Shown piece after piece: positions 1 through 64,000 of a stretch of DNA of 64,000 nucleotides. The position numbers were made by a program, and so were the translations under genes. The stretch is from Chromatiaceae bacterium (GTDB lineage: Bacteria > Pseudomonadota > Gammaproteobacteria > Chromatiales > Chromatiaceae). The stretch is from assembly GCA_025458165.1 (NCBI GenBank), contig JALOTB010000024.1, forward strand, positions 811 through 64,810, given 5' to 3'. A model generated the notes under the pieces. That model ran no database searches and was not told the origin of the DNA. It was given only the letters and a program-made list of their open reading frames with translations. Each line of letters starts with the position of its first letter. The first letter of the stretch is position 1.

Positions 1-1
1 C

Positions 2-853
2 GCCATCCACTATCTCGGCGGACGCGCCGGCGGGCCGTTCGTCCCGCTCAACTGCGGGGCCCTTCCCGACCACCTGGTAGAGAACGAGCTCTTCGGCCAT
101 GCCCGCGGCGCGTATACCGATGCGCGTAGCCCCGCTCACGGGGCGATCGGCGAGGCCAGCGGCGGCACGCTGTTCCTCGACGAGGTCGAGGCCCTCTCGG
201 CCAAGGCCCAGGCCGCACTGCTCAGGTTCCTCCAGGACCACGAGTACCGGCCGCTTGGGGCCGCGCGGACCTGCCAATCCGATGCGCGTGTGCTCGCCGC
301 GAGCAACCTCGACCTGCGCGCACTGATCGGGCAGAGGGCATTTCGCCCCGACCTATTCTTTCGCCTGGAGGTCCTTTCGATCAGACTGCCCCCGCTGCGC
401 AGGCGTAAGGGCGACATCGAGCTACTCGCCCGCCACTTCATCGAGCGCTACCGGCATCAGTACGGCGGCGGGCCGCTCGAGCTCGACCGCCGCGCCCTGC
501 CCGGTCTCGACGACTACGCCTGGCCAGGCAACGTCCGCGAGCTCGAGAACCTGGTTCATCGCGCGGTGCTCCTCAGCGACGGCGGGCCGCTCTTCCTAAG
601 TCCCGGCCCGACCCCGGCGCCGCCCGATCCGGCCGCCGCGACACCGATCGACGACATCGACGTTGCCGTGGGTTTCGCCGAGGCCAAGGCGCGGGCGATC
701 GCCGCATTCGAACGGCGCTACCTCACGGCGCTCATGCAAGCCACCGGCGGCAATGTCACGCAGGCCGCCCGACGTGCTGACAAGGAGCGCCGCGCCCTTG
801 GCAAGCTCCTGAAGAAGCACGCGATCGGCTCGGCGCCCGTAACCGGCCGGTAG
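2..853 (+). CDS. sigma-54-dependent transcriptional activator (bacterial enhancer-binding protein), 5'-truncated by the window edge
   Basis: The frame is open from nt 2. AAA+ sigma-54 interaction motifs are visible: GTLFLDEV (Walker B), ELFGHARGAYTDA (a GAFTGA-loop variant) and GNVRELENLVHRAVLL. A C-terminal Fis-type HTH is also present (GGNVTQAARRADKERRALGKLLKKH). Confidence 0.9.
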   Translation, partial: AIHYLGGRAGGPFVPLNCGALPDHLVENELFGHARGAYTDARSPAHGAIGEASGGTLFLDEVEALSAKAQAALLRFLQDHEYRPLGAARTCQSDARVLAASNLDLRALIGQRAFRPDLFFRLEVLSIRLPPLRRRKGDIELLARHFIERYRHQYGGGPLELDRRALPGLDDYAWPGNVRELENLVHRAVLLSDGGPLFLSPGPTPAPPDPAAATPIDDIDVAVGFAEAKARAIAAFERRYLTALMQATGGNVTQAARRADKERRALGKLLKKHAIGSAPVTGR

Positions 854-1228
854 ACCGCGCCCGCATCTTTGCCGGCAGTGCGCCGCTGAGCGCCCGCCCC
901 GAGCGCCGTTGGCCCCTGAACCCCCCGGTCTCTCCTCGACACCCCCGGCCTGTCGCTTCGCCAGGGTGTGCGGCGCACGGGAGGAATGCCGTCCGGCCCG
1001 GCGATCTCGGGACCATGCTCCCACGGGTCGCCTGCGACCCGGCCTGGGTCCGATCTGACCCACCCTCGCGAGTCGGCGAGACCCGCCGCAAGCGCACGCC
1101 AAGTCTGCCCGGATTCTTTGGGCCCGGCCCATCGGCACCCCCGAGAGACCGGGTCGGACATGACCCGGGGCGCCGCTAACTGATCACCACTTACCAAGAA
1201 AACAGAGACATAAGGGTGCCTTCGGAGC

Positions 1229-1244
1229 TGGCACGAATACTGTA
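1229..1244 (+). promoter_or_regulatory. candidate sigma-54 (-24/-12) promoter for the injection-system operon
   Basis: CTGGCACGAATACTGTA has a perfect -24 TGGCAC at 1229-1234. The -12 element is degenerate (CTGT instead of TTGC). It lies ~45 nt upstream of the ATG at 1281 and downstream of a sigma-54 activator gene. Confidence 0.3.
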
Positions 1245-1280
1245 GCCGGCTTGTGACAACCAGATCGAAGGCGGGCACCG

Positions 1281-1637
1281 ATGGCAGAGCGGACGGAGGG
1301 CGAATCGGCCTCTGGCGACGGCGCCGAGTCGGCGCGGCCCGGGCAAGATGCCGCCCACCCTGAGATCGCCCGTCTCGCCGCTGAGGTGCTGCGCTATCTG
1401 CGGCGCCATCCGGGCGCCGCGGACACCGTCGAGGGAATCGCCGAATGGTGGATCGCCAAGCAACGGCTGGAGGATACCCCGGGGCGCGTGCAGGCGGCCG
1501 TGGATCGACTGGTCGCGCAAGGCCTGGTGGAGTCGACCGGTGGCGCCGCCGGGCGCCTGCGCTACCGGCTACGCGATGCCCCCTCGGGCGAGGCCGCGGC
1601 GGCGGCCGACCGCCACCAGACGGGGGCGGGTGACTGA
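1281..1637 (+). CDS. hypothetical small protein, first gene of the CIS operon (possible winged-helix fold)
   Basis: 118-aa ORF with coding-like composition. It ends 3 nt before the next start. No family was recognised. Confidence 0.5.
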   Translation: MAERTEGESASGDGAESARPGQDAAHPEIARLAAEVLRYLRRHPGAADTVEGIAEWWIAKQRLEDTPGRVQAAVDRLVAQGLVESTGGAAGRLRYRLRDAPSGEAAAAADRHQTGAGD

Positions 1638-1640
1638 TCC

Positions 1641-2258
1641 ATGGCCTCTTACCTCGGTGTGCGGGGGGCACTGCGGGCGCTCGAGAGGCACCTCCAGCAC
1701 CGGCTGCCGGCCGGCTGGCGCGCCGACGCGCTCGAGCCGACGATGAACCCGCCCCCGCGCGTGGAGCTGCTCGGTAGCAGCGCCCTGGCAGGCTCGCTGT
1801 CCGGCAACCTGCTCGGACTCTACCCGTACCGGTTGGTCGTCGATGCCCACGGGCGCAACCGACCCCTCACGGTGCCGGGACCGAATGGGGTGATCACACA
1901 CGCCGAGCTGCCAGTCAACCTGCAGCTACTCGTCATCGCCAACGGCACCAGCGCCCAGTATGAGCTGGATCTGCTGGCCTGGGCGATGATCGAGCTCGCC
2001 AACCACAGCCAGCTCGATGCGGCCGACCTCGACGAGGGGGACCCGCACTGGGGTCGCCAGGAGGCCCTCGCAATCCAGCCCACGGATCTCAGCAACGAAG
2101 ACCTGATGCGGCTCTGGGATCAGTTCGAGGCGGACTACACGCTGGCGGTCCCCTACGAGATCCGTACCGTCCGACTGCGGCTGGCGCCCGAGGACAGCGA
2201 GGGGCCGGCTGTCGGCACCCGGGCCTTCCCGCTCGGGACCCTGGAGGAGCACCGATGA
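1641..2258 (+). CDS. DUF4255 / Pvc16-Afp16-like tail terminator (cap) protein
   Basis: 205 aa. The N-terminal pattern (LERHLQHRLP ... LSGNLLGLYPYRLVVD ... LPVNLQLLVIANG ... ELDLLAWAM) resembles the DUF4255 family found in eCIS loci. Its position in the operon fits. Confidence 0.65.
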   Translation: MASYLGVRGALRALERHLQHRLPAGWRADALEPTMNPPPRVELLGSSALAGSLSGNLLGLYPYRLVVDAHGRNRPLTVPGPNGVITHAELPVNLQLLVIANGTSAQYELDLLAWAMIELANHSQLDAADLDEGDPHWGRQEALAIQPTDLSNEDLMRLWDQFEADYTLAVPYEIRTVRLRLAPEDSEGPAVGTRAFPLGTLEEHR

Positions 2259-3142
2259 GGCCGATGCGCGTCGGCGAAACCCTGGTGCTCCATGCGGCCG
2301 ACCTATTGCGCTGGCGCGACGGCACCTCGGCCGCGGACCCCAACGACGCCACCGCGATGCGGCTGCTCAACTGGCCGGTGCGAGTCGCCTTCGACGCCCC
2401 CCCCGCGGACCTCGCCTGGCTGCATAAGCCGGGACAAACGGCCCTCTGGCGGCGCCCGACGCAGGACATCGTGCACGGGCTCGCGACCGATGCCGACCGC
2501 CAGCGCCCAGGGCCGACGCCGTTCGCGCTTCAGGGTACGGTGGTCGACGCGACCGGGGCCTTCCAGCCGCGCCGCTTCTCGCTCATGGCCGGCAGTGCCC
2601 AAGGGCACGACCTGGTGCTCTACCCGAGCACACAGGGCACGCGCTTCGGCAGCGGGGGCGGTCTCACCGGCTCGCTGCGCTTCGACCTGCTCGCTCAGCA
2701 CCTGCCCGACCCCGACGCCGAGCCAACGCCTGAGCCGTTCCTGCTCGATCCCAGGCGGCCGGCGGCCTGGGCGCTGATCGAGGTCGCGGTGACCGTCGGC
2801 GATGGCGACCTGAGGCGCTTCCGCGCCCAGGCCGGCCCGCTCGGCGACTTTCGGCTCTCGCTTTGGCGTCTGCCGCCGCTGCCGGCCGGCACCGCGGCCT
2901 ATGCCGCCGAGCTGAGCGTGCGAGCGGCACTGACTGCGCTCGATCGCGCCCCGCTCGATCCGACCGCGCTGGCCGAGATGTCGGTCGCCAGTTTGCCGCC
3001 AGCGCCGGACCCGACCGCCGCCCCGCCAACGCTCCCGGCCGACGCCTTCGGGCCGACGCTCGCGTTGAGCCTGGTCCCCGGCGCGGTACAGCGGGTACCG
3101 ACCGCCGCACCCCATCGGCTCGCCCTGAGGCCGGCCCCATGA
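2255..3142 (+). CDS. hypothetical protein (CIS-associated)
   Basis: 295-aa ORF whose start overlaps the upstream stop (ATGA). No family was recognised. Confidence 0.5.
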   Translation: MRPMRVGETLVLHAADLLRWRDGTSAADPNDATAMRLLNWPVRVAFDAPPADLAWLHKPGQTALWRRPTQDIVHGLATDADRQRPGPTPFALQGTVVDATGAFQPRRFSLMAGSAQGHDLVLYPSTQGTRFGSGGGLTGSLRFDLLAQHLPDPDAEPTPEPFLLDPRRPAAWALIEVAVTVGDGDLRRFRAQAGPLGDFRLSLWRLPPLPAGTAAYAAELSVRAALTALDRAPLDPTALAEMSVASLPPAPDPTAAPPTLPADAFGPTLALSLVPGAVQRVPTAAPHRLALRPAP

Positions 3143-3189
3143 CTCCCGCCCAACCTTATCCCCACACGCTCGCCTAAGGAGGCCCGGTG

Positions 3190-5406
3190 ATGCCCGAGTA
3201 TCTCGCCCCTGGCGTATTCGTCGAGGAAGTCAGCTTTCGCGCCAAGTCCATCGAGGGGGTCGGCACCAGCGTCGCCGGCATCGTCGGCCCCACCCGTACC
3301 GGTCCCCTGCGCGGCAAGCCGGAGGTGGTGACCAGCTTCGCCCGCTTCACCCAGGTCTACGGGGACGCCGCCGACCTGACCCTCGGCGGCACGGCGGTGC
3401 TCAACCATACCGCGATCGCCGCGCGGGCCTTCTTTGACAACGGCGGCAAACAGCTCTTCGTCGTGCGGGTGGCGCGCCACGTCAACGACACCGATGCCGC
3501 GGGCGCCGTCAACGCGCCAGGGGCAGCGACCTTCGCCAGCCGAGCGGACGCCAGCAACCATGTCGCCTTCCGCGCCCGCTTCCCCGGAACCGCCGGCAAC
3601 TACTGGTTGGAGGTGCTCTGGCGTGCCAGTGCCAACCTGCTTGCCACGGAATACCCGGCGAGCCTCGCCGACGGCGAGACGGCCTTTCTGAACGCGACCG
3701 GGCTGCCCATCGCGGTGCGCGATCCGGCGCTCGGCGATGCCGATGTGCCCGACGCGAGCTTCCCGCTGTCGATCCAGGCCCTGGTCACCCGCGAGGGCGA
3801 CCGCTACCGCATCGTCGGCAACCGCGCGGTGATCGCCGCCGCCGACGGCACCGTTGCCGCGGCGGACCTCGCCCCGGCGGCGGGCGAGGAAGGGGCGTTG
3901 ATGGCCGCCGCGGTCGTCAATGGGCCGTCGATACAGGTCAGCTTCACCCGGGTGCGCGCTCGCGCGCCGGCGAGTGGACCGCTCGTGGACGGGGTCGCGG
4001 CGGAGCTGCGTCTGTCGCGAGAGACCGATCTGTCGAGGCACACCGGCGCCGCGCACTGGGGCCGTCTGCGTGTGCTGCGCGGCACGCTGAACGGGGCTGG
4101 CGATCTCTTCACCGTCAGCCCCGGGGGCGTCAACAGCGGGGTCGCGGCGCCGATAGCGGTGCCCCTGTCGCTGCTGGCCGCGGCACCCCCGGGTACCGCC
4201 GTCGTGCTGCCGCGGGAGGACTTCGACCTCGACGTGCGCACCCGCTCGGTGAGTGGAGGTCCCGGGGAGGTCGTCTGGTCGGTCGGTAGCCTCAGCACCA
4301 CGGCCAGCGGCGAGCGCAGCCTCGCGGCCCTGCTGCCCGCGGTCCCGGCGCGGCGCGAGGCGCAACTGATCAATCCCGTCAGTTGCACCATTGGCGCCGC
4401 GGCCACCACGCGAGCCCAGGTGCTCGCCGCCCTCGACAGCCTGTTCGAGACCACCTGGCTCGATCCCACCCGCGTCGATGGTCCCCGATATCTGATCGAG
4501 CTGCGGGCGGGTAGCGATGGCGCCCCACCGGTGGCCGCCGACTACGCCGGCGAGACCGACATCACGCAGGGCAGCACCGGTCTCGCCGCGCTGGAGGACA
4601 TCGAGGACGTCAGCATCCTCATGACCCCGGCGGCCGCGGCGGATGCGGACAACCATCAAGGGATCGTGCAGGCGATGTGGGCCCACTGCCGGCGGATGCG
4701 CTACCGGGTCGGTATCGTCGACTCGCGCGAAGGCATGTCGCTGTCGGAGGTGCGCGAGTGGGCCGGGCAGTTCCCGGACAACCGCCTCGCGCTCTATTAC
4801 CCCTGGATCGTCACCTCCGACCCGACCGGCGCGCGCAACAGCATCAGCGTACCGCCGGCTGGGTTTATCGCCGGGATCTATGCCAACACCGATGTGACCC
4901 GCGGCGTGCACAAGGCCCCGGCCAATGAGCCGATCATCGGCGCGCTACGCCTGGCGCAGGACATCAACCGCTTCCAGCAGGAGCTGCTCAACCCCAACGG
5001 CGTCAACTGCCTGCGCAGCTTCCCCGGCGGCGGCCATCGGGTCTGGGGCGGGCGCACGCTCGATGTGCGCGACCCGGAATGGAAGTACGTCAACGTCCGG
5101 CGCTATTTCCTCTACCTGGAGCGCTCCATCGACAGGTCCACGCAATGGGTGGTGTTCGAGCCCAACGGCGAGCGCCTGTGGGCCAACGTGCGCTCGGCGG
5201 TCGAGGACTTCCTCTACAACGAGTGGTTCAACGGCCGTCTGCTCGGCGGCTCACCGAAGGCGGCCTATTTCGTCCGCTGCGACCGCAGCACCATGACCCA
5301 GAACGATCTCGACAACGGCCGCCTGGTGTGCCTGGTCGGCGTCGCGCCGCTCACGCCCGCCGAGTTCGTGATCTTCCGCATCGGCCAGAAGACCGCCGAC
5401 GGTTGA
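3190..5406 (+). CDS. contractile tail sheath protein (Afp2-4/Pvc2-4-like)
   Basis: The N-terminus MPEYLAPGVFVEEVSFRAKSIEGVGTSVAGIVG is a classic sheath start. FFDNGGKQLFVVRV and the C-terminal GVNCLRSFPGGGHRVWGGRTL are also present. AAGGAGG lies 7 nt upstream of the ATG at 3190; an alternative GTG is at 3187. Confidence 0.92.
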   Translation: MPEYLAPGVFVEEVSFRAKSIEGVGTSVAGIVGPTRTGPLRGKPEVVTSFARFTQVYGDAADLTLGGTAVLNHTAIAARAFFDNGGKQLFVVRVARHVNDTDAAGAVNAPGAATFASRADASNHVAFRARFPGTAGNYWLEVLWRASANLLATEYPASLADGETAFLNATGLPIAVRDPALGDADVPDASFPLSIQALVTREGDRYRIVGNRAVIAAADGTVAAADLAPAAGEEGALMAAAVVNGPSIQVSFTRVRARAPASGPLVDGVAAELRLSRETDLSRHTGAAHWGRLRVLRGTLNGAGDLFTVSPGGVNSGVAAPIAVPLSLLAAAPPGTAVVLPREDFDLDVRTRSVSGGPGEVVWSVGSLSTTASGERSLAALLPAVPARREAQLINPVSCTIGAAATTRAQVLAALDSLFETTWLDPTRVDGPRYLIELRAGSDGAPPVAADYAGETDITQGSTGLAALEDIEDVSILMTPAAAADADNHQGIVQAMWAHCRRMRYRVGIVDSREGMSLSEVREWAGQFPDNRLALYYPWIVTSDPTGARNSISVPPAGFIAGIYANTDVTRGVHKAPANEPIIGALRLAQDINRFQQELLNPNGVNCLRSFPGGGHRVWGGRTLDVRDPEWKYVNVRRYFLYLERSIDRSTQWVVFEPNGERLWANVRSAVEDFLYNEWFNGRLLGGSPKAAYFVRCDRSTMTQNDLDNGRLVCLVGVAPLTPAEFVIFRIGQKTADG

Positions 5407-5442
5407 GCCGTATTCAACCCAGGGGTCGCAGCGCTTCCGACT

Positions 5443-5512
5443 TCGTTGTCGTTTTCGTAGTCGTCACCGAGCTTCTGCGATAGCCCGATTACGACTACGA
5501 CAACGACAACGA
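5443..5512 (+). repeat. intercistronic palindromic (REP-like) hairpin between the sheath and tube genes
   Basis: The left arm tcgttgtcgttttcgtagtcgt (5443-5464) pairs with the right arm acgactacgacaacgacaacga (5491-5512) at 21 of 22 positions, with a ~26-nt loop. The 20-mer cgattacgactacgacaacg (5486-5505) recurs 19/20 at 45886-45905. Confidence 0.6.
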
Positions 5513-5558
5513 TTTCGACATCCAACCCGACAACGACAAATCGTAGGCAGGTGAAGAG

Positions 5559-6020
5559 ATGCCCGAGCTCAGAGAGACGCCCTACGGGGCATTCAATTAC
5601 CTCGTCAATCTCGGCGACGGCTCTGAGGGGGCCGTCATCGGGGGCTTCTCGGAGGTCTCCGGCCTGAACGCCGAGGTCACTGTCGCCGAGTACCGCAACG
5701 GAAACTCCCCCGTGAACTACGTCACCAAGGTGCCCGGTATCCACAAGGCCGGCGACGTCACGCTCAAGCGCGGCGTAATCGGGGCCCAGAACCTCTACGA
5801 CTGGCTCGAGCTTGCCCGTGCCGGGGACCTGAGCGCCAAGCGCAATGTCGAGGTCAAGCTCAAGAGCGAAAACGCGAGCAGTCAGTCCGCCGTGGTCACC
5901 TGGAAGCTGTTCAACGCGATGCCGATCAAATGGACCGGCCCGACACTGACCGCCAAGGGCGGCAGCGATGTCGCCATGGAGGAGCTGGTGCTCGCGGTCG
6001 AGTACATCGAGCAGTCCTGA
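5559..6020 (+). CDS. tail tube protein (T4 gp19-like / Afp1-Pvc1-like)
   Basis: 153 aa. PYGAFNYLVNLG ... FSEVSGLNAEVTVAEYRNG ... KVPGIHKAGDVTLKRGV ... LYDW is typical of the conserved phage tail tube family. Confidence 0.9.
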   Translation: MPELRETPYGAFNYLVNLGDGSEGAVIGGFSEVSGLNAEVTVAEYRNGNSPVNYVTKVPGIHKAGDVTLKRGVIGAQNLYDWLELARAGDLSAKRNVEVKLKSENASSQSAVVTWKLFNAMPIKWTGPTLTAKGGSDVAMEELVLAVEYIEQS

Positions 6021-6075
6021 GCGCGATGACGACGCCGATACCACCGCTCGACCCCGGCACGCGCCCCTGACCCCG

Positions 6076-7752
6076 ATGGCCATCGAGGGGGAATTGATGG
6101 CCGGGCGCGTGACGCTGACGCCGCGTCCAACGCGGCGGCGCGAGCCGGTGCTGGTCGCGGCCATGCTCGGGCACCTACCCGGGCGCGTGCGCCTAGAGCG
6201 GCTGCGCCCGGCGGCCCGCGCACTGATGCGCGAGGTCGGGCTCGGCGAGGTCGTCGACCAGCTCGAGCCCCTGGCCCAGCCGCGTCTCTCGCCCGCCGAG
6301 CTCGATCGCATCCGCGCCCTGGCCCACGTCCCGGTTCCACTCGCGGCGAGCGCCGAGCTCGACGACATCTTCCCGGACGCCCGCGACGACCGTCAGCCGA
6401 CCGGCCATCGCAGCCTGCTCGCCGGTACCCGCGCCTGGCTGCCGCAGGCGGTCGACGACTTCTTCGTCAACGGTGGCGAGCGGCTGTGGATCCTGCGCGT
6501 CCCCAGTGACGAGGGGCGCGCCGGCTTCCTGCCGCAAACCGCGGCGGGTCTCGCGAGCGCCCTGGCCGCGGCCCCGGCCCGCGACCCTGGGGCCACCACG
6601 CGTTGTGACGAGCTCGGGCCGACAGCCGCGCTCGACCTGACGCGCCCGCTCGACCTGCGCGGACTGGCCGCCGTCCTGCCGATCCCCGAGGTCGGCCTGA
6701 TCGCCGCGCCAGACCTCGAGCGCCTCCTGATCCCCGCGCGGCTACCCGACATCGCTCGGGTCCGAGTCGAGAATGCGGCGCCCCGCTTCGTGCCCTGCGG
6801 CACGTCGCTCGACGATGACCACCGTGAGCGGCGTCGCGACAGCGAGATGCCGGCGCGCGTCGCCGATCAGCCCGACGCCAACGAGCCCGCCTGCTCGCTC
6901 GCCGTCATCGGCCGCATCGCGGCGACGCTCGCGGCCTGGCGCCCCGATTGCCAATATCTGCACACCCTGCCGCTCGCTTACTCCGCGGCGGCCGGCCAGC
7001 CGGCGCTGCATCCCGCCGTCACGTCCGGACTCGCGGCCGTGCGCGGGGGACGCGCCGGCGCACCGCTCAAGCGCGTGCAGTTGCTCTGGCCCTATCTGCG
7101 CGGCCCACGCTTCGCGCTCGCGAGCCCGGTCGGCGTCATCGCCGGGCGTACCGCCGCGGTGGCGCGCGCCGAGGGCCCGTGGCGCTCGGTCGCGGGGCGG
7201 GCCCTCAGCACCGATGCGGCACCCTGGCCGCCGGTCGGTCTACGCACGGTCGAGGCGCTGTGGGCATCGCCCGGGGTCGGCGTCCTGGTACAGCGACGCG
7301 GGCGTGTGGAGCTCGAGGACGAGCGCCTCGCGGTACCGGCGCTGCACGCCGACGACTGGGCGCCGGCCTGGGGCGACGCCGGCGATATCCGCCGCTACGA
7401 CGGTTACCGCGCCGGCGAGGTGGTGCGCTTCATCGGGTTCCTGCTGCGCCGCCTGCGTGCGCTCGGCGAGCGGTTGGTGTTCGACCTCGACGCCCGCGAC
7501 CCGCGTCCGCGCCTGCTCCTGGATGACCTGTGCCGCGGCCTGCACGCCGCCGGGGCGCTGCGCGGTGCGCTGCCGGAGGAGGGCTATCGGCTGCGCGAGG
7601 GGGTCGCCGCCCCGGGGGTGATCGCCTGGGACATCGAGCTGGCACCGGCCTTCCCGATCGACCGGCTGCGACTCAGCTTCGTCAACCGCGACGGCGAATG
7701 GCAGGCGGGTCTGTTGCAGGAGCGGGTCGGCTCGGGGGTGTTGAATGGCTGA
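6076..7752 (+). CDS. divergent tail-sheath-like paralog
   Basis: The sheath-like motif DDFFVNGGERLWILRV parallels FFDNGGKQLFVVRV in the main sheath. The ATG at 6076 was chosen after the tube gene stop. The rest of the protein is strongly diverged. Confidence 0.55.
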   Translation: MAIEGELMAGRVTLTPRPTRRREPVLVAAMLGHLPGRVRLERLRPAARALMREVGLGEVVDQLEPLAQPRLSPAELDRIRALAHVPVPLAASAELDDIFPDARDDRQPTGHRSLLAGTRAWLPQAVDDFFVNGGERLWILRVPSDEGRAGFLPQTAAGLASALAAAPARDPGATTRCDELGPTAALDLTRPLDLRGLAAVLPIPEVGLIAAPDLERLLIPARLPDIARVRVENAAPRFVPCGTSLDDDHRERRRDSEMPARVADQPDANEPACSLAVIGRIAATLAAWRPDCQYLHTLPLAYSAAAGQPALHPAVTSGLAAVRGGRAGAPLKRVQLLWPYLRGPRFALASPVGVIAGRTAAVARAEGPWRSVAGRALSTDAAPWPPVGLRTVEALWASPGVGVLVQRRGRVELEDERLAVPALHADDWAPAWGDAGDIRRYDGYRAGEVVRFIGFLLRRLRALGERLVFDLDARDPRPRLLLDDLCRGLHAAGALRGALPEEGYRLREGVAAPGVIAWDIELAPAFPIDRLRLSFVNRDGEWQAGLLQERVGSGVLNG

Positions 7753-8272
7753 TCTGTTCATCCCGTTCCGCTTCCTGGTGACCCTGTATTCGGCTGACAA
7801 GGCCGACGGTGCGACCGCGGCCGACACGCCGGAGGCGCGACGCGAGGAGACCGGCGAGGTCCTCTGCGGTGGGCAGTTCAGCGAGGTCACGGGGCTGGAG
7901 GTGACGATGACCCCCAAGACCATCACCGAGGGCGGCCGCAACTGGGGGGCGTTGCAGCGCAGCGGACCGACCAGCTTCAGCGCGGTCACGCTAAAGCGCG
8001 GCCTGACCACCATCAATGACCTCTGGGCCTGGTTTGACGTGACCACCCGCGGGGCCAACTACGGCTATCGGCTGCGCGGCGAGATCACCATGCTCGGCAA
8101 TCCGCAGGGCGGGCCCGGCAGCGCACCGGTGCCGGTGCTGACCTGGAGGCTCAGCAATGTGCTCCCAGTCAAGTTCAAGGGACCGGACCTGTCGGCCACC
8201 GCGAACCAGGTCGCCATCGAGGAGCTGCAGTTGGTCCATGAGGGCCTCGAACTGATCCGCCCGGGGGCCTGA
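7745..8272 (+). CDS. tail tube protein paralog (Afp5/Pvc5-like)
   Basis: 175 aa. FRFLVTLY ... GGQFSEVTGLEVTMTPKTITEGG ... SGPTSFSAVTLKRGLTTINDLWAWF matches the gp19-like tube family. It overlaps the upstream stop by 8 nt. Confidence 0.85.
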   Translation: MADLFIPFRFLVTLYSADKADGATAADTPEARREETGEVLCGGQFSEVTGLEVTMTPKTITEGGRNWGALQRSGPTSFSAVTLKRGLTTINDLWAWFDVTTRGANYGYRLRGEITMLGNPQGGPGSAPVPVLTWRLSNVLPVKFKGPDLSATANQVAIEELQLVHEGLELIRPGA

Positions 8273-8273
8273 C

Positions 8274-9164
8274 ATGACCGAGCCGACGCGTGCCAAGCTG
8301 TTTCCGGTCGAGGGACCGGCCGATCGGGGCGACCCGGCAAACGCGATCGACGTGCAGTTCAACCCGATGACACTGAAGGTGGCCTTGTCCAATTCGCTGA
8401 AGGCGAGTGAGGGCTCGGAGAACGGCAGTGCCGCGCAATTCGTCGACAAGAGCACCTCCACGCTGACCGTCGAGCTCCTGTTCGACACCAGCATCGAGGA
8501 CAGCGACGTGCGCCTGAAGACCAAGGCGATCGCCGAGGCCTTCATGAAGCCGGTCGAGTCCGGCGACCAGCAATTGGCCCCCAAGCGCTGCCTGTTCCAA
8601 TGGGGCGCCTTCGAGTTTGTCGGCATGATGGCGAGCTACGACGAGACGCTGGACTTCTTCTCGCCTGAGGGCACGCCGCTGCGCGCCACGCTCGCGATCA
8701 AGCTCAACGAGGACCGCTACCAATTCCGCCAATCGGCGGCCCGCAAATCCGCCCGCGAGACACCGACCTTCGGCGGGGCCGCGGCCGACAGCGCACCGGC
8801 GGCGAACAAAGGCGCCGGTCGGGACGAGCGGGCCTGGCGCGACACGGCCTTGTACAACGGCCAGGAGAGCCCGCGCCAGTCGGCGCCCGGCGGCCTCGCG
8901 GTTCCCGGCCTGACCGCGACCGCCGCGGTGGGCATGCAGGCCGAGGTCGGCCTAGGCGTCGGCGGTGGACCCACGGCGGCACCCAAGCCCGACATCGCCG
9001 CGCCGGGCTTCAGCTACGGGGCCTCGGCAACGCTTGGCACCATGATCCCTGGCGCCTTCTCTCCGGGGGCCGTGTCAAGCATCGGGCCGCCGCCGGCGGG
9101 GACCGGCTCGCCGGTCGCCGGCGGGGCCGGCGCCCGCGCCCGCACCAGCGTGGGGTTCGACTGA
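8274..9164 (+). CDS. CIS tube-initiator-like protein (Afp7-like N-terminal domain) with a Gly/Ala/Pro-rich tail
   Basis: The N-terminal ~150 aa (IDVQFNPMTLKV ... LTVELLFDT ... CLFQWGAFEFVGMMASYDETLDFFSPEGTPLRATLAIKL) resembles the tube-fold domain of eCIS/T6SS-like initiator proteins. No LysM motif was recognised in the C-terminal half. Confidence 0.6.
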   Translation: MTEPTRAKLFPVEGPADRGDPANAIDVQFNPMTLKVALSNSLKASEGSENGSAAQFVDKSTSTLTVELLFDTSIEDSDVRLKTKAIAEAFMKPVESGDQQLAPKRCLFQWGAFEFVGMMASYDETLDFFSPEGTPLRATLAIKLNEDRYQFRQSAARKSARETPTFGGAAADSAPAANKGAGRDERAWRDTALYNGQESPRQSAPGGLAVPGLTATAAVGMQAEVGLGVGGGPTAAPKPDIAAPGFSYGASATLGTMIPGAFSPGAVSSIGPPPAGTGSPVAGGAGARARTSVGFD

Positions 9165-9355
9165 TGCCGCTCCTGATCGACGAGCTCGAGCTGACCCTCG
9201 TCGACGAGGCGGCGGACGCGCCGGGCGGCGCGGGCGACGGCACCGCGCGCACGGCCCCCGGCGCGACCCTGACCCCGCTCGAAGGGGATGAGGTCGCGCT
9301 CGCCGCGATCCTCGACCTCATCCGTGAGCGCCGCGCGCGGCTGCGGGTGGACTAA
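9164..9355 (+). CDS. small hypothetical protein (Afp6-position ORF)
   Basis: 63-aa ORF with an ATGA start/stop overlap with the upstream gene. Its position is equivalent to the small ORFs found in Afp/PVC loci. Confidence 0.4.
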   Translation: MPLLIDELELTLVDEAADAPGGAGDGTARTAPGATLTPLEGDEVALAAILDLIRERRARLRVD

Positions 9356-9359
9356 GCCG

Positions 9360-10403
9360 ATGGACGCCGCCTATGTCAGCGCCCGGCCACGGATTGCGAT
9401 CGACGGCGAGACCCGCGCCGACCTCGGCTCGGCGCTGCGGGCGCTGACCGTGAACCGGCCGCTCAACGGCATGGCCCACGCCGAGCTACACCTGGTGTTC
9501 TGGGGCGCGGCCGACGACGACCCGGGGCCGAGCTACCGGTTTCTCGACGTCGCACTCGGCACGCGGCTGACAGTCGCGTTCGGCCAGGACGCGCCGGTCG
9601 AGGTCTTCAGTGGCGAGATCACCGCCCTCGAGGAGCGCTACGGCGGCGGCGCGCCCCGCCTGGTGCTGCTCGCGCAGGATCGCCTGCACCGGCTGGCCCG
9701 CCAGCGGCGCAGCCGCAGCTTCGAGGACCAGAGCCTCGACGCGGTCATCGCGGCGATCGCGAGCGATGGCGGGCTCGCGGCCGATGCCAACGTCTCGACG
9801 GTCAGCGCGACCTGGCACCAGTTGAACGAGAGTGATCTCGGGTTTCTGTTGCGGCTGCTCGCGCCCTTCGGCGCTGCGCTGCGCCTGGATGGGGAGACCC
9901 TGCGCGCGCGCCCCGAGGCGCCCGATCCGGCACCGATCGAGCTCGACACCAACGACAACGCGCTCGACGTGCGCCTGATCGCCGACCTGGCCCAGCAGCC
10001 CGGCGAGGTGCGTGTCCGCGGCTTCGACCCGGCGACCGATGAGGAGCTGGACGCCAGCGCCGGCACGCCGACCAGCCCCGGCGACGGCCAGAGCGCCGGC
10101 GACCTGCTCGCTGGGCTCGGCTGGCCGGCCGTCGAGCCGCTGCCGCGCCCTTTCCCTTGGCGGCAGGGGCTCGCCGATGGCTTCGCGCAGGGTGCGCTGG
10201 ACCGGCGCGCGCACGGCTTCGTGGCGGGGGAGATCCGCTGCGTCGGCGATCCGTCGCTCGCCCCCGGCCGCGAGGTGGACCTGTCGGGGACGACGGCGCG
10301 ACTCGCGGGGCGTTACCGGGTGGTCCATTGCGTGCATCGCTTCGATGCCGCCGACGGCTACCGCAGCCATCTGCGCGTCGCCCGCGCGGGCCTCGGGGTC
10401 TGA
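9360..10403 (+). CDS. phage late control gene D (gpD)-like baseplate hub protein (Afp8/VgrG N-terminal equivalent)
   Basis: WHQLNESDLGFLLRLLAPFGAALRLDGETL is the gpD/VgrG hallmark. The start is the ATG at 9360, 5 nt after the upstream stop. Confidence 0.8.
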   Translation: MDAAYVSARPRIAIDGETRADLGSALRALTVNRPLNGMAHAELHLVFWGAADDDPGPSYRFLDVALGTRLTVAFGQDAPVEVFSGEITALEERYGGGAPRLVLLAQDRLHRLARQRRSRSFEDQSLDAVIAAIASDGGLAADANVSTVSATWHQLNESDLGFLLRLLAPFGAALRLDGETLRARPEAPDPAPIELDTNDNALDVRLIADLAQQPGEVRVRGFDPATDEELDASAGTPTSPGDGQSAGDLLAGLGWPAVEPLPRPFPWRQGLADGFAQGALDRRAHGFVAGEIRCVGDPSLAPGREVDLSGTTARLAGRYRVVHCVHRFDAADGYRSHLRVARAGLGV

Positions 10404-10407
10404 GGCC

Positions 10408-11082
10408 ATGTCCGCGACCGGCCAGCACGCCCCCGGAGAGCTCCATGCCCTGCACCTCGGGCGCGTCGTCGAGAACCGCGATCCGGACGGGCGCGGGCGC
10501 GTGCAGGTGCTGCTGGTCTCGCTCGGCGTCGAGGTCTGGGCCAGTGTCGCAACCCCCTCCGCCGGCAGCGGGTACGGTGTCAGTTGCCTGCCGCGGCGCG
10601 AGGAGATCGTCGTCGTCGCCTTCATCGCGCCCGAGCTGCCGCTGGTGCTCGGCAGCCTGTGGAGCGGCGCGGGCTCGGCCCCCACCGAGGCCGACCCGGT
10701 CGATGACGTGTATCTGCTGCGCACGCCCGCCGGGCTGGTCGTCGAGCTCGACGACGGCGACGGCCCGAGCCTGACGCTGAGGACACCGGCCGGCTACAGC
10801 ATCGCCATCACCGACGGCGACGGTGGCGAGATCGCGATCACCCGCGGCGGCCAGACCGTCACCCTGACCCCAGCCGAGATCCGCATCGAGTCCAGTGGCC
10901 CGGTCAGTATCCAGGCCGGCGGCAGCGTGGATGTCCAAGCAAGTGCGGTGAACGTCAGCGCCGGCATGGTCAAAGTCGACGCCGGCATGTCGAAGTTCAG
11001 CGGCGTAGTCCAGGCCGACACGGTTATTGCCAACGCCGTGGTCGGGACTTCCTACACCCCGGGCGCCGGGAACATCTGGTAA
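10408..11082 (+). CDS. gpV/gp5-type central spike protein
   Basis: GRVVENRDPDGRGRVQVLL ... WASVATPSAGSGYGVSCLPRREEIVVVAFIAPELPLVLGSLWSG is an OB-fold spike domain. Beta-helix-like repeats follow (LTLRTPAGYSIAITDGDGGEIAITRGGQTVTLTPAEIRIESSG). Confidence 0.8.
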   Translation: MSATGQHAPGELHALHLGRVVENRDPDGRGRVQVLLVSLGVEVWASVATPSAGSGYGVSCLPRREEIVVVAFIAPELPLVLGSLWSGAGSAPTEADPVDDVYLLRTPAGLVVELDDGDGPSLTLRTPAGYSIAITDGDGGEIAITRGGQTVTLTPAEIRIESSGPVSIQAGGSVDVQASAVNVSAGMVKVDAGMSKFSGVVQADTVIANAVVGTSYTPGAGNIW

Positions 11083-11088
11083 CCGCCG

Positions 11089-13005
11089 ATGCCCTCGCTC
11101 CCGGTCCCGCGTCCCAATCCTGCCCGTGCCAGGCCGGAAGTGACCTTCACTACGCCGTTCTACGCGGGCGCGGGCGCCGCGGGCGTGCGACTGCACCGGT
11201 ACCTGGACAGCGAGTTCATCCCGCGTTTTTTGAGCGACCTCAGCGCCGGACGCCTCGCGGACCCGACCACCGAGGACTGGTGGCGGACCGACCGATTCAG
11301 CCCGCACGGCGACGACCTGGTACTGCGGCTGCCGATCCATCGGGCCTTCTATCTCATTGCCTGCGAGCTGGTCTGCGACCGCCCGCCACGGCCGGCGCTC
11401 GACCCGGCTCGCATCCGCTCGGCCGGCTTCGTGATCCGCCGCCGCGCCGGCACCGCGCCGGCACCCACCCCGGGCGGGCGCCGCGCCGGCGACGTGCTCG
11501 CGAACTGGCGGGCGCGCCTCGGCCCGACCCCGTCGACCTGCCCTGGTGCGCCAACCGAGCCTGCCCGGACCGCAACCCCGGCGCTGACGCCGGTCGACAC
11601 CGGGCTGGCCGCGAGCGCGCCGGGCGCCCTGCCCATCGCGGTCGCCGGCGCCGCCGACGCGCGCTGGATGATCGAGGACGGTGAGCCGCTCGGCTGGCAG
11701 CGAGCGGCGCTGAGCGACCTGGGCGCACCCGAGCCCGACCCGGACCCGAGCCGGCGGGTCGCGGCGCGCCGCGGCGCCGGCGGCCGGCCCCCGGCGCGGC
11801 CCGCGCTGGCCTACACCGGTGAAGAGACCCACCCGCTGCATCCGGTGCTGGTCCGCGATGCCAGCGGCCGGCCGCACACCATCCTCTACGGTTTCCTGCC
11901 CCTCGGTGGTCAGGCGCTCGCCATCGGCAGCCCGTTTGACGCCGCCGACGAGGAGGCCGCCCTCGCGGCCGACCGGGCGCTCCTGAGCTGGCCGTTCGGG
12001 CACCGCGGCCGCGCCGAGCTGACCTGGCAGGCCGCCGATGGCGCTCTGGTACAGGACGGGCGACCGAGCCGGGCCTGCTTCGAGCTGCTGGAGCTCCTGG
12101 TCAACCGTTATCACCTCGGTGAGGCGGGCGCGGCGGGCGCGGAACCGCTCAATGACGACCTCGGCAAGAGCGCGGCGCAGTTGCGCTTCGTCCAGGCGCC
12201 CCCCTTGCCGCCGCTGCCCTCCGGCACCCCGTCCCCGCCACCGCCCGAGGTATCCCGCTTCTCGCTGCTGGACTACCTGACCGACTGCTTCGCGGCCGGC
12301 ATCGACAACCCGCTCGCGGCATGGCTCGCCGCGCGCCGCCAAGCGATCGACGCGTCCGGCGGCACGCCGCCCGCGGTGCTCGCCGAGCGTCTCCCGCGAC
12401 GGCCGGCCGACGGCACGGGAGAGCTGGCCGGCTTCGCGCTCCGTATCGCCTGCGCCGATGCCGAGGAATGGCGACTACTCCTCGGCCAGCGGCTACTCGA
12501 TCAGGCGCGGCGCACCGGCTCCGAGCTGTCGCTGCCGAAGTTCCGCCAGGCGCCGGACGACCTCTACCAGGTGATCCCCTTCGTACGCAGCGTCGATGAC
12601 GCCGGCTGCGAGCGCCTGACCTGGGCCCCTGCGGCCATGCGCAGCGCGCCGTTTCGCGTCGCCGCACCGTTCGATCCCGACGCCAGCCGCCCGACGCTGA
12701 TCCAGATGCCCGGCCTCGGCGACCTCAAACGCGGGCTCGCGAAGGGCGCGGCGATGCTGGTGCCGCCCGATACCGCTCGGCTGCTCGGTGCCCTGAATCT
12801 CGACAAGGGGGCCGCCCCGGGCGTCGCGCCCGAGTCAGCGCCGCCAGGGGGCGGCCTCGGGGTCCAGATGATCTGCTCGTTCAGCCTCCCGATCATCACG
12901 CTGGTCGCGATGATCCTGCTGATGATCATGGTGATGCTTCTAAACATCGTCTTCTTCTGGCTGCCGTGGGTGAAGATCTGTCTCCCCTTTCCGAAGCTGA
13001 GGTAG
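11089..13005 (+). CDS. hypothetical 638-aa protein with a C-terminal hydrophobic membrane-anchor-like tail
   Basis: Long ORF in the operon between spike and gp25. The last ~45 aa are MICSFSLPIITLVAMILLMIMVMLLNIVFFWLPWVKICLPFPKLR (nt 12868-13002). No family was recognised. Confidence 0.6.
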   Translation: MPSLPVPRPNPARARPEVTFTTPFYAGAGAAGVRLHRYLDSEFIPRFLSDLSAGRLADPTTEDWWRTDRFSPHGDDLVLRLPIHRAFYLIACELVCDRPPRPALDPARIRSAGFVIRRRAGTAPAPTPGGRRAGDVLANWRARLGPTPSTCPGAPTEPARTATPALTPVDTGLAASAPGALPIAVAGAADARWMIEDGEPLGWQRAALSDLGAPEPDPDPSRRVAARRGAGGRPPARPALAYTGEETHPLHPVLVRDASGRPHTILYGFLPLGGQALAIGSPFDAADEEAALAADRALLSWPFGHRGRAELTWQAADGALVQDGRPSRACFELLELLVNRYHLGEAGAAGAEPLNDDLGKSAAQLRFVQAPPLPPLPSGTPSPPPPEVSRFSLLDYLTDCFAAGIDNPLAAWLAARRQAIDASGGTPPAVLAERLPRRPADGTGELAGFALRIACADAEEWRLLLGQRLLDQARRTGSELSLPKFRQAPDDLYQVIPFVRSVDDAGCERLTWAPAAMRSAPFRVAAPFDPDASRPTLIQMPGLGDLKRGLAKGAAMLVPPDTARLLGALNLDKGAAPGVAPESAPPGGGLGVQMICSFSLPIITLVAMILLMIMVMLLNIVFFWLPWVKICLPFPKLR

Positions 13006-13102
13006 CCGTGATGCCCCTAACCGTGTCATTCAACCCTTGTCCGCGACCATGGATCGCGCCGCACGCGCGCCCTGCCGCGGGATACCGTTCAGAGGTGATG
13101 CG

Positions 13103-13501
13103 ATGACCAGCGTCGTGCCGTTGATCCAGAGCTGGCCGCTCGATGGGATCGATGCCAACGGCCGGCTGGCGGCCGCGCGCGACGACGAGAGCGTGCGCGA
13201 GGTGATGCTGAGCATCCTGCTGACACGCCCCGGCGAGCGGCTGATGCGCCCGCAGTTCGGCGCCGGCCTGCTGGATTTCGTCCACCAACCGAACAATCAG
13301 ACCACGCGCGCACTGATCGCCAATCTGGTCAAGAAGGCGATCGGGGAATGGGAGACCCGCGTCGTCGTGCTCGGCGTCGAGGTCTCGCCCGACCCGGATG
13401 ACCCGGCCGAGGTGCATATCGAGGTGCAGTATCGGCTGCGCCATGCAACGGTCCCGCAGGGCCTCGGCCTGAGCCTGAGGCTGGGTGCCGCCGGCCGCTG
13501 A
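13103..13501 (+). CDS. gp25/GPW-like baseplate wedge protein (Afp9-like)
   Basis: ESVREVMLSILLTRPGERLMRPQFGAGLLDFVHQPNN ... AIGEWETRV matches the GPW_gp25 family. The ATG at 13103 is preceded by agagg. Confidence 0.85.
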   Translation: MTSVVPLIQSWPLDGIDANGRLAAARDDESVREVMLSILLTRPGERLMRPQFGAGLLDFVHQPNNQTTRALIANLVKKAIGEWETRVVVLGVEVSPDPDDPAEVHIEVQYRLRHATVPQGLGLSLRLGAAGR

Positions 13502-13529
13502 ACGCCAACCCCCTCCCGGAGCGACCAAG

Positions 13530-15749
13530 ATGCCCCTACCGGTCCCGAGCCTGGATGACCGCCGCTTCGACGACTTGGTCGCCGAGGCCGAGGCGCGGCT
13601 CCGCGCACACCTGCCCGAGCTGACCCAGATCGCCCCGGGCGATCCGCTGCACGCGCTGGTCGATCTGCTCGCCTGGCTGACCGAGACCATCCTGTATCGC
13701 GCCAACCTGATCCCAGAGCGCCAGCGGCGGGTGCTGCTGAACCTGTTGCAGGTACCCTTGCGTGCGGCACGCCCGGCGCGCGGCCTGGTCTGTATCGATG
13801 CGAGCCCGCGCAGCGCGCGTCTGCCGGGGCTGCTGCCCGAGGGCAGTCAGCTCACCGGCGCCGGGCAGACCGTAACGACCATCGGCGAGGTCCGCCCGAC
13901 CCCGCTCGCGCTGGTCCCACTGATCAAGGAGGCAATCGACGCCGCGACGCTGGCGGCGATGGGGCTGACCCAGCAGGCGCTCAAGGACCAGCACGGCCTC
14001 GGCGCCGCGGACCAGGTGGCGGCCTTCGCGCCGCGTGCGTTCGCGTCCGAGCGTGAGCCGTTGAGCCTCGCGACCAGCCTCGACGGCTTCTACTACCTGG
14101 CCCTGCTCGCACCGCGTGAGCTGGCCGCCCGCATCGATGAGCTACGCGCCGCGCTGGCCGGGCAGACACTCAACCTCGCGCTGGCCCCGCTCGACGATCG
14201 CCCCGGCGAGCGCGCCGACAGCGAGGCGTTGCGCGACCGCCGGCTGGTATGGGAGTTGCTGACTGAAGACCTTGAAGGAGCCGGCGGCGACGCCGACGGG
14301 CTGTTGACGGTTCCCTTGGAGGTCCTTCACGACAGCTCCGGTGGCGCGCGGCGCCCGGGGGTGGCCCGCCTGCGGCTGCCACCGAGCGCACCACTGCTGC
14401 AGCCGCTCCTCGTCCCGGACCCCCTGTTCGCCGGCGTCGGCGAGCGCCCGCCCGAGCTGCCGGCCCCGCTGCCGCCCGAGCGCGTGGTCTGCTGGCTGCG
14501 GCTGCATTGCCCGGAAGAGCCCACCCTGCCGCTCGGCTACCTCGGCATCAACGGCGTCGAGGTGGTTGGGCAGGCGACGCGGCGGGACTTGATCATCGGC
14601 GTCGGCAGCGGCCGACCCGGGCAGGTCGTCGACTTGCCTGATCGCGACATCGACCCGGCCGAGATCGAGCTCGACGTCGAGCAGCCAGCCGGCTGGGAGC
14701 GCTGGCAGCGCGTCGAGGTGCTGACCGGGCGGGGCGCCGACGAGCCGATCTACCGGCTCGATGCCCAAGCCGGCCAGGTGACCTTCGGGGACGGCCAGCA
14801 CGGGCGCCGCCCACCGGAGCGCCGGCGCATCCGCATCGCCCGCTATCGGTTCGGCGGCGGTAGCGGGGGCAATCTGCCGCCCCAATCGCTGACCAGCGTG
14901 GTCGGCGCCAGCCGGCTCGGCGTCCGCCAGGAGCGTGCGCTTAGCGGCGGACGCGATGGCGAGTCCGTCGTCGACGCGGAGCGGCGCATCCCGGAGTTCC
15001 TGACCCACCGCAACCGCGCCGTCACGGCGGAGGACTTTCGCCTGCTCGCCACCGGCAACCCGCTGCGCCCGGTCGCGCGCGCCGAGGTGATCGCGGGGCT
15101 CTTGCCGGGCAGCAGTCTCGCGACCCTGCGCCGCGACATCCCCGGCGTGGTCAGCGTGTTCGTGATCCCCCCGGGGCAACCGGAGCTCGCGCGCACACCG
15201 CGCCCGACCCAGGGGCTGCTCAACGACCTGTTCACCTGGCTGGTGGATCGCGTGCTGATCGGCACCGAGCTGTTCGTGCTGAGCCCGCGGTACATCCCGC
15301 TCGCGGTCGGGGTGCGGGTGCGCGTGCGCGACCCGGCCACCGAGCAGGAGACGCTGGCGGCGGTGCGCCAGGCACTGGTCGACTACCTCTGGGTGCTCGC
15401 CCCCGGCGGCAGCCTCGGCGGCGGCTGGCCGTTCGGCGAGCCGGTGCGCGGGGCGGAGCTCGAGACCCAGGTCGGGCGGGTACCGGGCGTGCGCGAGGTC
15501 GGCCCGCTGGTGCTGTTCACGATGCGCGAGGGCGTGTGGCAGTCGCTCGGTGAGGGCGCCGTGCTCGACCTGGAGGACTTCGATGTACCAGACCTGCGCG
15601 GGGTCAGCGTGGTCACGAGCGGCCTGCCCGACCTGCCCGGCGGGCTGCAACCGGCCGCACCGGGGCTCGGTGGTAGCGGCGGGTCCGGCGGCGGCGCGGG
15701 GGCTGGCGGCCGCAGTGTACCGGCGCCGGTGATCCCCGAGCTCTGCTGA
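13530..15749 (+). CDS. Baseplate-J / gp6-like baseplate protein (Afp11-like)
   Basis: The N-terminus MPLPVPSLDDRRFDDLVAEAEARLRAHLPELTQIAPGDPLHALVDLLAWLTETILYRANLIPERQRR is typical of putative baseplate assembly proteins. The ATG at 13530 follows ggag. Confidence 0.85.
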   Translation: MPLPVPSLDDRRFDDLVAEAEARLRAHLPELTQIAPGDPLHALVDLLAWLTETILYRANLIPERQRRVLLNLLQVPLRAARPARGLVCIDASPRSARLPGLLPEGSQLTGAGQTVTTIGEVRPTPLALVPLIKEAIDAATLAAMGLTQQALKDQHGLGAADQVAAFAPRAFASEREPLSLATSLDGFYYLALLAPRELAARIDELRAALAGQTLNLALAPLDDRPGERADSEALRDRRLVWELLTEDLEGAGGDADGLLTVPLEVLHDSSGGARRPGVARLRLPPSAPLLQPLLVPDPLFAGVGERPPELPAPLPPERVVCWLRLHCPEEPTLPLGYLGINGVEVVGQATRRDLIIGVGSGRPGQVVDLPDRDIDPAEIELDVEQPAGWERWQRVEVLTGRGADEPIYRLDAQAGQVTFGDGQHGRRPPERRRIRIARYRFGGGSGGNLPPQSLTSVVGASRLGVRQERALSGGRDGESVVDAERRIPEFLTHRNRAVTAEDFRLLATGNPLRPVARAEVIAGLLPGSSLATLRRDIPGVVSVFVIPPGQPELARTPRPTQGLLNDLFTWLVDRVLIGTELFVLSPRYIPLAVGVRVRVRDPATEQETLAAVRQALVDYLWVLAPGGSLGGGWPFGEPVRGAELETQVGRVPGVREVGPLVLFTMREGVWQSLGEGAVLDLEDFDVPDLRGVSVVTSGLPDLPGGLQPAAPGLGGSGGSGGGAGAGGRSVPAPVIPELC

Positions 15750-18256
15750 TGGACGTCAACGGCACGCCGTACATCCTGTTGCGCGGACCCGCGGAGCTCG
15801 CGCACGGCTCGTCGGCGTTTACCTGGGACCCCCGCCGCGGGGCCTTCACCCTGCGCCAGGCGCAGCAGCTGCGGCTGCCGCGGGTCCCGGTCGCGGACGC
15901 ACGCTCGGCCTGGGCCGCGGCCAGCGCGATGGTACGCGACCCCTTCGGCCAGGTCGCGACGATCGAACGGGTCGAGCCGGGCACCGGAGGGGCGGCCGGT
16001 CCGGACCGCGATCACGTCGTCGTCGATGCCGCCCGCGGCGTCGCGCCGCTGCGCGACGAGGAGCTTCGCCTGGTCGCCGCACCGGAGCCGGCGATGCGGC
16101 TCATCGACCTCGCCCTCGGCGGCGCCCCGGACGACGCCCGCCTGGTGCTCGGGTACAGCGACGGCGCCGGGCACCACGGCCTGATCCAGTTCCACCTCGG
16201 GCGCCGCTGGCAGCAGGTGCTGCACCCCGAGCTGCCGGCCGCTCCGGTGCGCGCGATCGTCGCCCCCGAGGGCGCGGTCTGGTGCGTCACCACCACCGCC
16301 CTCTGCTACGGCACCGGCGGGCCGCTGCCGTTGCCCTATCGGCCCCAGCCGTTGCGCTTCGAGCCCGAGACCATCAACCCGCATCCATTCGCGCTGCGGT
16401 GGTCGCGTCCACTGCCGGCGGATCTGCGCCCGCTCGCGCTCTGCGCCGATGCCACGCGCCTCTACCTGCTCGCCGAGGACTGGCCGGGCTGGGAGGGCGA
16501 CCCGGACGCCGGCGCGGGGCTCGGCACCCAGCGGGTGCTGACCCGCCCGCGCGATCCCGACGCGGCGGCACCCTGGACCGACTGGCCGTTGGCGCCGGAG
16601 GTCCCCTACGTGATCGACCTCGGCGTGCTCGCCGAGGGTCGCCTCGCCGCGCCGGCCCCGCGCGAGGCCGGCGATGCGCGTTTCGAGCGGCGCGACTGCC
16701 CGGTCATCGAGCTCCACCAGCACCCCGACAGCGGCGTGCGCAGCGCCCGGCTCGTGCTGGAGCGCTATCCGCGCCAGGAGATCGGTTCGCCGCGGCTGGT
16801 CACCAACGTCGAGGACCGGCTCTACTACCAGGCCTCGGCCCGCGCCGGTAGCGCGCCGCGCCCGCGGCTGCTCACGGCCCTCCCCCGCCCGGAGTTCCCA
16901 ACCGCGGCACAGGTCACCTTGAGGCTCGGTGCGCGCGGCGAGGGACTCGACGGCGGGCGCCCGGACACCCCCTGGCACCGCATCTACATCGACGGCTGCA
17001 TACCACCCGGCTGTCGGCTCAGGCTTTTCGCCAAGGCCTACAATGACCCGAGCCCGGCCGCCCGTGCCGCGTTGCCCTACGAGGAGCAGCCCGCGCCCTT
17101 GTGGAGCCCGATCGGCTCGGAGCTGCCTTTCCACGCCCCGATCGCGCCGAGTAAGCCGGGGGAGAGCGGCCTGTTCGAGGTGCTCTTGCAGCATCGCAGT
17201 GGGGCCGTGCGCACGCTGACGGGTCGCTACCTGCAACTGCGCATCCGCATGGAGGGCGACGGGCATCACACCCCGGCGATCCACGCGCTGCGTGTCTACG
17301 CCCCGCGCTTCTCCTGGCAGGAGGCCTGGCTGCCGACCCTGTTCCGGCAGCAGGCCGAGCGCGACGCCGATCCGGCGCTGAATCAGGGCCCAGCCAACGG
17401 CGCCGACGTGCGTGAGCGGCTGCTCGCGGCCTGCGAGGGGCTGTTGACGCCGATCGAGGCCCGCATCGCGGCCTCCGAGGCACTGCTCGACCCGGCTACG
17501 GCCCCGACCGCGCTGCTGCCGGTGCTCGCCACGACGCTCGGCATCCGGCTGCCCGCGGACTGGCCGGACGAGCGCCGCCGGCGGTTACTGGCAAGCGGCT
17601 GTCTGCTGCAGCAGTGGCGCGGCACCTGGCCGGGCCTGCGGCTCGCGCTCGACATCGCGACCGACGGCGGGGTCGCCCGCGGCGAGGTGGTCCTGGTCGA
17701 GCATTTCCGCCTGCGGCGCACCTTCGCGACCATTCTCGTCCTTGACTTGGAGGACCGCGATCACCCGCTGACGCTCGGCACCGGCGAGAGCGGCAACAGC
17801 ATCGTCGGCGACAGCCTGATCCTCGCCGATGGGGCAAGCCGCGAGCTCTTGGCCCTGCTGGCCCCGGAGCTGGCCCCCGAGCTGGTCGCCGCCGGGCCGG
17901 CCGATACCCCGCTCGGCGCCGGCAGCCGCGATGCGCGGATCATCGCCGCCTTCTTCGACCGCTATAGCCACCGCGTCAGCGTGCTGCTGCACGGCCCCGG
18001 GCGCGCCCGCCGCGCGGCGGTCGAGGCGGTGCTCGCGACCGACCTGCCGGCGCACCTGCACGCGCGGATCATCGAGACGGACCGGCCGTTTGTGCTCGGA
18101 CTTGCGCCGCTGCTCGAGATCGACACCTTCTTGACCACCACCCCCCCGCCGCGCCGCGCGACGCTCGACGACACCTGGCTCGGCCACGAGGGCGTGCTGA
18201 CCAACCCGGTCGCGCTGTCGCCGCGCGACCTGAACGCGCGCGGCCCGGCCGCCTGA
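15749..18256 (+). CDS. gp7 / P2 gpI-like baseplate (phage tail) protein (Afp12-like)
   Basis: 835 aa with an ATGA overlap with gp6. The C-terminal third (WLPTLFRQQAERD ... LLPVLATTLGIRLPADWPDERRRRLL ... LLQQWRGTWPGLRLAL) resembles the conserved phage tail protein domain. Confidence 0.7.
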   Translation: MDVNGTPYILLRGPAELAHGSSAFTWDPRRGAFTLRQAQQLRLPRVPVADARSAWAAASAMVRDPFGQVATIERVEPGTGGAAGPDRDHVVVDAARGVAPLRDEELRLVAAPEPAMRLIDLALGGAPDDARLVLGYSDGAGHHGLIQFHLGRRWQQVLHPELPAAPVRAIVAPEGAVWCVTTTALCYGTGGPLPLPYRPQPLRFEPETINPHPFALRWSRPLPADLRPLALCADATRLYLLAEDWPGWEGDPDAGAGLGTQRVLTRPRDPDAAAPWTDWPLAPEVPYVIDLGVLAEGRLAAPAPREAGDARFERRDCPVIELHQHPDSGVRSARLVLERYPRQEIGSPRLVTNVEDRLYYQASARAGSAPRPRLLTALPRPEFPTAAQVTLRLGARGEGLDGGRPDTPWHRIYIDGCIPPGCRLRLFAKAYNDPSPAARAALPYEEQPAPLWSPIGSELPFHAPIAPSKPGESGLFEVLLQHRSGAVRTLTGRYLQLRIRMEGDGHHTPAIHALRVYAPRFSWQEAWLPTLFRQQAERDADPALNQGPANGADVRERLLAACEGLLTPIEARIAASEALLDPATAPTALLPVLATTLGIRLPADWPDERRRRLLASGCLLQQWRGTWPGLRLALDIATDGGVARGEVVLVEHFRLRRTFATILVLDLEDRDHPLTLGTGESGNSIVGDSLILADGASRELLALLAPELAPELVAAGPADTPLGAGSRDARIIAAFFDRYSHRVSVLLHGPGRARRAAVEAVLATDLPAHLHARIIETDRPFVLGLAPLLEIDTFLTTTPPPRRATLDDTWLGHEGVLTNPVALSPRDLNARGPAA

Positions 18257-18274
18257 CGCCGAGGGAGACCACCC

Positions 18275-19195
18275 ATGACCACCGCGACCGATACCGCAAC
18301 CTTGCGTGCCGATGCGGCGCTGGCGGAGCCGCTGCGGCGGGTCGCCTTCGAGGCCGGGATGCTGCTCGGGATCGAGGCGACCCGCGACGAGCAGGCCTAT
18401 CACCGCCGCCGCCTCACCCGCGGGCAATACTGGCTGCACGGGGCCGGGACCGTCGCCGGGCTACGGGTCGCGATCGAGCCGACCGCGCCCGCCGATGACG
18501 AACCGGCGGACACCGACATGCCGGTGCGCCTCACGGTCTCGCCGGGCGTCGGCATCGACGGCCTGGGCCGCGAGCTGCTGCTGACCGAGACCCACTGCTT
18601 GGATCTGCGCGCCTGGCTGCGGGCGCAGGATCGGCCCTGGCTGCTCGGCGGCTTCGACGACACGGCCGACCGGCTGCACCTCGGCGTCTTCGCCCGCCAC
18701 CAGGACTGCCCGGTCGGGCTGCAACCGGTGCTCGCACGCAAGCTCAACCTTGGCACCGACCCGGTGCAGCCGAGCCGCATCGCCGACGCGGTGGCGCTCG
18801 AGCTCGACCTGCTCGACCCGGCCGCCGCGCTCGAACGGCTCGGGCCCTGGCCGCTGCACGGTCCGTTGCAAGGCGCGGCGGCCGGTCCGCTGCCCGATCT
18901 CAGCGCCGAGGAACAGGCCGCGCTGGACGCGCTGCCCGCCGGCGCGGACGGCGAGCGCGCACGCCTCGAGCTCAGACTGCGCCTGTTGCACCTGTTCGAC
19001 ACCCCCTGGGCCGCACCGGCGCTCGCGGCCGACCTGCTGCGCTTGGTCCGGGTGCCGCTCGCCCGCCTGACGCTGCGCACCGCCGACCCGGCGACCGAGC
19101 TGGTCGTGAATCCCGGCCGGATCTCGATCGACAACCTCAGCCGCCCGTTCGTGCCGACCGCGGCGCAACTGGCGGCGCTCGCCCTCGCTGGCTGA
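18275..19195 (+). CDS. hypothetical protein, paralog family member A (shared N-terminal domain)
   Basis: 306 aa. The N-terminal block FEAGMLLGIEATRDEQAYHRRRL ... AGLRV ... VSPGVGIDGLGRELLL aligns with the N-termini of the next two ORFs. Confidence 0.6.
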   Translation: MTTATDTATLRADAALAEPLRRVAFEAGMLLGIEATRDEQAYHRRRLTRGQYWLHGAGTVAGLRVAIEPTAPADDEPADTDMPVRLTVSPGVGIDGLGRELLLTETHCLDLRAWLRAQDRPWLLGGFDDTADRLHLGVFARHQDCPVGLQPVLARKLNLGTDPVQPSRIADAVALELDLLDPAAALERLGPWPLHGPLQGAAAGPLPDLSAEEQAALDALPAGADGERARLELRLRLLHLFDTPWAAPALAADLLRLVRVPLARLTLRTADPATELVVNPGRISIDNLSRPFVPTAAQLAALALAG

Positions 19196-19235
19196 CGCGC
19201 ACCCCCGTGCCGAAACCCTCACCCCGGAGACCGCG

Positions 19236-21017
19236 ATGAGCACCATTCCCGGCTTCGCCCCGATCGGCAACCTCGCGCCGCCGATTCCGGGTCTCCCGGA
19301 TCAGGCGGATTTCAACCCGCTGCTGACCCGCACGCATTACTTCGACGGGCGGCTGCTCACCGCGGCGGACCTGACGCGCGAGCAGCTCTACCTCGACCAG
19401 CGCCTGCGCGAGGTCGGCGCCGCGCTCGGCAGCGGCGTCGTCCGCGGGCTCCGGGCACGTCTGGCCGGCGGACGCGTAACCATCGAGCCGGGGCTGGCGA
19501 TCACCGCCGCCGGACGGGTGCTGGAGCTGCGCGCGCCACTCACCGTCGACCTCAACAACCGCGCCAAGCTGGCCGGCCTCAACGACGGGCGTTTCGCCCA
19601 TCTACCCCACGGCCTGTTCGCCCTCATCCTGGGCTATGCGGAGCGCCCGAGCGGCGTCGCCGAGGTCTTCCCGCGCGACCTCAACGAGCGCACCGCGCAG
19701 CACGACGTCGACGAAGAGGGTGTGCAGGCGGCCCTGCTGCCACTGCCGGTGCCGCTGCCGGCCGCCGGCGAGCTGGCCCTGCGCGCGGGCCTGATGCGGC
19801 TCGCCAACGAGGGCACACTCGACGGGATCGGCCTGCCCGAGGACGCGGTCGCGCTCGGCGTGCTCGCGATCAGCGGTGACGCCGCGCGCTGGCTGGACCC
19901 CACGCTGTTGCGCCACCCGCCGCGCACGCTGCCGGTCAACGGCGAGCGCCAGGCCGATCTCAAGACCCAGTACGAGGCCCTGCTCGGCGACGTGCTCGCC
20001 GCCCGCCTGCCGCTCGACGGCGACTTCGCGGCGGGCGACTACTTCCGGGTGCTGCCACCGGCCGGCCTGGTGCCACGCGCCGCGTTCGATCCGGTGGCCG
20101 GCCGCCAGCGCTTCTTCCCGGCGCACTATCAAGTCTCGATCGCGCCGATCCGCCTCGCCGACCTCGACCTCGTCCAGCAGGAATCGCTGCGGCTGCCGCC
20201 GATCGACCTCGCCCGCGACGAGCCGGTGGAGGTCATCGTGCTGGTACCGCTGGCAGACCTGGCTTTCGGGCAGCTCACCGCACCGCTCGTGCGCGGCCCG
20301 GATGCGACGCCCGGCGCGGTGCCAAAGTCGCCGCCATTGCGCCTGCCGCACCTAGACCCCCTCAGCTTGCGCCTGTACCCCCTGCCGCCGGTGCACGCGC
20401 AGACCAGCGATCGCGACGCCTGGCAGGCGCTTTGGGAGGCCGTGACGGGCGATACGCTGGCCTTCGTGCGGCGGCCGACGCGCGTCGCGGAGACCGGCGT
20501 CAGCGCGATCCGCATCGCGGTCGGCGCCCCGAGCGAGCCGGCCGAGGAGGAGGCGCCGGGCACGGCCCTCCCCCCGCCGGGCGACCTGGTCGAGCTGGTG
20601 CTCGACGAGGACGCCCTCTTGCTCCGGCGCCTCGGGCTCGCACGGCTCGCCGAGCTGCGCGCCCCGCCCGACGACGTCGGACGCGCAGCGCTCGCGGAGC
20701 TGCGTGCCGACTTCGGCGGCGAGGCCGGGCTGGTGCTGGCGTCGGTCGAGTTAATGGCCCTGATCGAGCGACGCTTCGACCCGGTGCTCTGGCCGACGCT
20801 GCTCGCGACCGCCCGCGCCGGCACACTGACCAGCCTGCGCGACCGGCTGGTCGAGCGCCGCGCAGCCGAGACCGAGGACGCCGCGCAGGCCGTCGCGGAC
20901 GGCCAGTCCCCGCCGGCGCCGGCAGCGACCGACGCGCTCATCGACGAGCTTGCCGCGGCGCTCGGTCTGCCCGACACGCTGCGGCTGCGTTGGCGCGAGG
21001 TCGGCGCCGCGGCCTGA
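19236..21017 (+). CDS. hypothetical protein, paralog family member B
   Basis: 593 aa. The N-terminal block YFDGRLLTAADLTREQLYLDQRL ... RGLRA ... IEPGLAITAAGRVLEL is homologous to neighbours A and C. Confidence 0.6.
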   Translation: MSTIPGFAPIGNLAPPIPGLPDQADFNPLLTRTHYFDGRLLTAADLTREQLYLDQRLREVGAALGSGVVRGLRARLAGGRVTIEPGLAITAAGRVLELRAPLTVDLNNRAKLAGLNDGRFAHLPHGLFALILGYAERPSGVAEVFPRDLNERTAQHDVDEEGVQAALLPLPVPLPAAGELALRAGLMRLANEGTLDGIGLPEDAVALGVLAISGDAARWLDPTLLRHPPRTLPVNGERQADLKTQYEALLGDVLAARLPLDGDFAAGDYFRVLPPAGLVPRAAFDPVAGRQRFFPAHYQVSIAPIRLADLDLVQQESLRLPPIDLARDEPVEVIVLVPLADLAFGQLTAPLVRGPDATPGAVPKSPPLRLPHLDPLSLRLYPLPPVHAQTSDRDAWQALWEAVTGDTLAFVRRPTRVAETGVSAIRIAVGAPSEPAEEEAPGTALPPPGDLVELVLDEDALLLRRLGLARLAELRAPPDDVGRAALAELRADFGGEAGLVLASVELMALIERRFDPVLWPTLLATARAGTLTSLRDRLVERRAAETEDAAQAVADGQSPPAPAATDALIDELAAALGLPDTLRLRWREVGAAA

Positions 21018-21043
21018 AACAGCCCGCACCCGAGGCGACACCG

Positions 21044-24000
21044 ATGACGATGATCCGGCTCACCGCGCCCTTGGCGATGTCCGAGTTCCTGGCCCGCCCG
21101 CGGCTCTTCCCTGGCCGACACCTCGGCGAGGACGAGCTCGACCGGCTCCAGGCCTACGCCGATGCCCGCCTGGCGCCACTCACCGCGACCAGCCGGCCCG
21201 GCATCCTGACCGGGCTCGGCTGCCGCGCAGGCGACGCACCGGAGCGCCGCGGCGCGCGCGTGCTGGTCGAGCCGGGCCTGGCGGTGGCCGGGGACGGGCA
21301 GTTGGTCGGACTCTTCGTCGCCGCCCAGGCGACCTGGGCGGGCCTCGTCACGGCCTGGCTGCGCGAACAGCGCGCGAGCGACGCGGTCGGCGTGTACTAC
21401 CTGGTCCTCAAGCGCGGGCTGGGCGTCATCGACGCCGGCGCGGCCGTCGACCCCTGCCAGCGCGCCGAGCCGGACCCGCTGCGCGACCTGCGCCGCGAGG
21501 TGCTCGGCACGCTGGGCCTGCGGCGGCTCGCGGTCGACCCCGCGGGGCTCGCGGCCATGACCCCGGCCCAGGTGCAGAACCAGGTCGCGGCCCGGCACGT
21601 CGACGGCGCGTTCCTCGGCGGGCTCGGCGGCGCGGTGCCGCTCGCGCTGCTCGCGGTCTCGGTGCGCGCCGGCGGCCCCCCGCTCGCCGAGCTGGACCCG
21701 GCGCGGGTCGATCAGCGGTTTCAGGTGGACTGGTGCGAGCCCGCGGCGGGGCGCTACCTGGCGGTCCCGCACGCTGGGGCACGCGTGCTCTTCGAGCAGG
21801 TGCAGACGGCCTGGCGGGCGGCCGTCGAGCGCGCGCTGGCGGCGCGGCCGGCGGACGCTGCGCCGTTCGACCTCGCGGCGGCGCTGGAGTCGGGGCTCAG
21901 GCTCGACTTCCTGCCCGCCGCTGGCGCGCTGCCGCTCGCGCTGCTCGAGGCGGCCGACCAGCCGCGCCCGCGACTGCGTTGGCTGCCGCAACACCTGGCG
22001 GTCGACATGGTGCCGGTGCCGGAGGAGGCGGTCGCCGAGCTGATCGAGCGCGAGCTGCCGCGGCGGGTGCTCGACCTCCGCCGCCCGACCGGCGACCGCA
22101 TCCGGCTGCTGCTCGCGGTCAACGAGCCGGACTACCGGCCGGACCTGCTCGACTTCCCGGCCATCGACGCCGAGCTCGTCAAGGACCTCTACCGCACCCA
22201 CCTGCGCGCCTACCAGGCCTGGCGCGACTGGCGCATCGGCTTCGACGCGCTCTACGCCGTACAGGCCGCCGCGCTGCTCACGCCCGCCGAGGTCCGCGCC
22301 CTGGCGTTTCCCGCGGTGCTGCCGCAGCCGGTCCGCCCCGGGCAGTTCTACGCCGAGCTGATCCGTTCGGAAGGCGGCAAGCTGCCACTGGTCGAGGGCC
22401 GCCCACCGCACCCGTACGACGACGGGACCCCGCCGGCCCCGGCGTTCTATCACGCCTGGCTCGTCAACGGCGAGCCACCCGCAGTGCCGGCGCCGCAGGA
22501 CGACGGCCTGGTGGTGCGCTATCGCGCCACGCAGCTCGACCTGGAGCGGCTCGACCATCGCATCCGGGCACTTCGCGCACGGCTCGAGAAGCATCGCGAC
22601 TACCTGCTGCTGCAACGCCAGCAGCTCGACGCGCAGACCGTCTCGCTGGCCGCCCTCGGGGGCGGCGTGGCCGGAGACGGCAGCGGCCTGCAAATGGCTC
22701 GCTGGCTACCGTTCACCAAGCTGCGCGACAAGGCGGTGGCGGGCGAGGCCCCCGCCAGCGACGCAGACGCGCCGCAACCGCCGGCAGCGCCGAGCGCGGT
22801 CGGCCTGAGCGCGAGCCTGGCGGCGCCGAGCCTCCTCGCCGGCGTGTCGATCCGCGACCTGGGGCAGCCGCAGCCGTTCGCCAGCAAGGCGGTGCTCAAT
22901 CGGACTGCCGCCGTGAGCCTCGGCCGAGACGCACTGCGGCTGGCGGGACTCTCCACCGTCGAGGCCAACCTCAAGCGCGACCGCCTGAACAAGCTCGACG
23001 CGGTACCGAAGCGTCCCCTGACCACACCGGCGCTCGAAGGACGCAGCTACCAGTTCGGCGTGCTCGATCACATCCAGGCCGAGGTGCGCGAGTACGAGGC
23101 GACCTACCGCGGCATGCGCGACCTCATCGAGAGCCTCGATGGGCTGTTCGCCCCGGTCGAGGCGACCAGCATCCGCCGGGTACTGGAGGGATTCGGCGTC
23201 CCGGTGAGCCCGAACGCGCTGGCCGCCGAGCAGACCCCGAAGGCCTATCCGCTGGGTCGCCTCGACCTCGAGCGGATCGGCCGGCTGCTGGACGACGATC
23301 AGTTGCCTGCCGACGCACGAACGGCATTACGGACCGTCCGGGACCAGTATCAGACCTTCCTCGCCGCCCGTAGCCTGAGTAACGAGACGCTCGACGACTA
23401 CGCCACACCGGACCCCAAACGCCGGTTCGCGGCGCTCTTCGAGGCCGGGCAGATCCTCACCCGCCAGATCGCCTGGATGGAGGACCGCTATCAACGCCTG
23501 GAAGACCGGCTCGAAGGCCGACTGCGCGAGCGCATCCGCCTCGAAGGCGCGCTCGACCGCCTGGCCGCGGAGATCGAGTCGGCCGGGCGGAAGCTCGCGG
23601 TGCTCAACGCCAAGCGGCTGGAGTCGCTGAGCGACTACGGCATCGCTCAGGCCCTCACCCGCGAGGACTGGGACGCGGTCTACCGGCGCGACCAGGCACG
23701 CACGGAGATCCTCACCAAGCGCCTGCGCGGCCTGTACTACGTGCGGGTGCGGGAGACGCCGGTCAGCGCGTCGCTCGCCGCCAGGCTGCCGCTCACGCAC
23801 GGCAGCGCGCGCGACCCGGTCCCGGGCTGTGACTGGGATACCGAGGTCGATGTCCCACCGGCCCTCGCCGAGGTCTTCGCGACGGTGCTGGAGGTGCCGT
23901 TCGCGGATTGGCGGCCGCTCACGCCCCTGGTACCCAAGCTGCCCGTCGAGCGGCTGCCGGAGCTGCTCGGCCTGCACCGCTACCGCCTGACGCAGCGGCA

Positions 24001-24808
24001 GGCCGGCGGGCCGGCGGGCGCCCTGGCCGCGGGCCTCGCGGCGCGCCTCGCGCCGGTGCTCACGGCGAACGCCGCACTCCTCCAAGACTGGTCCGCCAGC
24101 GCCCCCTCCGGCGCCGATGCACGCAACCGCTACCTGGCGGAGACCGCCCGAGTGCTGTCGCTGGCGGATGCGCTCGGGCTCACGGGACCGCTGCAGCGTG
24201 AGGTGCAGACGCTTCATGACCGCCTTGAGCAATGCGTGGTCTGCCTCATGGACCGGCTCGGCCGGGTCACGCCGTCGCTGCGCTTCGCCTGGGGCCAACT
24301 CGCCGAGGACGACCGGCTGCCGACCGACGAGCCCGCGCGCTGGCCGGGGCTCGAACGCGCCGAGGCCGCGGACTTCACGGCGGTCCGCACCATCGCCGAG
24401 CTGATCGCCTGGTGGTTCCGGCAGCTCGCCGATGACGCCAGTGGGGCCGGGCGTGCGGCGCTGCGCAACCTGATCCGCGCCGCCGTCATCGTCGCCGCTC
24501 ACGGGGACCCCGGCCGGGTACTGGAGGGTCGGGTCGCGGTCCCGCCCCGGCGCCTGGCGGTCGGGGAGGCGATGCGCCTTGCGCTGCCGGGCTCGCCACC
24601 GGCCGGCACCCGGCTGCAACTGCTCGACGACAGCCAGCGCGTCGTCGGTCTGATCGCCGTCAAGGATCACGACCAGGGCGGCATCCTGGCGCAGGTCGTG
24701 CGGGTCGACGCGGCAGTCGCGGAGGTCACCACGCGCTTCACGGTTGTCTCCGCGGCACTGTCTGCCGAGGCATCGCCCACGCTCGCCGCCAAGGCGGGGC
24801 GACGCTGA
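21044..24808 (+). CDS. hypothetical large protein, paralog family member C, with coiled-coil-like segments
   Basis: 1254 aa from the ATG at 21044 (gagg upstream, 26 nt after the previous stop). The N-terminal block is LFPGRHLGEDELDRLQAYADARL ... TGLGC ... VEPGLAVAGDGQLVGL. There are long heptad-like Arg/Leu/Glu stretches. The upstream ORF extension to 20432 is Arg-rich and was judged spurious. Confidence 0.6.
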   Translation: MTMIRLTAPLAMSEFLARPRLFPGRHLGEDELDRLQAYADARLAPLTATSRPGILTGLGCRAGDAPERRGARVLVEPGLAVAGDGQLVGLFVAAQATWAGLVTAWLREQRASDAVGVYYLVLKRGLGVIDAGAAVDPCQRAEPDPLRDLRREVLGTLGLRRLAVDPAGLAAMTPAQVQNQVAARHVDGAFLGGLGGAVPLALLAVSVRAGGPPLAELDPARVDQRFQVDWCEPAAGRYLAVPHAGARVLFEQVQTAWRAAVERALAARPADAAPFDLAAALESGLRLDFLPAAGALPLALLEAADQPRPRLRWLPQHLAVDMVPVPEEAVAELIERELPRRVLDLRRPTGDRIRLLLAVNEPDYRPDLLDFPAIDAELVKDLYRTHLRAYQAWRDWRIGFDALYAVQAAALLTPAEVRALAFPAVLPQPVRPGQFYAELIRSEGGKLPLVEGRPPHPYDDGTPPAPAFYHAWLVNGEPPAVPAPQDDGLVVRYRATQLDLERLDHRIRALRARLEKHRDYLLLQRQQLDAQTVSLAALGGGVAGDGSGLQMARWLPFTKLRDKAVAGEAPASDADAPQPPAAPSAVGLSASLAAPSLLAGVSIRDLGQPQPFASKAVLNRTAAVSLGRDALRLAGLSTVEANLKRDRLNKLDAVPKRPLTTPALEGRSYQFGVLDHIQAEVREYEATYRGMRDLIESLDGLFAPVEATSIRRVLEGFGVPVSPNALAAEQTPKAYPLGRLDLERIGRLLDDDQLPADARTALRTVRDQYQTFLAARSLSNETLDDYATPDPKRRFAALFEAGQILTRQIAWMEDRYQRLEDRLEGRLRERIRLEGALDRLAAEIESAGRKLAVLNAKRLESLSDYGIAQALTREDWDAVYRRDQARTEILTKRLRGLYYVRVRETPVSASLAARLPLTHGSARDPVPGCDWDTEVDVPPALAEVFATVLEVPFADWRPLTPLVPKLPVERLPELLGLHRYRLTQRQAGGPAGALAAGLAARLAPVLTANAALLQDWSASAPSGADARNRYLAETARVLSLADALGLTGPLQREVQTLHDRLEQCVVCLMDRLGRVTPSLRFAWGQLAEDDRLPTDEPARWPGLERAEAADFTAVRTIAELIAWWFRQLADDASGAGRAALRNLIRAAVIVAAHGDPGRVLEGRVAVPPRRLAVGEAMRLALPGSPPAGTRLQLLDDSQRVVGLIAVKDHDQGGILAQVVRVDAAVAEVTTRFTVVSAALSAEASPTLAAKAGRR

Positions 24809-24948
24809 GTGCCGGAGCGGGGGCGATGGGCGCGCCCACCGACAGGCTCGGGAGCGATCAGGGTAAGCCGCTCCGGCCGACGATCACGCCTCGCATCGGG
24901 GTTGTTCGGCCATCGTTCGTGGCCAGTCGCCCCTGCTCGGGCTGAACC

Positions 24949-26751
24949 ATGCACCCGCCGCCGGCACCCGATCTCCCCGCCGACGCCGTCGCGATCCGGC
25001 GGCTGCGGGTGCGTGCCGCGGCCGCCGCCGGCGCTTCGGCGACGGACCGTCAGGTCCGTCGGGCACTGACCGAGACGAACTGGCCGCGACCCGCCGGCGA
25101 GGCCTGGGTGCTGCTGCGGTCCGTCACAGCACAAGCCCGGACGCCGACCGGCATAGGCGCGGCGGCGGCGCGCGCGGTCGCGGCTCAGATCGCCGCTGCG
25201 GTGGACCTCGGCGATCCGGCCGCCGCGCAGTCCGACGCGGTCTGTGCGCGCGATCGCGACCTGCTGATCGCGTATCTGGCGCGCGACCTGGCCCTCGGCC
25301 AGGCCAGGTCGCGCTGGTACTGGCGCCCCTGGGCCGCGCTGCTCGCCCTGCCGGCCGCGACGGCGCTGCGCGACCTCCTGGCCGGGCAACCGGCGCGGCT
25401 CGCCGCGGTCACCGGCGGGCTTGCGGCGCTCGGGGCGCTCGCGCCCGTCTGGCAGGCGCTGACGGCCGACGCCGCCGACGACCTGCTCGCCCGGGTCGCG
25501 CATGCGCTCGGGCTGCACCTCCCCGCCGCGCCGACCACGGCGGACGTGACGGCCCCGGACGACACCCCGGCGGTCCCCCTGGCCCTGGTCGAGCGCTGGC
25601 GCCCGGCGCTCGCCGGTCTGCCCGAGACCGACGCGCGGACGCGGCTGGCCGTCCTGCTGATGACACTCGAATGGCGACCGCTCTGGCTGACCGCTGACAC
25701 CGCAGTCGCCTCGACCGCGCGACGGCTCGCGGCGGTTGCGGCGGATCTGCGCGGCGCCCCGCGCCCGGCGGGCGCGCTGCCGCCGGGGCGAGTCCCAGGC
25801 ACGGAGCGGACGCTGGCACCGCCAGCGGCGACTGGGCCCCTGTCCAACCCGCCCGCGCGGTGGACATCCGACCCCTCGCCGACAACGGCCGCGCCGGCTG
25901 CGCTGTCCCCGCCGGCCCGGCCGGTCGGGCTGGGGCCGGGGTCGCCCGCCGCTCCCGAGCGCGTTCCCAGCCCCCCGGCCGCGGGTGCGCCGCCCCCCGC
26001 GACCCCAGACCCTGAGCAGGACGGCGGGGACGCGACCGGCAGCGGCGTGCCGCCCACCGCGGCCGGGGCCGACCAGCGCCCCTCCCCGACCCTGGTACCG
26101 ACGCCGCTCCCACCCACGACGGTCCCGCGCCACTCGGACCTCGACCGGCTGCGGGTTCGCGACAGCGGGGCCGCGCCGGCGCCCCACCCGACCGCGACGC
26201 CGGCGGCGGCACCCGGTCCGGCCGGGTCGGCGGCCCGGTCAACGCCCGTCCCCGCGCTTTACACCGGCGAGGGCGGCCTGTTCTACCTGATCAACTTTCT
26301 GGCCCGCCCCGAGGCCCAGGCGCTGCTCGCCGCGCGGGCGAGCCGGACTGACGCCGACGGCTGGGTCTGGCTCTACGGGCTCGGTCGGCGACTGGGGCTC
26401 GACCCGGCCGGGGCGCTCGCGGCCTTTCTCGCCGATCAACGCCGCGCCCCCTGGCCGCAGGACGCCGACACCGATGCCCTGCTCGACCGCCTCGCCGACC
26501 TCGGCGCCCGACTTTACGGCGGGGCGGACGCGTCCGACGACGGGGCGCGCGACCTGTGGGGACCCAGCCTGCTCGCGGTCCCGGCGCTGGTCGAAGCCGG
26601 TCCGAGCCACCTGGACATCCGCTACCCGCTCACCGGGGTGCGGCTCGCGGTGCGCCGCGTCGCGCTCGACGTGAGCCCCGGCTGGGTGCCCTGGCTCGGA
26701 CGGCTGATCCGCCTGCACTACGTCGACCCCTGGCCCGGCCCGCCGCGATGA
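24949..26751 (+). CDS. hypothetical Pro/Ala-rich protein (positional candidate for an Afp14-like tape measure or assembly factor)
   Basis: 600-aa ORF. An in-frame TGA immediately upstream fixes the start. The stop overlaps the ATPase start (ATGA). The central region is very Pro/Ala-rich. The C-terminal ~170 aa look globular (GGLFYLINFLARPEAQ ...). Confidence 0.5.
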   Translation: MHPPPAPDLPADAVAIRRLRVRAAAAAGASATDRQVRRALTETNWPRPAGEAWVLLRSVTAQARTPTGIGAAAARAVAAQIAAAVDLGDPAAAQSDAVCARDRDLLIAYLARDLALGQARSRWYWRPWAALLALPAATALRDLLAGQPARLAAVTGGLAALGALAPVWQALTADAADDLLARVAHALGLHLPAAPTTADVTAPDDTPAVPLALVERWRPALAGLPETDARTRLAVLLMTLEWRPLWLTADTAVASTARRLAAVAADLRGAPRPAGALPPGRVPGTERTLAPPAATGPLSNPPARWTSDPSPTTAAPAALSPPARPVGLGPGSPAAPERVPSPPAAGAPPPATPDPEQDGGDATGSGVPPTAAGADQRPSPTLVPTPLPPTTVPRHSDLDRLRVRDSGAAPAPHPTATPAAAPGPAGSAARSTPVPALYTGEGGLFYLINFLARPEAQALLAARASRTDADGWVWLYGLGRRLGLDPAGALAAFLADQRRAPWPQDADTDALLDRLADLGARLYGGADASDDGARDLWGPSLLAVPALVEAGPSHLDIRYPLTGVRLAVRRVALDVSPGWVPWLGRLIRLHYVDPWPGPPR

Positions 26752-28757
26752 GCCCGCCCCGCCAGCCGCCCGGAACCCGCGCCTGGGTCGCGGCCCTGGT
26801 GCACCACGGGGTCGCCGCCTTTGCGGCCGACACCCTCGGCGCCGACGACCCGCTCCTCGCCGCCCTGCGCGCAGAGACCCTGATCCACGGCGCCGCCGCC
26901 CTGCCCGGCGACTGGCCGGACCTGATCGAGGCGCTGGCAGCGGCCTGGCCGCTGACCGAGGGCCGGCTGGGGGCACTGCTCGCCGACTACCAACTGACGC
27001 CGGCCGAGCTCTTCGTCCTCGGCCTGGCCGGCACGGTGGAAGAGTCCCACCTGCTCGGGTTGGTGCTGGCGCGCCTCCAGGCACCGGCGGCACAGTCGCG
27101 TCCGACCCTTCACCTGACCCTAGCCCTGACCGCTGCCCTGTTCGGCCCCGAGGCCCGCTCCCTGCAGGGGCTACTGGCGCACCCGTTGCTGCGCGTCGGA
27201 GCGCTGCGGGTGGACGGCGACGGCCCGCTCCCGCTCGCGACGCTGGGCGTGCCACCCCCGCTCTGGGCGGTGTTGAGCGGGACCGCAACACCCTGGCCCG
27301 GCTGCGCACCCATCCTGAGGCCGGTCCCGGGGCTGCTACCGCGGGCGCTCGATCGCGAGCTGCCGAAGCTTGCGGCGTTGCTCGGAGGGAGCGATGCAGA
27401 CACGGCGACCGAGTGCGCCGGGCTGGTCCTGCGCGGCACCCCCGGCAGCGGGCGCGCGGCCGTCGCCGCGCTGCTCGCCGCGCGCCTGGGGCGCGTCGCT
27501 CTGGCGGTGCCGGTCGCCCTTTGGGAGCAGGAGCCCGCCCTCGCCGTCGCCTGCCGTTACGCCGGCTGGCTGCCGGTGCTGCGCCCGACGCTGCGCCCCG
27601 GCGAGCTCTGGCCGCTACCGGGACAAGCCGCGGCGGCACCCTCCGTCGTCGTCCTGGTGGGTATGGACGGCGCGGTGGGGGGGGCCGGGCTGGTGGAGCT
27701 CGACCTGCCGCCGCTGCCCGAGCCCGAGCGCCGCATCCTCTGGCAGGCGCGCCTCGGCGACCCCGAGCTGGCCGCCGTCGCCGCCCACGCCCTGCTCGCC
27801 GGTCCGGTGATCGAGGCCCTCGCCGGCCGCGCGCGGCTACTCGCGGCACGAGCCGGGCGGACGGTGTCGCTTGGGGATGTCGCCGATGCCCGTGCCCTGC
27901 TTGGCGCCGAACGGCTGCGATTGCTGGCGCAGCCGGTCGCGCGGCGGGTCGGCGCCGACGCCCTGGTGCTGCCGCCAGGGCTGACCGCGGACCTCGACGT
28001 GGTACTGCGCCGCTGCCGCCGCCGCGAGGCGCTCTGGCGGGGCCTGGGCGCGACACTCACGGCCACTGCGAGCCCAGGCGTGCGCGTGCTGTTGGTCGGC
28101 GAAAGCGGCACCGGCAAGACGCTCGCGGCGAGCTATCTCGCCACCGCGCTCGGCGCGCCCCTGTACCGGGTGGACCTGGCCGCGGTGATGAACAAGTACA
28201 TCGGCGAGTCCGAGAAGAACCTGGGCGCGCTATTGGACGAGGCCGCCGCGCACGACGTGGTGCTCCTGTTCGACGAGGCCGACTCCCTGTTCGGGCGACG
28301 CTCGGAGCGCAAGGAGACCGGCGAGCGCTACGCCAACATGCTGACCAACTTCCTCCTGACCCGCATCGAGAACCACCCCGGCCTGGTGGTGCTGACCAGC
28401 AACAGCCGCGAGCGCATCGACCCCGCCTTCAACCGCCGATTGGATCTGATCCTGGAGGTGCCACTGCCGGGCTTCGAGGAGCGCCGGCGCCTCTGGGCCA
28501 GCCACCTCGGCACCCGCGCCCCGGCAGAGACGCTCTGCCGGACGCTGGCCGCCCACTGCGAGCTCGCGGGCGGGGCGATCCGCAACATCGTACTCACCGC
28601 GGCCACGCTCACCGCGGCCGACGATGGCCCGCTGGACACCGCCGCACTGCTCATGGCGCTGCGGCTGGAGTACCGCAAGGCCGGTCGAGCGCCGCCGGCC
28701 GCGCTCGAGCGCCTGGCCACGGCGAGTGACGCCCCGCCGGGCAGGACCCCCGAATGA
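26748..28757 (+). CDS. AAA+ ATPase (Afp15/Pvc15-like)
   Basis: Walker A is VLLVGESGTGKTLAASYLA. YIGESEKNL is present. Walker B is VVLLFDEADSLFGRRS. LLTRIENHPGLVVLTSN and a sensor region follow. The start is at the ATGA overlap with the upstream gene. Confidence 0.88.
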   Translation: MSPPRQPPGTRAWVAALVHHGVAAFAADTLGADDPLLAALRAETLIHGAAALPGDWPDLIEALAAAWPLTEGRLGALLADYQLTPAELFVLGLAGTVEESHLLGLVLARLQAPAAQSRPTLHLTLALTAALFGPEARSLQGLLAHPLLRVGALRVDGDGPLPLATLGVPPPLWAVLSGTATPWPGCAPILRPVPGLLPRALDRELPKLAALLGGSDADTATECAGLVLRGTPGSGRAAVAALLAARLGRVALAVPVALWEQEPALAVACRYAGWLPVLRPTLRPGELWPLPGQAAAAPSVVVLVGMDGAVGGAGLVELDLPPLPEPERRILWQARLGDPELAAVAAHALLAGPVIEALAGRARLLAARAGRTVSLGDVADARALLGAERLRLLAQPVARRVGADALVLPPGLTADLDVVLRRCRRREALWRGLGATLTATASPGVRVLLVGESGTGKTLAASYLATALGAPLYRVDLAAVMNKYIGESEKNLGALLDEAAAHDVVLLFDEADSLFGRRSERKETGERYANMLTNFLLTRIENHPGLVVLTSNSRERIDPAFNRRLDLILEVPLPGFEERRRLWASHLGTRAPAETLCRTLAAHCELAGGAIRNIVLTAATLTAADDGPLDTAALLMALRLEYRKAGRAPPAALERLATASDAPPGRTPE

Positions 28758-31700
28758 GCCAGGCCGCCGCAATCAGCGTCAGCTCCCAGCCGGCGGCGGG
28801 CAAGGCGCGCGCGGCCCCTGCGCCCCCGGCGGCCGCCCCGATTGCCCCGGCCGTGCTGGCGGTACCGGCCTATCTCCAGGCCCGCTTCAAGACGCAGGCG
28901 CTGGTCCAACGCGCCCCGGCCGCCGAGCCCACAACGGTCGAGGACGAGGAGGTCCTGCCGGCCGGACCTGGGCTGCAGACCAAGATCGCGATCGGCCCGC
29001 CCGATGACCCCTATGAGCAGGCGGCGGATGCGCTCGCCGATCGGGTGCAGCGCGCCGCCGCCCCGGCGCCGGCGGTCCAGCGGGCGCCGCTGCCGGACGA
29101 GGCGTCATTGCCCATCCGGCGGATGGCACGGCCGGACGAGGACGAGCCCTTGCCGGTGCAACGGAAGGCTGGCGCACCCTGCCCGACCTGCGCGGCGGCC
29201 GGGGATCGTCTGCAGGCGAAGCCGGCTGGCAACGGCCCCGGGCCGGCAGCCACCGCGCCCGGACCGCAGGCCGGTCGCGCGCTGCACCGGGCGCTCGCGC
29301 AACCCGGCCCGGGTGCGCCCCTCTCCCCAACGGTGCGCGGGCGGGTCGAGCCGGCGCTCGGGGCTGACCTTGGCGCGGTTCGGGTCCACGCCGACGCCGG
29401 CGCCGCCGCCACCCGCGCGATTCAGGCACGCGCCTTCACCCATGGCCAGGACATCTGGCTCGGCGCCGGCGAGAGCCCGAACGACCTCGGCCTGATGGCC
29501 CACGAGGCGACCCACGTCGTCCAGCAGACCGGGCGGGTCCAGCGCAAGCCAGCCAACAACGGCGCCGCTGGCGGCGCCCCGGCGCGGGCCGGTGGTGCCG
29601 GTGCTGCGGGTGGTGCCGGTGGCGCGGCTGGCGCTGCCGCGGGTGTCAACGCCCAGACGGGTGGAGGCACGGGCGCCGGCGGCGGTGCGACCGCTGCCCA
29701 GCCGGCTTCGGCTGCCGGTGCTGTTACTCCAGCCGGCGCGGGCCTGGCAGCTCCTGCGGCCGGGGGGGCTGGCACCGGCCCGACGCTGTTGATGCCAGAA
29801 CCGCCGGCGGGGCTTTCGGCGGAAGAACAGGCGCGCATCGCCGAGGCCCAGGGCCAGGCCTCGGCGGCCGCCGAGGCCAATGCGGCGATGCCGCCGGCCG
29901 ATGCGGCGGTGGCCGATGCGCGAGCCGCGGTCGACGAGCCCGAGGCCGAGACCGCGGCCCGCGCGGCCGGTGAGCTCACCGCGACCCTCGGCGAGCGCGC
30001 CGCGCCCAGCCCCGAGATCGAGGAGCTTTGCGAGCGCATCAAAGGCGCCATCCGACGCCGCCGCCCGCCAGACGAAGACGCACTGGCCCAGTTCGACCCA
30101 GGCGAGGCGACCCAGGCCGCGGGTGCCGAGCTCAACAGTGCCGTCGAGGGCGACGCCGAGCGTGTCCAGGGCGACTACGACCAGTTAAACGAGACGCCAG
30201 AGGGCAGCCCCGAGCAGCAGGCGCAGCCCTTGGAGACCCCACCGGGGGCCGTCGAGACCCGGCCCGTCGAGGCAAGCCAGGCCGTTCCCGACGCGGTGCC
30301 GGCCGCAGACCTCTCGCTCGATGCCGATGTCGCCGCGAGCAGCCAACGCATCGAAGACGCCGGCATGGCCACCGCGCCCGCGGAGCTGATCACCGACCCG
30401 TCCAACCCCGTCACCCAGGCCCGCGAGGGGCAGACCGGGCTGGCCGAGGCGGCCGCGCGTGACCCGGTCGAGGTAATGGCCGAGCAGACCGCGATCCGCG
30501 ATCAGGCCCAGGGCGCCATGCGCACACTGCAGCAGCAGGCCCTGAACGCACTGCAGGCGTCGCGCGCGGCGACTGCGAGCGGGGTCGGCAGCGGCATGGT
30601 GAGCCTGGGTGACACCGAGGAGCAGATGCGCGCCAACGCGGGCGCCGAGGCCCAGCGCATCTTCAGCGAGGCGCAGACCCAGGTCAGCAGCCTCCTCGAT
30701 CCGCTGCCGCAGACCGCGATGCAACGCTGGGAGACCGGCATCCGCGTCCTCTCCACCCGGGTCGAGCAGGAGTCCGAGGAATTCAACCGGTGGAAGGCCG
30801 AGCGCTATTCGGGCGTCGGCGGCGCCGTCCTTGGCGTCGTCGAAGGCGTCGTCGGCATGCCCGACTGGGCCATCCGCTGGCTCAACGGCATCGAGGAGCG
30901 CTTCGGCAACGATGTCTGCGATCTGGTCCGCGAGATCTCCTCGGAGGTCAACACGGTCGTCGCGACCTGCGAAGAGATCATCGACAACGCCAACCGGCAG
31001 ATCGCAGCGGTCTTCGCGCAACTCCCGACCAGCCTCCAGGATTGGGCCGCCGGCGAGCAGGCCAACTTCAGCGCGCAACTGGAGGGGTTGCGCGAACGGG
31101 CCCACAACACCCGCAACGACTTCAATCAGCAGCTCTCCCAACAGGCCGCCCAGGCCGTTCAAGAGGTGCGTGAGCGCATCCACGCGATGCGCGAGGAAGC
31201 CCAGGGGCTGCTCGGGCAGATCGCCAATGCCATCGAGCGCTTCGCCGAGGACCCGGCCAAGTTCATCATCGAGGGGCTGCTCAAGCTCGTCGGGATCGCC
31301 GCATCGGCCTTCTGGGCCTTGGTCAACCGCATCGGTCAGGTCATCGAGGACATCGCCGATGACCCGATGAACTTCGCCAACAACCTGGTGCGGGCCATCG
31401 GCCAGGGCTTCCAGCGCTTCTTCGACAACTTCGCCAACCACATTGTCAGCGGTTTCTTCGACTGGCTGTTCTCGGGCCTGGGCTCGGTCGGCGTGCAATT
31501 GCCGACCGACTTCTCCCTCGGCAGCTTGATCACCTTCTTCCTGCAATTGATGGGGATCACCTGGGCGCGGATTCGCCAGATCCTTGCACGACACATCGGC
31601 GAGCAGAATGTCGCCCTATTGGAGAAGGCCTATGAGCTGATCGCCCTGCTGATGGAGCGCGGGGTCGATGGCATTTACGAGATGATCCGCGAGCAGTTGA

Positions 31701-32971
31701 ATCCGCAGACCATCCTGGATGCGATCCTGAGCGCGGCGGTGGACTTCCTGATCGACGCGCTGATCCGTGCCGTCACGCCGCGGATCATCGGGCTGTTCAA
31801 CCCGGCCGGCGCGATCATCCAGGCGATTGAGGTCATCTACCGCGTCCTGGCCTGGATCTTCAACAACGCCGCACGCATCTTTAGTCTGGTCGAGACCGTC
31901 GTCAACGGCGCGGCAGACCTGATCGCCGGCAACGTCGGCGGCATGGCCACCGCCATCGAGGGCGCGCTGGCACGGCTCATCGCCCCGGTGATCGACTTCC
32001 TCGCCGGCTTCCTCGGCCTCGGCAACCTCCCGGATCGCATCGCCGACACCATCCGCGGCTTCCAGCAAATGGTCCTCGCCGCAATCGAGCGGGTGGTCGC
32101 CTTCCTGGCCGAGCGGGCAAGGGCGTTGTTGCGGACGTTAGGGATTGGTGGCGGCGGGGAAGACGACACTGAGGACGAGCTCGAAGGCGTCCAGGCTTTG
32201 GCGAGCAGTGCAGTCCGAAGCCGGCTAGCCGCTGGTGCTGACGAAGCGGAGGCGCGTGGCATCCTGCGGCAGATCGAGAATGACCTTCGCCCGAACGGCC
32301 TGAAAAGTCTGGAGCTGGGCACAGCGGATGCCCACGGCAACATACCCATCTTCGCTGAGGCGAGCCCCAAGAAGCTCGTCAACAAGCTCGTTGACAAGAA
32401 CGTGACCGTCGCTCTGCACGCGACCATTACGATGCATGAAGAAGAAGACCTCATTCCCGCTGGTATAGCCAACGAGGGCGAGTCGCTGAGCTTCCGCTTC
32501 AGTGAACTAGCGGCCGGTGGTCGTCGACTCGGTGACGATCCGAGCGCTACAGAGCGCCGACAGATATTTCACGGTCTTGGCGGCACAGGCCGGGAAACGC
32601 CGCTTCCGGCGGTCTCGCAGCAGGCGCGCGGTCGGGGATGGCAGCCGTCTGCTGGGCTTATTCTGGAACCGCGCCCAGGGGCTCCATTGACCGTGTTGTC
32701 GTGGAATACCAGTCAGCCCAAGGGGAGCGATAATGTATCCCACGCGGAGACCCAGTTTTTGGAATGGTTCGATCACCGCCCGCTGGCCTGGCGTAGGAGA
32801 GTTAGCCGCGTGCAGGTCGTTGTTGAGGGGCGACCGATTTGCGACCGTTGTCTGGGCTTTCTACAGGCTTCAAAGGCAAGATTTCTTAGTCTTCCGACCC
32901 CACCGTCACGGTCATTCGATTGGCGGGGACCGTCATCTGAGGAAGGCGACGACAAAGTTTTGGAGCGATGA
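28754..32971 (+). CDS. DUF4157 (HExxH) domain-containing polymorphic toxin or effector with a C-terminal deaminase-like module
   Basis: The N-terminus is of DUF4157 type (LQTKIAIGPPDDPYEQAADALADRV ... VRVHADAGAAATRAIQARAFTHGQDIWLGAG ... MAHEATHVVQQ; HEATH at nt 29501-15). A Gly/Ala linker and a conserved helical middle region follow. The C-terminus carries HAE (32741-49) and PICDRC (32834-51). The start overlaps the ATPase stop (ATGA). Confidence 0.85.
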   Translation: MSQAAAISVSSQPAAGKARAAPAPPAAAPIAPAVLAVPAYLQARFKTQALVQRAPAAEPTTVEDEEVLPAGPGLQTKIAIGPPDDPYEQAADALADRVQRAAAPAPAVQRAPLPDEASLPIRRMARPDEDEPLPVQRKAGAPCPTCAAAGDRLQAKPAGNGPGPAATAPGPQAGRALHRALAQPGPGAPLSPTVRGRVEPALGADLGAVRVHADAGAAATRAIQARAFTHGQDIWLGAGESPNDLGLMAHEATHVVQQTGRVQRKPANNGAAGGAPARAGGAGAAGGAGGAAGAAAGVNAQTGGGTGAGGGATAAQPASAAGAVTPAGAGLAAPAAGGAGTGPTLLMPEPPAGLSAEEQARIAEAQGQASAAAEANAAMPPADAAVADARAAVDEPEAETAARAAGELTATLGERAAPSPEIEELCERIKGAIRRRRPPDEDALAQFDPGEATQAAGAELNSAVEGDAERVQGDYDQLNETPEGSPEQQAQPLETPPGAVETRPVEASQAVPDAVPAADLSLDADVAASSQRIEDAGMATAPAELITDPSNPVTQAREGQTGLAEAAARDPVEVMAEQTAIRDQAQGAMRTLQQQALNALQASRAATASGVGSGMVSLGDTEEQMRANAGAEAQRIFSEAQTQVSSLLDPLPQTAMQRWETGIRVLSTRVEQESEEFNRWKAERYSGVGGAVLGVVEGVVGMPDWAIRWLNGIEERFGNDVCDLVREISSEVNTVVATCEEIIDNANRQIAAVFAQLPTSLQDWAAGEQANFSAQLEGLRERAHNTRNDFNQQLSQQAAQAVQEVRERIHAMREEAQGLLGQIANAIERFAEDPAKFIIEGLLKLVGIAASAFWALVNRIGQVIEDIADDPMNFANNLVRAIGQGFQRFFDNFANHIVSGFFDWLFSGLGSVGVQLPTDFSLGSLITFFLQLMGITWARIRQILARHIGEQNVALLEKAYELIALLMERGVDGIYEMIREQLNPQTILDAILSAAVDFLIDALIRAVTPRIIGLFNPAGAIIQAIEVIYRVLAWIFNNAARIFSLVETVVNGAADLIAGNVGGMATAIEGALARLIAPVIDFLAGFLGLGNLPDRIADTIRGFQQMVLAAIERVVAFLAERARALLRTLGIGGGGEDDTEDELEGVQALASSAVRSRLAAGADEAEARGILRQIENDLRPNGLKSLELGTADAHGNIPIFAEASPKKLVNKLVDKNVTVALHATITMHEEEDLIPAGIANEGESLSFRFSELAAGGRRLGDDPSATERRQIFHGLGGTGRETPLPAVSQQARGRGWQPSAGLILEPRPGAPLTVLSWNTSQPKGSDNVSHAETQFLEWFDHRPLAWRRRVSRVQVVVEGRPICDRCLGFLQASKARFLSLPTPPSRSFDWRGPSSEEGDDKVLER

Positions 32972-32978
32972 TTGACAA

Positions 32979-34013
32979 ATGAACAAATCCGGTATGCCTC
33001 CGTCTACATTGTGGTCGGACGAGCATCGCAAGCGCCTGTTTCTGATCCCGGAAGGCATTGAGTTACCTATCGGCGAGCTACGCTTGCGAACATCGGGAGG
33101 CCGTGACCGGTGGGTGCAACCTTCCACCGTTGCGCCTTACCAGGTTAGTGCAGACGTCGCATGCGCCTGGGCGCAGGCCGAGTTATCGAGCGTATCTCGC
33201 CAACTCGGCGGCAACCCGCGCCGCTCGTTCCCATCGGTACCGGCGCCCGAGCAGCCGGGGAATGCCTCAGCGGACGCCCCGGCGACCCCCGGCCTCGACC
33301 TCCTCGCCGCAATCACCGGCACCCCGCGGGCTGACCTGGACACCGGTGCGCTCGGCGCGGCACTGAAGCGCTATTTCGGTGACATCGGAGGCACCATCGC
33401 CGATGCCGTGAGCGGCGAGCCAGCGCGCATCGCGAGGGCCAAGGTGCGGATGGCCGAGTGGTCCGCGATTCTGCGTGCGCATGGCACGGAGGTCGGGGAG
33501 GCTGCGCCGGCGGGGACCCCATCGGGGCGAGTACCGACGAGCGAACCGGGGGCGCCCGAGCCGGCGGCGGGGGGCACGGCCACAGAGTCCGACTCGGGGC
33601 GGCCAGTCGGCGAAGTGGGCGGGTTGGCCGAGCGCCTGCATGCGCTGGCCGAGGACTTCCGGCGCCGCGCTGATGCGCTGGCCGCCGCACGCGAGACCCG
33701 CCCAGGCGCCGCCGCGACACCGGAGACCCGGTGCGCCGACAAATCCAGCGCCTCGGGAGTCGGTCAGCCGGCGGCCGCCGTCAGACTCGATCGGGCCGCC
33801 ACCGAGGCGCAAGCAACCGGTGAGCCATCCGAGGCGAGTGGGACAACGGGGTCGGCCGATGGTCCTGCGGCGACGGGCCAGCCGGAGTCTCCCTCCCACG
33901 GCTATACCCAGGCGGCCGCACTCGAGGCCCTGGCCGAGGGGCTCGAAGACGCGGCAACCGATGCCGCGGCCCGTCTGCGCGCGTATGCGGAAACACTCCG
34001 AGATCGCTCGTGA
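32979..34013 (+). CDS. hypothetical protein; candidate immunity or partner protein of the upstream toxin module
   Basis: 344-aa ORF starting 8 nt after the toxin stop. The first ~150 nt are markedly lower in GC. The rest of the protein is Ala/Pro/Glu/Gly-rich. No family was recognised. Confidence 0.45.
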   Translation: MNKSGMPPSTLWSDEHRKRLFLIPEGIELPIGELRLRTSGGRDRWVQPSTVAPYQVSADVACAWAQAELSSVSRQLGGNPRRSFPSVPAPEQPGNASADAPATPGLDLLAAITGTPRADLDTGALGAALKRYFGDIGGTIADAVSGEPARIARAKVRMAEWSAILRAHGTEVGEAAPAGTPSGRVPTSEPGAPEPAAGGTATESDSGRPVGEVGGLAERLHALAEDFRRRADALAAARETRPGAAATPETRCADKSSASGVGQPAAAVRLDRAATEAQATGEPSEASGTTGSADGPAATGQPESPSHGYTQAAALEALAEGLEDAATDAAARLRAYAETLRDRS

Positions 34014-34779
34014 CGGCCTTCCGCGGATGCCGACGCGCGTCGCTCGGCGATCCTGGCCCGAATAGCACGCAACGACCGCCCGGCTAGCGTTCGCCGGGAA
34101 ATTTGCTACGCTTGAGTCCAGACACCTCTGCCGTGGAAACCGCTGACGTCCGGGCCAGTCCCGGACCGCTGGGCCGCCCCAGGCCCGTTGGCGGGCGTCG
34201 ATGGCGGGGGATCGGCACCGGGGCTAAGCTGTCCGGCGCGAGGTTCGAGTCGTGAGTCGGTGGTATTCGTCGCAGGTCGCATCCGCTACCCCAGACAGCC
34301 GCCGTGACCGCGGCAACGAGCCGTGCCAACCGGCCGCGCGAATGCGGCGGCGACGCCCAGCCGGTCCTCCACAAGGTCCATCTCAGGGCTCTTCGGTGGG
34401 CCCTCAGCAAACGCCAACGGCGGAGTCGACCGGCGGTCGCAACGGGGCAGCGGCCGGCCGGCGTGTCCCCTACCCTTGATTGGTCCGCCCTCCGCCGGCC
34501 GGTCCCCGACGCCGCCCGATCGCTGAGAACGGCCCTATCGGTCGTCTGCGCCGCCGCCTCGCTCCTCGTGGGCGGCGGCATCCAGGTCCACCGCCTGCCC
34601 TGGCTTGGCCCGCTGATCGACGGTTCAGCCCACGAGGCCGAGCTGACCTCAGGGGTCGGCGTGAACCTCGCGGGCACCCTCGCACGCGCGACGCTCACGC
34701 TTTGGGGCGGCTTTGGCAAGGCCAGCGGACCGGGCAGGGATCGGCAGCCTCGGCTCGGCGCGCCTTACGCCTCCACGCG

Positions 34780-37700
34780 TCAGGCCGCATCCATCGCCAG
34801 CCGGCGCGCCCCGGCGAAGTCGGCCTTGCCGCTGCCGAGCTTGGGGACGACATCAACCCGGCGAATCTCCGCCGGAATCGTCAGAGGGCTCATCCCCGAG
34901 TCGATCAGGGCCTTGCGCAGGCCATCGGGGTCGATGTCGGCGGCCACCAGGAGCACGATCCGCTCGCCCTTCTTGGCGTCGGCGAGATTCACAGCGATGA
35001 GGTCGATGCCCGGCTCGGCGAGCACGCGCCGCGCCTGCTCCTCGACCTGGGAGAGACTCACCATTTCCCCGCCCAGCTTGGCGAAGCGCGAGTAGCGGTC
35101 GACGATGGTGAGAAAGCCGTCGGCGTCCTGGTGCCCCTTGTCACCAGTGCGGTACCAGCGCGTCCCGTCGAGCTCGACGATGGCCGCGGCGGTCTTGGCC
35201 GGGTCGTTGAGGTAGCCCTTCATCACCTGCACCCCGCCGATCAGGATCAGCCCGTCTTCGCCGGGCGCCAGCGCCTCCAGGGTGTCGGGATCGACGATGC
35301 GGAAGCTGGTGCCCGGCAGGGGCATCCCGACCGTCCCCGGGCGGTTACCCGCCTGCACCTGCCAGTCGTCGGTATCGAGCCGATCCGGCAGGTTGACGCT
35401 CGCCACCGGGGTGGTCTCCGTCGCCCCGTAGCCCTCGTAGATCGGCCTCTGGAACTTGAGCGCGAAGGCCTCGCGCACGTCGGGACTCAGCCGCTCGGCG
35501 CCGGCGACCACCAGGCGCAGGGACTCCAGCATCAGCGGGTGGATGCGCTGATTGCGGGTGTAGAGCCGCAGGAAGGTCGAGGTGCTGCAAAGCAGGGTGG
35601 CGCGGTGGCGGGCGATCACCTTCGCCGTCCCCGCGGCATCGGTGGGGTCGGGGTGGCAAACCATGGGGATGCCTTCGAGCAGCGGCATGAAGGTCGTCAC
35701 CGTGAGCCCAAAGGCGTGGAACAGGGGCAGGTTGGCGAGCACCAGGTCCTCGGACTCGGTGTTCAGCACATCGGCCACCTGCCGCACGTTGGCCATGATG
35801 TTGCGGTGGGTGAGCTCGATGCCCTTGGGGGTCCCCTCGCTGCCGCTGGAGAACAGGATGGCGGCGGTCGTCTCGGGGTCGACGGGGCGGCCGAAGAGCA
35901 GCATCAGCAGTCGAGCCGGTAGGACCGCGGCGGCGGCGAGCATCGCCAACCCCTCGACCTTGCCGATGCCGGCGCGGATGTCCTCCATCGGGTGGAGTGC
36001 GACCCCGTCGAACAGCGCGGCCGGGTCCAGGCCGCGGCCTTCGAGCTTCTTCAGGAACCGGCTGGAGGTGATCACCGAGCGGACCCCGGCGCTCGCCATC
36101 CCCGCGCGCAGCGACTCGGCGCTCGCGGTGAAGTTGAGGTTGACCACGGTGCGGCCCGCGAGCAGGGCCGCCATGTTGGCGATCGCCCCCGCCCCGCTCG
36201 CGGGCAGCAGGATGCCGACCCGGTCCCCGTCCGCGAGGCGGGCGATGCGGCGGGCGAAGAGGAGCACGGCGGCCACGAAGCGCCGGTTGGTGAGCGTCGG
36301 CCCGGCCGAGTCGATAACCGCGACCTGACCGCGGCGGCGAGCAGCCGTGGCGAGCCAGGTCTCGGGGATGCTCGGCAGGGTGTGCGCGTGGCTCTGCCAG
36401 GAGCTGACCGATAGCTCGAACACCGCCTGTTTGACCTGCTCGGCCCCGGTGGCGAGCGGCAGCGGGGCGCCAAAGGCCATGATCAGGTCGCGAGTGCGCC
36501 CGCCGCCGCGGCTCTCACGCAGACGGGCTCCGGCGTAGGAGAACCAGCTACCCCAGAGCCCGCGGAGATAAAAAGGCACGATGACGCCGCCGCTGGCGCG
36601 AGCGGCGGCGTGCTCGAATCCGCGCTTGAACTCGCCGAGCTGGCCGCTGCGGCTGATCGTCCCCTCGGGGAATAGGCAGACCACTTGCCCGTCGTCGAGC
36701 AGCTCGGCCACCTTGCCCAGGGATTCCTTGCTGTGGCCGCTGCTGATCGGCACCACGCCGAAGAAATCGAGGAACCAGCGCAGATACCAGCGCTCGTAGA
36801 TCCCGCGATACATTACGAAGCGCACCGGGCGCGGACTGCCCATCTGGACGATGGCCCAGTCGAGCCAACTGATGTGATTACCGAGCAGCAGCACACCGCC
36901 CTGCGGTGGTAGGTTCTTCAGCCCGATCACCTCCAGCCGGTAGCGCACCGCGAGCAGCCGCGACACCAGGAAGCGTACCAGCGACTGGGGCAACTGATAG
37001 AGGGTGTAGGCGGCGCCGATCAGGGCGATCAGGCCGAGTGCCGAGATGATCAGCCGGCTGCCGGTCTCGAACAGGGCCGAGGCCACGGTGAGCCCGAGGA
37101 AGGCGAGCATCACCAGGTTCTGGATGAAGTTGCTCGCCGCCAGCGTGCGCCCCAGCCCCTGCTCGCCGGCGTTGAACTGGATAAGGGCATTGAGCGGGAC
37201 GAGGAAAAAACCGCCCAGCACCCCGAGCGCGAAGAAGTTGGCCGCGTGGGCCCAGGCGCTCGGCAGACCCGGGAGCAGGAACAGCGCCGCGGCGATGCCC
37301 AGCGCCCCGATGGGGATCAGGCCGGTCTCGATGTGGCTGCGCGAGACCCGTCCGGCGATCACCGAGCCCAGGATGATTCCGATACCGGCACAGGCCATGG
37401 CCCCTTGGATCACCACCGTGTTGGTGACCCCAAGGGTCTCCTTGGCGAAGGCCGGGAAGGCCGCCAGCACCACCTGCGAGATCGCCCAAAACACCGACAG
37501 CCCGACGATCGAGAGCCAGATCACCTGGTTGCCGTAGGCCTCGCCGAGGTTCTCCGCGAGATACCGGCCGCGGCGGTAGCGCGCCCAGTCGAAGTGCATG
37601 CCCCCCGCCCCCGCCGGCTTACCGACCAGGCGATAGGCCATGAGGAGCTCGAGCACCGCGAAGGCGACCAGGAACCAGCCAATGGGGGCGATGAGCCCCA

Positions 37701-37869
37701 TCACCGCGCTCGGGCTGTCGAAGGGCTGCTCGGCCAGGCGCCCCTCGAAGAGCACCGAGAAGAAGAAGATCCCGGCGAGGATGGCCGTGGTGACGGTGGC
37801 CTGGACCACCCCGTTGGCCGTCGCGAGCGACTCCTTGCCGGCGTCATGGCGAAGGCGGCCCAGAACCAT
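34780..37869 (-). CDS. aas: Aas-like fusion protein: MFS (LplT-like) C-terminal part + PlsC-type acyltransferase + acyl-ACP/AMP-dependent synthetase
   Basis: MFS transmembrane helices are present. The acyltransferase motif is LLLGNHISWLDWAIV ... FPEGTISRSG. The adenylation motifs are ILFSSGSEGTPKGIELTH, YEGYGATETTPV and WYRTGDKG ... GRYSRFAKLGGEMVS. The N-terminus continues in another frame (see next feature). Confidence 0.85.
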   Translation of the reverse strand: MVLGRLRHDAGKESLATANGVVQATVTTAILAGIFFFSVLFEGRLAEQPFDSPSAVMGLIAPIGWFLVAFAVLELLMAYRLVGKPAGAGGMHFDWARYRRGRYLAENLGEAYGNQVIWLSIVGLSVFWAISQVVLAAFPAFAKETLGVTNTVVIQGAMACAGIGIILGSVIAGRVSRSHIETGLIPIGALGIAAALFLLPGLPSAWAHAANFFALGVLGGFFLVPLNALIQFNAGEQGLGRTLAASNFIQNLVMLAFLGLTVASALFETGSRLIISALGLIALIGAAYTLYQLPQSLVRFLVSRLLAVRYRLEVIGLKNLPPQGGVLLLGNHISWLDWAIVQMGSPRPVRFVMYRGIYERWYLRWFLDFFGVVPISSGHSKESLGKVAELLDDGQVVCLFPEGTISRSGQLGEFKRGFEHAAARASGGVIVPFYLRGLWGSWFSYAGARLRESRGGGRTRDLIMAFGAPLPLATGAEQVKQAVFELSVSSWQSHAHTLPSIPETWLATAARRRGQVAVIDSAGPTLTNRRFVAAVLLFARRIARLADGDRVGILLPASGAGAIANMAALLAGRTVVNLNFTASAESLRAGMASAGVRSVITSSRFLKKLEGRGLDPAALFDGVALHPMEDIRAGIGKVEGLAMLAAAAVLPARLLMLLFGRPVDPETTAAILFSSGSEGTPKGIELTHRNIMANVRQVADVLNTESEDLVLANLPLFHAFGLTVTTFMPLLEGIPMVCHPDPTDAAGTAKVIARHRATLLCSTSTFLRLYTRNQRIHPLMLESLRLVVAGAERLSPDVREAFALKFQRPIYEGYGATETTPVASVNLPDRLDTDDWQVQAGNRPGTVGMPLPGTSFRIVDPDTLEALAPGEDGLILIGGVQVMKGYLNDPAKTAAAIVELDGTRWYRTGDKGHQDADGFLTIVDRYSRFAKLGGEMVSLSQVEEQARRVLAEPGIDLIAVNLADAKKGERIVLLVAADIDPDGLRKALIDSGMSPLTIPAEIRRVDVVPKLGSGKADFAGARRLAMDAA

Positions 37870-38168
37870 TGCAGGTAGTAGAAGGCGGTGATCGCGAGGG
37901 TAAGCAGCACCGCGCCCCAGGCGCTGAGTCGCATCACCTTGTCCTTAGGGAAGCGATCGGCGAGGAAGCCCGCAGGGGTGAAGAGCAGGACGAAGGGGAG
38001 CAGGATCAGCGCATTGACCAGCGCGGTGAGGACGATCTGGACATCGCCGTCATAGGTCTTGAAGAGCGTGTTCTGGATGATGATCTTATGCCCCAGGTCG
38101 ACGAAGGCATTCATGAACACCATCACGACGTAGGGCAGAAAGCCCGCAATGCGGAAGAGCTGAATCAT
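37701..38168 (-). pseudogene. N-terminal MFS fragment of the Aas-like gene in a different reading frame (apparent frameshift or deletion)
   Basis: The ATG at 38168 gives MIQLFRIAGFLPYVVMVFMNAFVDLGHKIIIQN ... AGFLADRFPKDKVMRL ... WFWAAFAMT. Homology-like sequence then stops, and the downstream frame resumes at ...GKESLATANGVVQ. The expected intervening MFS segment seems to be missing. Confidence 0.55.
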
Positions 38169-38325
38169 GGGGTCGGGGCGCGTCTCACGTGGGTAGGGTC
38201 GCGGCGGCGAGGACCGCGGCCAGGCGAGTATCGGGGAAAACGGCCAAGGCGAGAAGCCGGCGCCGGCCAGCAGGCGCCCCGCTCCGATTGCAGCCCTGAG
38301 CGCTCGGCCCGCCCGCGCGAAGGGC

Positions 38326-38787
38326 TCAGAAGAAGCGCCCTGCGGCCCCGGCAACAGCGGTGATCAGACCGAGGATCAGGTTGGTCAGGATGATCTGGCG
38401 GATCCGGGCGAGGCGCGCCCCGGCGGCCGGCCAGGCTGTGCTCGCGACCGCGGCCTTGAGATGCCGGAAAGGGACGAACCAAAGGTAGACGAAGAGCGCT
38501 GTCATCACGAGAGCGATCGCCATCATCAGGTGCACATGCCCCCCGGCCTTGCCGCCCATCCCGCCGAGAAAGATCCACAGGCCGGTACCCCAGAGCAGGG
38601 CGATGGAGAGCCATACCCAGCGGAAGAATCGGCGCAGCACACCGAGCATCAGCGGCAGCCGTAGCGGCGGCTCGAGCACCGAGCTGACCACCGGCCTCAG
38701 GGCCATGTGCGCGAAGAACATACCGCCGACCCAGACGACGGTCGCGAGCTGATGCAGGGCATAGGAAAGGGCGATCGCTTGGGTCAT
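38326..38787 (-). CDS. CopD-like integral membrane protein
   Basis: 153 aa from the ATG at 38787, with gaggag upstream. Four predicted transmembrane helices. ALHQLATVVWVGGMFFAHMALRP is reminiscent of the CopD/YebZ-type family. Confidence 0.55.
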   Translation of the reverse strand: MTQAIALSYALHQLATVVWVGGMFFAHMALRPVVSSVLEPPLRLPLMLGVLRRFFRWVWLSIALLWGTGLWIFLGGMGGKAGGHVHLMMAIALVMTALFVYLWFVPFRHLKAAVASTAWPAAGARLARIRQIILTNLILGLITAVAGAAGRFF

Positions 38788-39018
38788 CGGGGTACTCCTC
38801 TTACATCGCCGTAGGAACCGTTGAAGCATTCGGTGCCTGCCGTGGAGGGCAGGACGCACAGCCAGTTTCAGTCGCTCAACCGGCTGAACCTAAGGAACCC
38901 GCAAACCGCCTGGTCGACTTCCGTGCTCATGTTTGGCCAGGAGGGTCAATCCATCAGCGCCGCCCTAAGGCATGGGCCTGCGGCCTGGCCGGTGTCGCCG
39001 CCGTGACATCGACGGGGC

Positions 39019-39705
39019 TCAAGCCCCAGCCGCAGCGCGATCCACAAGGACCCAGGCCCGACCGGCCTCGGCGGCGAGGGCCACCGGCAGCGCTTCGCCG
39101 CCGCGCCAAGCGGCGAGTGCGTCGCGCTTGCCCGCCCCAGTCACCAGGATCAGCATCTCGCGGCAGTCGCCGAGGGCGCGGGGTGTGAGCGAGACCCGCT
39201 CGGGGGGCGGCTTGGGTGCCTCCCGCACGGGGATCACCAGCGCGTCGTCACGAAAGGCGCGCCCCGGAAACAGACTGGCCGTGTGGCCGTCCTCGCCCAT
39301 CCCGAGCAGCACCAGGTCGAACGGCACGGCGGGCGCGATCGTCCGGGCGTAGGCCTCGGCGGCCAGATCCGGACCCAGCTCGCCGGGGATCGTATGGACC
39401 TGCCCGGCGGGGATAGGCACGAGACCGAGCAGGGCCGTCTGGGCCGCGCGGCTGTTGCGCTCGGCGTGATCGGGCGGCAGGCAGCGCTCGTCGCCGAAAT
39501 AGACCTCCCAGGCGCCCCAGCCGAGATCCTCGCCTGCGAGACGCCGATAGGCGTTGAGCGGAGTGGTCCCACCGGCCAGCACGATGCGAAAGGACCCTCG
39601 GGCGGCGAGTGCGCGCGCGGCACTGGCGCGGATCGCACGGGCCACCGCATCGGCCACCACGCCGGCATCTGCGAGGATTTCAAAGCGAACTGCGGACTGG
39701 CGCAT
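39019..39705 (-). CDS. pgl: 6-phosphogluconolactonase
   Basis: FRIVLAGGTTPLNAYRRLA ... WEVYFGDERCLPPDHAERNS ... FDLVLLGMGEDGHTASLFPG are canonical Pgl/DevB motifs. Confidence 0.85.
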   Translation of the reverse strand: MRQSAVRFEILADAGVVADAVARAIRASAARALAARGSFRIVLAGGTTPLNAYRRLAGEDLGWGAWEVYFGDERCLPPDHAERNSRAAQTALLGLVPIPAGQVHTIPGELGPDLAAEAYARTIAPAVPFDLVLLGMGEDGHTASLFPGRAFRDDALVIPVREAPKPPPERVSLTPRALGDCREMLILVTGAGKRDALAAWRGGEALPVALAAEAGRAWVLVDRAAAGA

Positions 39706-39839
39706 AGAACTGGCGACTGGCGTTACTCTAAACTCGACCGCGCAATGGGGGCGCCGCGCCAGGACTAACCGCGCGTCTGGCGGCAATGTCAGGGCAACCC
39801 CGCCCCTGAGGGACTCTGATCAAAGGCGGAGAACGACGC

Positions 39840-40952
39840 ATGAACCCGATGAGGATCCTATTGGTGGACGACTCCAAGTCGGCCCGCTATGCCCTGCGGC
39901 TTCAGCTCCAGAAGTTTGGCGTCGCGGTAGACACCGCGGAGTCGGCCGAGGCCGCGCTGGAGCGGATTCGCGAAGACCCGCCGGACGCCGTCTTCATGGA
40001 TCACACTATGCCCGGCATGAACGGGTTCGAGGCATTGGAGATCCTCAAAACCACCCCCGCCACGGCGCAGATCCCGGTGGTCATGTGCACCTCGAACGAA
40101 GACCCCGAGTTCGTTGCCCAAGCCCAGCGCAAGGGGGCGCTGGACATTGTAGCCAAGTCGACGGCAGGCGATAAGCTTGGCAACCTGCTGAAACGCTTGG
40201 AGGGTGGCGCCGCTCTTGCGCCCGCGGGAGCGCCGGCGGCGGCTGGCCCCAACGCCGAGGAGATCGGGGCGATCGCCCGGCGCGAGGCCGAGCGGCTGGT
40301 CGAGGAGCGCCTGCGCTTGCTGATCGAGAGCCGGCTTGCCGAGCTGCGCGAGTCGCTCGTCGCCGAGGCTGCGGCACGGATCGAAGGGGGGCTCGCCGCC
40401 CGAGTCGAGGGCATCACTAAACGCCTCAACGCCGAGGCGGCGCTGGAGGCGAGCCAATACGTCGACGCCCGACTCGACGCCCAGGCCGCCCAACTGGCGG
40501 CCGAGGCGGCCCGCCGGGTCGAGGAAGGCCTCGCTGGCCGGCTAGAGTCCCAGGTCGAGCAGCTCCGCGGCCGCTTCATCCAGGCGCAGAGCGAGCAGGC
40601 CCAGGTCACCGCCCAGCGCCTTGCCAGCGAGCTGATCCCGCAAGCGGTCCGCCAGCAGATCGGCGAGGAGCGCGCGCAGATCGCGCAGACGGTGCAGCAG
40701 TCGGTAGATGCCGCAGTCACTCGCATCGCGGCCGATCCGGGTTTCGTAAACCGCCTGACCGCGTCGGTGGAGGCCGCGGCGGTCGCCAAGGCCGCCGAGA
40801 CCGCGACCAAGGTCGCCACCCAACGCACGACCGAGCTCGCCGGCGGCTTGCTGCAATCGGCCCGATCGGGCGGCGCGACCATGTACCTGCTCGCGGCCGG
40901 GGCGGCCCTGGTCGGTGTCCTCTCCGCGGCGGTCGTCTACCTGCTCGGGTGA
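39840..40952 (+). CDS. response regulator receiver (CheY-like) protein with a long Ala/Glu-rich helical region and a C-terminal TM helix
   Basis: The REC domain is ILLVDDSKSARYALRLQL ... PDAVFMDHTMPGMNGFEALEILK ... IPVVMCTS ... GALDIVAKS. The C-terminus ends in the hydrophobic segment ATMYLLAAGAALVGVLSAAVVYLLG. Confidence 0.8.
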   Translation: MNPMRILLVDDSKSARYALRLQLQKFGVAVDTAESAEAALERIREDPPDAVFMDHTMPGMNGFEALEILKTTPATAQIPVVMCTSNEDPEFVAQAQRKGALDIVAKSTAGDKLGNLLKRLEGGAALAPAGAPAAAGPNAEEIGAIARREAERLVEERLRLLIESRLAELRESLVAEAAARIEGGLAARVEGITKRLNAEAALEASQYVDARLDAQAAQLAAEAARRVEEGLAGRLESQVEQLRGRFIQAQSEQAQVTAQRLASELIPQAVRQQIGEERAQIAQTVQQSVDAAVTRIAADPGFVNRLTASVEAAAVAKAAETATKVATQRTTELAGGLLQSARSGGATMYLLAAGAALVGVLSAAVVYLLG

Positions 40953-41053
40953 TCCGCGGCCCCTCGCGGGGACGGGCGCGGGCTTGACGCACCCCGCGGC
41001 CGGCGCAACACTTCCGCCCTCACCAGACGCCGAGTCAGGATGTAGGAGGAACC

Positions 41054-41413
41054 ATGGCCGAAAGCATGAACGAGATCATGAACCCAGGGGCCGTCCAGCG
41101 GGACCCTGCCTTCCCCAACGCCCCCGAGGACTGGACACCCGCCGGCGCCGAGGCCGTAGCCGCAAGCGACGGGATCGAGCTCACCTTCGATCACTGGGAG
41201 ACGATCCGCGCCTTGCAGAGCTACTTCGCGCACCACGACCACACCAATGTGCGTGACATCCACGACGCGCTTGACGAGCACTTCCATACCAAGGGCGGCA
41301 TCAAGCACCTCTATGCCATTCTCCCGGGCGGACCCGTTGCTCAGGGCTGCCGCCTCGCCGGGATCCAGCCGCCGGCCGGCGCCGCCGATAAGTCCTTCGG
41401 CAGCGTACAGTAG
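41054..41413 (+). CDS. TusE/DsrC/DsvC-family sulfur-relay-like protein
   Basis: 119 aa. ELTFDHWETIRALQSYFAHH ... IRDIHDAL ... GGIKHLYAILPGGPVAQGCRLAGIQPP follows the DsrC/TusE pattern. The C-terminal arm lacks the penultimate Cys. Confidence 0.75.
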   Translation: MAESMNEIMNPGAVQRDPAFPNAPEDWTPAGAEAVAASDGIELTFDHWETIRALQSYFAHHDHTNVRDIHDALDEHFHTKGGIKHLYAILPGGPVAQGCRLAGIQPPAGAADKSFGSVQ

Positions 41414-41458
41414 GGATCGGGCGCGCGACGCGCGCCTCCGCACCCCGGCAATCCCAGC

Positions 41459-41490
41459 GAACGGCCGCTCATGCGGCCGTTCTTCATTTC
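41459..41490 (+). terminator. rho-independent terminator after the DsrC-like gene
   Basis: Perfect 10-bp stem gaacggccgc / gcggccgttc with loop tcat, followed by ttcatttc. Confidence 0.6.
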
Positions 41491-41854
41491 GGTCCGACCC
41501 GTCTGATCGTCCGAACGGATCGATCAGCCGGAACAGGACGAGGGTCCGCAAATCATCGACGAAACATTCGGTGGTCAGGGGCAGGCGCCCACCGAAGGGT
41601 TACCTGCGGCCACTCGACCAACCCCTGACGCTCGCGGCGGTTGTTGCGGACCAGGCACTGGCACCGTTTCTCTCTGGGACCAAATCTCGGCAGAGACGCA
41701 GGAATCGCGAGAATCCCTCTGACTTAGCTCAAGAAGATCGTCTCAATCCCTTGTTTAACCGACCTGATGGGACTAGGCTCTAGGGACCCGTGTCGAACGA
41801 CGGCGCTTCATGCCTCGCCTCGGTTTGGGCCGTGCGCGGGGAGGCGAATCCAAC

Positions 41855-42805
41855 ATGATCGAGAAGTACCGCTTGCTGGACCTACCCCCTTTCGAGACTG
41901 GCCTGGAACAACCGGGACGCCGCCAACTGCTCGCCGCCTTGGTCTCCTGCACGGCGGGCCTGCTGATCGGAGCGCCCGGCTTTGCCCGCGCCAACAGCGG
42001 CACCTCGCTGCAGGGGCGGGTGTCCGATCTGGAGAGGAAACTGCGCGCCCGGGGATTGATCGGCGCCAACGAGAAGACCTCCTGGTCCGTCTACGACTTC
42101 ACGACCCGCACCAAGCTCGTCTCCATCAACGAGGACGCGCCACGCCAGGCGGCGAGCATGATCAAGCCGTTCGTGGCCCAGGCCTTCTTCTTCCAGGCCG
42201 ACGACGGAAAGGGCAAGGTCGCTTACACGGCCGATGTCCGTCGCTCCATGGAGAGCATGATCCGCCACAGCAACAACCCGGCGACCAACCGGATCATGGA
42301 CCTGGTCAGCCGCAACGCGGGCGGCAAGGGACCGGGTGAGGTCGAGCGCGTGCTCAAGTCCAAGGCGCCCGGGATCTTCGTGCAGACGCGCATCGTCGAG
42401 CGTATCCCGCAAGGGGGGCGCACCTATCGCAATTTGGCCTCCGCGCGCGACTACAGCCGCTTCCTTTACGCCCTATGGAACGACCGCCTGCCCTATGCGG
42501 CAGAGCTGCGCCGGATCATGTCCTTGCCCAAACGCGACCGCATCGCCCACAGCGTGGACGGCATTCCAAGCAGCGTGCGCGTCTACCACAAGACCGGGTC
42601 CACGGCCCAGCTCTGCGGGGACATGGGGATCATCCAGGCGCCGGGGCCGGGCGGGGCAACCTTCCCCTACACCTTCATCGGGATCATCGAGCGGCCCTCG
42701 CGGACCACGGACTACGCGAGCTGGATCAAGCGCCGCGGCGACGCCATACGGGCCGTCTCGGAGCTGGTGTATCTCGACCAGAAGCAGCGCCACCGGCTGG
42801 CTTAG
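41855..42805 (+). CDS. class A beta-lactamase-related serine hydrolase with a Tat-like signal
   Basis: SxxK is ASMIKPF. The SxN motif is HSNNPATN. KTG is HKTGST. The N-terminus has GRRQLLAALVSCTAGLLIGAPGFARA (twin-arginine-like). The ATG at 41855 follows ggagg. Confidence 0.7.
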   Translation: MIEKYRLLDLPPFETGLEQPGRRQLLAALVSCTAGLLIGAPGFARANSGTSLQGRVSDLERKLRARGLIGANEKTSWSVYDFTTRTKLVSINEDAPRQAASMIKPFVAQAFFFQADDGKGKVAYTADVRRSMESMIRHSNNPATNRIMDLVSRNAGGKGPGEVERVLKSKAPGIFVQTRIVERIPQGGRTYRNLASARDYSRFLYALWNDRLPYAAELRRIMSLPKRDRIAHSVDGIPSSVRVYHKTGSTAQLCGDMGIIQAPGPGGATFPYTFIGIIERPSRTTDYASWIKRRGDAIRAVSELVYLDQKQRHRLA

Positions 42806-42843
42806 GGGCTACGCGGCCGCCCAAGCCTGCGCGCTGGATCGCG

Positions 42844-44565
42844 CTACACGCGCGCGAGCGACGGGGCGCGCGGCGCGGACTCCTGCAGGTGCACCGTGAG
42901 CTGGTCGAAGGGGATGCCCCACCCATAGCGGTTGCAGGCCTCCACCGCCGTGCGCTGTAGGAATCGGCGGATCGACCAGTAGTGCTCCGCCGCGGCGCCG
43001 CGGAAGACGCCGACGACGATGAGGTCGAGCGAGGAGCTCGCGGCCTCGTTGAAGTCTACCACCATGTCTTTGAGGTGCCGGCGGAAGACCTGATCCTCCA
43101 GCCGTTCCTCCAGGTGCGCCCGCAGCCGATCGACGACGGTCGAGAGGATCTCCCCCTGATGGCGGTAGTCGAGACCGACGGTCACCGGGACCGCGAAGCC
43201 ATCGGTCGAGAGGTTACGCGGGCGCTGGGCGAGGTAGTCGGCGACCGGGTAGGTCTTGGTCGAACCCACCACCTGAAGCTCCACCACCTCGGGGGTCTGG
43301 ACCAGCACCTTGCCGAAGACGTCGCCGTCGAGGATGACGAAGTCGTTCTCGCGGCTGGGGAACCAGGGCTCGTCCTTGAGATACTGGCGCGACTGGAGCT
43401 TCTCCATCTCCTCGATCGGGACGCGGATGGTCCCTCCCCTCAGCAGCGGATTGTGCAGAGTGGAGAAGAAATTGAGCGACTTGATGCGCCAGGGAATGCC
43501 GTTATAGACGACGCGCTCGCCCTCCCTCACCCCGCCCATGTTGAGCAGGATGCGGATCTCGCCGACGTAGCGCGGGAGTGAGCTGCGCAGCGTGATCGCG
43601 GCCCCGAGCAGGAACAGGATCAGCAGGCCGAGGATCAGCCAATCGCCCCGCACCCAGAGCGCGACCATCGCGCCAAAGAGGGCGAGCACGACCGAGGCGG
43701 CACGAAAGATGATCCCACCGGCCTTGGCGAGCCGGCGCGCCCGCGCGGCCTCCCGGCGCTGCAGCCGGCTCCCGACGACACCACCAAGCCCCGCGAGCAG
43801 GGCGTAGGTGAGGACGAAGGTCCCGACCGCGAGCAGGATGTTGAGACCTCGGCCGGCGAAGAATTGTCGGACCACCTCGGTGATGCCCCGGCCGTCTTCC
43901 TCCGGCGCAAGGAGGCGCTCGAGTTGGGTGTCGATGAGCTGGAGCCGGCTCTCGGCGTCGGCGCGGCGGCTCTGCCAGTCGTACTCGAGGGACTTGAGGA
44001 CCTCCTGGACCGCCTCGGCGTCGGTGTTGGCCTGGGTCTGCCCGATCTTGGCGAGCGCGCGGTCGGCGGTCTCCAACCGCTCCTGGTAGATCTCCCGCTC
44101 GCTGCGCAGCCGCTCGATGGTGCGCGGGCGCTCCGTCATCCGCTTGACCTCTTCGAGCAGGGGACGCAGGACGTCCTCGAGCTCGGCCTGCCAGTCGAAC
44201 GGCTTCGACTCCTTCGGCTCCTCCAGCTTATCGACCGTCGCACCGCCCGTCGCCAGCTCGGCGAAGGAGGCGCGCAGCTCGCCGATGCGGCGCTCGACAC
44301 GCTTGAGGTCCTCCTGGACCTCGGCGATCTCGGACTCCGAGGCATCGGCCGGGGGGCGGGTGCGCAGGGCGGCCCGCTCCGCCTCGGCCGTCTCGATCGA
44401 CGCCAGGATCCCAAGCAGCCGCTCCTGGACCGAGGGCGCCGGGGGCGGTGACGCCTCCACGGGGCCCGACTCGGTGACGCCGGGCTCGGCGAGTGGCTCG
44501 GCAGGGTGGGCGTGGAACGATGGGGACAGAAGCCCCACTAGGGCGAAGAGGACTGGTAACGGCAT
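42844..44565 (-). CDS. mechanosensitive ion channel (MscS family) with a periplasmic coiled-coil N-terminal domain
   Basis: Signal-like start MPLPVLFALVGLLSPSFHA. Transmembrane helices are followed by GGVREGERVVYNGIPWRIKSLNFFSTLHNPLLRGGTIRVPIEEM, the MscS beta-domain pattern. Confidence 0.78.
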   Translation of the reverse strand: MPLPVLFALVGLLSPSFHAHPAEPLAEPGVTESGPVEASPPPAPSVQERLLGILASIETAEAERAALRTRPPADASESEIAEVQEDLKRVERRIGELRASFAELATGGATVDKLEEPKESKPFDWQAELEDVLRPLLEEVKRMTERPRTIERLRSEREIYQERLETADRALAKIGQTQANTDAEAVQEVLKSLEYDWQSRRADAESRLQLIDTQLERLLAPEEDGRGITEVVRQFFAGRGLNILLAVGTFVLTYALLAGLGGVVGSRLQRREAARARRLAKAGGIIFRAASVVLALFGAMVALWVRGDWLILGLLILFLLGAAITLRSSLPRYVGEIRILLNMGGVREGERVVYNGIPWRIKSLNFFSTLHNPLLRGGTIRVPIEEMEKLQSRQYLKDEPWFPSRENDFVILDGDVFGKVLVQTPEVVELQVVGSTKTYPVADYLAQRPRNLSTDGFAVPVTVGLDYRHQGEILSTVVDRLRAHLEERLEDQVFRRHLKDMVVDFNEAASSSLDLIVVGVFRGAAAEHYWSIRRFLQRTAVEACNRYGWGIPFDQLTVHLQESAPRAPSLARV

Positions 44566-44722
44566 CAGGACATTCACTCTCGTTGTCGACGCGGAGCAAC
44601 GGCCAAAGACCGCCCTCCCGCGTCTCGGATCGCAGTGGTGAAACCCTAGCCTGAGGGTCGGGTGCCGCGATGGCAACCCGGGGGACCCAGTCAGCCCTGT
44701 GGGCGTGAAGGATCCAGGCGGA

Positions 44723-45700
44723 TCAGGCGACGCTCTGGTAGTACAGATTCTGGGGGTGCCGCGCCTCGGCGAAGAAATACCAGCGCTCAGCGAGGAGACC
44801 CAGATACTGCAGCAGGAACGCGGCAAGCGGCAGGGTTGCCGATTCGATCCCATAGGCCACCGCGATCAGTACGATCGGCAGGGGGAAGACCAGTACGAGA
44901 AATGCCCCCCGCACCAGGCTGAGGGTCCGCGCACCCCGGCCATGGAAGAACTCCCGCGTGTTGAACGACCCGCCGGTGGCGCCCTGGGCCTTCTGCGCAA
45001 TGGCCTTGTGACGAACGCCGATTGCCGACTGCAAGTTGCTCTTGTGCTTGAGACGCCGGTTGCGAACCAGGGACGCCGCGCGGGTGATCAGGCCAAGCAG
45101 GGTCGCGGTAACCGCCCAGGTCCCGAAGAATCCCACCAGCTCATTCCCGAGCCATGCGGAGTACGCCGCCGCCAGCATGAAGCCCGAGGCGAGCCCGAGG
45201 AAGGTGAAATTGGCGACCGTAAGCGGCGAGTGCCACTCCTCCAGGAAGCGCACGCTGGCATAGATCATGGCCGTGCACACGAACAGGGCGAAGGCCGCGA
45301 TGGTTCCAAGCAGACCCAGGATCAACGTGACATCGAGCGGCAAGATCCCGCCGACCACAATCAGCGGCTGCGTGAGACCCAGCCAATGCGCAAGGCCATA
45401 GGCCGCGACCAACGCCATGGTGATGGGCAGCACGATCACCTCACGCGACAGCCAGGAGGTGCGCCACTGACTCGCCGCCCGCCACGCACGCTCCGGCCGG
45501 CCGAGGTGAAAGAACGACGCCAGCAGCCCCAGGACCAGCAGCGCCAGGGCAATCAGGCTCCCGCCCGCATAAAAGCGCTCGCTCTGCGCCGGCAACAGGT
45601 GCGCCAGGGCATAGAGCTGCCCGGTGAAGAGCGCCAGGAACAACCCCTGACCCGCACCCAGTAGCGTGGTGAGAAAGATGACCGAAAAGGCGGGATGCAT
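44723..45700 (-). CDS. DmsC/NrfD-like membrane anchor subunit of a DMSO-reductase-family enzyme (SoeC-like)
   Basis: 325 aa, polytopic. The N-terminus MHPAFSVIFLTTLLGAGQGLFLAL is typical of the DmsC family. It lies downstream of the Fe-S and molybdopterin subunits. Confidence 0.8.
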   Translation of the reverse strand: MHPAFSVIFLTTLLGAGQGLFLALFTGQLYALAHLLPAQSERFYAGGSLIALALLVLGLLASFFHLGRPERAWRAASQWRTSWLSREVIVLPITMALVAAYGLAHWLGLTQPLIVVGGILPLDVTLILGLLGTIAAFALFVCTAMIYASVRFLEEWHSPLTVANFTFLGLASGFMLAAAYSAWLGNELVGFFGTWAVTATLLGLITRAASLVRNRRLKHKSNLQSAIGVRHKAIAQKAQGATGGSFNTREFFHGRGARTLSLVRGAFLVLVFPLPIVLIAVAYGIESATLPLAAFLLQYLGLLAERWYFFAEARHPQNLYYQSVA

Positions 45701-45720
45701 CTGTAGTCTCCGGGTTTCCT

Positions 45721-45998
45721 TGGCGGATAGCGATTAGCGGATAGCGATTAGCGGGTAGGGTTCAGCGGATAGCCGCGTATCGTTAGTCACGAGTCGACAA
45801 TCGATCAAACGACGCACACGGTCGTTGTCGTTGTCGGAGGAGCGATGCAGTTCGGGCGCGAGAGACCGAGGCGCTACGGTGTGCGCGATTACGATTACGA
45901 CAACGGTAATGGCGATGAAGACAGCTCCCGGTGGACGTTGTTAAGCTATCAGTGAGCCGTTATCAATCGCTAATCACTACCCGCTATCCCCTACGCTC
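45721..45998. repeat. MITE/REP-like repeat element in the intergenic space between the anchor and Fe-S subunit genes
   Basis: Four tandem 14-bp units start at 45723 (gcggatagcgatta x2, then gcgggtagggttca and gcggatagccgcgt). Related motifs occur in inverted orientation at 45964-45996. The core carries cgttgtcgttgtcg ... cgattacgattacgacaacg, related to the 5443-5512 hairpin. Confidence 0.5.
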
Positions 45999-46000
45999 AC

Positions 46001-46723
46001 TCACCAAGCCAGATCGTCGATCGTCTCCTCACCCGTGTAGGTGGTGAGATCCTCGCGGCGCAGCGGGTTGTCGGCGCGTACCAGCTCGTCGGGGGCGATG
46101 TGGATACGTGTCTTCTGGCGCGGCAGGTAGTGGTTGGCCGGTTTGGTGCCCCACTCCGGCATGAGCTGGTAGCCGCCGCGCTCGCGGATCGCGACCGAGA
46201 CCTCCGAATCGGGGTCGTGCACGTCGCCGAACAGGCGGGCGCTGGTCGGGCAGGCCAGCACGCAGGCCGGCTTGCGCTCGCGCTCCGGCAGGCTGAGGTC
46301 AGTGATCCGGTCGATGCAAAGCGTGCACTTCTTCATCACCCGCTGCTGGTCGTCGAGCTCACGGGCACCATAGGGGCAGGCCCAAGAGCAGTATTTACAG
46401 CCGATGCACTTGTCGTAGTCGACCAGCACGATGCCGTCCTGCGGTCGCTTGTACGAGGCCCCGGTGGGACAGACCGGGACACAGGGCGGCTCCTCGCAGT
46501 GCAGGCAGCTCTTGGGAAAGTGCACAGTCTCCGTGGTGGGGAAGGTCCCGACCTCGAACGTCTGCACGCGATTGAAGAAGGTCCCGGTAGGGTCCGCGTC
46601 GTAGGGGTTGTAATCCGCCATGGGCCCGGCCCAACCCGAAGTGTTCCACTGCTTGCATGAGGTCACGCAGGCGTGGCAGCCGACGCAGACGTTGAGATCG
46701 ATGACGAGGGCGAGCTGGGTCAT
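46001..46723 (-). CDS. 4Fe-4S ferredoxin-type electron-transfer subunit of a DMSO-reductase-family enzyme (SoeB-like)
   Basis: LVIDLNVCVGCHACVTSCKQWN, CLHCEEPPCVPVCPTGA, CIGCKYCSWACPYGA and CTLCIDR ... PACVLACPTSA give four Cys clusters. Confidence 0.9.
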   Translation of the reverse strand: MTQLALVIDLNVCVGCHACVTSCKQWNTSGWAGPMADYNPYDADPTGTFFNRVQTFEVGTFPTTETVHFPKSCLHCEEPPCVPVCPTGASYKRPQDGIVLVDYDKCIGCKYCSWACPYGARELDDQQRVMKKCTLCIDRITDLSLPERERKPACVLACPTSARLFGDVHDPDSEVSVAIRERGGYQLMPEWGTKPANHYLPRQKTRIHIAPDELVRADNPLRREDLTTYTGEETIDDLAW

Positions 46724-46741
46724 GGGCGAACACCCCGCGGA

Positions 46742-47104
46742 TCAGGTCTCATCGGCGAGCTGGGCCGCGAGATCGACGGGCTCCAGCTCCACACCGGTCA
46801 GCTCGGCGTCCCAGTTGGTGCCGACCAGGGCGTCGTCCTCGTCCATGCCCGGGAGCCACTCGTCGAGGAACCGATCGAGCGGGATGCTCGCCGCGCGATA
46901 GCCGGACCACTCGTCGACGCAGTGCGGCCGCGCAAAGGCTTCGTCAGACCAAAAGGGATAGACCACCGCGTCCTCGTACTCGGCCGACTCGCACACCGCC
47001 CAACCATTGTCCGACTGGAGCCCCCACACCAATCCGGTCTCCCGCACGCGCTGCACGAAGAGCTCGTGGTTCGCCTCTGCGTCCGCCGTCAACATTGTCA
47101 TCAC
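46742..47104 (-). CDS. small cytoplasmic protein, DUF2750-like
   Basis: 120 aa. FVQRVRETGLVWGLQSDNGWAV ... VYPFWSDEAFA ... IPLDRFLDEWLPGMDEDDALVGTNW resembles DUF2750. It lies between the catalytic and Fe-S subunit genes. Confidence 0.45.
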   Translation of the reverse strand: MMTMLTADAEANHELFVQRVRETGLVWGLQSDNGWAVCESAEYEDAVVYPFWSDEAFARPHCVDEWSGYRAASIPLDRFLDEWLPGMDEDDALVGTNWDAELTGVELEPVDLAAQLADET

Positions 47105-47183
47105 CAGTGAATGTGGGTCTCAGCTAGGCAGCGCCCATGCGCCGCGGAGGAGCAAGTTCGTTCTCGGCAAGGTCCCTTCCGGT

Positions 47184-50093
47184 TCATTTCCGCCGAAACC
47201 GGCCCGCGAAGTAGGCCTGCCAGCGGCCCCGGCGGCGCTCCTGGCCGGGAACGCGCGGCATGGGCGGGAACTGGGGCGAGCTGATCTCGGGCTCGCCGGG
47301 GGCGGCCTTGTAGACCCGCACCCGCACGTCAAACCAGGCGGCCTGCCCGGTGACCGGGTCAGAGTTCGAGATGTGCGTCCCCGCCTCGCAGGGCGGCAGC
47401 TCCTCGCTAATCAGGTGGTTCAAGAGGAAGCCCTTGCGCGCCTCGTCGGCCTGTGGGCTCAGGCCCCAGGCCCCGGCGGCCTTGCCGATGGCGTTCCAGG
47501 TCCACACCGTGCCGGGCTCAACGGCCTCGGAAAAGCGGCACAGGCAGCGGACCTTGCCGTGAGGCGACTCGACCCAGATCCAGTCCCCGTCGTCGAAGCC
47601 GTTGGCGGCGCCCACCCGCGGGTTGACGAACAGGTAGTTGTGGCTGTGGATCTGGCGCAGCCAGGCGTTCTGCGAATCCCAACTGTGGTACATCGCCATC
47701 GGCCGCTGGGTCAGCGCGTTCAGGGGATAACGCTGGGTGTCGACCAGCCGGCCCTCCAGCGGCTCGTAGTAGAAGGGCAGCGGGTCGAAGTAGGTCGCGA
47801 CCCGCTTGCGCAGGCGCTCGGGGGGCTGTCGGCCGGGCCACTTGCCCTCGGCGGCGAGGCGGAAGCGCTGCAGGACCTCGGAGTAGACGTTGAGCGTGAT
47901 CGGCTCGGCGTAGCGGGTCATGCCGTGGGCGCGCGCCCAGTGCAGGTAGCCCTTGTTCCAATTGCGCATGTACTGGTAGCTGCGCGGCAGCTCGTAGTGG
48001 AAAACGCAGCCATTGGCGGCGTACATCTCCCACTGCCGCGGGTTGGGCTCGCCCTTGAGGAACTTCTCGCCGCCCTTGCCGCGCCAGCCGGAGAGGAAGC
48101 CGATCCCGGATCCCGGGGAGGTCTCGAAGTTGACGATGAAGTCCGGGTAGTCGCGGTACTTGCGCGCCCCACTCTCGGTCACGAAGGCGGGCAGCTTGAG
48201 GCGGCTACCGAGCTCGATCAGCACGTCCTGGAAGGGCTTGCACTCCCCTTTGGGCGGCAGCACCGGGATACGCACCGAGTCCACCGGGCCGTCGAACTCC
48301 GAGATCGGCCGGTCGAGCATGGAGAGCACGTCGTGCCGCTCCAGATAGCTGGTGTCGGGCAGGACCAGGTCAGCGAAGGCCACCGTCTCGGAGGCGAAGC
48401 TGTCGCACACCACCAGGAAGGGGATCTTGTACTCCCCCTCCGAGTCCTTGTCGGTGAGCATCGCGCGCACCGCGCTGGTGTTCATGCTCGAGTTCCAGGC
48501 CATGTTGGCCATGAACAGGAGCAGGGTGTCGATGGGGTAAGGGTCCCCGCGCCAGGCGTTGGTGATGACGTTGTGCATCAGCCCGTGGGCGGCGAGCGGG
48601 TACTCCCAGGAGAAGGCCTTGTCGATCCGCACCGGCTCACCCGCCTCGTCGACGAAGAGGTCCTCCGGCTTGGCGGGCCAGCCGAGCGGCATACCGTCGA
48701 GCGGGCTGTTCGGGCGCACCGCCTCGGGCCCGCTCGGCGGCTTGGTGCAGGGCGGGATCGGGCGCGGGAAGGGGGCCTTGTGGCGGAACCCCCCGGGGCG
48801 GTCGATCGTGCCCAGCAGGGTCATCAGGATGCCGAGCGCACGGATGCTGTGGAAGCCGTTGGAGTGGGCCGCGAGCCCGCGCATGGCGTGGAACGCGACC
48901 GGATTGCCGGTCACCGAGGCATGCTCGTTGTCCCAGCAATCGGTCCATTGAATCGGCAGCTCGATCCGCTGGTCGCGGGCGGTCACGCCCATCTCGTGGG
49001 CGAGGCGCCGAATGGTGTCCGCCGGGATACCGGTGATACCAGCCGCCCACTCGGGCGTGTAGGCATCCACGCGGTCCTTGAGAAGCTGGAACGCGGGCTT
49101 GACCGGGGTGCCGTCGTCCAACGTGTAGCTACCGAGCAAGCGGGGGTCGGCGCCCGGGGTATGGGTACCGACGGCGCCGATCTCGGGGTCCCACCAGAGC
49201 TTGTTCTCGGGGTCGAAGCAGCCCTCCTCCACGTGCATCTCGAAGCGGTAGAAGAGCCCGTGGTTATCCCGCGCCGGGTCGTCCACGACCAGCTCCGCCG
49301 AGTTGGTGTACTGCACCAGGAAGTCGCGGTCGTAGAGCCCCTGCTTGATGATCTCGTGGATGACGGCGAGAAGCAGTGCCCCATCGGTCCCCGGCTTGAT
49401 CGGCACCCACTCGTCGGCGATCGCCGAATAGCCGGTGCGGATGGGGTTGATCGAGACGAAGCGCCCGCCCCGCCGCTTGAGCTTGGAGATGGCGATCTTC
49501 AAGGGGTTGGAGTGATGGTCCTCGGCGGTGCCGATCATCACGAAGAGCTTGGCGCGGTCGAGGTCGGGCCCGCCGAACTCCCAGAACGAGCCGCCGATGG
49601 TGTAGATCAGGCCGGCGGCCATGTTGACCGAGCAGAAGCCGCCATGGGCGGCGTAGTTCGGGGTACCGAACTGCTTGGCGAAGAGCCCCGTCAGCGCCTG
49701 CATCTGGTCGCGCCCGGTGAACAGCGCGAGACGCTTGGGGTCCTCGGAGCGGATGCGGCCCAGACGCTCCTCCAGCAATGCGAAGACCTGCTCCCAGGAG
49801 ATCGGCTCGAACTGGGCCTCGCCGCGCTCGGCCCCGGCCTTGCGCCGCAGCGGCTGGGTGAGGCGCGCGGGGGAGTACTGCTTCATGATCCCCGAGGAGC
49901 CCTTGGCGCAGATTACCCCTTGGTTCAGTGGGTGATCGGGGTTGCCCTCGATATAGCGCACCTCGCCGTCACGCAGGTGCACCCGGATGCCGCAGCGGCA
50001 GGCGCACATGTAGCAGGTGGTCTCCTTGACCTCGACCCGCCCCATGTCTCGATCCGAGCAAGTGGTGGGATCCCGCATGGACACCCTCGGCAA
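47184..50093 (-). CDS. molybdopterin (bis-MGD) oxidoreductase catalytic subunit without a Tat signal (SoeA-like)
   Basis: The N-terminal FS0 cluster motif is CYMCACRCGIRVHLRDGEVRYIEGNPDHPLNQGVICAKG. 969 aa. No twin-arginine leader is present. An alternative start is the ATG at 50045. Confidence 0.9.
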   Translation of the reverse strand: MPRVSMRDPTTCSDRDMGRVEVKETTCYMCACRCGIRVHLRDGEVRYIEGNPDHPLNQGVICAKGSSGIMKQYSPARLTQPLRRKAGAERGEAQFEPISWEQVFALLEERLGRIRSEDPKRLALFTGRDQMQALTGLFAKQFGTPNYAAHGGFCSVNMAAGLIYTIGGSFWEFGGPDLDRAKLFVMIGTAEDHHSNPLKIAISKLKRRGGRFVSINPIRTGYSAIADEWVPIKPGTDGALLLAVIHEIIKQGLYDRDFLVQYTNSAELVVDDPARDNHGLFYRFEMHVEEGCFDPENKLWWDPEIGAVGTHTPGADPRLLGSYTLDDGTPVKPAFQLLKDRVDAYTPEWAAGITGIPADTIRRLAHEMGVTARDQRIELPIQWTDCWDNEHASVTGNPVAFHAMRGLAAHSNGFHSIRALGILMTLLGTIDRPGGFRHKAPFPRPIPPCTKPPSGPEAVRPNSPLDGMPLGWPAKPEDLFVDEAGEPVRIDKAFSWEYPLAAHGLMHNVITNAWRGDPYPIDTLLLFMANMAWNSSMNTSAVRAMLTDKDSEGEYKIPFLVVCDSFASETVAFADLVLPDTSYLERHDVLSMLDRPISEFDGPVDSVRIPVLPPKGECKPFQDVLIELGSRLKLPAFVTESGARKYRDYPDFIVNFETSPGSGIGFLSGWRGKGGEKFLKGEPNPRQWEMYAANGCVFHYELPRSYQYMRNWNKGYLHWARAHGMTRYAEPITLNVYSEVLQRFRLAAEGKWPGRQPPERLRKRVATYFDPLPFYYEPLEGRLVDTQRYPLNALTQRPMAMYHSWDSQNAWLRQIHSHNYLFVNPRVGAANGFDDGDWIWVESPHGKVRCLCRFSEAVEPGTVWTWNAIGKAAGAWGLSPQADEARKGFLLNHLISEELPPCEAGTHISNSDPVTGQAAWFDVRVRVYKAAPGEPEISSPQFPPMPRVPGQERRRGRWQAYFAGRFRRK

Positions 50094-50273
50094 CTGACAA
50101 GCACTTCGCTACATTCTAATGTTCCTAAGGGAGTGCGGGCAAACGCGACCGGCCGCCCTGGTTTGCAAAGGGTGCAGATTCAGCGCCCCCGTCGGGCGGC
50201 GCCAGAGACGCGAAAGGGCCGTTGCCGGCCCTTTCGTCCCCACCCCCGTGTCCGCTGGACGCGGCTTATCGGG

Positions 50274-50537
50274 TTAAGCGTGCCCGGAGAGGCGAGCCTG
50301 CAGCCGGTTGCTCTCCTGATACACGTCGAGTTCGAAGAAGTGCCGCAGCACCCCCAATGCCTCGTCGAGGCTGCTGCAGCCCCACTCGTCGACGACGCAG
50401 TGGTTGCTCCAATCCTCAACACGGAAGCAGCCATGCCCGCCCCGCTGCGCACACTGTGCGTCGAAGCGCAGCCGGAAGCCGCTCCCCGTCTTCGGGTTCC
50501 ATTTATAGCGAATCACGTTGTCCTGCTCGTAAAACAT
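50274..50537 (-). CDS. hypothetical small Cys-containing protein
   Basis: 87 aa from the ATG at 50537, preceded by ggaagg. The longer ORF extension into the AT-richer spacer looks non-coding. No family was recognised. Confidence 0.4.
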   Translation of the reverse strand: MFYEQDNVIRYKWNPKTGSGFRLRFDAQCAQRGGHGCFRVEDWSNHCVVDEWGCSSLDEALGVLRHFFELDVYQESNRLQARLSGHA

Positions 50538-50828
50538 CTCTGACCTTCCCACTCTCGTTTGTCTGCTGTCTGTGCGATGCCGGGATGGCGTTGCCACACC
50601 ATCTGTCTTACAGACCCAGTATTGACCAAAAAAATCCGCCCTGCCGGGCCAAAGTGTTGACTTTTTGTCACAAGTCAACTCTACGTCGAATAGTTTAGGG
50701 ATTCTGCCGACCTCTTCGCAACTTCCTAAAAAAACTGAGCCCCCAATGTAACAAAACTGCAACGAACAACCACAGACCGGCCGGCAGCGGTCTGCGCGAG
50801 CCTGTCTGTTGCGTCATTGATACGGGTG

Positions 50829-51923
50829 TTACGGGCGTGGCACCAGCGGCGGCGAGAGGCCCAAGTCAAGCGGATCGGCGGGGTCGACCCCATCCATGAA
50901 CGGAAGCCGCCGGTTACTGTTGGTGATCTGATAGATCTTCCCCATCCAGTTGCCGACCACGCCCTCGGCGGTGTCGTGCCAGGTGTTGTCGAGCCCAGCG
51001 GCGATGCGGTCCTCCGGGACCTCGGGAACGGGCCGACCGATCGCAAGCGACGCCAGGATGCGGTCGCGGTGCTCGTCGAGGACGGCCCGGTCGCGCAGCC
51101 GGATGTAGTTCTCCGGGAACGGCGGATAGTCGGGTCGGTCGCCGGCGACGAAGCGGCCGACCTCGCGCTTGTACTCCTTGAGCAGGGAGACGGTGTCGTA
51201 CTCTGGGTGGCCCTGGAAGAAGACCAGTCGGAAGCCGTCCTCGCTGACCGCGAGGTGCACGCCTGCCTCCTCGCTCTCGGCGAGGACGTGGAGGCCCGCG
51301 GCGTCGAACTGCTCGCGGCTGATCTCGTTGAAGCGTGAGTGCGGGACGTCGAAGCGGGTGTTGACGTCATTGACCAACGGGTGCCCGCGACTGACCACGC
51401 GGTGGACATACACCCCCCAACGTTTGGCTGGCAGCGGACGACGCCGTTGCCCGTAGCGGAACTGGAGCACCGCATGGGTGGCGAGGCAGGAGCAGAGCGT
51501 CGAGGTCACGTTGGCCAGAGACCAGTCGATGACCTCGATCAGCGGCCCCCAGAAGGGCTCCTGCGCAAGATCCGGGTGGGTCACGTTGGCCCCGGTGATA
51601 ATCAGCGCATCCAGCCCCTCCTCGCGGATACGATCGAAGGGCTCGTAGTAACGCGCGATGTGGGCGCGTGCCGCCTGCGAGCGCTCCAACCCGTCGAGCG
51701 TGAAGGGGTGGACGTAGAACTGGGCGATCTGGTTGCTTTCGTTGATCAGCCGGAAGAACTGCCGCTCGGTCGCCGCCAGCGCTGCGTCGGGCATGATGTT
51801 GAGCAGCCCGATGTGCAACTCGCGGATGTCCTGGTGTAGGGCGCGGTCGGGGTCGAGGATGGTCTGACCCTCGGCGCGCAGGCGAGCGAAGGTTGGAAGC
51901 TCGGTATGGGCGACGATGGGCAT
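50829..51923 (-). CDS. metA: homoserine O-acyltransferase, MetA family
   Basis: MPIVAHTELP ... IRELHIGLLNIMPD ... DALIITGA ... NVTSTLCSCLATHA ... PHSRFNEI ... FFQGHPEYD parallels E. coli MetA throughout. Confidence 0.9.
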   Translation of the reverse strand: MPIVAHTELPTFARLRAEGQTILDPDRALHQDIRELHIGLLNIMPDAALAATERQFFRLINESNQIAQFYVHPFTLDGLERSQAARAHIARYYEPFDRIREEGLDALIITGANVTHPDLAQEPFWGPLIEVIDWSLANVTSTLCSCLATHAVLQFRYGQRRRPLPAKRWGVYVHRVVSRGHPLVNDVNTRFDVPHSRFNEISREQFDAAGLHVLAESEEAGVHLAVSEDGFRLVFFQGHPEYDTVSLLKEYKREVGRFVAGDRPDYPPFPENYIRLRDRAVLDEHRDRILASLAIGRPVPEVPEDRIAAGLDNTWHDTAEGVVGNWMGKIYQITNSNRRLPFMDGVDPADPLDLGLSPPLVPRP

Positions 51924-51976
51924 GGCGGTCGACCTGGCGGTGGGCTAGACGGGACGGGCGGCGGGCTCGCGCCGCG

Positions 51977-52825
51977 TCAATCGGGCTTGCGCGCGATCGC
52001 CTCCTCCAGGAGGGAAAGGAAATCGCGCTCGTCGTGGACCTGGGCGACCTCGGTCGAGCTGACGGTATAACCATAAGGCTCGGCGATCGCCTCATAGCGG
52101 GGCACCCGGGCGTGGAACAGCCGCGGAAAGACCCAGCGGGTAAAGTCGTCGGGGTCGATCTCGGCGACGTACTCCAGCCCCCGCGCGTCGAGATAGTCCC
52201 GCACCGCGGCATCGAGGAACTGCGGTCGGTAGTACAGGGGCTTGGGGTCCGCCTGGGCGCGCTGGATCAGCTTGATCTCGTCCTGCTCCGGGACCTGGAT
52301 ATAGAGAATCAGGCTGTGCGCCGCCAGCAGGTCGATGACCCTGGGCTCCTCCAACTCGCATAGGCTCCCGCCGACGTCGTTGACCAGGTGGCTGTAGCCG
52401 TAGATCTCCTGGGCCTTCTGCACGAACTTCGGCAGATCCATCATGGCCGCGATCTCGGCCTCCCGATACAGCGCCTGGCGGCGGTTGAACTCCGCGAGTG
52501 GCAACCCGCCAACCTCGGGGTTGCCAAGCTTGCCGACGAAGCTGAGGACCGGCCCTAGGTCGTCGACCTTGATGTTATTGCGGATGAAGATCCAGTCGCG
52601 CCGCAGCAGGTCGCGCAGGAACGGCACCTGCATCGCCTGGCCCTTGATCAGGTCGAGGATGTGCTCGTCGAGGTAACGGGTGCCGATGCGGTAGTCGCCC
52701 GAGTAGTGGAACCAGTCGTGGCGGCGCAGCATGGCCGAGAGGTGGGTCTTGCCCACCCCGGACATGCCAAGCAACGTCACACACTTGTTGTCCCAGGCGC
52801 GGAATTCCTCGACGGTAAGCTTCAC
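51977..52825 (-). CDS. P-loop NTPase of unknown function
   Basis: The Walker A motif is LLGMSGVGKTHLS. 282 aa. It is co-oriented with metA. Confidence 0.6.
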   Translation of the reverse strand: MKLTVEEFRAWDNKCVTLLGMSGVGKTHLSAMLRRHDWFHYSGDYRIGTRYLDEHILDLIKGQAMQVPFLRDLLRRDWIFIRNNIKVDDLGPVLSFVGKLGNPEVGGLPLAEFNRRQALYREAEIAAMMDLPKFVQKAQEIYGYSHLVNDVGGSLCELEEPRVIDLLAAHSLILYIQVPEQDEIKLIQRAQADPKPLYYRPQFLDAAVRDYLDARGLEYVAEIDPDDFTRWVFPRLFHARVPRYEAIAEPYGYTVSSTEVAQVHDERDFLSLLEEAIARKPD

Positions 52826-52907
52826 GACCAGCGGCTCCTGGCTCGGTGGGGCGCAAACGAGCGCGCGATGCTACCCGATGCGACCGCCACCCGGCCAGCG
52901 GCGCCCC

Positions 52908-55900
52908 TCAGTGGCCGGCCCCGCCCTGCGACGTCAGCCCGACCTGCTCGGGCGGTACGTGCGGGCGGCCAATGAGACGCCTGGTACCTTGGATCAGGTC
53001 GTCGACGTAGGTGAAGATCACCGGGATCACCAGAAGCGACAGGAAGGTCGAGGTGATCAGCCCGCCGATCACCACGATCGCCATCGGCGCACGGAAGCTC
53101 GGGTCGGTGCCGATCCCGAGCGCGATCGGCAGCATGCCGGCGCCCATCGCGAGCGTGGTCATCACGATCGGCCGCGCCCGCTTGCGGCAGGCATCGAGCA
53201 CCGCGTCCCAGCGGTCGAGCGGCGGATGGCCGTCCACGCCACGGCGCGCCAGGATCACGTAGTCGACTAGCAGGATCGAGTTCTTAGTGGCTATGCCCAT
53301 CAGCATGATGAGCCCGATCATCGAGGGCATCGACAGCGCGCTCTGGGTGACGAAGAGCGCGAGGAAGGCGCCGGGGATCGACAGTACCAGCGCCGACAAG
53401 ATGGTCACCGGCTGCACGAAGTCCTTAAACAGCAGCACCAGCACCACGTAGATGCAGAGCACGCCGGTCAGCATCGCGAGACCAAAGCTCGCGAAGAGCT
53501 CATTCATCGCCTCGGCGTCACCCACGGTGGTCTGGATCACGCCCGGGGGCAGGTTCTGCAGGCTGGGCAGCGCCAGCGCGGCCTTTTCCACTTCACCCAG
53601 CGGCGCGGTGTCGAGCTCGATCTCGAAGTTGATGTTGCGCAGCCGGTCGTAGCGGTCGATCTCCGCCGGACCGCTGTCGATCGCGAGCGTGGCGACATTG
53701 CCGAGCATCACCGGCCCCTGCCGGCCCGGTACCGGCAAGCGCTCGAGCAGGGCGAGGTCCTGGCGCGCCTCGGGCGGCAGCTTGACCACGATCGGCACCT
53801 GCCGCTGTGACAGGTTGAGCTTGGCGAGTCCCTGGTCGTAGTCGCCCGCGGTGGCGATGCGCAGGGTGTCGGCGATCGCGGCCGAGGTCACCCCAAGGTC
53901 GGCGGCCCGCGAGAAATCGGGTCGCACGGTGAGCTCCGGCCGCACCAGGCTCGCCGTCGTCGTCACGCTGCCGATGCCGGGGATGGTGCGCAGCTCCCGC
54001 TCCACCAGGCGCGCGTGCCCCGAGAGCACGCGCCCGTCCTCGCCGGCCAGCACGAGCACGTATTTGCCCCCGGCGGCGCCCGCGAGACCCACGTTGACCC
54101 GTACCCCGGGCAGGGCAGTCAGGGCCTCGCGGAGCTGCGCCTCGATCTCCTGCTTGCGGGTGCCCCCGAAGAGTCCCAGGAAGCCGTGGCGCTCCCCGCG
54201 CGGCGTCATGTTGATCGTCAGCGTCGCCTTGCGCACCTCCGCCGCGCCCCGCGGCGCGAATGGATCGGAGCCCGCCGCACCGCCGCCGATCGCGGTGTAG
54301 ACCAGCTTGACGTGCGGGTTCTGCGCGACGATGCGGCGGGCCTGCTCCGCCGCCTCGTAGGTCTGCCGAAAGGTGCTGCCGGGCGGCAGCGTCAGGTACA
54401 CCTGGGTCTGGGAGAGGTCGTCGGGCGGGATGAAGCCGGTCGGCAGCAACGGCACCAGGGCGAAGGAGCCGAAGAAGAAGATTGCGGCGCCGGCCAGCGT
54501 GGCGATGCGGTGCCGCAGGCACCAGGCGGCCCAGCCCAAGTACAGGCCGAGCCAGCGTGGCTGCGAGTAGTCCTTGCTCGGCTTGTGCAGGAGATAGGCC
54601 GCCATCATCGGGGTCAGCATGCGGGCGACGACCAACGAGAAGAACACCGCGATCGCCGCCGTCCAGCCAAATTGGACGAAGAACTTTCCGGCCACGCCGC
54701 TCATGAAGGCGGTGGGCAGGAACACCGCGATCAGCGTGAAGGTGGTGGCGATCACCGCCAGGCCGATCTCGTCGGCCGCCTCCATCGCGGCCTGGTAAGG
54801 CGTCTTTCCGAGCGCCAAGTGGCGCATGATGTTCTCGATCTCGACGATCGCGTCGTCCACCAGGATGCCGACCACCAGCGAGAGCGACAACAGGGTGACG
54901 ACATTCAGGGTGAAGCCGAACAGGTACATGAACCCGAAGGCCGGGAGGATCGACAGCGGCAGCGCGGTGGCGGCGATGAAGGTGGCCCGCCAGTCGCGCA
55001 GGAAGAGCCAGACGACCAGCACCGCGAGGAAGGCGCCCTCGATCAAGAGGGACATACTGCCGTCGAAGTTCTCCCGCACCGGGTCGACGAAGTTGAAGGC
55101 CTCGGTGATCTCGATGTCCGGGTGCTCGAGGCGGAGCCGCTCGAGCCGGTCGCGCACGCCCGCGGCAACCTCGGTCTCCCCAGCGCCGCGGCTGCGCACG
55201 ATCTCGAAACCGACCACCGGCTTGCCGTTCAAGAGCGCCGCGCTGCGCTGCTCTGCCACGGTGTCGCTCACGCGGGCTACCTGGTCGAGCCGGATGCGAC
55301 GGCCGTCGGACAGCACGATGTCCATCGCCGCGAGCTCCGCCGCCGTCTGCACCGTGCCGATGGTGCGCACGGACTGCTCGACGCCGCCGATGTCGGCCCG
55401 CCCTCCCGAGGCATCCTGCTGGATCTGGCGTAGCTGGCGCGAGATGTCGGCGGCAGTGGCGTTGAGCGCTAGCAGCCGGTCCGGATCGAGCTGGACCAGC
55501 ACCTGGCGATCGACGCCGCCAACGCGGGCGACCGCCCCCACGCCGCGCACCGCAAGCAGGCCCTTGGTGACGGTGTTGTCGACGAACCAGGAGAGGGCCT
55601 CGTCGTCCATCCGCGGTGAGGCGATGGTGTAGGTCAGGATCGGCGAGCCCGCGAGGTTGACCTTGGAGACGACGGGGTCGCGCAGGTCGCCCGGCAGGTC
55701 TGCGCGGATACGCGAGACCGCATCGCGCACGTCGTCCAGCGCCTCCTGTGTCGGCTTCTCCAGGCGGAACTCGACGGTGACGGTGGCGGTCCCGTCCTGC
55801 ACCTTGGTGTAGATGTGCTTGACCCCTTGCAGGGTCGCGACCGAGCTCTCGATCTTGCGCGCGACCTCGGTCTCCATCTGGGCCGGGGCCGCACCGGGGA

Positions 55901-56057
55901 GCGAGGCGGTCACGGTGACGGTGGGCAGGTCGATGTCCGGGAACTGCTGGATCTTCATGCCCATGAAGCCCATCACACCGACCAGGGTCAGCATGAGGAA
56001 GAACAGCAACGACGGGATCGGGTTGCGGATCGACCAGGCGGAGACGTTGATCGCCAT
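52908..56057 (-). CDS. RND efflux pump inner-membrane permease (AcrB/HAE family)
   Basis: 1049 aa. The N-terminus is SAWSIRNPIPSLLFFLMLTLVGVMGFMGMKIQQFPDIDLPTVTVTASLPGAAP. It shows the 12-TM architecture with two large loops. Confidence 0.93.
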   Translation of the reverse strand: MAINVSAWSIRNPIPSLLFFLMLTLVGVMGFMGMKIQQFPDIDLPTVTVTASLPGAAPAQMETEVARKIESSVATLQGVKHIYTKVQDGTATVTVEFRLEKPTQEALDDVRDAVSRIRADLPGDLRDPVVSKVNLAGSPILTYTIASPRMDDEALSWFVDNTVTKGLLAVRGVGAVARVGGVDRQVLVQLDPDRLLALNATAADISRQLRQIQQDASGGRADIGGVEQSVRTIGTVQTAAELAAMDIVLSDGRRIRLDQVARVSDTVAEQRSAALLNGKPVVGFEIVRSRGAGETEVAAGVRDRLERLRLEHPDIEITEAFNFVDPVRENFDGSMSLLIEGAFLAVLVVWLFLRDWRATFIAATALPLSILPAFGFMYLFGFTLNVVTLLSLSLVVGILVDDAIVEIENIMRHLALGKTPYQAAMEAADEIGLAVIATTFTLIAVFLPTAFMSGVAGKFFVQFGWTAAIAVFFSLVVARMLTPMMAAYLLHKPSKDYSQPRWLGLYLGWAAWCLRHRIATLAGAAIFFFGSFALVPLLPTGFIPPDDLSQTQVYLTLPPGSTFRQTYEAAEQARRIVAQNPHVKLVYTAIGGGAAGSDPFAPRGAAEVRKATLTINMTPRGERHGFLGLFGGTRKQEIEAQLREALTALPGVRVNVGLAGAAGGKYVLVLAGEDGRVLSGHARLVERELRTIPGIGSVTTTASLVRPELTVRPDFSRAADLGVTSAAIADTLRIATAGDYDQGLAKLNLSQRQVPIVVKLPPEARQDLALLERLPVPGRQGPVMLGNVATLAIDSGPAEIDRYDRLRNINFEIELDTAPLGEVEKAALALPSLQNLPPGVIQTTVGDAEAMNELFASFGLAMLTGVLCIYVVLVLLFKDFVQPVTILSALVLSIPGAFLALFVTQSALSMPSMIGLIMLMGIATKNSILLVDYVILARRGVDGHPPLDRWDAVLDACRKRARPIVMTTLAMGAGMLPIALGIGTDPSFRAPMAIVVIGGLITSTFLSLLVIPVIFTYVDDLIQGTRRLIGRPHVPPEQVGLTSQGGAGH

Positions 56058-56082
56058 GGGGTGTCGACGGGCGCCCGCCGGG

Positions 56083-57264
56083 CTAACGAGAGGCCGCCAG
56101 CCCCTCGGCCGGCGGTGGGGCCTCGACGACCTTGACCAGGTCGCCGTCGGTGAGAAAGGCCGCGCCCGAGGCGACCAGCCGCATCTCCGGGGTCACCCCA
56201 AGCGCGATCTCGATGCGGTCGCCCAGGCGGCGGCCGACCTCGACCTTGAGCTCCCTCACCCGATTGTCCGTGTCGACGAGATAGACGTAAGCGAATCCGT
56301 CGCGCAGGACCACCGCGCCCTGCGGGAGGGTGAGCGCGGGCGCCGCTCCGACCTGCATCTCGCCACGGACGAACATCCCGGCGCGCAGCGGGCCGTCGGC
56401 GGGGAGGTCGACGTACACGATGGCGTTGCGGGTCAGCGGATCGAGCGTCGGCGCGACCATCCGCACCTGCCCCTCGACAGGCGGCTGGGGCGCGTCACCT
56501 GGTGGGTGAAGGCTGGCCTTCATCCCCGCCTTGACGCGGGAGAGCTCGGTGGCGGTCACCTCGGCCCGCCACTCCAAGCGGCCGCCGCGGATCAGCCGGA
56601 ACAGCTCCTCCCCGTTCTGCGCCAGCGAGCCGACGGTGGCGGTGCGCGCGGAGATCACCCCGTCGTCGGGGGCGAGCACCCGGGTCTGCGACAGGCGCAG
56701 CTCATCGGCCTCCAGCTTGGCCTGAGCCGCGCTGACGCGGGCGATCGCGGTCTGCTCGGCGGTGAGGAGCTGATTGATCTGCTGGGCGCTCAGCGCCCCC
56801 CGCTCCTCGATGCGCCGCGCCCGGTCGGCGTCCGCCCGGGCCTCGGCGAGCCTGGCCTGGGCCTCCTCGACCGCGGCCCGCGACTGCGCGAGCTCGGCCT
56901 CAACGGTGTCGCTCGCGATGAGGGCGAGGAGCTGGCCCTTCTCAACGACGTCGCCGACATTCACCAAGACCTCTGTCATCCGGTAGCCGCTGAGCTCGGC
57001 GCCGATCACCGCCTCCTGCCAGGCCGCGACGTTGCCGTAGGCCGCAATGACCTGCGGCCAATCCGCGAGCTGCGGCGCGGTCAGTGCGACCGAGAGCGCC
57101 GGGCGACCGGGCTGGGCCGGCGGCGACGAGGCCACGGGCTCGGTGGCGGTCTGCCGCTCTGGCCCGACCAGGATCCATAGGGTGGCAGCGGCTACCAGGG
57201 CGACCGCGACCAGCGCAACGGCGATCGGCGGTCGCCGCTTGGGACTGGTGGGTGGTGTGGACAT
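56083..57264 (-). CDS. RND efflux periplasmic adaptor (membrane fusion protein)
   Basis: The lipoyl/hairpin/beta-barrel pattern is GDVVEKGQLLALI ... coiled coil ... RVLAPDDGVISARTATVGS ... G. The ATG at 57264 gives a TM/signal start. It lies directly upstream of the RND gene. Confidence 0.85.
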   Translation of the reverse strand: MSTPPTSPKRRPPIAVALVAVALVAAATLWILVGPERQTATEPVASSPPAQPGRPALSVALTAPQLADWPQVIAAYGNVAAWQEAVIGAELSGYRMTEVLVNVGDVVEKGQLLALIASDTVEAELAQSRAAVEEAQARLAEARADADRARRIEERGALSAQQINQLLTAEQTAIARVSAAQAKLEADELRLSQTRVLAPDDGVISARTATVGSLAQNGEELFRLIRGGRLEWRAEVTATELSRVKAGMKASLHPPGDAPQPPVEGQVRMVAPTLDPLTRNAIVYVDLPADGPLRAGMFVRGEMQVGAAPALTLPQGAVVLRDGFAYVYLVDTDNRVRELKVEVGRRLGDRIEIALGVTPEMRLVASGAAFLTDGDLVKVVEAPPPAEGLAASR

Positions 57265-57268
57265 GGCG

Positions 57269-58003
57269 CTAGCTAGGGGGCGTGGACTCGGGCCTGCCGG
57301 ATGCCGCCGTCGCGATGGCAGTCCGCTGCCGGCGTCCAACCTCGTGGTCGAGGAGGGCGTGGGCATAGCCCACTAGGCGATCGAGGACCTGCTCAAGGGC
57401 CCGCGGGCGATCGAGCACACCCGGCGCGAGGAGCTTCATCATCTCCCGCGATTGGCAGTAGTCGTTGGCCATCGCCACCAGGGCGAAGGCGAGCTGGTGG
57501 ATGTCGTCGTCGGGCCGGCGCAGGCCGCAATGCCGGGCCAGCATGCCGCTTAGGGCCTGATAGGCCGGCAGGATGGTCTGCTCGACCACTTGGCGGAAGG
57601 CGGGGGACGGCTCGAGCATTTCGCGCAGGTGCAGCTTCATGACCTGCACCTGGACGCTGGGGTCCTTGTGCCCGCTCGCCACCCCCAGGATCGGCGCGAG
57701 GAACATCCGCATCGCCTCCTCGAACGAGAGCTCGGGGTCGTCGAAGCGGCCGAAGGCATGGATCACCTCCGTGATCGGCCCGAGCAGGGTCTCGCGGTAG
57801 AGCCCCTCCTTGTCGCCGAAGTAATAGCGGATCGAGGCGATGTTGACGCCGGCCGCCTCGCAGATCTCACGCGTGCTGGCGGCGGTGAACCCCTTGACCG
57901 CAAACATCGCAGTGGCCTGACGGAGCAGGCGGTCCCGCGCGCTCGGTGCCGGCGAGGCATCGGCATCGGCACTCCGGGGGATGGGCAGTGGCAGGTCGGT
58001 CAT
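57269..58003 (-). CDS. TetR/AcrR-family transcriptional regulator
   Basis: The HTH is RDRLLRQATAMFAVKGFTAASTREICEAAGVNIASIRYYFGDKEGLY. It is the first gene of the efflux operon. Confidence 0.85.
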   Translation of the reverse strand: MTDLPLPIPRSADADASPAPSARDRLLRQATAMFAVKGFTAASTREICEAAGVNIASIRYYFGDKEGLYRETLLGPITEVIHAFGRFDDPELSFEEAMRMFLAPILGVASGHKDPSVQVQVMKLHLREMLEPSPAFRQVVEQTILPAYQALSGMLARHCGLRRPDDDIHQLAFALVAMANDYCQSREMMKLLAPGVLDRPRALEQVLDRLVGYAHALLDHEVGRRQRTAIATAASGRPESTPPS

Positions 58004-58025
58004 ACGGGCCGATAGCGTACCACAT

Positions 58026-58041
58026 AATCAAACGATTGATT
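58026..58041. promoter_or_regulatory. candidate TetR operator (imperfect palindrome)
   Basis: AATCAAACGATTGATT has 14 of 16 positions self-complementary. It lies 23 nt upstream of the TetR start codon. Confidence 0.3.
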
Positions 58042-58121
58042 GATGCCCAGCGTTTGGGGCTATCAGGGCCCGGCGAGGGTCACGCGGTGATCCGCGCAGA
58101 CGACCGCTCACGGGTGCGGCG

Positions 58122-60014
<1,893 letters not shown>

Positions 60015-60080
60015 GGCCTTGGTGTGCGGCGCACCCGGGCGGCTGGCGCCGCCGAGGTGACGCGGGCTGATGCCGCCGCG

Positions 60081-61757
60081 CTAGTCGTCGAGGACTGGTC
60101 GGGAGAAGAGGTGTCCCTGGCCCCAGTCGACCCCGATCTCCTGCAGCGCCTGCAGCGTCTCGGGGCGCTCCACGCCCTCCCCGACGGTGATCACGCCGAG
60201 ATCGGCCGCCAGCTCCTGGATCCCTTGGACGATGGCCCGTACCCGGGGCTCGGCGGTGATGCGACCCACCAGCGCCCGCTCCAGCTTGATGAACGACACC
60301 GGCAGCTCGGCGAGATAATTCAGCGAGGAGTAGCCGGCGCCGAAGTCGTCGATGGCGAGCCGCAGCCCAAGATCGATGAACGGCTTGAGGGCCTCCCGCG
60401 CCCCGCGCATGTCGTCGAGGAACTGCCGCTCGGTGACCTCGATGACGAGCGGTTTCACGGCTCCGACGTAATCCCCGCAGACGGCGCACTGCTCCTTCAC
60501 CGTGTGGAGGATATCCGCGACCAGCTTGGGGTGGCGCAGGAAATCCGCGGAGAAGTTAACGAACATCGCCGGCACCGGCCCGCCGCCGAGCGCCGAGCGT
60601 ACGCAGCGCAGGATGGCGCTGTGAATCACGCGATGGTCGATCAGATGCACCAGGTGGAGCTGCTCGGCCGCCGGGATGAAATAGGCCGCGTCCATGACCT
60701 GGCCGTCGTCGAGCCGGATGCGGGCGAGGGCCTCAGCCCCACACACCTCGCCCGAGACCAGGTTGACCACCGACTGGTAAGCGGGCTCGACGCGGTTGTC
60801 CTTGAGGGACTTCTCGATCAGGTTGGCGATAGCAAAGACATTGCCCGCGTGCCGGGTGATGCTCTGAATGCGATTGCGCCCGGCCCGCTTGGCCTCGTAG
60901 AGCGCGGCGTCCACCTTGGCCAGCAGGGCATCGGGGTGCAGCCCGTCATCCGGATAGGCGGCGACGCCGATGCTCGCAGTGACGCGAATCTGCCGCCCCT
61001 GATCTTCCACCGGTTGGGCCTCGAGCCCGGCGCGGATGCGCTCGGCGACCTCCTCTGCCTGGCCGCGGCCGACCTGGGGCAGCAGGCAGAGGAACTCCTC
61101 GCCGCCCCAGCGCCCCACGGTGTCGAGCTCGCGCACCTTGTGCGCGACGCGCCGGGCGACCTGGGCGAGCACCTGGTCCCCAGTGGCATGACCGTAGCGG
61201 TCGTTGACGATCTTGAAGTAATCGAGATCGATCAGGAGCAGGCTATAGATCCCGTGCTGGGCCTCGGCGCTGCGGTGCAGGTTCTCCAGCCGCTCCTGCA
61301 GATAGGCGCGATTGGGCAGACCGGTGAGGGCGTCGTGGCTGGCGCGGTAGGCGAGGGTACCGCGCTCGACCCCGTCGGCCTCGGCGCGCAACAGGATGAG
61401 CAGTGCCTCCCCGAGGGAGACCAGCTCGTAGGCAACCATCCGTCGCTGGCCCTTGACCCCGAGCAGCATGCCACTGCCCACCACCTCGCGGCCTAGTCCC
61501 TGGGCGGCCAGCTCCGCGATCATCCGCTCGTCGAGCAGACCGCCGCCGCGCAGCTCGAGCGAGAGGGCCGACAGGGCCGGGCGGCCCAGCGCGAGCGCGC
61601 CATCGCAATCGAGCAGCCGCTCGGCGCGCACGTTGAGGTAGGCGATCCTGCCGTCGCGATCGCAGACAACGAGCGCATCGGAAAAATCGGCAAGCAGGGA
61701 GAGCGGTGCAGCCGGGGCAGAGGCAGGCGGATCCTTGGCGGCGTCTGAGGGTTGCAC
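60081..61757 (-). CDS. PAS-GGDEF-EAL signalling protein (diguanylate cyclase/phosphodiesterase)
   Basis: GGDEF domain: RWGGEEFLCLL. EAL domain: GAEALARI ... DDFGAGYSSLNYL ... KLERAL. A PAS-like domain lies at the N-terminus. Confidence 0.85.
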   Translation of the reverse strand: MQPSDAAKDPPASAPAAPLSLLADFSDALVVCDRDGRIAYLNVRAERLLDCDGALALGRPALSALSLELRGGGLLDERMIAELAAQGLGREVVGSGMLLGVKGQRRMVAYELVSLGEALLILLRAEADGVERGTLAYRASHDALTGLPNRAYLQERLENLHRSAEAQHGIYSLLLIDLDYFKIVNDRYGHATGDQVLAQVARRVAHKVRELDTVGRWGGEEFLCLLPQVGRGQAEEVAERIRAGLEAQPVEDQGRQIRVTASIGVAAYPDDGLHPDALLAKVDAALYEAKRAGRNRIQSITRHAGNVFAIANLIEKSLKDNRVEPAYQSVVNLVSGEVCGAEALARIRLDDGQVMDAAYFIPAAEQLHLVHLIDHRVIHSAILRCVRSALGGGPVPAMFVNFSADFLRHPKLVADILHTVKEQCAVCGDYVGAVKPLVIEVTERQFLDDMRGAREALKPFIDLGLRLAIDDFGAGYSSLNYLAELPVSFIKLERALVGRITAEPRVRAIVQGIQELAADLGVITVGEGVERPETLQALQEIGVDWGQGHLFSRPVLDD

Positions 61758-61917
61758 GGCATTACCAATCAGATCTCATCAAAGGCTGATTGTACCCGAG
61801 AGCGCGCGTCACGCAGCGGCGCATCGGGGGTTGGCCGGAGTCCGTGGTGCGGCGGTTTCAGGTACACTCCCGGGTGCGGCATCCACACCCCTCACCGATC
61901 CGATCCGCCCGCTGCTG

Positions 61918-62625
61918 ATGGTGAAGAACGTGACACTGCGCGAGGCCTGGTCCGGCGAGGCGGACTGCCTAAACTGCCCGCTGCGCGCCACCGTGCTCTT
62001 TGCCGGCCTGACCGAGCAGGACTTCGCGCGCATCCACGACCCCATCGATCAGTTTCAGCTCAGGCCTGGCACCCCCCTCTACCGCACCGGCGACGATGGG
62101 GAGTTCCTGTTCACCGTGCGCAGTGGCGCCCTGAAGCTGGTGCAATATCTGCCGGACGGCGGCCAGCGCATCGTGCGCCTCGCGCGCACCAGCGACGTCC
62201 TCGGCCTGGAGGCGATCATCGAGAGCCCCTATCTGCACGACGCGGTGGCGCTGCAGGTCACGGAGGTCTGCCGCTACCCGGCGCGGGTCGTGCGGGCGCT
62301 GGGGCGCGAGAACCCCGCGCTGCACAACGAGCTCATGAGCCGCTGGCAGCGCGCCCTGTCCCAGGCCGACGACTGGCTCACCGAGCTCTCCACCGGCTCG
62401 GCCCGCCAGCGCGTCGCGCGGCTGCTGCTGCGCCTGGCCCCCGACCGCGTCACGAGCGAGTGTGAGCTCTTCAGCCGCGAGGACATGGGGGCCATGCTCG
62501 GGATCACTACTGAGACGGCGAGCCGGACGATCGCCGAGCTCAAGCGCCAGGGCCTGCTGGTCGAGACGGCGCCGAACCGGTTCCTGCTCGATATCCCTAA
62601 CCTCACCCGCATCGCCGAGGCCTGA
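61918..62625 (+). CDS. Crp/Fnr-family transcriptional regulator
   Basis: A cNMP-binding-like beta-roll (GDDGEFLFTVRSGALKL) and a C-terminal HTH (SREDMGAMLGITTETASRTIAELKRQGLL). The ATG at 61918 was chosen over the Arg-rich upstream extension. Confidence 0.8.
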   Translation: MVKNVTLREAWSGEADCLNCPLRATVLFAGLTEQDFARIHDPIDQFQLRPGTPLYRTGDDGEFLFTVRSGALKLVQYLPDGGQRIVRLARTSDVLGLEAIIESPYLHDAVALQVTEVCRYPARVVRALGRENPALHNELMSRWQRALSQADDWLTELSTGSARQRVARLLLRLAPDRVTSECELFSREDMGAMLGITTETASRTIAELKRQGLLVETAPNRFLLDIPNLTRIAEA

Positions 62626-62724
62626 ACGCGGGCCGACAGCCGAGCACGCAAGCCCGCGGGAGTTGACCGATTTCAATGCCCGAGCGGGAGGCGTGCCTTA
62701 GCCTGGCGCACATGTCGGGTCTCC

Positions 62725-63726
62725 ATGACCCCAAAACACCCGAAAGGACGTGCCACCGTGATGGGGCCGACATCCGAGCCGCGACTGAAATACTTCCCGA
62801 TCTCCTTCTTCGCGATGGTCATGGGCCTGGCAGGGCTGGCCATCGCCTGGCACCGGGCGGAGATCGTCTACGCCATGCCCGTGCGCCTGTCCGAGGCCGT
62901 GCTGGTCCTCGCCGCGCTTTCCTTCATCGCGTTACTCGCGCTCTACCTCAACAAGATCTGGCGCCACCGGGGAGCGGTGGCCCAGGAGCTCGCGCACCCG
63001 ATCCAGCTCAACTTCTTCCCCACCGTGTCGATCAGCCTGCTGCTGCTCGCGATCGCATCCCTGCCCTACTCGCTCGGGGTGGCGGGCGTGCTCTGGGTGA
63101 TCGGGACCAACCTTCACCTGCTGCTGACCCTGTATGTCATGGGGGTGTGGGTGCACCACCAGCAGTTCGAGATCCACCACATCAATCCCGCCTGGTTCCT
63201 GCCCGTAGTCGGCAACGTGCTGGTGCCCATCGCCGGCGTGCCGCTCGGCTTCGCGGAGGTCTCCTGGTTCTTCTTCAGCTTCGGCATCCTGTTCTGGCTG
63301 GTCCTGCTCGGGATCATCTTCTACCGGGTCTTCTTCCATCAGCCCTTGCCCGAGAAGCTGATGCCGACCTTCTTCATCCTGATCGCGCCCCCGGCGGTGG
63401 GGTTCCTGGCCTACCTGTCACTCACCGGGGGCCTGGATGGCTTCGGCCGCATGCTCTACTACAGCAGCCTATTCCTCACCCTGCTCTTGGCGACTCAGAT
63501 CGGGCGCTTCGTGCACATCGAGTTCTACCTGTCGTGGTGGGCCTACTCGTTCCCGCTGGCGGCGATCACGATCGCAACCCTGGCGATGTATCAACAGACC
63601 GGTCAGGCGGCCTTCGCCGCCGTCGGCTGGATACTGCTGACCTTTGTTACCCTGATCGTCGTCTATTTGCTTTACCGCACCGCCCGCGCCGTCGGCAGCC
63701 GCAAGATCTGCATCCCGGCCGTCTAG
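62725..63726 (+). CDS. TehA/Mae1/SLAC1-family (TDT) anion transporter
   Basis: 10-TM protein. LKYFPISFFAMVMGLAGLAIAW and NPAWFLPVVGNVLVP are typical of the TDT family. An alternative start is the ATG at 62761. Confidence 0.78.
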   Translation: MTPKHPKGRATVMGPTSEPRLKYFPISFFAMVMGLAGLAIAWHRAEIVYAMPVRLSEAVLVLAALSFIALLALYLNKIWRHRGAVAQELAHPIQLNFFPTVSISLLLLAIASLPYSLGVAGVLWVIGTNLHLLLTLYVMGVWVHHQQFEIHHINPAWFLPVVGNVLVPIAGVPLGFAEVSWFFFSFGILFWLVLLGIIFYRVFFHQPLPEKLMPTFFILIAPPAVGFLAYLSLTGGLDGFGRMLYYSSLFLTLLLATQIGRFVHIEFYLSWWAYSFPLAAITIATLAMYQQTGQAAFAAVGWILLTFVTLIVVYLLYRTARAVGSRKICIPAV

Positions 63727-63767
63727 ACGTCGCGGCTCCTGCTTCAGTCCCCATCCGGAGAACAGGG

Positions 63768-64000
63768 GTGAAACAATCGCTGCTGCTTGAGAGATACCCG
63801 ATCTATACGCTTGAGATCGACCGGAGCGAGACCGAGCTCCAGTCGGTGGACGCCATCTGCGCACACCTGCGCGAGCGCATCGAGGCCCACCGCTGCGCCC
63901 GCTTCATCGCCGATTTCGACCACCTCGCACACACCCGCTCACTGCCCGAGGGGCTGGTGGGGGACGACATCCTGGCGGCGCGCAACCTGGTGTTCTCCTT
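63768..64000 (+). CDS. conserved hypothetical protein, 3'-truncated by the window edge
   Basis: GTG at 63768, preceded by ggag. The frame is open to the window end (VKQSLLLERYPIYTLEIDRSETELQSVDAICAHLRERIEAH ...). It is not in the ORF track because no stop lies within the window. Confidence 0.4.
   Translation, partial: MKQSLLLERYPIYTLEIDRSETELQSVDAICAHLRERIEAHRCARFIADFDHLAHTRSLPEGLVGDDILAARNLVFS

Follow-up and report, generated by a model that had tools for sequence, protein, structure and literature searches.

A probable subtype-IIb-like phage-tail-like contractile injection system island with a DUF4157 toxin in a Chromatiaceae bacterium

Among the contractile injection systems (CIS) catalogued in dbeCIS, subtype IIb of lineage II is defined by the lack of PAAR, a spike split into gp27 and gp5 parts, a single Afp11, divergent Afp12/13 and no recognisable Afp14 (PMC6899500). 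This lineage is catalogued and experimentally unstudied. Elsewhere, the Cis19 anchor domain has been explained (PMC8894136; PMC12923769), and the toxin EAT11 is a known case in which DUF4157 is combined with a long linker and a deaminase (PMC8213781).

Here we analysed a 64,000-nucleotide stretch (the window) of contig JALOTB010000024.1, assigned to a Chromatiaceae bacterium. A chromosomal operon for a phage-tail-like CIS of lineage II, subtype-IIb-like by its gene-content traits, is very probably what positions 1281 to 34013 encode, and best explains the whole, toxin cargo included. The first-pass annotation had proposed a complete phage-tail-like island and presented its parts list as non-canonical. 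Profile searches of the island ORFs (Pfam, NCBIfam and family profiles) verified every part it had named, with matches for sheath, tube and baseplate; the novelty did not hold, since the traits listed are those of the published IIb definition (PMC6899500) and the gene order is widespread, so that the parts list is the lineage's own signature and not new. Gene identities, synteny, lineage traits and toxin family are shown by the analysis. The features are as follows.

2..853, + strand: sigma-54 enhancer-binding activator, 3' part (Pfam Sigma54_activat 2.7e-42, AAA_lid_14, HTH_8)
1229..1244, + strand: TGGCACGAATACTGTA, candidate sigma-54 -24/-12 element from a pattern search, 37 nt 5' of the first island gene
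1281..1637, + strand: small winged-helix (MarR-like) protein, 118 aa (Pfam MarR_2 1.5e-5, under the curated cut-off)
1641..2258, + strand: Cis16/Afp16-type cap, or tail terminator (Pfam Pvc16_N 5.2e-29)
2255..3142, + strand: lineage-conserved protein, 295 aa (no family match; same slot in relatives)
3190..5406, + strand: main contractile sheath, Cis2 (Pfam Phage_sheath_1 5e-20, Phage_sheath_1C 1e-13)
5559..6020, + strand: inner tube protein, Cis1a-like (Pfam Phage_T4_gp19 6.8e-32)
6076..7752, + strand: highly divergent sheath paralogue, 558 aa, start corrected (family profile A3 matches CIS sheaths)
7745..8272, + strand: second tube-family protein, Cis1b/Cis5-like adaptor (Pfam Phage_T4_gp19 5.1e-25)
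8274..9164, + strand: tube initiator, Cis7/Afp7-like (Pfam CIS_tube 1.5e-21, residues 7-149)
9164..9355, + strand: 63-aa ORF (public annotation of the same contig; GC3 0.94)
9360..10403, + strand: gp27-like hub, N-terminal half of a split VgrG/Afp8, start corrected (Pfam Phage_GPD 1.8e-12; NCBIfam VgrG_rel 2.9e-26)
10408..11082, + strand: gp5/gpV-like spike, C-terminal half of the split VgrG/Afp8, start corrected (Pfam Phage_base_V 1.4e-15)
11089..13005, + strand: protein of orphan fold, 638 aa; C-terminal transmembrane helix (hydrophobicity, AlphaFold model, synteny)
13103..13501, + strand: gp25-like baseplate wedge or sheath initiator, Cis9, start corrected (Pfam GPW_gp25 7.8e-23)
13530..15749, + strand: baseplate wedge Cis11 (gp6/Baseplate_J), single copy, start corrected (Pfam Baseplate_J 3.8e-4, weak)
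15749..18256, + strand: baseplate wedge Cis12, gp7/gpI-like (Pfam Tail_P2_I 5.8e-9)
18275..19195, + strand: baseplate-anchored protein 1, 306 aa (NCBIfam CIS13_fam N-terminus 1.9e-8)
19236..21017, + strand: baseplate-anchored protein 2, 593 aa (NCBIfam CIS13_fam N-terminus 2.4e-10; profile A8)
21044..24808, + strand: baseplate-anchored protein 3, 1,254 aa (NCBIfam CIS13_fam N-terminus 0.012; in profile A8)
24949..26751, + strand: conserved protein, 600 aa (lineage conservation; homologues adjoin the ATPase)
26748..28757, + strand: AAA+ ATPase, Cis15/Afp15 (Pfam AAA 4.3e-27, residues 447-573)
28754..32971, + strand: cargo/toxin, 1,405 aa (Pfam eCIS_core/DUF4157 2.8e-20, residues 189-260)
32979..34013, + strand: low-complexity protein, 344 aa (GC3 0.75)

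The run is co-directional and tightly packed, as first described, and its genes number 22 (22 to 23), not about 25; the 22 include the 63-aa ORF at 9164-9355, which public gene calls also list. All six overlaps claimed earlier are present on direct reading of the sequence, namely ATGA at 2255, 26748 and 28754, TGATG (one shared base) at 9164 and 15749, and eight shared bases at 7745, while the remaining intergenic gaps span 1 to 152 nt. GC3 of the structural genes is 0.82-0.94. The eCIS hallmarks Pvc16_N, AAA+ and DUF4157 are all found in the island. The core parts all have Pfam or NCBIfam support. A prophage is dismissed: scans of every island gene and of 13 of the larger downstream ORFs gave no match to capsid, portal, terminase, integrase or lysis families, and the source contig (L001) has no such genes in the 5.7 kb that precede the island. 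Ordinary cellular genes flank the island, and the window contains neither tRNA genes nor Rfam matches.

The whole gene order is kept across several phyla, in about 18 genomes (Gammaproteobacteria, Desulfobacterota, Holophagaceae, Hyphomicrobiales, Roseateles), in Thioalkalivibrio paradoxus and in dozens of metagenome contigs, with Thiohalocapsa, Methylomonas and Thalassolituus also among the named carriers; this is the synteny check in related genomes that had been suggested. A sulfur-oxidising proteobacterium had been guessed as host, correctly: it is a purple sulfur bacterium of the Chromatiaceae, and a 79% relative of Cis11 occurs in Thiohalocapsa. Five of the seven ORFs considered unnameable are now assigned (1281, 11089, 18275, 19236 and 21044); those at 2255 and 24949 are lineage-conserved and still nameless.

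The cap gene is likewise the first gene in the T. paradoxus locus. Translationally coupled to it here, the 2255 gene has homologues in the equivalent slot of L168, L022, L013, L016 and L024, and its product had no match in Pfam, NCBIfam or PHROG and no solved relative. The main sheath is closest to the solved Streptomyces CIS (8BKY, E 1.5e-100) and a haloarchaeal membrane-bound system (9EZM, 7e-92), followed by Afp/PVC/tCIS/AlgoCIS (1e-40 to 1e-49), and far from T4 gp18 (4e-9). For Cis11 too, the closest solved relative is the cytoplasmic Streptomyces CIS; phage tails are far more distant from both proteins than CIS of solved structure. The weak Baseplate_J match of Cis11 (794 homologues) is backed by its family profile A2, which matches Streptomyces Cis11 (9GTP, 3.4e-53), tCIS (5e-7) and AlgoCIS (3e-6). 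Cis12 matches NCBIfam CIS12_fam at 7e-21, below the family cut-off.

A second sheath had also been claimed, and was borne out. The divergent paralogue has no Pfam match and no significant BLASTP similarity to the main sheath; only its family profile A3 confirms the identity, matching the tCIS sheath at E 3e-14 as well as Pvc2/3/4 and Afp2/3/4, with an hhalign probability of 90.8% to the sheath family. An ordinary second sheath occupies this slot in L054 and an intermediate in L023, while L066 has its second copy upstream of both tube genes. The paralogue is probably a specialised sheath layer. The ORF at 5968, separate from the seven above and previously without an assignment, is this paralogue.

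The tube initiator combines an N-terminal tube fold with a low-complexity tail that has no family match and no LysM and ends in VGFD, a terminal GVGFD/E motif being kept in relatives. The following 63-aa ORF has no family match; MP(I/L)LIDE...RLRVD is kept in L007, L009 and L012, T. paradoxus has a 53-aa ORF, and position makes it a candidate Cis6-like 'plug'. Hub and spike, split here, are fused in one ORF in the actinobacterial relatives L027 and L040. Pfam found no PAAR or LysM domain in any product, every intergenic gap is too small for a separate PAAR gene, and no tape-measure protein was identified.

The widespread 11089 family (1,417 clusters at 50% identity) always lies between spike and gp25, the slot where PAAR normally stands, and is a conserved membrane-anchored protein of the lineage. 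Its product here has a hydrophobic stretch at residues 589-634 (Kyte-Doolittle 2.98) and a modelled helix at 600-624 (AlphaFold pLDDT 77), with no sequence match in Pfam, NCBIfam, PHROG or PDB and no fold match in PDB or BFVD. Its gene stands in for that of the PAAR tip, and it most likely links spike or baseplate to a membrane.

An Afp13-like fibre had not been recognised, and to take it as absent is wrong in substance: three consecutive genes (18275, 19236, 21044) carry a Cis19/Cis13-type baseplate-anchor N-domain. Their joint profile A8 matches the tCIS Cis19 N-terminus at 2.4e-7, and paralogue alignment further supports the first. The third product is largely helical, 28-54% identical to relatives, with no transmembrane segment found.

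From homology to solved CIS structures we infer how this CIS would assemble and fire. A baseplate of gp25, Cis11, Cis12, the split gp27-like hub and gp5-like spike, and Cis7-like and Cis1b-like tube adaptors would nucleate a tube of gp19-family subunits, wrapped by the contractile main sheath and its very divergent paralogue and shut at the far end by a Cis16 hexamer; the three proteins with Cis19-type N-terminal anchors would decorate the baseplate edge. Assembly or cargo loading may be the task of the AAA+ ATPase together with the 600-aa protein coupled to it, and the contracting sheath would push tube and spike into the target. Particles might be released and fire extracellularly ('eCIS-type'), or the machine may fire from inside the cell, anchored to a membrane. 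For sheath and Cis11 the nearest solved relative is the Streptomyces CIS, which is cytoplasmic; the sheath is also close to the haloarchaeal system, which is bound to the membrane, and the lineage has the membrane-anchored 11089 protein.

The adjacent sigma-54 activator and the small winged-helix protein are candidate regulators and probably control the expression of this CIS. The activator, cut by the window edge, is 464 aa long in the source contig. Two divergent CIS loci (L147 and L156) have the pair upstream as well, with homologues of 1281 (E 5e-10, 8e-9) following the activator; both regulators are missing from the T. paradoxus locus. TGGCACGAATACTGTA is a weak candidate for a sigma-54 promoter element, with two mismatches (the -12 reads GT, not GC) and a pattern not above chance across the window; L147 and L156 have better GG-N10-GC elements at the equivalent position.

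The 24949 product, Pro/Ala-rich in the middle and with RLAGLDxNPGWVPWLGRVVxFHY as a C-terminal motif, has no Pfam or PDB match even with a 20-sequence profile. Its gene is translationally coupled to that of the ATPase, and of the 42 metagenome loci with room for a homologue, 30 have one immediately 5' of the ATPase. The predicted cargo is the polymorphic toxin, laid out as an N-terminal DUF4157 (HExxH), a long scaffold, helical and hydrophobic, and an exchangeable C-terminal domain (about 32279-32968), which is shared by none of 52 related loci and has a GC3 of 0.62 versus about 0.88 in structural genes. The domain itself reaches no Pfam deaminase model, and its structure model (pLDDT 58) is too poor for a fold match; its assignment to the AID/APOBEC-like deaminases is therefore transitive, through two homologues that match Pfam APOBEC_N (1.2e-8), SNAD4 (3e-7) and NAD1 and through SHAExQFxEW and P(I)CxxC motifs invariant in four homologues. 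Such a predicted zinc deaminase would mutate or damage recipient nucleic acid. The 32979 product, with no family match, is possibly an immunity or accessory protein; a 42% identical homologue in L088 follows a different toxin end and a HEAT-repeat gene.

Because of the very high GC content of the DNA (0.67 to 0.78 in the island and 0.64 to 0.72 downstream in the window), raw ORF lists were crowded with spurious antisense frames, and a filter on third-position GC left a single run of forward-strand genes from 1281 to 34013. Long antisense ORFs of 633 to 854 aa opposite island genes (9802-12342, 15383-17284, and 20129-22693, all on the reverse strand), some of them with high GC3, were set aside and look like by-products of 75% GC. 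An exact-sequence look-up of the tube protein led to the same locus on several metagenome-assembled contigs, whose public records added a 63-aa ORF (9164-9355) and were used to improve five gene starts (6076, 9360, 10408, 13103, and 13530); the deposited entry identical to the island Cis11 is labeled "MAG: Chromatiaceae bacterium." All the gene junctions listed in the first-pass annotation were found: neighboring genes overlap by ATGA at 2255, 26748, and 28754, by one base at 9164 and 15749, and by eight bases at 7745, and the remaining intergenic gaps of the island are all ≤152 nt.

The recognizable parts of a contractile injection system (CIS) named in that annotation proved real, with Pfam support for the cap, sheath, tubes, initiator, hub, spike, gp25, baseplate, ATPase, and cargo. 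The features are listed below, with positions in the window.

1281-1637, forward strand: small MarR-like winged-helix protein (Pfam score below the cut-off)
1641-2258, forward strand: cap (Pfam Pvc16_N, 5.2e-29)
2255-3142, forward strand: conserved protein after the cap gene, kept in the same slot in relatives
3190-5406, forward strand: sheath (Pfam Phage_sheath_1 and 1C, 5e-20 and 1e-13)
5559-6020, forward strand: tube 1 (Pfam Phage_T4_gp19, 7e-32)
7745-8272, forward strand: tube 2 (Pfam Phage_T4_gp19, 5e-25)
8274-9164, forward strand: tube initiator (Pfam CIS_tube, 1.5e-21)
9360-10403, forward strand: hub, gp27-like (Pfam Phage_GPD, 1.8e-12)
10408-11082, forward strand: spike, gp5-like (Pfam Phage_base_V, 1.4e-15)
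11089-13005, forward strand: conserved orphan-fold protein of 638 aa with a C-terminal membrane helix
13103-13501, forward strand: gp25 (Pfam GPW_gp25, 8e-23)
13530-15749, forward strand: Cis11 (Pfam Baseplate_J, weak at 4e-4)
15749-18256, forward strand: Cis12 (Pfam Tail_P2_I, 6e-9; NCBIfam CIS12_fam, 7e-21)
24949-26751, forward strand: conserved 600-aa protein, translationally coupled to the ATPase
26748-28757, forward strand: AAA+ ATPase, Cis15 (Pfam AAA, 4.3e-27)
28754-32971, forward strand: cargo (Pfam eCIS_core/DUF4157, 2.8e-20)

The Cis11 gene is the single Baseplate_J copy of the island, and its assignment is secure because a family profile matches the solved Streptomyces Cis11 at 3.4e-53. 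Hallmarks of the eCIS superfamily lie in one cluster: a phage-type sheath, the gp19 tube, gp25, Baseplate_J, and a spike encoded by gp27 and gp5 genes, together with the Pvc16_N cap, the AAA+ ATPase, the DUF4157 cargo, and no head, replication, or integrase genes in the scanned products. From homology to the solved systems, the best-supported reading is that the island very probably encodes a contraction-injection machine, which would work as its solved homologues do.

The one shaky call among the parts was a second sheath (5968/6076-7752), which had no match in Pfam, NCBIfam, or PHROG and no significant BLASTP similarity to the main sheath. Family profiles alone exposed the kinship and bore out the call. 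A profile of 13 second-sheath orthologues matched the sheaths of solved CIS (tCIS at 3e-14, Pvc2/3/4, Afp2/3/4, and AlgoCIS), and its comparison with the main-sheath family gave a 90.8% alignment probability over the C-terminal core. At a more distant locus (L054) the same slot holds a normal second sheath, and Roseateles has an intermediate form. Given the profile, the alignment, and these two loci, we consider the product of 6076-7752 a very divergent sheath paralogue.

The tube-initiator tail (8724-9164 in the window, and loci L007 to L024 among the relatives) is Ser/Ala/Gly-rich, of low complexity, and very variable in length (proteins of 231 to 430 aa), and in most relatives its end is a GVGF(D/E) motif that is conserved. 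A LysM domain was not detected by Pfam in this tail, nor was one reported at E ≤ 0.01 in the tube initiator of locus L026, where it would be expected for actinobacterial/Chloroflexi versions, so that no LysM contrast with those versions emerged. The gp5-like spike (10408-11082) and its orthologues have a near-invariant end, ...VVGTSYTPGAGNIW, across the lineage, directly before the gene of the membrane-helix protein, for which this end could be a docking site. The conserved 63-aa ORF yielded no match in family searches and is putatively Afp6 by its position.

Three genes left unnamed before, starting at 18275, 19236, and 21044, encode products whose first 80 to 110 residues are paralogous. Their N termini matched the N terminus of NCBIfam CIS13_fam (2e-8, 2e-10, and 0.012, respectively), and a joint profile of 38 such N termini matched residues 14 to 86 of chain AA (All3314) of the tCIS structure 7B5H at an E value of 2.4e-7, with a weak match to the AlgoCIS chain 9WT0. 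All3314 is Cis19, which forms the baseplate "crown" of tCIS (PMC8894136), and a 2026 catalogue places the Cis19-type N-terminal domain among the eCIS baseplate anchor domains, as eBAP3/4 (PMC12923769). The C-terminal parts of the three products gave no match at all. Since the N termini match the Cis19 baseplate-anchor domain, the island holds three fibre-/crown-type proteins, and the earlier remark that no Afp13-like fibre could be recognized has to be revised.

The first-pass annotation had also presented the parts list as non-canonical. Chen et al. 2019 defined six eCIS subtypes by gene content (PMC6899500), among which subtype IIb is the sole one without Afp10/PAAR and the sole lineage II subtype with Afp6; its Afp11 occurs once, its spike is divided between a gp27 and a gp5 ORF, and its Afp12 and Afp13 are divergent (PMC6899500). 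Throughout lineage II, Afp14 is unrecognizable, and two or three conserved genes per subtype have no known function (PMC6899500). The supposedly non-canonical list equals this published signature (PMC6899500), because the window shows every IIb trait testable here (split spike, single Afp11, no PAAR, divergent Afp12/Afp13). The island also resembles the IIb loci of dbeCIS in having no recognizable Afp14, two or three lineage-specific genes, a small ORF at the Afp6 position, and a proteobacterial host; beyond these loci it adds a sigma-54 activator and winged-helix pair upstream and a toxin end found in none of 52 related loci. By gene-content traits the island would belong to subtype IIb, and nothing tested contradicts this membership. 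The result is mostly confirmatory: the island is real and belongs to an already catalogued type and lineage, not to a new kind of system. In the literature searched, we found no IIb system that had been experimentally characterized (imaged or tested).

We compared the sheath and Cis11 with solved structures. The sheath was closest to the cytoplasmic Streptomyces CIS (8BKY/8BL4, 1.5e-100), followed by the membrane-bound haloarchaeal 9EZM (7e-92), then by Afp, PVC, tCIS, and AlgoCIS (1e-40 to 1e-49), and finally by T4 gp18 (4e-9), while for Cis11 the Streptomyces protein was followed by tCIS (5e-7) and AlgoCIS (3e-6). The closest solved sheath and Cis11 are those of CIS-Sc of Streptomyces coelicolor (8BKY, 8BL4, 9GTP; subtype IId), which shares with the island two tube paralogues, Cis7, gp25, Cis11, Cis12, Cis15, and Cis16, the absence of an Afp13-type fibre and of Afp14, and a dedicated membrane protein. 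However, CIS-Sc has a single fused VgrG in place of the split spike, one sheath gene, no Cis19-like trio, and a Gram-positive actinomycete as host, and its membrane protein CisA, which has a periplasmic domain and is encoded after the baseplate genes, is unrelated to the 638-aa protein encoded at 11089. The Anabaena tCIS (7B5H) is a CIS tethered by a transmembrane helix within a structural protein and has the Cis19 anchor domain homologous to the N termini of the trio, but it falls among the Ia/Ib pair of clades, is far more distant in sheath (2e-42) and Cis11, carries its transmembrane helix in Cis13 and not in a spike-adjacent protein, and has a Cis11 with cage domains. Afp and PVC (subtype Ia) are of the same machine class and share with the island the sheath, gp19 tube, gp25, Baseplate_J, gpI-like protein, AAA+ ATPase, Pvc16_N cap, and toxins at the 3' end. 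Unlike the island, they have PAAR, a LysM-bearing Afp7, a fused VgrG, an adenovirus-like Afp13 fibre, an Afp14 tape measure, and three recognizable sheath genes, in an order that runs from tube and sheath to the cap as its last gene.

Environmental Proteobacteria carry this gene set widely, with sulfur oxidizers, methanotrophs, and marine heterotrophs among them. We detected 794 Cis11 homologues, with identities to the island protein of 79% in Thiohalocapsa sp. ML1, 57% in Thioalkalivibrio paradoxus, 56% in Cellvibrio japonicus, and 52 to 54% in Methylomonas, Halomonas, and Marinobacterium. Taking one genome per species gave 80 loci. About 18 of the 80 loci, from Gammaproteobacteria, Desulfobacterota, a Holophagaceae MAG, Hyphomicrobiales, and Roseateles, keep the full order of sheath, tube, divergent sheath, tube, tube initiator, hub, spike, membrane protein, gp25, Cis11, Cis12, three anchor proteins, and 600-aa protein, and metagenome contigs keep the 3' half. 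In the T. paradoxus chromosome the locus starts directly at the cap gene. The other loci belong mostly to Actinomycetota, Chloroflexota, and Dormibacterota, at ca. 28% Cis11 identity; those examined for the spike (L027 and L040) carry VgrG as one fused gene, and the lineage-specific genes occur in none. A scan of metagenomes with the ATPase as seed found Cis12, the three anchor proteins, the 600-aa protein, and the ATPase, followed by one or two DUF4157 proteins, to be equally conserved.

The missing PAAR noted earlier was confirmed, with no match in any island product at E ≤ 0.01 (Pfam) and no intergenic gap >152 nt. The slot next to the spike is occupied by the 11089 protein, whose gene starts 6 nt after that of the spike and which had no match in Pfam, NCBIfam, PHROGs, or PDB sequences. 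Its C-terminal tail is strongly hydrophobic and highly conserved (GIQWICSFSLPVITLVAMILLMIMISLLNIVFFWLPWVRICLPFPK). The AlphaFold model, built with 42 sequences, reached a good pLDDT of 77 and consists of a mixed alpha/beta N-terminal body and a helix at residues 600 to 624; fold searches of PDB and BFVD with this model returned no structural neighbor. Because there was no relative among PDB sequences or PDB/BFVD folds, we rejected identities as PAAR, tape measure, CisA-like, or Cis13-like protein. An exhaustive profile search retrieved 1,417 clusters of the family at 50% identity and, wherever the context is visible, the homologue sits between the gp5-like spike and gp25; it is missing from actinobacterial-type loci, with one Chloroflexaceae exception. 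The copy in the window has a Pro/Ala-rich insertion of ca. 65 residues, predicted to be disordered (11440-11650, ca. residues 118 to 188), that is missing from 12 aligned orthologues.

This protein bears on where the machine would fire, a point on which the indirect evidence is mixed. The particle may be assembled in the cytoplasm and held at the inner membrane through the C-terminal helix of the 11089 protein. From within the cell it would then fire either outward on contact, as a T6SS does, or, under stress, into the producer's own membrane, as happens in Streptomyces and Anabaena; we regard this as possible, with clearly less than even confidence. It would fit with the nearest solved sheath relatives being cytoplasmic or membrane-bound and the nearest Cis11 being that of Streptomyces, with a tail-anchored membrane protein that is a fixed core gene of the lineage, always between spike and gp25, and with the fact that in all three characterized non-extracellular CIS the mode tracks a membrane protein or transmembrane helix (CisA, Hbor_38620, and Cis13). 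The island also has no lysis cassette for the release of particles; to our knowledge, however, the Afp and PVC loci lack lysis genes as well. On the other hand, there is no solved subtype IIb structure, so that "nearest solved" may reflect sampling alone, and neither the sequence nor the fold of the 11089 protein relates it to CisA, Hbor_38620, or Cis13. The three large fibre-/crown-like proteins and the DUF4157 toxin are what one typically sees in released eCIS, and a Gram-negative envelope would have to be crossed with no trans-envelope complex encoded. That this orphan-fold protein, the replacement of PAAR throughout the lineage, is a new membrane coupler, with the IIb injectors of Proteobacteria bound to the cell and anchored in the inner membrane, is a tentative proposal that we hold to be on the unlikely side. 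If true, Gram-negative bacteria would have evolved a T6SS-like or tCIS-like mode independently, in place of released eCIS particles.

A rather unlikely option, a little more doubtful still, is that the 11089 protein is a spike-associated translocator or effector, placed at the gp5-like tip in PAAR's stead, whose hydrophobic C terminus would enter the target membrane and open a path for the toxin. Its gene lies where PAAR lies in other lineages, in a lineage devoid of PAAR, and encodes a large, well-folded N-terminal domain with a short hydrophobic tail; hydrophobic helices are found in the toxin scaffold too. T6SS prePAAR effectors with transmembrane domains and phage ejection proteins would be analogues. 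The protein has no PAAR-like or known spike-binding fold, there is no evident chaperone gene to shield the transmembrane helix, and 638 aa per copy is large for a tip cap. For deciding between release and membrane firing, the cleaned-up parts list supplies concrete targets, having gained the hidden second sheath, the three Cis19-type baseplate proteins, the universal membrane-helix protein of the PAAR slot, and a conserved ATPase partner.

Compared with these options, a defective prophage or an R-type tailocin (phage-tail bacteriocin) is highly improbable and effectively refuted. Homologues of sheath, tube, gpD, gpV, gp25, J, and I are common to P2- and T4-like myophage tails, but the sheath is 90 orders of magnitude nearer to CIS than to T4 gp18, and the same head-less order is kept across phyla. 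Pvc16_N, AAA+ ATPase, and DUF4157, all carried by the island, are eCIS markers that phages and tailocins lack (PMC8213781, PMC12210884). The scanned products (every island gene and 13 larger downstream ORFs) contained no capsid, portal, terminase, integrase, replication, or lysis families, and no tRNA attachment site, tape-measure family, or tail-chaperone family was found, nor were a tailocin tape measure with its frameshifted chaperone, a tail fibre with its assembly chaperone, or a lysis cassette detected. The absence of prophage genes claimed from the window held for these products and for the 5.7 kb upstream, with no head or integrase genes in either. A canonical type VI secretion system, suggested by the contractile sheath, tube, spike, gp25 (TssE-like), AAA+ ATPase, and VgrG-related hub, is the least credible option and is refuted at the gene-content level, with no TssB/C-type sheath, TssJLM membrane complex, TssK/F/G, or ClpV detected in any product (Pfam, NCBIfam), a sheath of the phage type, and Baseplate_J, a Cis16 cap, and DUF4157, which are absent from T6SS i to iii (PMC6899500).

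The predicted cargo, of 1,405 aa, starts with DUF4157 and its HEATH motif and continues with low complexity and then with a long helical, partly hydrophobic scaffold. Over residues 345 to 1133 the scaffold is 78% identical to that of the closest relative (L088), and the similarity then ends; the last 270 residues are common to none of the 52 related loci, 29 of which have a DUF4157 protein downstream of the ATPase. GC3 drops from ca. 0.88 to 0.62 in the C-terminal domain (32279-32968 in the window). Because similarity stops, no locus shares the tip, and GC3 falls, the cargo shows, as far as its sequence can tell, the behavior of a polymorphic toxin with an exchangeable tip.

Among 5.8 billion proteins, only three homologues of this tip were found (P0186 to P0188). 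AID/APOBEC-like zinc deaminases have a zinc-binding motif H[AV]E ... PCxxC with a spacing of about 25 to 30 residues, and all four tip sequences keep SHAExQFxEW and, 30 residues on, P(I)CxxC; in the window the motif reads SHAE ... (30 aa) ... PICDRC, with H, E, and both Cys invariant in the four. PICxxC is a one-residue insertion shared with P0186, while the two other homologues have the canonical SPCxxC. These two, P0187 and P0188, are 30 to 33% identical to the window tip (E values of 3e-12 and 1e-8) and match Pfam APOBEC_N (1.2e-8), SNAD4 (3e-7), NAD1, and APOBEC2/3. The matched families APOBEC_N, SNAD4, and NAD1 are eukaryote-centred AID/APOBEC families. The window tip had no Pfam match even at E ≤ 5 to 10 and only noise in a phmmer search of the PDB. 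Its model (pLDDT 58) gave no significant Foldseek match, and its predicted order of strand-strand-helix(HAE)-strand-helix(PCxxC)-strand fits the beta-alpha-beta-alpha-beta core of the deaminase fold. Since the window copy reaches no Pfam model and its structure model is too poor, the assignment as an AID/APOBEC-like deaminase is transitive, strong for the family and moderate for the window copy, which is best called a predicted deaminase.

A tested precedent for joining DUF4157 to a deaminase through a long linker is the toxin EAT11 of Amycolatopsis (PMC8213781). EAT11 and AID/APOBEC-like deaminases (Pfam APOBEC_N, SNAD4, NAD1) resemble the cargo by architecture in the N-terminal DUF4157, the long linker, and the C-terminal deaminase with HAE...PCxxC, whereas the window domain has PICxxC and reaches no Pfam model itself. 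The cargo would be an AID/APOBEC-like deaminase, rare in bacteria, carried by a DUF4157 scaffold. Domains of this type attract interest because they bear on how eukaryotic editing deaminases arose and could serve as parts of base editors, and the value of the locus lies in an uncharacterized lineage, a membrane-helix protein replacing PAAR, and this rare APOBEC-like toxin tip.

The 344-aa gene that follows the toxin is matched by a homologue in L088, where another toxin end and a HEAT-repeat gene precede it, and because of that different end its product is not clearly a cognate immunity protein. In two close relatives, HEAT-repeat proteins are encoded directly 3' of toxins with other C-terminal ends (L088, 16467-17600; L134, 17251-17805) and may plausibly confer immunity; there is no gene of this kind in the window. 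The large DUF4157 protein of many related loci closes with DDVEFEVPDIDT...GLIxRI and is followed by a protein of ca. 320 aa (L093, 15542-16501; L096, 17809-18777; L116, 15422-16393; L123, 15444-16412), which in L093, the sole one scanned with Pfam, belongs to the TPR proteins. Where those loci have this ending and the TPR gene, the window has the deaminase tip and the 344-aa gene. L096 has an extra DUF4157-OmpA protein.

Among the other genes left unnamed before, the 600-aa protein (24949) has a variable Pro/Ala-rich center and an invariant C-terminal motif, and in the metagenome scan its homologue lay directly upstream of the ATPase in 30 of the 42 loci with room for it. A 20-sequence profile against the PDB and a member-by-member Pfam scan returned nothing, and we left it as a putative ATPase partner. 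A tape-measure role, suggested by position, finds weak backing because the Pro/Ala-rich center is non-helical. A PDB profile search with the protein after the cap gene (2255) also returned nothing.

Upstream of the island, a sigma-54 enhancer-binding activator is followed by the MarR-like gene (2-853 and 1229-1637 in the window). The same activator and winged-helix pair also precedes two CIS loci that are far more distant and differ in gene order (L147, 1782-3153; L156, 268-1763), where clear GG-N10-GC elements stand just before the small gene. The window has an imperfect match to a sigma-54 element at 1229, TGGCACGAATACTGTA; a promoter search of the whole window gave 12 matches versus 20 expected, with no enrichment over chance, and the site is suggestive by its position and its counterparts in L147 and L156 alone. 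The T. paradoxus locus has neither regulator. Since the pair recurs in L147 and L156, the window site is imperfect, and T. paradoxus has no such regulators, sigma-54 control of the island would be a local feature, a reasonable but unproven proposal.

The flanks are cellular. The 5.7 kb upstream on the source contig hold SCO1/MauG-like, SBP56, and response-regulator genes and the sigma-54 activator cut by the window, and no tRNA genes or Rfam matches were found in the window. Pfam gave no match for a 669-aa ORF at 42844-44853. The downstream flank encodes an Aas-like acyltransferase/ligase, CopD, a response regulator, MetA, efflux and ABC proteins, a GGDEF-EAL protein, and a molybdopterin oxidoreductase with 4Fe-4S and NrfD-like partners. 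The last set (44723-50093, reverse strand) comprises a 969-aa molybdopterin oxidoreductase, a 4Fe-4S subunit, and a DmsC/NrfD-like membrane anchor and resembles a polysulfide, thiosulfate, or tetrathionate reductase, which suits a sulfur-metabolizing host.

What the first reader, a model, noticed from the sequence alone, without database searches (positions are those of the whole stretch)
11089..13005. 638-aa unknown protein with a C-terminal membrane-anchor tail inserted between spike and gp25, and no PAAR gene
Canonical Afp/PVC loci go directly from VgrG/spike to gp25 and PAAR. Here a long ORF of unknown family sits between them. It ends in a strongly hydrophobic segment (MICSFSLPIITLVAMILLMIMVMLLNIVFFWLPWVKICLPFPKLR, nt 12868-13002) that looks like a tail anchor. 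No PAAR-like ORF is recognisable anywhere in the locus.

Membrane-attached, intracellularly firing CIS variants have been described in Streptomyces and cyanobacteria. A tail-anchored component encoded in the hub/baseplate module raises the possibility that this particle is tethered to a membrane rather than released. Alternatively, this protein may cap or load the spike.
Basis: partly seen in the sequence, partly recalled or inferred. Interest (0 to 1): 0.65.

Follow-up and report, generated by a model that had tools for sequence, protein, structure and literature searches.

The report
Membrane-helix protein beside injection-system spike
A phage-tail-like injection machine that lacks the usual spike-sharpening PAAR protein instead always encodes, right after its spike gene, a large uncharacterised protein ending in an unusually conserved membrane-spanning helix, which suggests this widespread class of machines is physically coupled to a membrane.

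Summary
ORF 11089-13005 (+) encodes a 638-aa protein, here called X, lying between a gp5/gpV-type spike (10408-11082) and gp25 (13103-13501). It ends in the only strong transmembrane segment of the locus. No PAAR domain was found among the window ORFs scanned.

X is not a local insertion. It is a core, syntenic gene of a large eCIS lineage. The locus matches the published description of subtype IIb (Chen 2019), in which PAAR absence and unnamed conserved genes were already noted. The family is large: 1402 clusters at 50% identity and 268 species genomes. It has no Pfam, NCBIfam, PHROG, PDB-sequence or Foldseek match and no phage homolog.

In 193 of 195 full-length members the tail is present. 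It is the most conserved part of the protein. The spike's most conserved part is its extreme tip (SYTPGAGNIW).

The function was not determined. My best guess is a spike-proximal subunit that inserts into the producer's inner membrane and holds the particle there (about 0.4). The main rival is a PAAR substitute whose helix enters the target membrane (about 0.3).

Two features stay unexplained: the positive charges sit on the C-terminal flank, and the Cys596/Cys631 pair covaries. No published characterisation of this protein was found.

The parts
9164..9355 (+). Small 63-aa ORF between the tube-initiator (CIS_tube) gene and the hub gene. A 53-56-aa gene sits at the same place in related loci, which is the Afp6/Cis6 'plug' position.
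   Evidence: called as a gene in the source metagenome. Counterparts. No family hit. Identity with Afp6/Cis6 was not tested.
9360..10403 (+). gpD/gp27-type baseplate hub (347 aa).
   Evidence: Pfam Phage_GPD, E 1.8e-12. Start taken from the metagenome gene call.
10408..11082 (+). gpV/gp5-type central spike (224 aa). It has an OB fold followed by a beta-helix and ends in ...SYTPGAGNIW.
   Evidence: Pfam Phage_base_V, E 6e-16. It aligns with the gp5 half of Alg8 (7aef), Anabaena Cis8 (7b5h), T6SS VgrG, Afp8 and Pvc8 up to residue ~197. Conservation rises toward the C-terminal tip, which is ~92% consensus in 74 loci.
11089..13005 (+). Protein X, 638 aa (alternative start GTG 11140, 621 aa). It is a core gene of the lineage and has no named family.
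11089..12642 (+). X residues 1-518: a globular alpha/beta region modelled with high confidence, with no detectable fold relative.
   Evidence: AF2 mean pLDDT 79 and pTM 0.69, with most blocks above 90. Foldseek against PDB and BFVD gave no hit with E <= 0.001. A profile search against PDB sequences gave nothing.
11446..11658 (+). X residues ~120-190: a low-complexity Ala/Pro/Gly/Arg-rich insertion, present only in the window's sub-clade. Typical family members are ~550 aa.
   Evidence: Alignment A1. pLDDT 34-62.
12643..12768 (+). X residues 519-560: a highly conserved extended motif, S-x-P-F-R-V-A-A-P-F-D-P-x-A-S-R-P-x-L-I-Q-M-P-x-L-x-D-L-K-R-G-L-A-K-G-A-A-M-x-x-P. It is modelled with low confidence and is a candidate docking segment.
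   Evidence: P541 100%, P559 99%, F522 93%, P535 90% in 194 sequences. pLDDT 51-68. The docking role is an inference.
12769..12867 (+). X residues 561-593: a linker of near-constant length but variable sequence.
   Evidence: Length 26-38 residues (median 30), median 25% identity to the window copy. Mostly low pLDDT, below 50 for 574-599.
12868..13002 (+). X residues 594-638: the hydrophobic tail. The motif is W/M-I-C-S-F-S-L-P-(helix)-W-L-P-W-V-K/R-I-C-L-P-F-P-K. The predicted TM helix runs from about 600 to 625, followed by a basic, partly hydrophobic end of about 12 residues.
   Evidence: Hydrophobicity. AF2 helix. Median 64% identity across the family. Per-site conservation. Cys596/Cys631 co-occurrence. 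Charge bias.
13103..13501 (+). gp25/GPW baseplate wedge protein (132 aa).
   Evidence: Pfam GPW_gp25, E 7.8e-23. Start.
13531..15749 (+). Baseplate J (gp6/Afp11-like) protein.
   Evidence: Pfam Baseplate_J, E 3.8e-4, just below the cut-off. Position is conserved in all related loci.
15749..18256 (+). Tail_P2_I (gp7/Afp12-like) baseplate protein.
   Evidence: Pfam Tail_P2_I, E 5.8e-9.

Best explanation
X is a core structural or accessory subunit of a PAAR-less contractile injection system. It links the spike end of the particle to a lipid bilayer.

Shown:
- X is encoded immediately after the spike in every related locus with upstream sequence.
- It consists of a ~500-residue soluble region of novel fold, a conserved extended motif, a ~30-residue spacer and one C-terminal TM-type helix.
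- The helix is nearly universal in the family and is its most conserved part.
- The spike's own most conserved part is its tip.

Inferred:
- X is made in the cytoplasm without a signal peptide and without any recognisable chaperone.
- Its C-terminal helix therefore inserts into the producer's cytoplasmic membrane, in the manner of a tail anchor.
- The conserved C-terminal module binds the spike tip or hub.
- The spacer then holds the baseplate within about 10 nm of the membrane. The particle would thus be assembled, parked or fired at the inner membrane, in a T6SS-like or tCIS-like posture, rather than floating free.
- The conserved polar or small face of the helix (T604, A607, L611, N619, F622) would drive self-association into a trimer or hexamer that matches the spike or baseplate symmetry.
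For: - Synteny: gpD-gpV-X order holds in ~73 of 77 genome loci and in five annotated loci from Gamma-, Beta-, Alpha- and Deltaproteobacteria, Acidobacteria and Chloroflexi.
- TM segment: KD 2.98 and dG -4.4. AF2 gives a single helix with pLDDT up to 97. The only weak PDB-sequence match is the single-span TM protein PsaJ.
- No signal peptide or second TM segment. X is the only TM protein of the locus.
- The tail is present in 193 of 195 full-length members.
- Domain layout of conserved motif, constant-length variable linker and helix.
- Spike-tip conservation.
- No homolog in 50,697 phage records, which fits a function that free virions do not need.
- Precedent: both lineage-II systems read about here (Streptomyces, Anabaena) were reported to be cytoplasmic or membrane-attached and to depend on a TM protein encoded in the cluster (PMC12237407; PMC8894136).
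Against: - No experiment or complex model links X to the particle or to a membrane. The X-spike contact is inferred only from adjacency and parallel conservation.
- Positive charges sit on the C-terminal flank (mean 2.85 K+R against 0.88 on the N-flank; C>N in 223 of 253 sequences). By the positive-inside rule this disfavours an N-in/C-out tail anchor.
- A passive anchor need not be the most conserved part of a protein (64% median identity against 25% for the linker).
- Cys596 and Cys631 flank the helix and co-occur perfectly (221 both, 32 neither, 0 single). This is hard to reconcile with the two lying on opposite membrane faces.
- The locus keeps tail-fibre-like genes and a DUF4157 effector, as released eCIS do.
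Confidence: 0.4

Rival explanations
1. X is a PAAR substitute and target-membrane inserter. It caps the blunt end of the gp5-type beta-helix through its conserved C-terminal module and rides on the spike of a released particle. On firing, the C-terminal helix is driven C-terminus first into the target cell's cytoplasmic membrane. There it self-associates and acts as an anchor, pore or translocon that lets effectors, such as the DUF4157 protein, cross the last membrane. This would work like a viral fusion peptide, a phage pilot protein or the TM domains of T6SS prePAAR effectors.
For: - The spike resembles the gp5 half of spikes that carry PAAR-like tip proteins in solved systems (Alg10 and Cis10), yet this locus has no PAAR. 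Published work says PAAR is absent from subtype IIb.
- X is the lineage-specific gene next to the spike.
- The spike tip and the X tail are each the most conserved part of their protein. Membrane-active peptides typically show this pattern; passive anchors do not.
- The charge bias predicts N-out/C-in, which is the topology reached by insertion from outside a target cell.
- Near-invariant polar or small residues sit inside the helix: T604 95%, A607 99%, N/D619 97%.
- Fibre-like and effector genes are present.
Against: - A ~30-residue, very hydrophobic and non-amphipathic helix would need shielding in a soluble released particle. No Eag-like chaperone was recognised in the locus.
- X has no PAAR-like sequence or fold.
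- The flexible 30-residue linker suits a tether better than a rigid tip.
- There is no evidence that X is part of the particle.
Confidence: 0.3
2. X is a re-entrant or hairpin membrane-associated assembly factor. The ~41-residue hydrophobic stretch folds back on itself, so both ends stay on the cytoplasmic side with Cys596 and Cys631 in contact. X would then act as a membrane-bound platform or chaperone for hub and spike assembly and would not remain in the mature particle.
For: - Perfect Cys596/Cys631 co-occurrence with recurrent Y/R replacement, across about 4 independent changes.
- This is the top MI pair, and other top pairs are also antiparallel-like: 593-636, 595-634, 602-627.
- Pro601/Pro626 and Cys596/Cys631 lie symmetrically about a variable, polar-tolerant centre at 612-616.
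- The basic C-flank would stay cytoplasmic, which satisfies the positive-inside rule.
Against: - AF2 twice predicts one uninterrupted helix with very high confidence.
- Only about 4 independent changes support the covariation, so shared ancestry could explain much of it.
- Two arms of ~15 residues are short for a full-span hairpin.
Confidence: 0.12
3. X is an ordinary baseplate or spike-cage structural protein of a released eCIS. Its hydrophobic C-terminus would be buried inside the protein assembly and never meet a membrane.
For: - Core-gene behaviour and position inside the baseplate module.
- Strong sequence conservation of the tail would also fit a buried protein-protein interface.
- Other eCIS lineages have lineage-specific baseplate additions such as the spike cage (PMC8894135).
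Against: - The segment has the length, hydrophobicity and flanking Trp residues (W594, W624, W627) of a bilayer-spanning helix.
- It is separated from the folded part by a disordered linker.
- No phage baseplate has a homolog.
Confidence: 0.1

Closest known systems
eCIS subtype IIb 'subtype-specific conserved genes' (Chen et al. 2019, Cell Rep, PMC6899500)
   Same: The locus fits the published description: afp8 split into gp27-like and gp5-like ORFs, a small afp6-position gene, afp10/PAAR absent, divergent afp12 and afp13, and extra conserved genes with no known domains.
   Different: That paper only catalogues such genes. It gives no function and, in the text searched, no mention of a transmembrane segment ('transmembrane' occurs 0 times). 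Subtype assignment by Afp11 phylogeny was not done here.
PAAR-repeat spike tip proteins (Afp10/Pvc10/Alg10/Cis10, T4 gp5.4)
   Same: Both are encoded next to the spike or gp25 genes. X appears in exactly the lineage that lacks PAAR, and its spike is of the kind that carries PAAR-like tip proteins in solved systems.
   Different: X has no PAAR or DUF4150 sequence match. It is 5-6 times larger, mixed alpha/beta rather than a beta-cone, and carries a TM helix.
Streptomyces CisA (SCO4242), membrane adaptor of a type IId CIS (PMC12237407)
   Same: Both are cluster-encoded single-pass membrane proteins of a lineage-II CIS. CisA was proposed to bring the baseplate to the cytoplasmic membrane and is required for firing.
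   Different: CisA has a disordered cytoplasmic N-terminus, a central TM segment and a folded periplasmic C-terminal domain. It is encoded downstream of the baseplate genes. X has a folded N-terminal region and a C-terminal TM segment with only ~12 residues beyond it, and lies between spike and gp25. No sequence relation was seen.
Anabaena tCIS Cis13 transmembrane tail fibre (PMC8894136)
   Same: A TM helix in a cluster-encoded baseplate-attached protein anchors the particle to a membrane. Deleting the helix frees the particles.
   Different: Cis13 is a fibre-like trimer, and its TM helix is restricted to filamentous cyanobacteria. The window's two CIS13-like proteins have no TM segment. X has no CIS13 match.
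T6SS TssL (tail-anchored membrane-complex subunit) and TM-domain prePAAR effectors with Eag chaperones
   Same: From general knowledge, TssL is a C-tail-anchored protein that links baseplate and membrane. Eag chaperones stabilise the N-terminal TM domains of T6SS effectors (PMC12881460 abstract).
   Different: X has no DotU/TssL or PAAR domain. No Eag-like gene was recognised. In X the TM segment is C-terminal, single and invariant rather than variable.

Membership tests
eCIS subtype IIb (Chen et al. 2019) | afp8 split into separate gp27-like and gp5-like ORFs | tested here: met
   Phage_GPD ORF 9360-10403 and Phage_base_V ORF 10408-11082 are separate genes.
eCIS subtype IIb (Chen et al. 2019) | afp10 (PAAR) absent | tested here: met
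   No PAAR or DUF4150 hit in any scanned window ORF or in the precomputed Pfam of five related loci. A PAAR gene elsewhere in the genome cannot be excluded.
eCIS subtype IIb (Chen et al. 2019) | afp6 homolog present | tested here: inconclusive
   A conserved 53-63-aa ORF sits before the hub gene, but homology to Afp6 was not shown.
eCIS subtype IIb (Chen et al. 2019) | Divergent afp12 and afp13 present, with a single afp11 | tested here: met
   Tail_P2_I at E 5.8e-9. Two ORFs show weak N-terminal CIS13_fam hits (E 1e-8 to 1e-10, far below the cut-off). There is one Baseplate_J ORF.
eCIS subtype IIb (Chen et al. 2019) | Placement in the IIb clade of the Afp11 phylogeny | not tested
PAAR-repeat proteins (PF05488 / DUF4150) | PAAR repeat sequence signature and a conical beta fold that caps the spike | tested here: not met
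   No Pfam hit even at E <= 5 for X and four distant homologs. The AF2 model is mixed alpha/beta and Foldseek against PDB gave no hit. Binding to the spike could not be tested.
Tail-anchored membrane proteins (class, not a homologous family) | A single TM segment at the extreme C-terminus, with no signal peptide and no other TM segment | tested here: met
   Only 9-32 residues (mean 14) follow the helix.
Tail-anchored membrane proteins (class, not a homologous family) | N-in/C-out topology in the producer's cytoplasmic membrane | not testable with these tools
   The charge bias (C-flank 2.85 K+R against N-flank 0.88) argues against it by the positive-inside rule. Reporter fusions or fractionation are needed.
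CisA-like membrane adaptors (Streptomyces type IId) | Disordered cytoplasmic N-terminus, central TM segment and folded periplasmic C-terminal domain | tested here: not met
   X has a folded N-terminal region and only ~12 residues after the TM segment. The CisA architecture is from PMC12237407.
Cis13-type TM tail fibre (Anabaena tCIS) | CIS13 baseplate-binding N-terminal domain plus a TM helix | tested here: not met
   X has no NCBIfam CIS13 hit. The window's CIS13-like ORFs lack TM segments, with KD maxima of 1.21 and 1.74.

The most novel reading that the evidence does not exclude
In this widespread PAAR-less lineage the spike is capped not by a sharpening cone but by a large protein. Its ultra-conserved C-terminal helix would be carried through the target envelope and planted, C-terminus first, in the target's cytoplasmic membrane. 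It would act as a built-in fusion-peptide-like translocon that lets an eCIS deliver cargo across the last membrane. The covarying Cys596/Cys631 pair would then mark a pre-insertion folded or stapled state of that peptide.
Probability: 0.3. Interest if true: 0.85.

Novelty: new variant of a known kind. Interest (0 to 1): 0.62.

Why it matters
Contractile injection systems are sorted by how they meet membranes. They are released (eCIS), docked to a trans-envelope complex (T6SS), thylakoid-anchored (Anabaena) or cytoplasmic with a membrane adaptor (Streptomyces).

Here an entire uncharacterised lineage carries a membrane-spanning protein as a fixed part of its spike and baseplate module, and it lacks PAAR. 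The family was found in 268 species-level genomes, mostly Proteobacteria. These include cultivable methanotrophs, sulfur bacteria and marine hydrocarbon degraders.

Either reading would add a new solution to the membrane problem. One is a minimal one-protein membrane dock in diderm bacteria. The other is a spike-borne membrane-inserting peptide.

The question is directly testable because cultivable hosts exist. It also bears on engineering eCIS for delivery, since a natural spike-linked TM module could serve as a handle for membrane targeting.

Finally, the family has at least 1402 clusters at 50% identity, a confident novel fold and no Pfam model. It is a clear annotation gap.

Tried and rejected
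- **Chance or non-coding ORF:** rejected (GC3 0.88, hundreds of homologs).
- **Known family:** Pfam, also at E <= 5 on five divergent members, NCBIfam and PHROGs gave nothing meaningful.
- **Solved or predicted structures:** a profile search against PDB sequences gave only a chance TM match to PsaJ. Foldseek of the full model against PDB and BFVD, and of the C-terminal module against PDB, gave no hit with E <= 0.001.
- **Phage or plasmid origin:** tblastn against 50,697 phage and 72,556 plasmid records found no match.
- **Tape-measure protein:** rejected, because ~500 residues fold into a confident globular alpha/beta region too large for a tube lumen.
- **Variable effector or cargo:** unlikely. 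X shows strict one-to-one synteny and conservation, whereas the DUF4157 effector sits at the 3' end of the locus.
- **Sortase or exosortase-type C-terminal sorting signal** (motif, TM segment, basic tail): rejected, because there is no N-terminal signal peptide.
- **Stand-alone short form of the C-terminal module** (P0104, 181 aa): this is an artefact of an N-run in a Tara scaffold.
No multimer tool was available.
- **Two further homolog searches** (C-terminal query; profile query) added only fragments or nothing new.
- **Literature:** eight full-text searches found no paper that describes this protein or characterises a IIb system.
- **Deaminase domain in the effector C-terminus:** no Pfam hit for the HAE...PCxxC motif.
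Full report
**1. What is in the sequence**

The window is ~72% GC. Bases 1641-32971 carry a tightly packed, + strand contractile-injection-system cluster. In order it encodes:
- a Pvc16_N cap
- an unknown 295-aa protein
- the sheath
- a gp19 tube protein
- an unknown ~560-aa protein
- a second tube-like protein
- a CIS_tube initiator
- a 63-aa ORF
- a Phage_GPD hub
- a Phage_base_V spike
- the ORF in question
- GPW_gp25
- Baseplate_J
- Tail_P2_I
- two proteins with weak CIS13-type N-termini
- two large unknown proteins
- an AAA+ ATPase
- a 1405-aa eCIS_core (DUF4157) protein

This map rests. The rest of the window is ordinary chromosome: DsrC-like, molybdopterin oxidoreductase, AcrB, GGDEF-EAL and similar genes. 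The same protein occurs on JGI metagenome contigs.

The ORF 11089-13005 translates to 638 aa. A gene caller used GTG 11140, giving 621 aa.

The best 19-residue Kyte-Doolittle mean is 2.98 and the Hessa dG sum is -4.4 kcal/mol. Nothing else in the protein exceeds 1.6. No other protein of the cluster has a comparable segment.

No PAAR or DUF4150 domain was found in any eCIS-locus ORF or in any high-GC3 ORF scanned elsewhere in the window. Gene packing leaves no room for a separate small gene in the core module.

**2. The gene is a fixed part of a lineage, not an insertion**

A first search found 66 homologs at 32-100% identity. A profile search of 1.84 billion cluster representatives found 1402 clusters with E <= 1e-3, of which 1150 had E <= 1e-10. 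A scan of one genome per species found relatives in 268 of them. Most are Gamma-, Beta- and Alphaproteobacteria and Desulfobulbales. A few are Acidobacteria and Chloroflexi. Cultivable carriers include:
- Thioalkalivibrio paradoxus
- Methylomonas species
- Marinobacter species
- Thalassolituus maritimus
- Hahella
- Aliikangiella marina

In every locus with upstream sequence the order is hub, spike, X. In six loci with called genes, X sits directly between the spike and gp25, and the rest of the cluster is collinear with the window. A seventh has the same order, but no gp25 gene was called in the gap after X. The same spike-X-gp25-J order holds in a Terriglobia genome at ~40% identity in the tail.

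Chen et al. 2019 describe eCIS subtype IIb in terms that fit this cluster (PMC6899500):
- afp8 is split into gp27-like and gp5-like ORFs
- afp6 is present
- divergent afp12 and afp13 are present
- there are 2-3 subtype-specific genes with 'no known functional domains'

So the missing PAAR and the existence of unnamed conserved genes are already in the literature. What X is, and that it carries a transmembrane segment, is not. The word 'transmembrane' does not occur in that paper. Eight full-text searches found no description of the protein.

**3. Anatomy of X**

AlphaFold2 with 65 sequences gives a confident model, with mean pLDDT 79, pTM 0.69 and 296 residues at pLDDT >= 90. The parts are:
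- Residues 1-~518: a mixed alpha/beta globular region. In the window's sub-clade it is interrupted by a low-complexity insertion at ~120-190 that typical 550-aa members lack.
- Residues 519-560: a strongly conserved extended motif with P541 at 100%, P559 at 99% and F522 at 93%. It is modelled with low confidence. This is what one expects of a segment that folds only on a partner.
- Residues 561-593: a linker of constant length (26-38 residues, median 30) but only 25% identity.
- Residues ~600-625: a single helix. Its pLDDT is 94-97 when the C-terminal module is modelled alone.

Neither the whole model nor the C-terminal module has a Foldseek match in PDB or BFVD at E <= 0.001. A profile search of PDB sequences finds only a chance resemblance of the tail to the single-span protein PsaJ. 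No Pfam, NCBIfam or PHROG family matches, even at E <= 5 on divergent members. No phage or plasmid record encodes a relative.

**4. The tail**

Of 195 family members of at least 450 aa, 193 have the C-terminal hydrophobic segment. The two exceptions look frameshifted. One apparent short form is a scaffold-gap artefact.

The tail is the most conserved part of the protein. Median identity to the window copy is 64% for 594-635, 45% for the motif region and 25% for the linker. Per-site conservation is:

| Residue | Conservation |
|---|---|
| F598 | 98% |
| S/N599 | 100% |
| P601 | 98% |
| T604 | 95% |
| A607 | 99% |
| L611 | 97% |
| N/D619 | 97% |
| F622 | 93% |
| W624 | 100% |
| P633 | 98% |

T604, A607, L611, L618, F622 and L625 lie on one helical face. 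The most variable positions (612, 616, 623) lie on the opposite face. I read this as a helix-helix packing face opposed to a lipid-facing one. Trp at 594 and at 624/627 brackets the helix, as at bilayer interfaces.

Two features do not fit a plain tail anchor.
- **Charge bias.** Positive charges are concentrated after the helix. The mean K+R is 2.85, against 0.88 in the 15 residues before it, and the C-flank exceeds the N-flank in 223 of 253 sequences. By the positive-inside rule this favours a cytoplasmic C-terminus.
- **Cys covariation.** Cys596 and Cys631 lie 35 residues apart on either side of the helix and co-occur perfectly. There are 221 sequences with both, 32 with neither (often Tyr/Arg) and none with only one. 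This is the strongest covarying pair. Other top pairs are also antiparallel-like. About four independent changes occur on a distance tree. This hints that the two ends meet in some state, for example a hairpin or a folded pre-insertion form. It conflicts with the straight helix that AlphaFold predicts. I leave it unexplained.

**5. The spike**

The 224-aa spike aligns with the gp5-like half of several spikes up to about residue 197. These include Alg8 (7aef), Anabaena Cis8 (7b5h), T6SS VgrGs, Afp8 and Pvc8. Alg8 and Cis8 are described as tipped by PAAR-like Alg10 and Cis10.

The last ~30 residues are specific to this lineage. Across 74 distinct loci, conservation rises steadily toward the C-terminus. 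The final SYTPGAGNIW is almost invariant and is identical in Terriglobia.

So the most constrained part of the spike is its tip, and the most constrained part of the adjacent gene's product is its C-terminal module. I infer that the two contact each other. This was not tested.

**6. How it most likely works**

What is shown: X is a lineage-defining, spike-adjacent core protein with a genuine, universal and unusually constrained membrane-type helix on a constant-length flexible spacer.

What is inferred: it couples the spike end of the machine to a bilayer.

Which bilayer is open.

I put the producer's inner membrane first, at about 0.4, for these reasons:
- X is made in the cytoplasm with no signal peptide and no recognisable chaperone, so insertion there is the default fate.
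- The motif-spacer-helix layout is that of a tether.
- Phages lack the protein.
- Both lineage-II systems read about here turned out to be cytoplasmic or membrane-attached and to depend on a cluster-encoded TM protein. These are Cis13 in Anabaena and CisA in Streptomyces. Both are unrelated to X and differently built.

The main rival, at about 0.3, is that X replaces PAAR on the spike tip and its helix is driven into the target's cytoplasmic membrane. This reading better explains three things. The tail is the most conserved region. The charge bias predicts N-out/C-in. The cluster keeps fibre-like and effector genes. It has to explain how so hydrophobic a helix is kept soluble on a released particle.

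Lesser alternatives are a hairpin-type membrane-bound assembly factor (about 0.12) and a purely structural baseplate protein with a buried tail (about 0.1).

**7. Novelty and verdict**

The cluster type is known. The PAAR gap and the unnamed genes are catalogued. Membrane-coupled CIS exist. I did not find a description of this protein family or of its spike-adjacent, ultra-conserved TM tail. It also differs in architecture and position from every described CIS membrane anchor. I therefore class it as a new variant of a known kind.

It is worth following up because the family is large, has a confident novel fold, occurs in cultivable bacteria, and bears on how an injection machine meets a membrane.

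Noticed in passing
window 28754-32971 (+) and 32979-34013 (+): The 1405-aa eCIS_core (DUF4157) protein at the 3' end of the cluster ends with ...SHAETQFLEW...GRPICDRCLGF. This is an HAE...PCxxC pattern like the zinc site of nucleotide deaminase toxins. A 344-aa ORF of unknown family follows 8 nt later and could be an immunity protein. Pfam finds no deaminase domain in the C-terminal 238 residues and nothing in the downstream ORF.
   Followed up: partly
window 12874-12876 and 12979-12981 (X residues Cys596 and Cys631): The two cysteines flanking the hydrophobic helix co-occur perfectly across the family: 221 with both, 32 with neither, 0 with one. Tyr/Arg is a recurrent replacement pair. AlphaFold's straight helix would put them ~50 A apart.
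   Followed up: partly
window 11053-11082 (spike C-terminus): The spike's last ten residues, SYTPGAGNIW, are nearly invariant in 74 loci from several phyla. They are more conserved than its OB-fold domain. The last ~30 residues do not align with PAAR-capped spikes in the PDB.
   Followed up: yes
window 9164-9355 (+): A 63-aa ORF lies between the tube-initiator and hub genes, with 53-56-aa counterparts at the same place in all annotated related loci. This is the position of the Afp6/Cis6 spike plug, but no family hit supports the identity.
   Followed up: partly
window 6073-7752 (+) and 2255-3142 (+): Two further lineage-conserved genes have no Pfam, NCBIfam or PHROG match. One is a ~560-aa protein between the two tube genes (450-580 aa in related loci). 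The other is a ~295-aa protein after the Pvc16 cap gene (250-300 aa in related loci).
   Followed up: partly
window 2-853 (+), cut by the window start: The C-terminal part of a sigma-54-dependent activator (AAA_lid_14 and HTH_8) lies upstream of the cluster. A full-length Sigma54_activat gene sits in the same place in a distant related locus (L002), which suggests sigma-54 control of the cluster.
   Followed up: no
window 11446-11658 (X residues ~120-190): A low-complexity Ala/Pro/Gly/Arg-rich insertion (pLDDT 34-62) is present only in the window's sub-clade. Some relatives carry even longer inserts here and at ~370-390, giving proteins of up to 739 aa.
   Followed up: no
window 18275-19195, 19236-21017, 21014-24808, 24949-26751 (+): There are four consecutive large genes after the baseplate genes. 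The first two have only weak similarity to the baseplate-binding N-terminus of CIS13 fibres. The 1264-aa and 600-aa proteins have no family match. Their lengths are conserved in related loci, which is unusual for receptor-binding fibres.
   Followed up: no

Follow-up and report, generated by a model that had tools for sequence, protein, structure and literature searches.

A Low-GC3 Recombination Cassette Supplies an eCIS Cargo Protein of a Chromatiaceae Bacterium with a Predicted APOBEC-Related Deaminase Tip

In a 64,000-nt stretch of DNA from a Chromatiaceae bacterium (hereafter, the window), GC content falls abruptly near the end of one long open reading frame, P0001, and stays low into the next, P0002. 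The initial annotation attributed this drop to a swapped-in toxin cassette accompanied by a candidate immunity or partner gene, which raises the question of whether the low-GC stretch is a genuine exchange unit and, if so, what its deaminase-like module and the neighboring gene contribute to it. The window contains a complete, Afp/PVC-like extracellular contractile injection system (eCIS) operon, as judged by Pfam matches on the same strand, with genes for the Pvc16_N cap, sheath, tubes, GPD hub, gp25, Baseplate_J, and Tail_P2_I located upstream of a gene for an AAA+ ATPase (Table 1). The ATPase stop codon overlaps the start codon of P0001 (ATGA at 28754-28757), and the arrangement that marks eCIS cargo, i.e., an effector at the 3' end of an operon with an AAA+ ATPase, was found here. 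Rfam and promoter/terminator scans over 31500-35200 returned nothing useful.

P0001 consists of an Ala/Pro-rich N-terminus (Ala/Pro/Gln-rich over its first 188 aa), a DUF4157 zincin-like domain, a long conserved trunk, an acidic linker, and a variable toxin tail. On sequence grounds, it is a DUF4157/eCIS_core cargo of the eCIS operon, and its N-terminus may serve as a loading signal. Compared to the best 120 of 487 homologues, which come from many phyla, the trunk showed 56-82% identity, and the LGIGG motif at its junction with the linker was present in all 120. Beyond this junction, the C-termini of 119 homologues fell into at least 48 unrelated clusters, counted on the last 150 aa; clustering of whole tails was discarded, as shared pre-toxin modules chained 71 of them into one cluster. 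The tail type of P0001 occurred in only 8 of the best 120 trunk homologues.

Table 1. Coordinates of the predicted features of the cargo gene, the exchange cassette, and the neighboring genes within the window.
Feature	Coordinates	Strand	Evidence
Afp15/Pvc15-like AAA+ ATPase	26556..28757	+	Pfam AAA, E = 6.7e-27; ORF table
eCIS cargo/effector gene P0001, 1405 aa	28754..32971	+	Translation, Pfam, 487 homologues
eCIS_core (DUF4157), aa 189-260, HExxH motif HEATH	29318..29533	+	PF13699, E = 2.8e-20, 72.7 bits vs. cut-off of 22
Conserved hydrophobic/helical trunk, aa 640-1125, C-terminal end ...LLRTLGIGG	30671..32128	+	Homologue identity; GC3 0.80-0.96
Low-GC3 exchange cassette: toxin tail, 7-nt spacer (32972-32978), and codons 1-75 of P0002	32140..33203	+	Change-point fit; homology breakpoints
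GIGGGG and acidic linker GIGGGGEDDTEDELEG; putative 5' crossover zone	32141..32188	+	End of blastn homology; tail divergence in 119 homologues
Tail N-terminal subdomain (two helices and three strands; GLKSL...AEASP motifs)	32168..32434	+	AF2 pLDDT 90-95 at tail residues 20-70
Predicted deaminase core: helix 1, strands 1-2, helix 2 (HAE), strand 3, helix 3 (CxxC), strand 4	32546..32926	+	Predicted model, invariant columns, APOBEC3C profile matches
H1330-A-E1332: predicted zinc ligand and catalytic glutamate	32741..32749	+	Invariant in 30/30 aligned homologues
C1363-D-R-C1366: two predicted cysteine zinc ligands	32840..32851	+	Invariant cysteines
P0002, 344 aa, conserved terminal gene of this eCIS sublineage	32979..34013	+	Homologues; locus comparison
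Fast-evolving, cassette-borne N-domain of P0002 (four strands and helices)	32979..33203	+	GC3 0.60-0.72; AF2 pLDDT >90 at residues 10-60
Conserved helical core of P0002 (TPGLDLLAAITGTPRADLD ... HGTEV); putative 3' homology arm for exchange	33285..33491	+	Invariant columns; return of DNA homology

Raw GC, measured in 200-nt windows, was 0.53-0.66 across 32200-33199 compared to 0.76-0.81 at 29000-29900. An upstream level of ~70-80%, as first reported, holds for 29000-29900 but not for all of the trunk, where raw GC is already 0.585-0.665 at 30800-31900. Since GC1 and GC2 fall in this part of the trunk while GC3 holds at 0.80-0.96, the dip there is driven by amino acid composition, and the GC drop is diagnostic at third codon positions only. 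A two-change-point, maximum-likelihood fit to the third positions of both ORFs gave limits of 32140 and 33203, with a GC3 of 0.63 inside (352 codons) and 0.85 outside (1397 codons). The log-likelihood ratio for the low-GC3 segment was 40.5, against a permutation maximum of 10.5 (n = 100), Fisher P was 2.7e-19, and GC3 returned to at least 0.8 in the remainder of P0002. With a GC of 0.601, the cassette ranks among the lowest 1.9% when compared to 1-kb windows across its own 4.69-Mb genome (mean GC 0.686). Composition is thus not uniform, and the drop described in the initial annotation is real. Its start had been placed exactly, at 32140, and the linker (GIGGGGEDDTEDELEG), the spacing of the ATG at 32979, and the HAE/CxxC signature that had been pointed out are all present in the sequence. 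Its end had been set too early, at 33130; both the GC3 change-point and homology put it at about 33200, such that about 225 nt (75 codons) of P0002 are included instead of ~150 nt.

Comparison to sister loci showed that DNA homology is lost and regained at the same limits. Blastn matches to four loci carrying other tails (L011, L014, L016, and L017) ended at 32148-32159, homology returned at 33198-33204, and all sister loci were matched again by 33198-33273, so that GC3 change-points and blastn breakpoints coincide within about 10-20 nt. Even among sister loci with unrelated tails, trunk ends were 93-96% identical. From 33204 on, locus L015 was 98.3% identical across 1436 bp; before that position, it showed no homology and encodes a different tail type and a different N-domain. 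This comparison indicates a recent exchange. The syntenic locus L010, on the other side, has the same cassette, and synonymous-site identity in the cassette equals that of the trunk (0.74-0.77), indicating that the cassette has been inherited vertically since its acquisition. The closest tail is only 54% identical. Sister-locus tails were also poor in GC3 (0.58-0.82 vs. 0.88-0.90 for the trunk), and the GC3 of the P0002 N-domain tracked that of the tail in 5/6 loci. When the trunk, tail, and parts of P0002 were used as tblastn queries against the genome, they matched their own locus only, i.e., no orphan toxin/immunity cassettes were found elsewhere.

Could the composition drop be unrelated to exchange? 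An amino-acid-driven dip does exist close by, at 30800-31900, and protein-level evolution is faster in tails and N-domains. However, the drop sits at third codon positions and has sharp limits, these limits match the points at which DNA homology to sister loci disappears and comes back, and the rest of P0002 regains its high GC3, making an origin other than exchange extremely unlikely. We conclude that the drop in GC marks a genuine recombination cassette of ~1.05 kb, through which the eCIS cargo obtained a predicted APOBEC-related deaminase tip. The earlier proposal of a conserved trunk with an exchanged C-terminal toxin is shown directly by the unrelated tails on near-identical trunk ends and by the DNA breaks at the GC3 boundaries. 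Its expectation that the trunk would be conserved across orthologous loci while tails and the downstream ORF vary was borne out for trunk and tails; the downstream ORF, however, varies in its N-domain while its core is conserved.

The tail comprises an N-terminal subdomain, always found ahead of this deaminase core in trunk-borne proteins, and the core itself. Its family contains 140 clusters in which HAE...CxxC is invariant; the C1363-x-x-C1366 pair is invariant in 30/30 aligned homologues, and both motifs lie at predicted helix starts (helix 2 and helix 3). APOBEC_N or SNAD4 (Pfam) was matched by 19 of 30 relatives, the family profile matched APOBEC3C (3vm8) with an E-value of 2.6e-7, and the profile of the short subclade alone, to which P0001 belongs, aligned with APOBEC3C residues 46-124 (E = 6.3e-6, probability 85%). 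In the AF2 tail model, secondary-structure elements follow one another in an order that agrees with the deaminase fold. The tail of P0001 itself matched no Pfam family at E <= 0.01 (best, OTT_1508_deam, E = 0.11-0.16), short-subclade members scored 12-19 bits against Pfam cut-offs of 25-27, and Foldseek with the whole AF2 tail model (pLDDT 79) gave no significant match in PDB or BFVD. Considering the invariant HAE/CxxC residues and the APOBEC profile matches, the earlier description of a deaminase-like module is justified: the tail can be assigned to the deaminase superfamily and is predicted to be a zinc-dependent, nucleic-acid deaminase related to bacterial AID/APOBEC-like toxin deaminases.

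The short subclade departs from its relatives in two respects. Its motif, GRP-I-CxxC, replaces SPCxxC, and the features of the helix-4 division, i.e., the extended strand-4/helix-4 loop, helix 4, strand 5, and the helix-5 motif, are absent from all of its members, while the SPC subclade retains the elements past strand 4. Since helix 4 and strand 5 are missing, an intact catalytic fold is only putative, and the tail might be a decayed or non-catalytic deaminase-like module, e.g., a binding domain, that has lost the C-terminal half of the AID/APOBEC fold. In keeping with this, P0001 ends 14 residues beyond strand 4, the tail has neither a Foldseek nor a Pfam match, and the sister tail of L014 has DAE in place of HAE. 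Yet all five catalytic/zinc residues are retained in every short-subclade member despite overall identities of 37-54%, which argues for purifying selection on catalysis, and the N-terminal subdomain of the tail, predicted with high confidence, may complete the sheet. We therefore regard loss of catalysis as quite unlikely.

P0002 has 10 homologues at 44-86% identity (285-351 aa) and occurs at 4 further loci. The family lies downstream of the DUF4157 effector in 9/9 loci whose contig reaches that gene and closes the operon regardless of tail type. Searches of Pfam, NCBIfam, and PDB (sequence/profile) with P0002 and with its N-domain gave nothing significant, and Foldseek of the P0002 model against PDB gave weak, small-barrel hints only (E > 1). 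The N-domain is 74% identical to that of L010, which has the same tail, and 33-53% identical in most other locus pairs, compared to 60-96% for the core; at equal synonymous divergence, it evolves faster than the trunk. P0002 had been described as mostly low complexity, but its Ala/Pro/Glu-rich part holds three conserved helical blocks. In this eCIS sublineage, it appears to act as a conserved accessory protein whose N-domain diverges rapidly. The alternatives first offered for it fared unequally: it may be a partner or adaptor, while a second cargo is unlikely since P0002 has no DUF4157 domain and belongs to no known Pfam/NCBIfam family.

Is P0002, then, the cognate immunity protein? In sister loci whose tails are not deaminases, additional genes separate the toxin from the P0002 homologue, and one of them encodes a GAD-like/T6SS_Tdi1_C protein of a recognized immunity family (Tdi1-like), and a single N-domain type (type 'c', 84% identical) is paired with three unrelated tails: one Ntox15-like, one APOBEC-like, and a third. 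For these two reasons, P0002 is probably not the cognate immunity protein. No adjacent, downstream immunity gene co-varying with the toxin, as expected of polymorphic toxins, was found, and N-domain type does not follow tail type. Likewise, nine loci from other phyla and trunk lineages (L001-L009) carry this deaminase tail without a member of the P0002 family beside it, and no conserved gene was found downstream of their tails. Two small, overlapping ORFs in the cassette (32733-32975, + strand; 32507-32776, - strand) were rejected as hidden immunity genes because they run out of frame inside the conserved reading frame of the toxin. The suggestion that the 32979-34013 ORF is a cognate immunity gene thus gives way to a family conserved whatever the tail, and the doubt voiced alongside it, that a 344-aa ORF of this kind would be an atypical immunity protein, was well placed.

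A different reading is that P0002, by means of its cassette-borne N-domain (~75-90 aa), acts as a cognate inhibitor (immunity) or as a tail-specific chaperone/adaptor while its C-terminal part docks to the machine or its ATPase, making a toxin-partner pair the unit of exchange. P0002 starts only 8 nt past the toxin stop, its N-domain is inside the cassette by GC3 and by homology, and its GC3 follows that of the tail; such co-variation could reflect functional coupling as an alternative to hitch-hiking. Tail and N-domain are both common to the window and L010, and both common to L015 and L017; 4/4 loci with a deaminase tail predicted to be catalytically intact have no gene between toxin and P0002 while 6/6 non-deaminase loci do; and the N-domain outpaces the trunk in evolution. 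Against this, the N-domain is a single homologous fold in all loci, whatever the chemistry of the toxin, type 'c' accompanies unrelated tails, and the tails of L011 and L022 are 58% identical although their N-domains are only 40% identical. Moreover, deaminase-tail loci of other trunk lineages do without the P0002 family, and P0002 matches no Pfam/NCBIfam immunity family, PDB sequence, or PDB fold. Considered together, these observations make the toxin-partner pair unlikely. The same doubt applies to its fuller form, a two-part specificity module in which the N-domain would recognize the neighboring tail, as a pre-loading inhibitor or loading adaptor, and the helical part would bind the machine. 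Such a module would account for how deaminase-tipped eCIS cargos can dispense with a separate immunity gene and, if true, would represent a design in which the toxin and its handle are swapped together, which is not described for eCIS.

The best explanation of the locus as a whole, and one that we consider quite probable, is an eCIS lumen cargo that acquired a deaminase tail on a recombined cassette, with P0002 as an accessory rather than an immunity protein. The 5' crossover would have occurred in the conserved LGIGG/acidic-linker codons and the 3' crossover just upstream of the conserved core of P0002; the tail and the first ~75 P0002 codons would therefore have arrived together. The donor presumably had a lower GC3, and the composition of the cassette is still unlike that of its host. 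The AAA+ ATPase would load the cargo, unfolded, into the tube, contraction would inject it into a target cell, and the tail may then refold and act on the DNA or RNA of the target by deaminating cytosines. In having no dedicated immunity gene, this predicted toxin would resemble other PVC/eCIS deaminase toxins.

Exchange of toxin tips on eCIS cargo is an already known bacterial way of shuffling toxins, and the accepted picture of polymorphic toxins is unchanged by this locus. It does provide a nucleotide-resolved example of eCIS cargo diversification, in which at least 48 toxin tips are found on one cross-phylum scaffold, with a fixed linker as the site of exchange. Bacterial AID/APOBEC-related deaminases have been proposed as ancestors of eukaryotic mutator enzymes, and the publications consulted here describe no assay of enzymatic activity for any bacterial representative of this clade. 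A compact, ~130-aa member without the usual C-terminal half could thus interest enzymologists and base-editor developers. The locus also sharpens the question of how producers tolerate deaminase cargos without immunity genes, and it draws attention to the conserved, ~300-aa operon protein (P0002) as a candidate of interest.

Among known systems, the interbacterial T6SS DNA deaminase toxins DddA/DddI and SsdA (PMC7901873) are similar in that the deaminase forms the C-terminal end of a polymorphic protein that is delivered. Unlike P0001, DddA and SsdA belong to another deaminase clade (the C-terminal hairpin division), are delivered by a T6SS, and have a dedicated immunity protein encoded adjacent to them. 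The AID/APOBEC-like deaminases (APOBEC_N, SNAD4, NAD1/2; bacterial PSEBR_m1207 and Wolbachia B3gp45; PMC3239186, PMC5889660) share with the P0001 tail the HAE/CxxC spacing and show profile similarity to it from strand 2 through helix 2, strand 3, and helix 3 to strand 4. The P0001 subclade, however, has GRP-I/V-CxxC rather than SPCxxC and stops after strand 4, without the extended loop, helix 4, strand 5, or helix 5, and the P0001 tail falls under every Pfam threshold and has its own ~110-aa N-terminal subdomain.

With polymorphic toxin systems (Zhang et al., 2012; PMC3482391) and PVC deaminase toxins (PMC3239186), P0001 shares a conserved N-terminal part, a recombining C-terminal toxin, and many toxin types per scaffold. 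In contrast to polymorphic toxin systems, there is here no cognate immunity gene and no orphan cassette in the genome, and the 3' crossover would lie inside the conserved neighbor P0002, rendering it chimeric. Iyer et al. (2011; PMC3239186) reported that PVC deaminase toxins, which have an N-terminal PVC metallopeptidase, "entirely lack associated immunity proteins". The combination of DUF4157, a long linker, and a toxin is also known, e.g., in the deaminase EAT11 of Amycolatopsis nigrescens, and most such toxins have no immunity genes (Geller et al., 2021; PMC8213781). For the AlgoCIS cargos Cgo1 and Cgo2, DUF4157 cargo loading is AAA+-dependent and proceeds through a disordered N-terminus (bioRxiv 10.64898/2026.05.27.728243). 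P0001 resembles these DUF4157 effectors (EAT11, Cgo1/Cgo2) in its N-proximal DUF4157 domain with HExxH, in the linker of >1000 aa that leads to a C-terminal toxin, and in having no recognizable immunity gene. It differs from them in that its trunk is a distinct, extremely conserved, 490-aa module, its tail represents a different deaminase clade, its exchange breakpoints are resolved to the nucleotide, and a conserved, ~300-aa gene follows the effector.

The genes at ~1638 to 34013 (+) encode a complete Afp/PVC-like extracellular contractile injection system (eCIS), upstream of which lies the gene of a sigma-54 activator. The stop of the ATPase gene overlaps the ATG of the gene for P0001, the 1405-aa effector, which has an Ala/Pro-rich N-terminus, an eCIS_core/DUF4157 domain with a HEATH motif at aa 189-260 (Pfam, E 2.8e-20), and then a long helical/hydrophobic region. 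Of 61 genomes, the organism's own and 60 relatives from its family or class, only the organism's own contained the family of P0002, the product of the next ORF; by implication, the eCIS sublineage is equally rare (1/61 genomes), and the entire operon was therefore probably acquired horizontally as an island.

Features of the eCIS operon, parts of the P0002 family, and genes lying between toxin tail and P0002 homologue in sister loci from other genomes
Feature	Position	Description
eCIS genes	+ strand, within ~1638-34013	Pvc16_N cap, sheath
eCIS genes	+ strand	two gp19-type tube proteins, one CIS_tube protein
eCIS genes	+ strand	GPD hub, gp25, Baseplate_J, Tail_P2_I
eCIS genes	+ strand	fibre-region genes; AAA+ ATPase
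P0001 gene	28754-32971 (+)	trunk, acidic linker, variable tail
P0002 gene	32979-34013 (+)	344 aa
P0002 family N-domain		homologous, fast-evolving; four strands and helices predicted (pLDDT >90)
P0002 family core		strongly conserved, helical; TPGLDLLAAITGTPRADLD...HGTEV
P0002 family linker		variable, disordered
P0002 family C-terminus		two conserved helices
Intervening gene	L016	GAD-like/T6SS_Tdi1_C protein, after an unrelated non-deaminase tail
Intervening genes	L011, L022	proteins of about 360-390 aa
Intervening gene	L020	380-aa protein
Intervening genes	L024	128-aa protein and MNT/HepT pair
Intervening gene	L025	161-aa protein

Residues 640-1130 of P0001 match 487 proteins. The best 120 of these, with Verrucomicrobiales, Chlorobiales, Nitrospira, Longimicrobium, and several cyanobacteria among the named sources, are 56-82% identical across the whole region. 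In all of these 120, the trunk ends with ...LL(R/K)xLG(I/L)GG and an acidic stretch, after which divergence begins. Only 8/120 carry a tail related to that of the window (24-31% identity), and clustering the last 150 residues of 119 trunk homologues gave at least 48 groups; precomputed Pfam labels on the homologues include AHH, Endonuclease_NS_2, Ntox15, and deaminases. This diversity, with the unrelated tails of the sister loci, bears out the initial annotation's proposal of a conserved trunk with an exchanged toxin C-terminus. The trunk segment 30671-32128 (aa 640-1125) shows a level of conservation unusual among effectors (56-82% identity between phyla), is rich in amphipathic and hydrophobic helices, and gives in Pfam only weak hints, all apolipoprotein-like. 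A membrane-active or a tape-measure-like role is possible for this module, and a link between DUF4157 effectors and tape-measure proteins has been published (PMC11126660, PMC13277306).

In 200-nt windows, raw GC was 0.53-0.66 across 32200-33199 vs. 0.76-0.81 at 29000-29900, but it is a poor marker at this locus because the conserved trunk at 30800-31900 is already at 0.585-0.665. Split by codon position, GC1 and GC2 drop at 30800-31900, since the residues there are hydrophobic, and GC3 holds at 0.80-0.96; between ~32130 and 33200 it is GC3 that drops, to 0.52-0.78, before recovering to >=0.80 at 33204, within the P0002 ORF. A two-change-point likelihood fit on third positions placed the low-GC3 segment, here called the cassette, at 32140-33203 (GC3 0.63 inside, 0.85 outside; log-likelihood ratio 40.5 vs. 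a maximum of 10.5 over 100 permutations; Fisher p = 2.7e-19), confirming the sharp GC drop previously noted at the toxin module. The GC of the cassette (0.601) lies in the lowest 1.9% of 1-kb windows in its own genome (4.69 Mb, GC 0.686). Tails of sister loci are likewise GC3-poor (0.58-0.82 vs. 0.88-0.90 in the trunk), and GC3 of the P0002 N-domain tracks that of the tail in 5/6 loci.

Sister loci were retrieved via homologues of the P0002 gene. Four of them (L011, L014, L016, and L017) have trunk ends with 83-96% protein identity to that of the window, yet different tails; blastn homology ends at 32148-32159 and restarts at 33198-33204 in L011, L014, and L017 and at 33273 in L016. From 33204 to its contig end (1436 bp), L015 matches the window at 98.3% identity; upstream of 33204 blastn found no homology, and L015 there codes for the last part of an L017-type tail and for a different N-domain. 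It is a near-conspecific with another cassette. The protein mosaic coincides with these DNA breakpoints: the L015 homologue (P0262) is nearly identical to P0002 past residue ~87 and has a clearly different N-domain, and that of L010 (P0263) shows the opposite pattern. DNA homology is lost and regained at the GC3 change-points, and the cassette has been exchanged, as had been proposed. L010 is a syntenic orthologue with matching Aas-like and CopD neighbours and the window's cassette (tail 89% identical; N-domain 74-81%, depending on alignment). Since four-fold synonymous-site identity is equal for trunk, tail, and N-domain (0.74, 0.77, and 0.72), the cassette was already present in the common ancestor of both lineages. 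The 3' part of the P0002 gene (33204-34010) has 98% DNA identity to L015 but a synonymous-site identity of just 0.52 to L010, vs. 0.72-0.77 for trunk and cassette; in one of the lineages, a second exchange has therefore affected the gene's right-hand side. That the 3' crossover falls within an operon gene that is both conserved and uncharacterised is of moderate interest.

Among 1.84 billion representative proteins, scanned in full, the tail has 140 relatives, the nearest 54% identical; the trunk was present in 76/139 representative matches fetched, and many others were fragments. The tail comprises an N-terminal subdomain (~110 aa) and a core, and in a 30-sequence alignment G57, S79, H205, A206, E207, C238, and C241 (tail numbering) were invariant. 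The last five correspond to H1330, A1331, E1332, C1363, and C1366 of P0001, H-A-E and C..C being the deaminase zinc/catalytic signature (PMC3239186). In Pfam, APOBEC_N and SNAD4 were matched by 19/30 relatives and NAD1 by 17/30, and the tail-family profile matched APOBEC3C (3vm8; E 2.6e-7) and APOBEC3B, 3F, and 3G chains (E 1.9e-5 to 4.8e-4), in support of the deaminase-like module recognized earlier. The profile of the short, GRP-I/V-CxxC subclade to which the window's tail belongs (6 sequences) aligned to APOBEC3C residues 46-124 (E 6.3e-6, probability 85%). Since proteins of this subclade stop ~14-25 residues past strand 4, they are without helix 4, strand 5, and helix 5, which are characteristic of AID/APOBEC enzymes. 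The AF2 model of the tail (pLDDT 79) runs helix 1, strand 1, strand 2, helix 2, strand 3, helix 3, strand 4. Because the window's tail and its subclade score below every Pfam cut-off, the C-terminus is short, and Foldseek with the model gave no significant match in PDB or BFVD, we class the tail as a putative toxin of the deaminase superfamily that is a relative, rather than a proven member, of the AID/APOBEC-like clade. The short C-termini (window 32927-32968) close in all members with an acidic loop and then a short alternating hydrophobic motif (VLE/LEV/LDV/VEL), which might pair with strand 4, standing in for helix 4 and strand 5; AF2 instead models that of the window as a short helix. This APOBEC-related subclade with a short C-terminus is moderately interesting. 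A deaminase-core homologue (39% identity over tail residues 90-247) lies at 6001-6420 of L008, on the chromosome of the haloarchaeon Salinigranum sp., and lacks the bacterial trunk; the toxin core therefore crosses domains of life. The APOBEC-like tail of L014 (3-3857), from the longer SPC subclade, has DAE for catalytic HAE (SDAERQF) and is probably inactive.

P0002 is a real gene, with ten homologues (285-351 aa, 44-86% identity) and four further loci carrying the family, one from a 44% GC organism; no relatives were found in Pfam, NCBIfam, PDB sequences, or by Foldseek. At all nine loci with a contig extending to the effector gene, a family member follows that gene and is the last recognisable + strand gene. 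Beyond it, 34014-34780, up to the convergent Aas-like gene, retains 78-82% DNA identity in L010, L011, L016, and L017 and 98% in L015. Since its tblastx segments switch frame from block to block, a single intact protein frame seems unlikely; no Rfam match was found, and gene callers' ORFs in the sister loci differ, as do their strands.

P0002 had been proposed as a candidate immunity gene, and this part of the toxin-immunity cassette claim did not hold, in contrast to the cassette and the toxin. Separate genes lie between toxin and P0002 homologue in 6/6 loci with non-deaminase tails, and no gene intervenes in the 4/4 with an intact deaminase tail (window, L010, L015, and L017); in L014, only an MNT/HepT pair (NTP_transf_2/HepT-like_2) does so. 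The same pair occurs in L024 behind a different tail. A functional coupling of P0002 to the tail, as inhibitor or adaptor, is improbable, since N-domain type does not follow tail type: L014 and L016 share 84% identical N-domains with unrelated tails, L024 has by inspection a similar N-domain with a third tail, and L011 and L022 share a tail (58% identity) with N-domains only 40% identical. Moreover, the family is absent at nine deaminase-tail loci of other trunk lineages, which also have no conserved downstream gene. The simplest reading is that the conserved core of P0002 acts as a 3' homology arm, so that the gene's N-terminal codons hitch-hike with the tail.

Operon, domain architecture, conserved junction, exchange breakpoints, and catalytic motif are established by sequence analysis, and P0001 appears to be a deaminase-tipped polymorphic eCIS effector with DUF4157, a kind already known. 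From the literature, the ATPase would load P0001 in an unfolded state, the loaded effector would be injected into a target, possibly with processing by the DUF4157 zincin, and the tail would then refold and deaminate target nucleic acid. The producer might be protected by rapid loading while the cargo is unfolded, by expression timed shortly before lysis, by an autoinhibitory N-subdomain of the tail, or by the P0002 N-domain. PVC deaminase toxins lack immunity genes (PMC3239186), as do most eCIS toxins (PMC8213781), and the window's deaminase locus, with no dedicated immunity gene, agrees with both. The architecture of P0001 also fits that of Cgo1/2, lumen cargos of AlgoCIS whose disordered N-terminus serves for loading by an AAA+ ATPase (bioRxiv 10.64898/2026.05.27.728243). 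The layout of P0001 is that of eCIS-associated toxins, with DUF4157 first, then a linker that can exceed 1000 aa, and the toxin at the C-terminus (PMC8213781).
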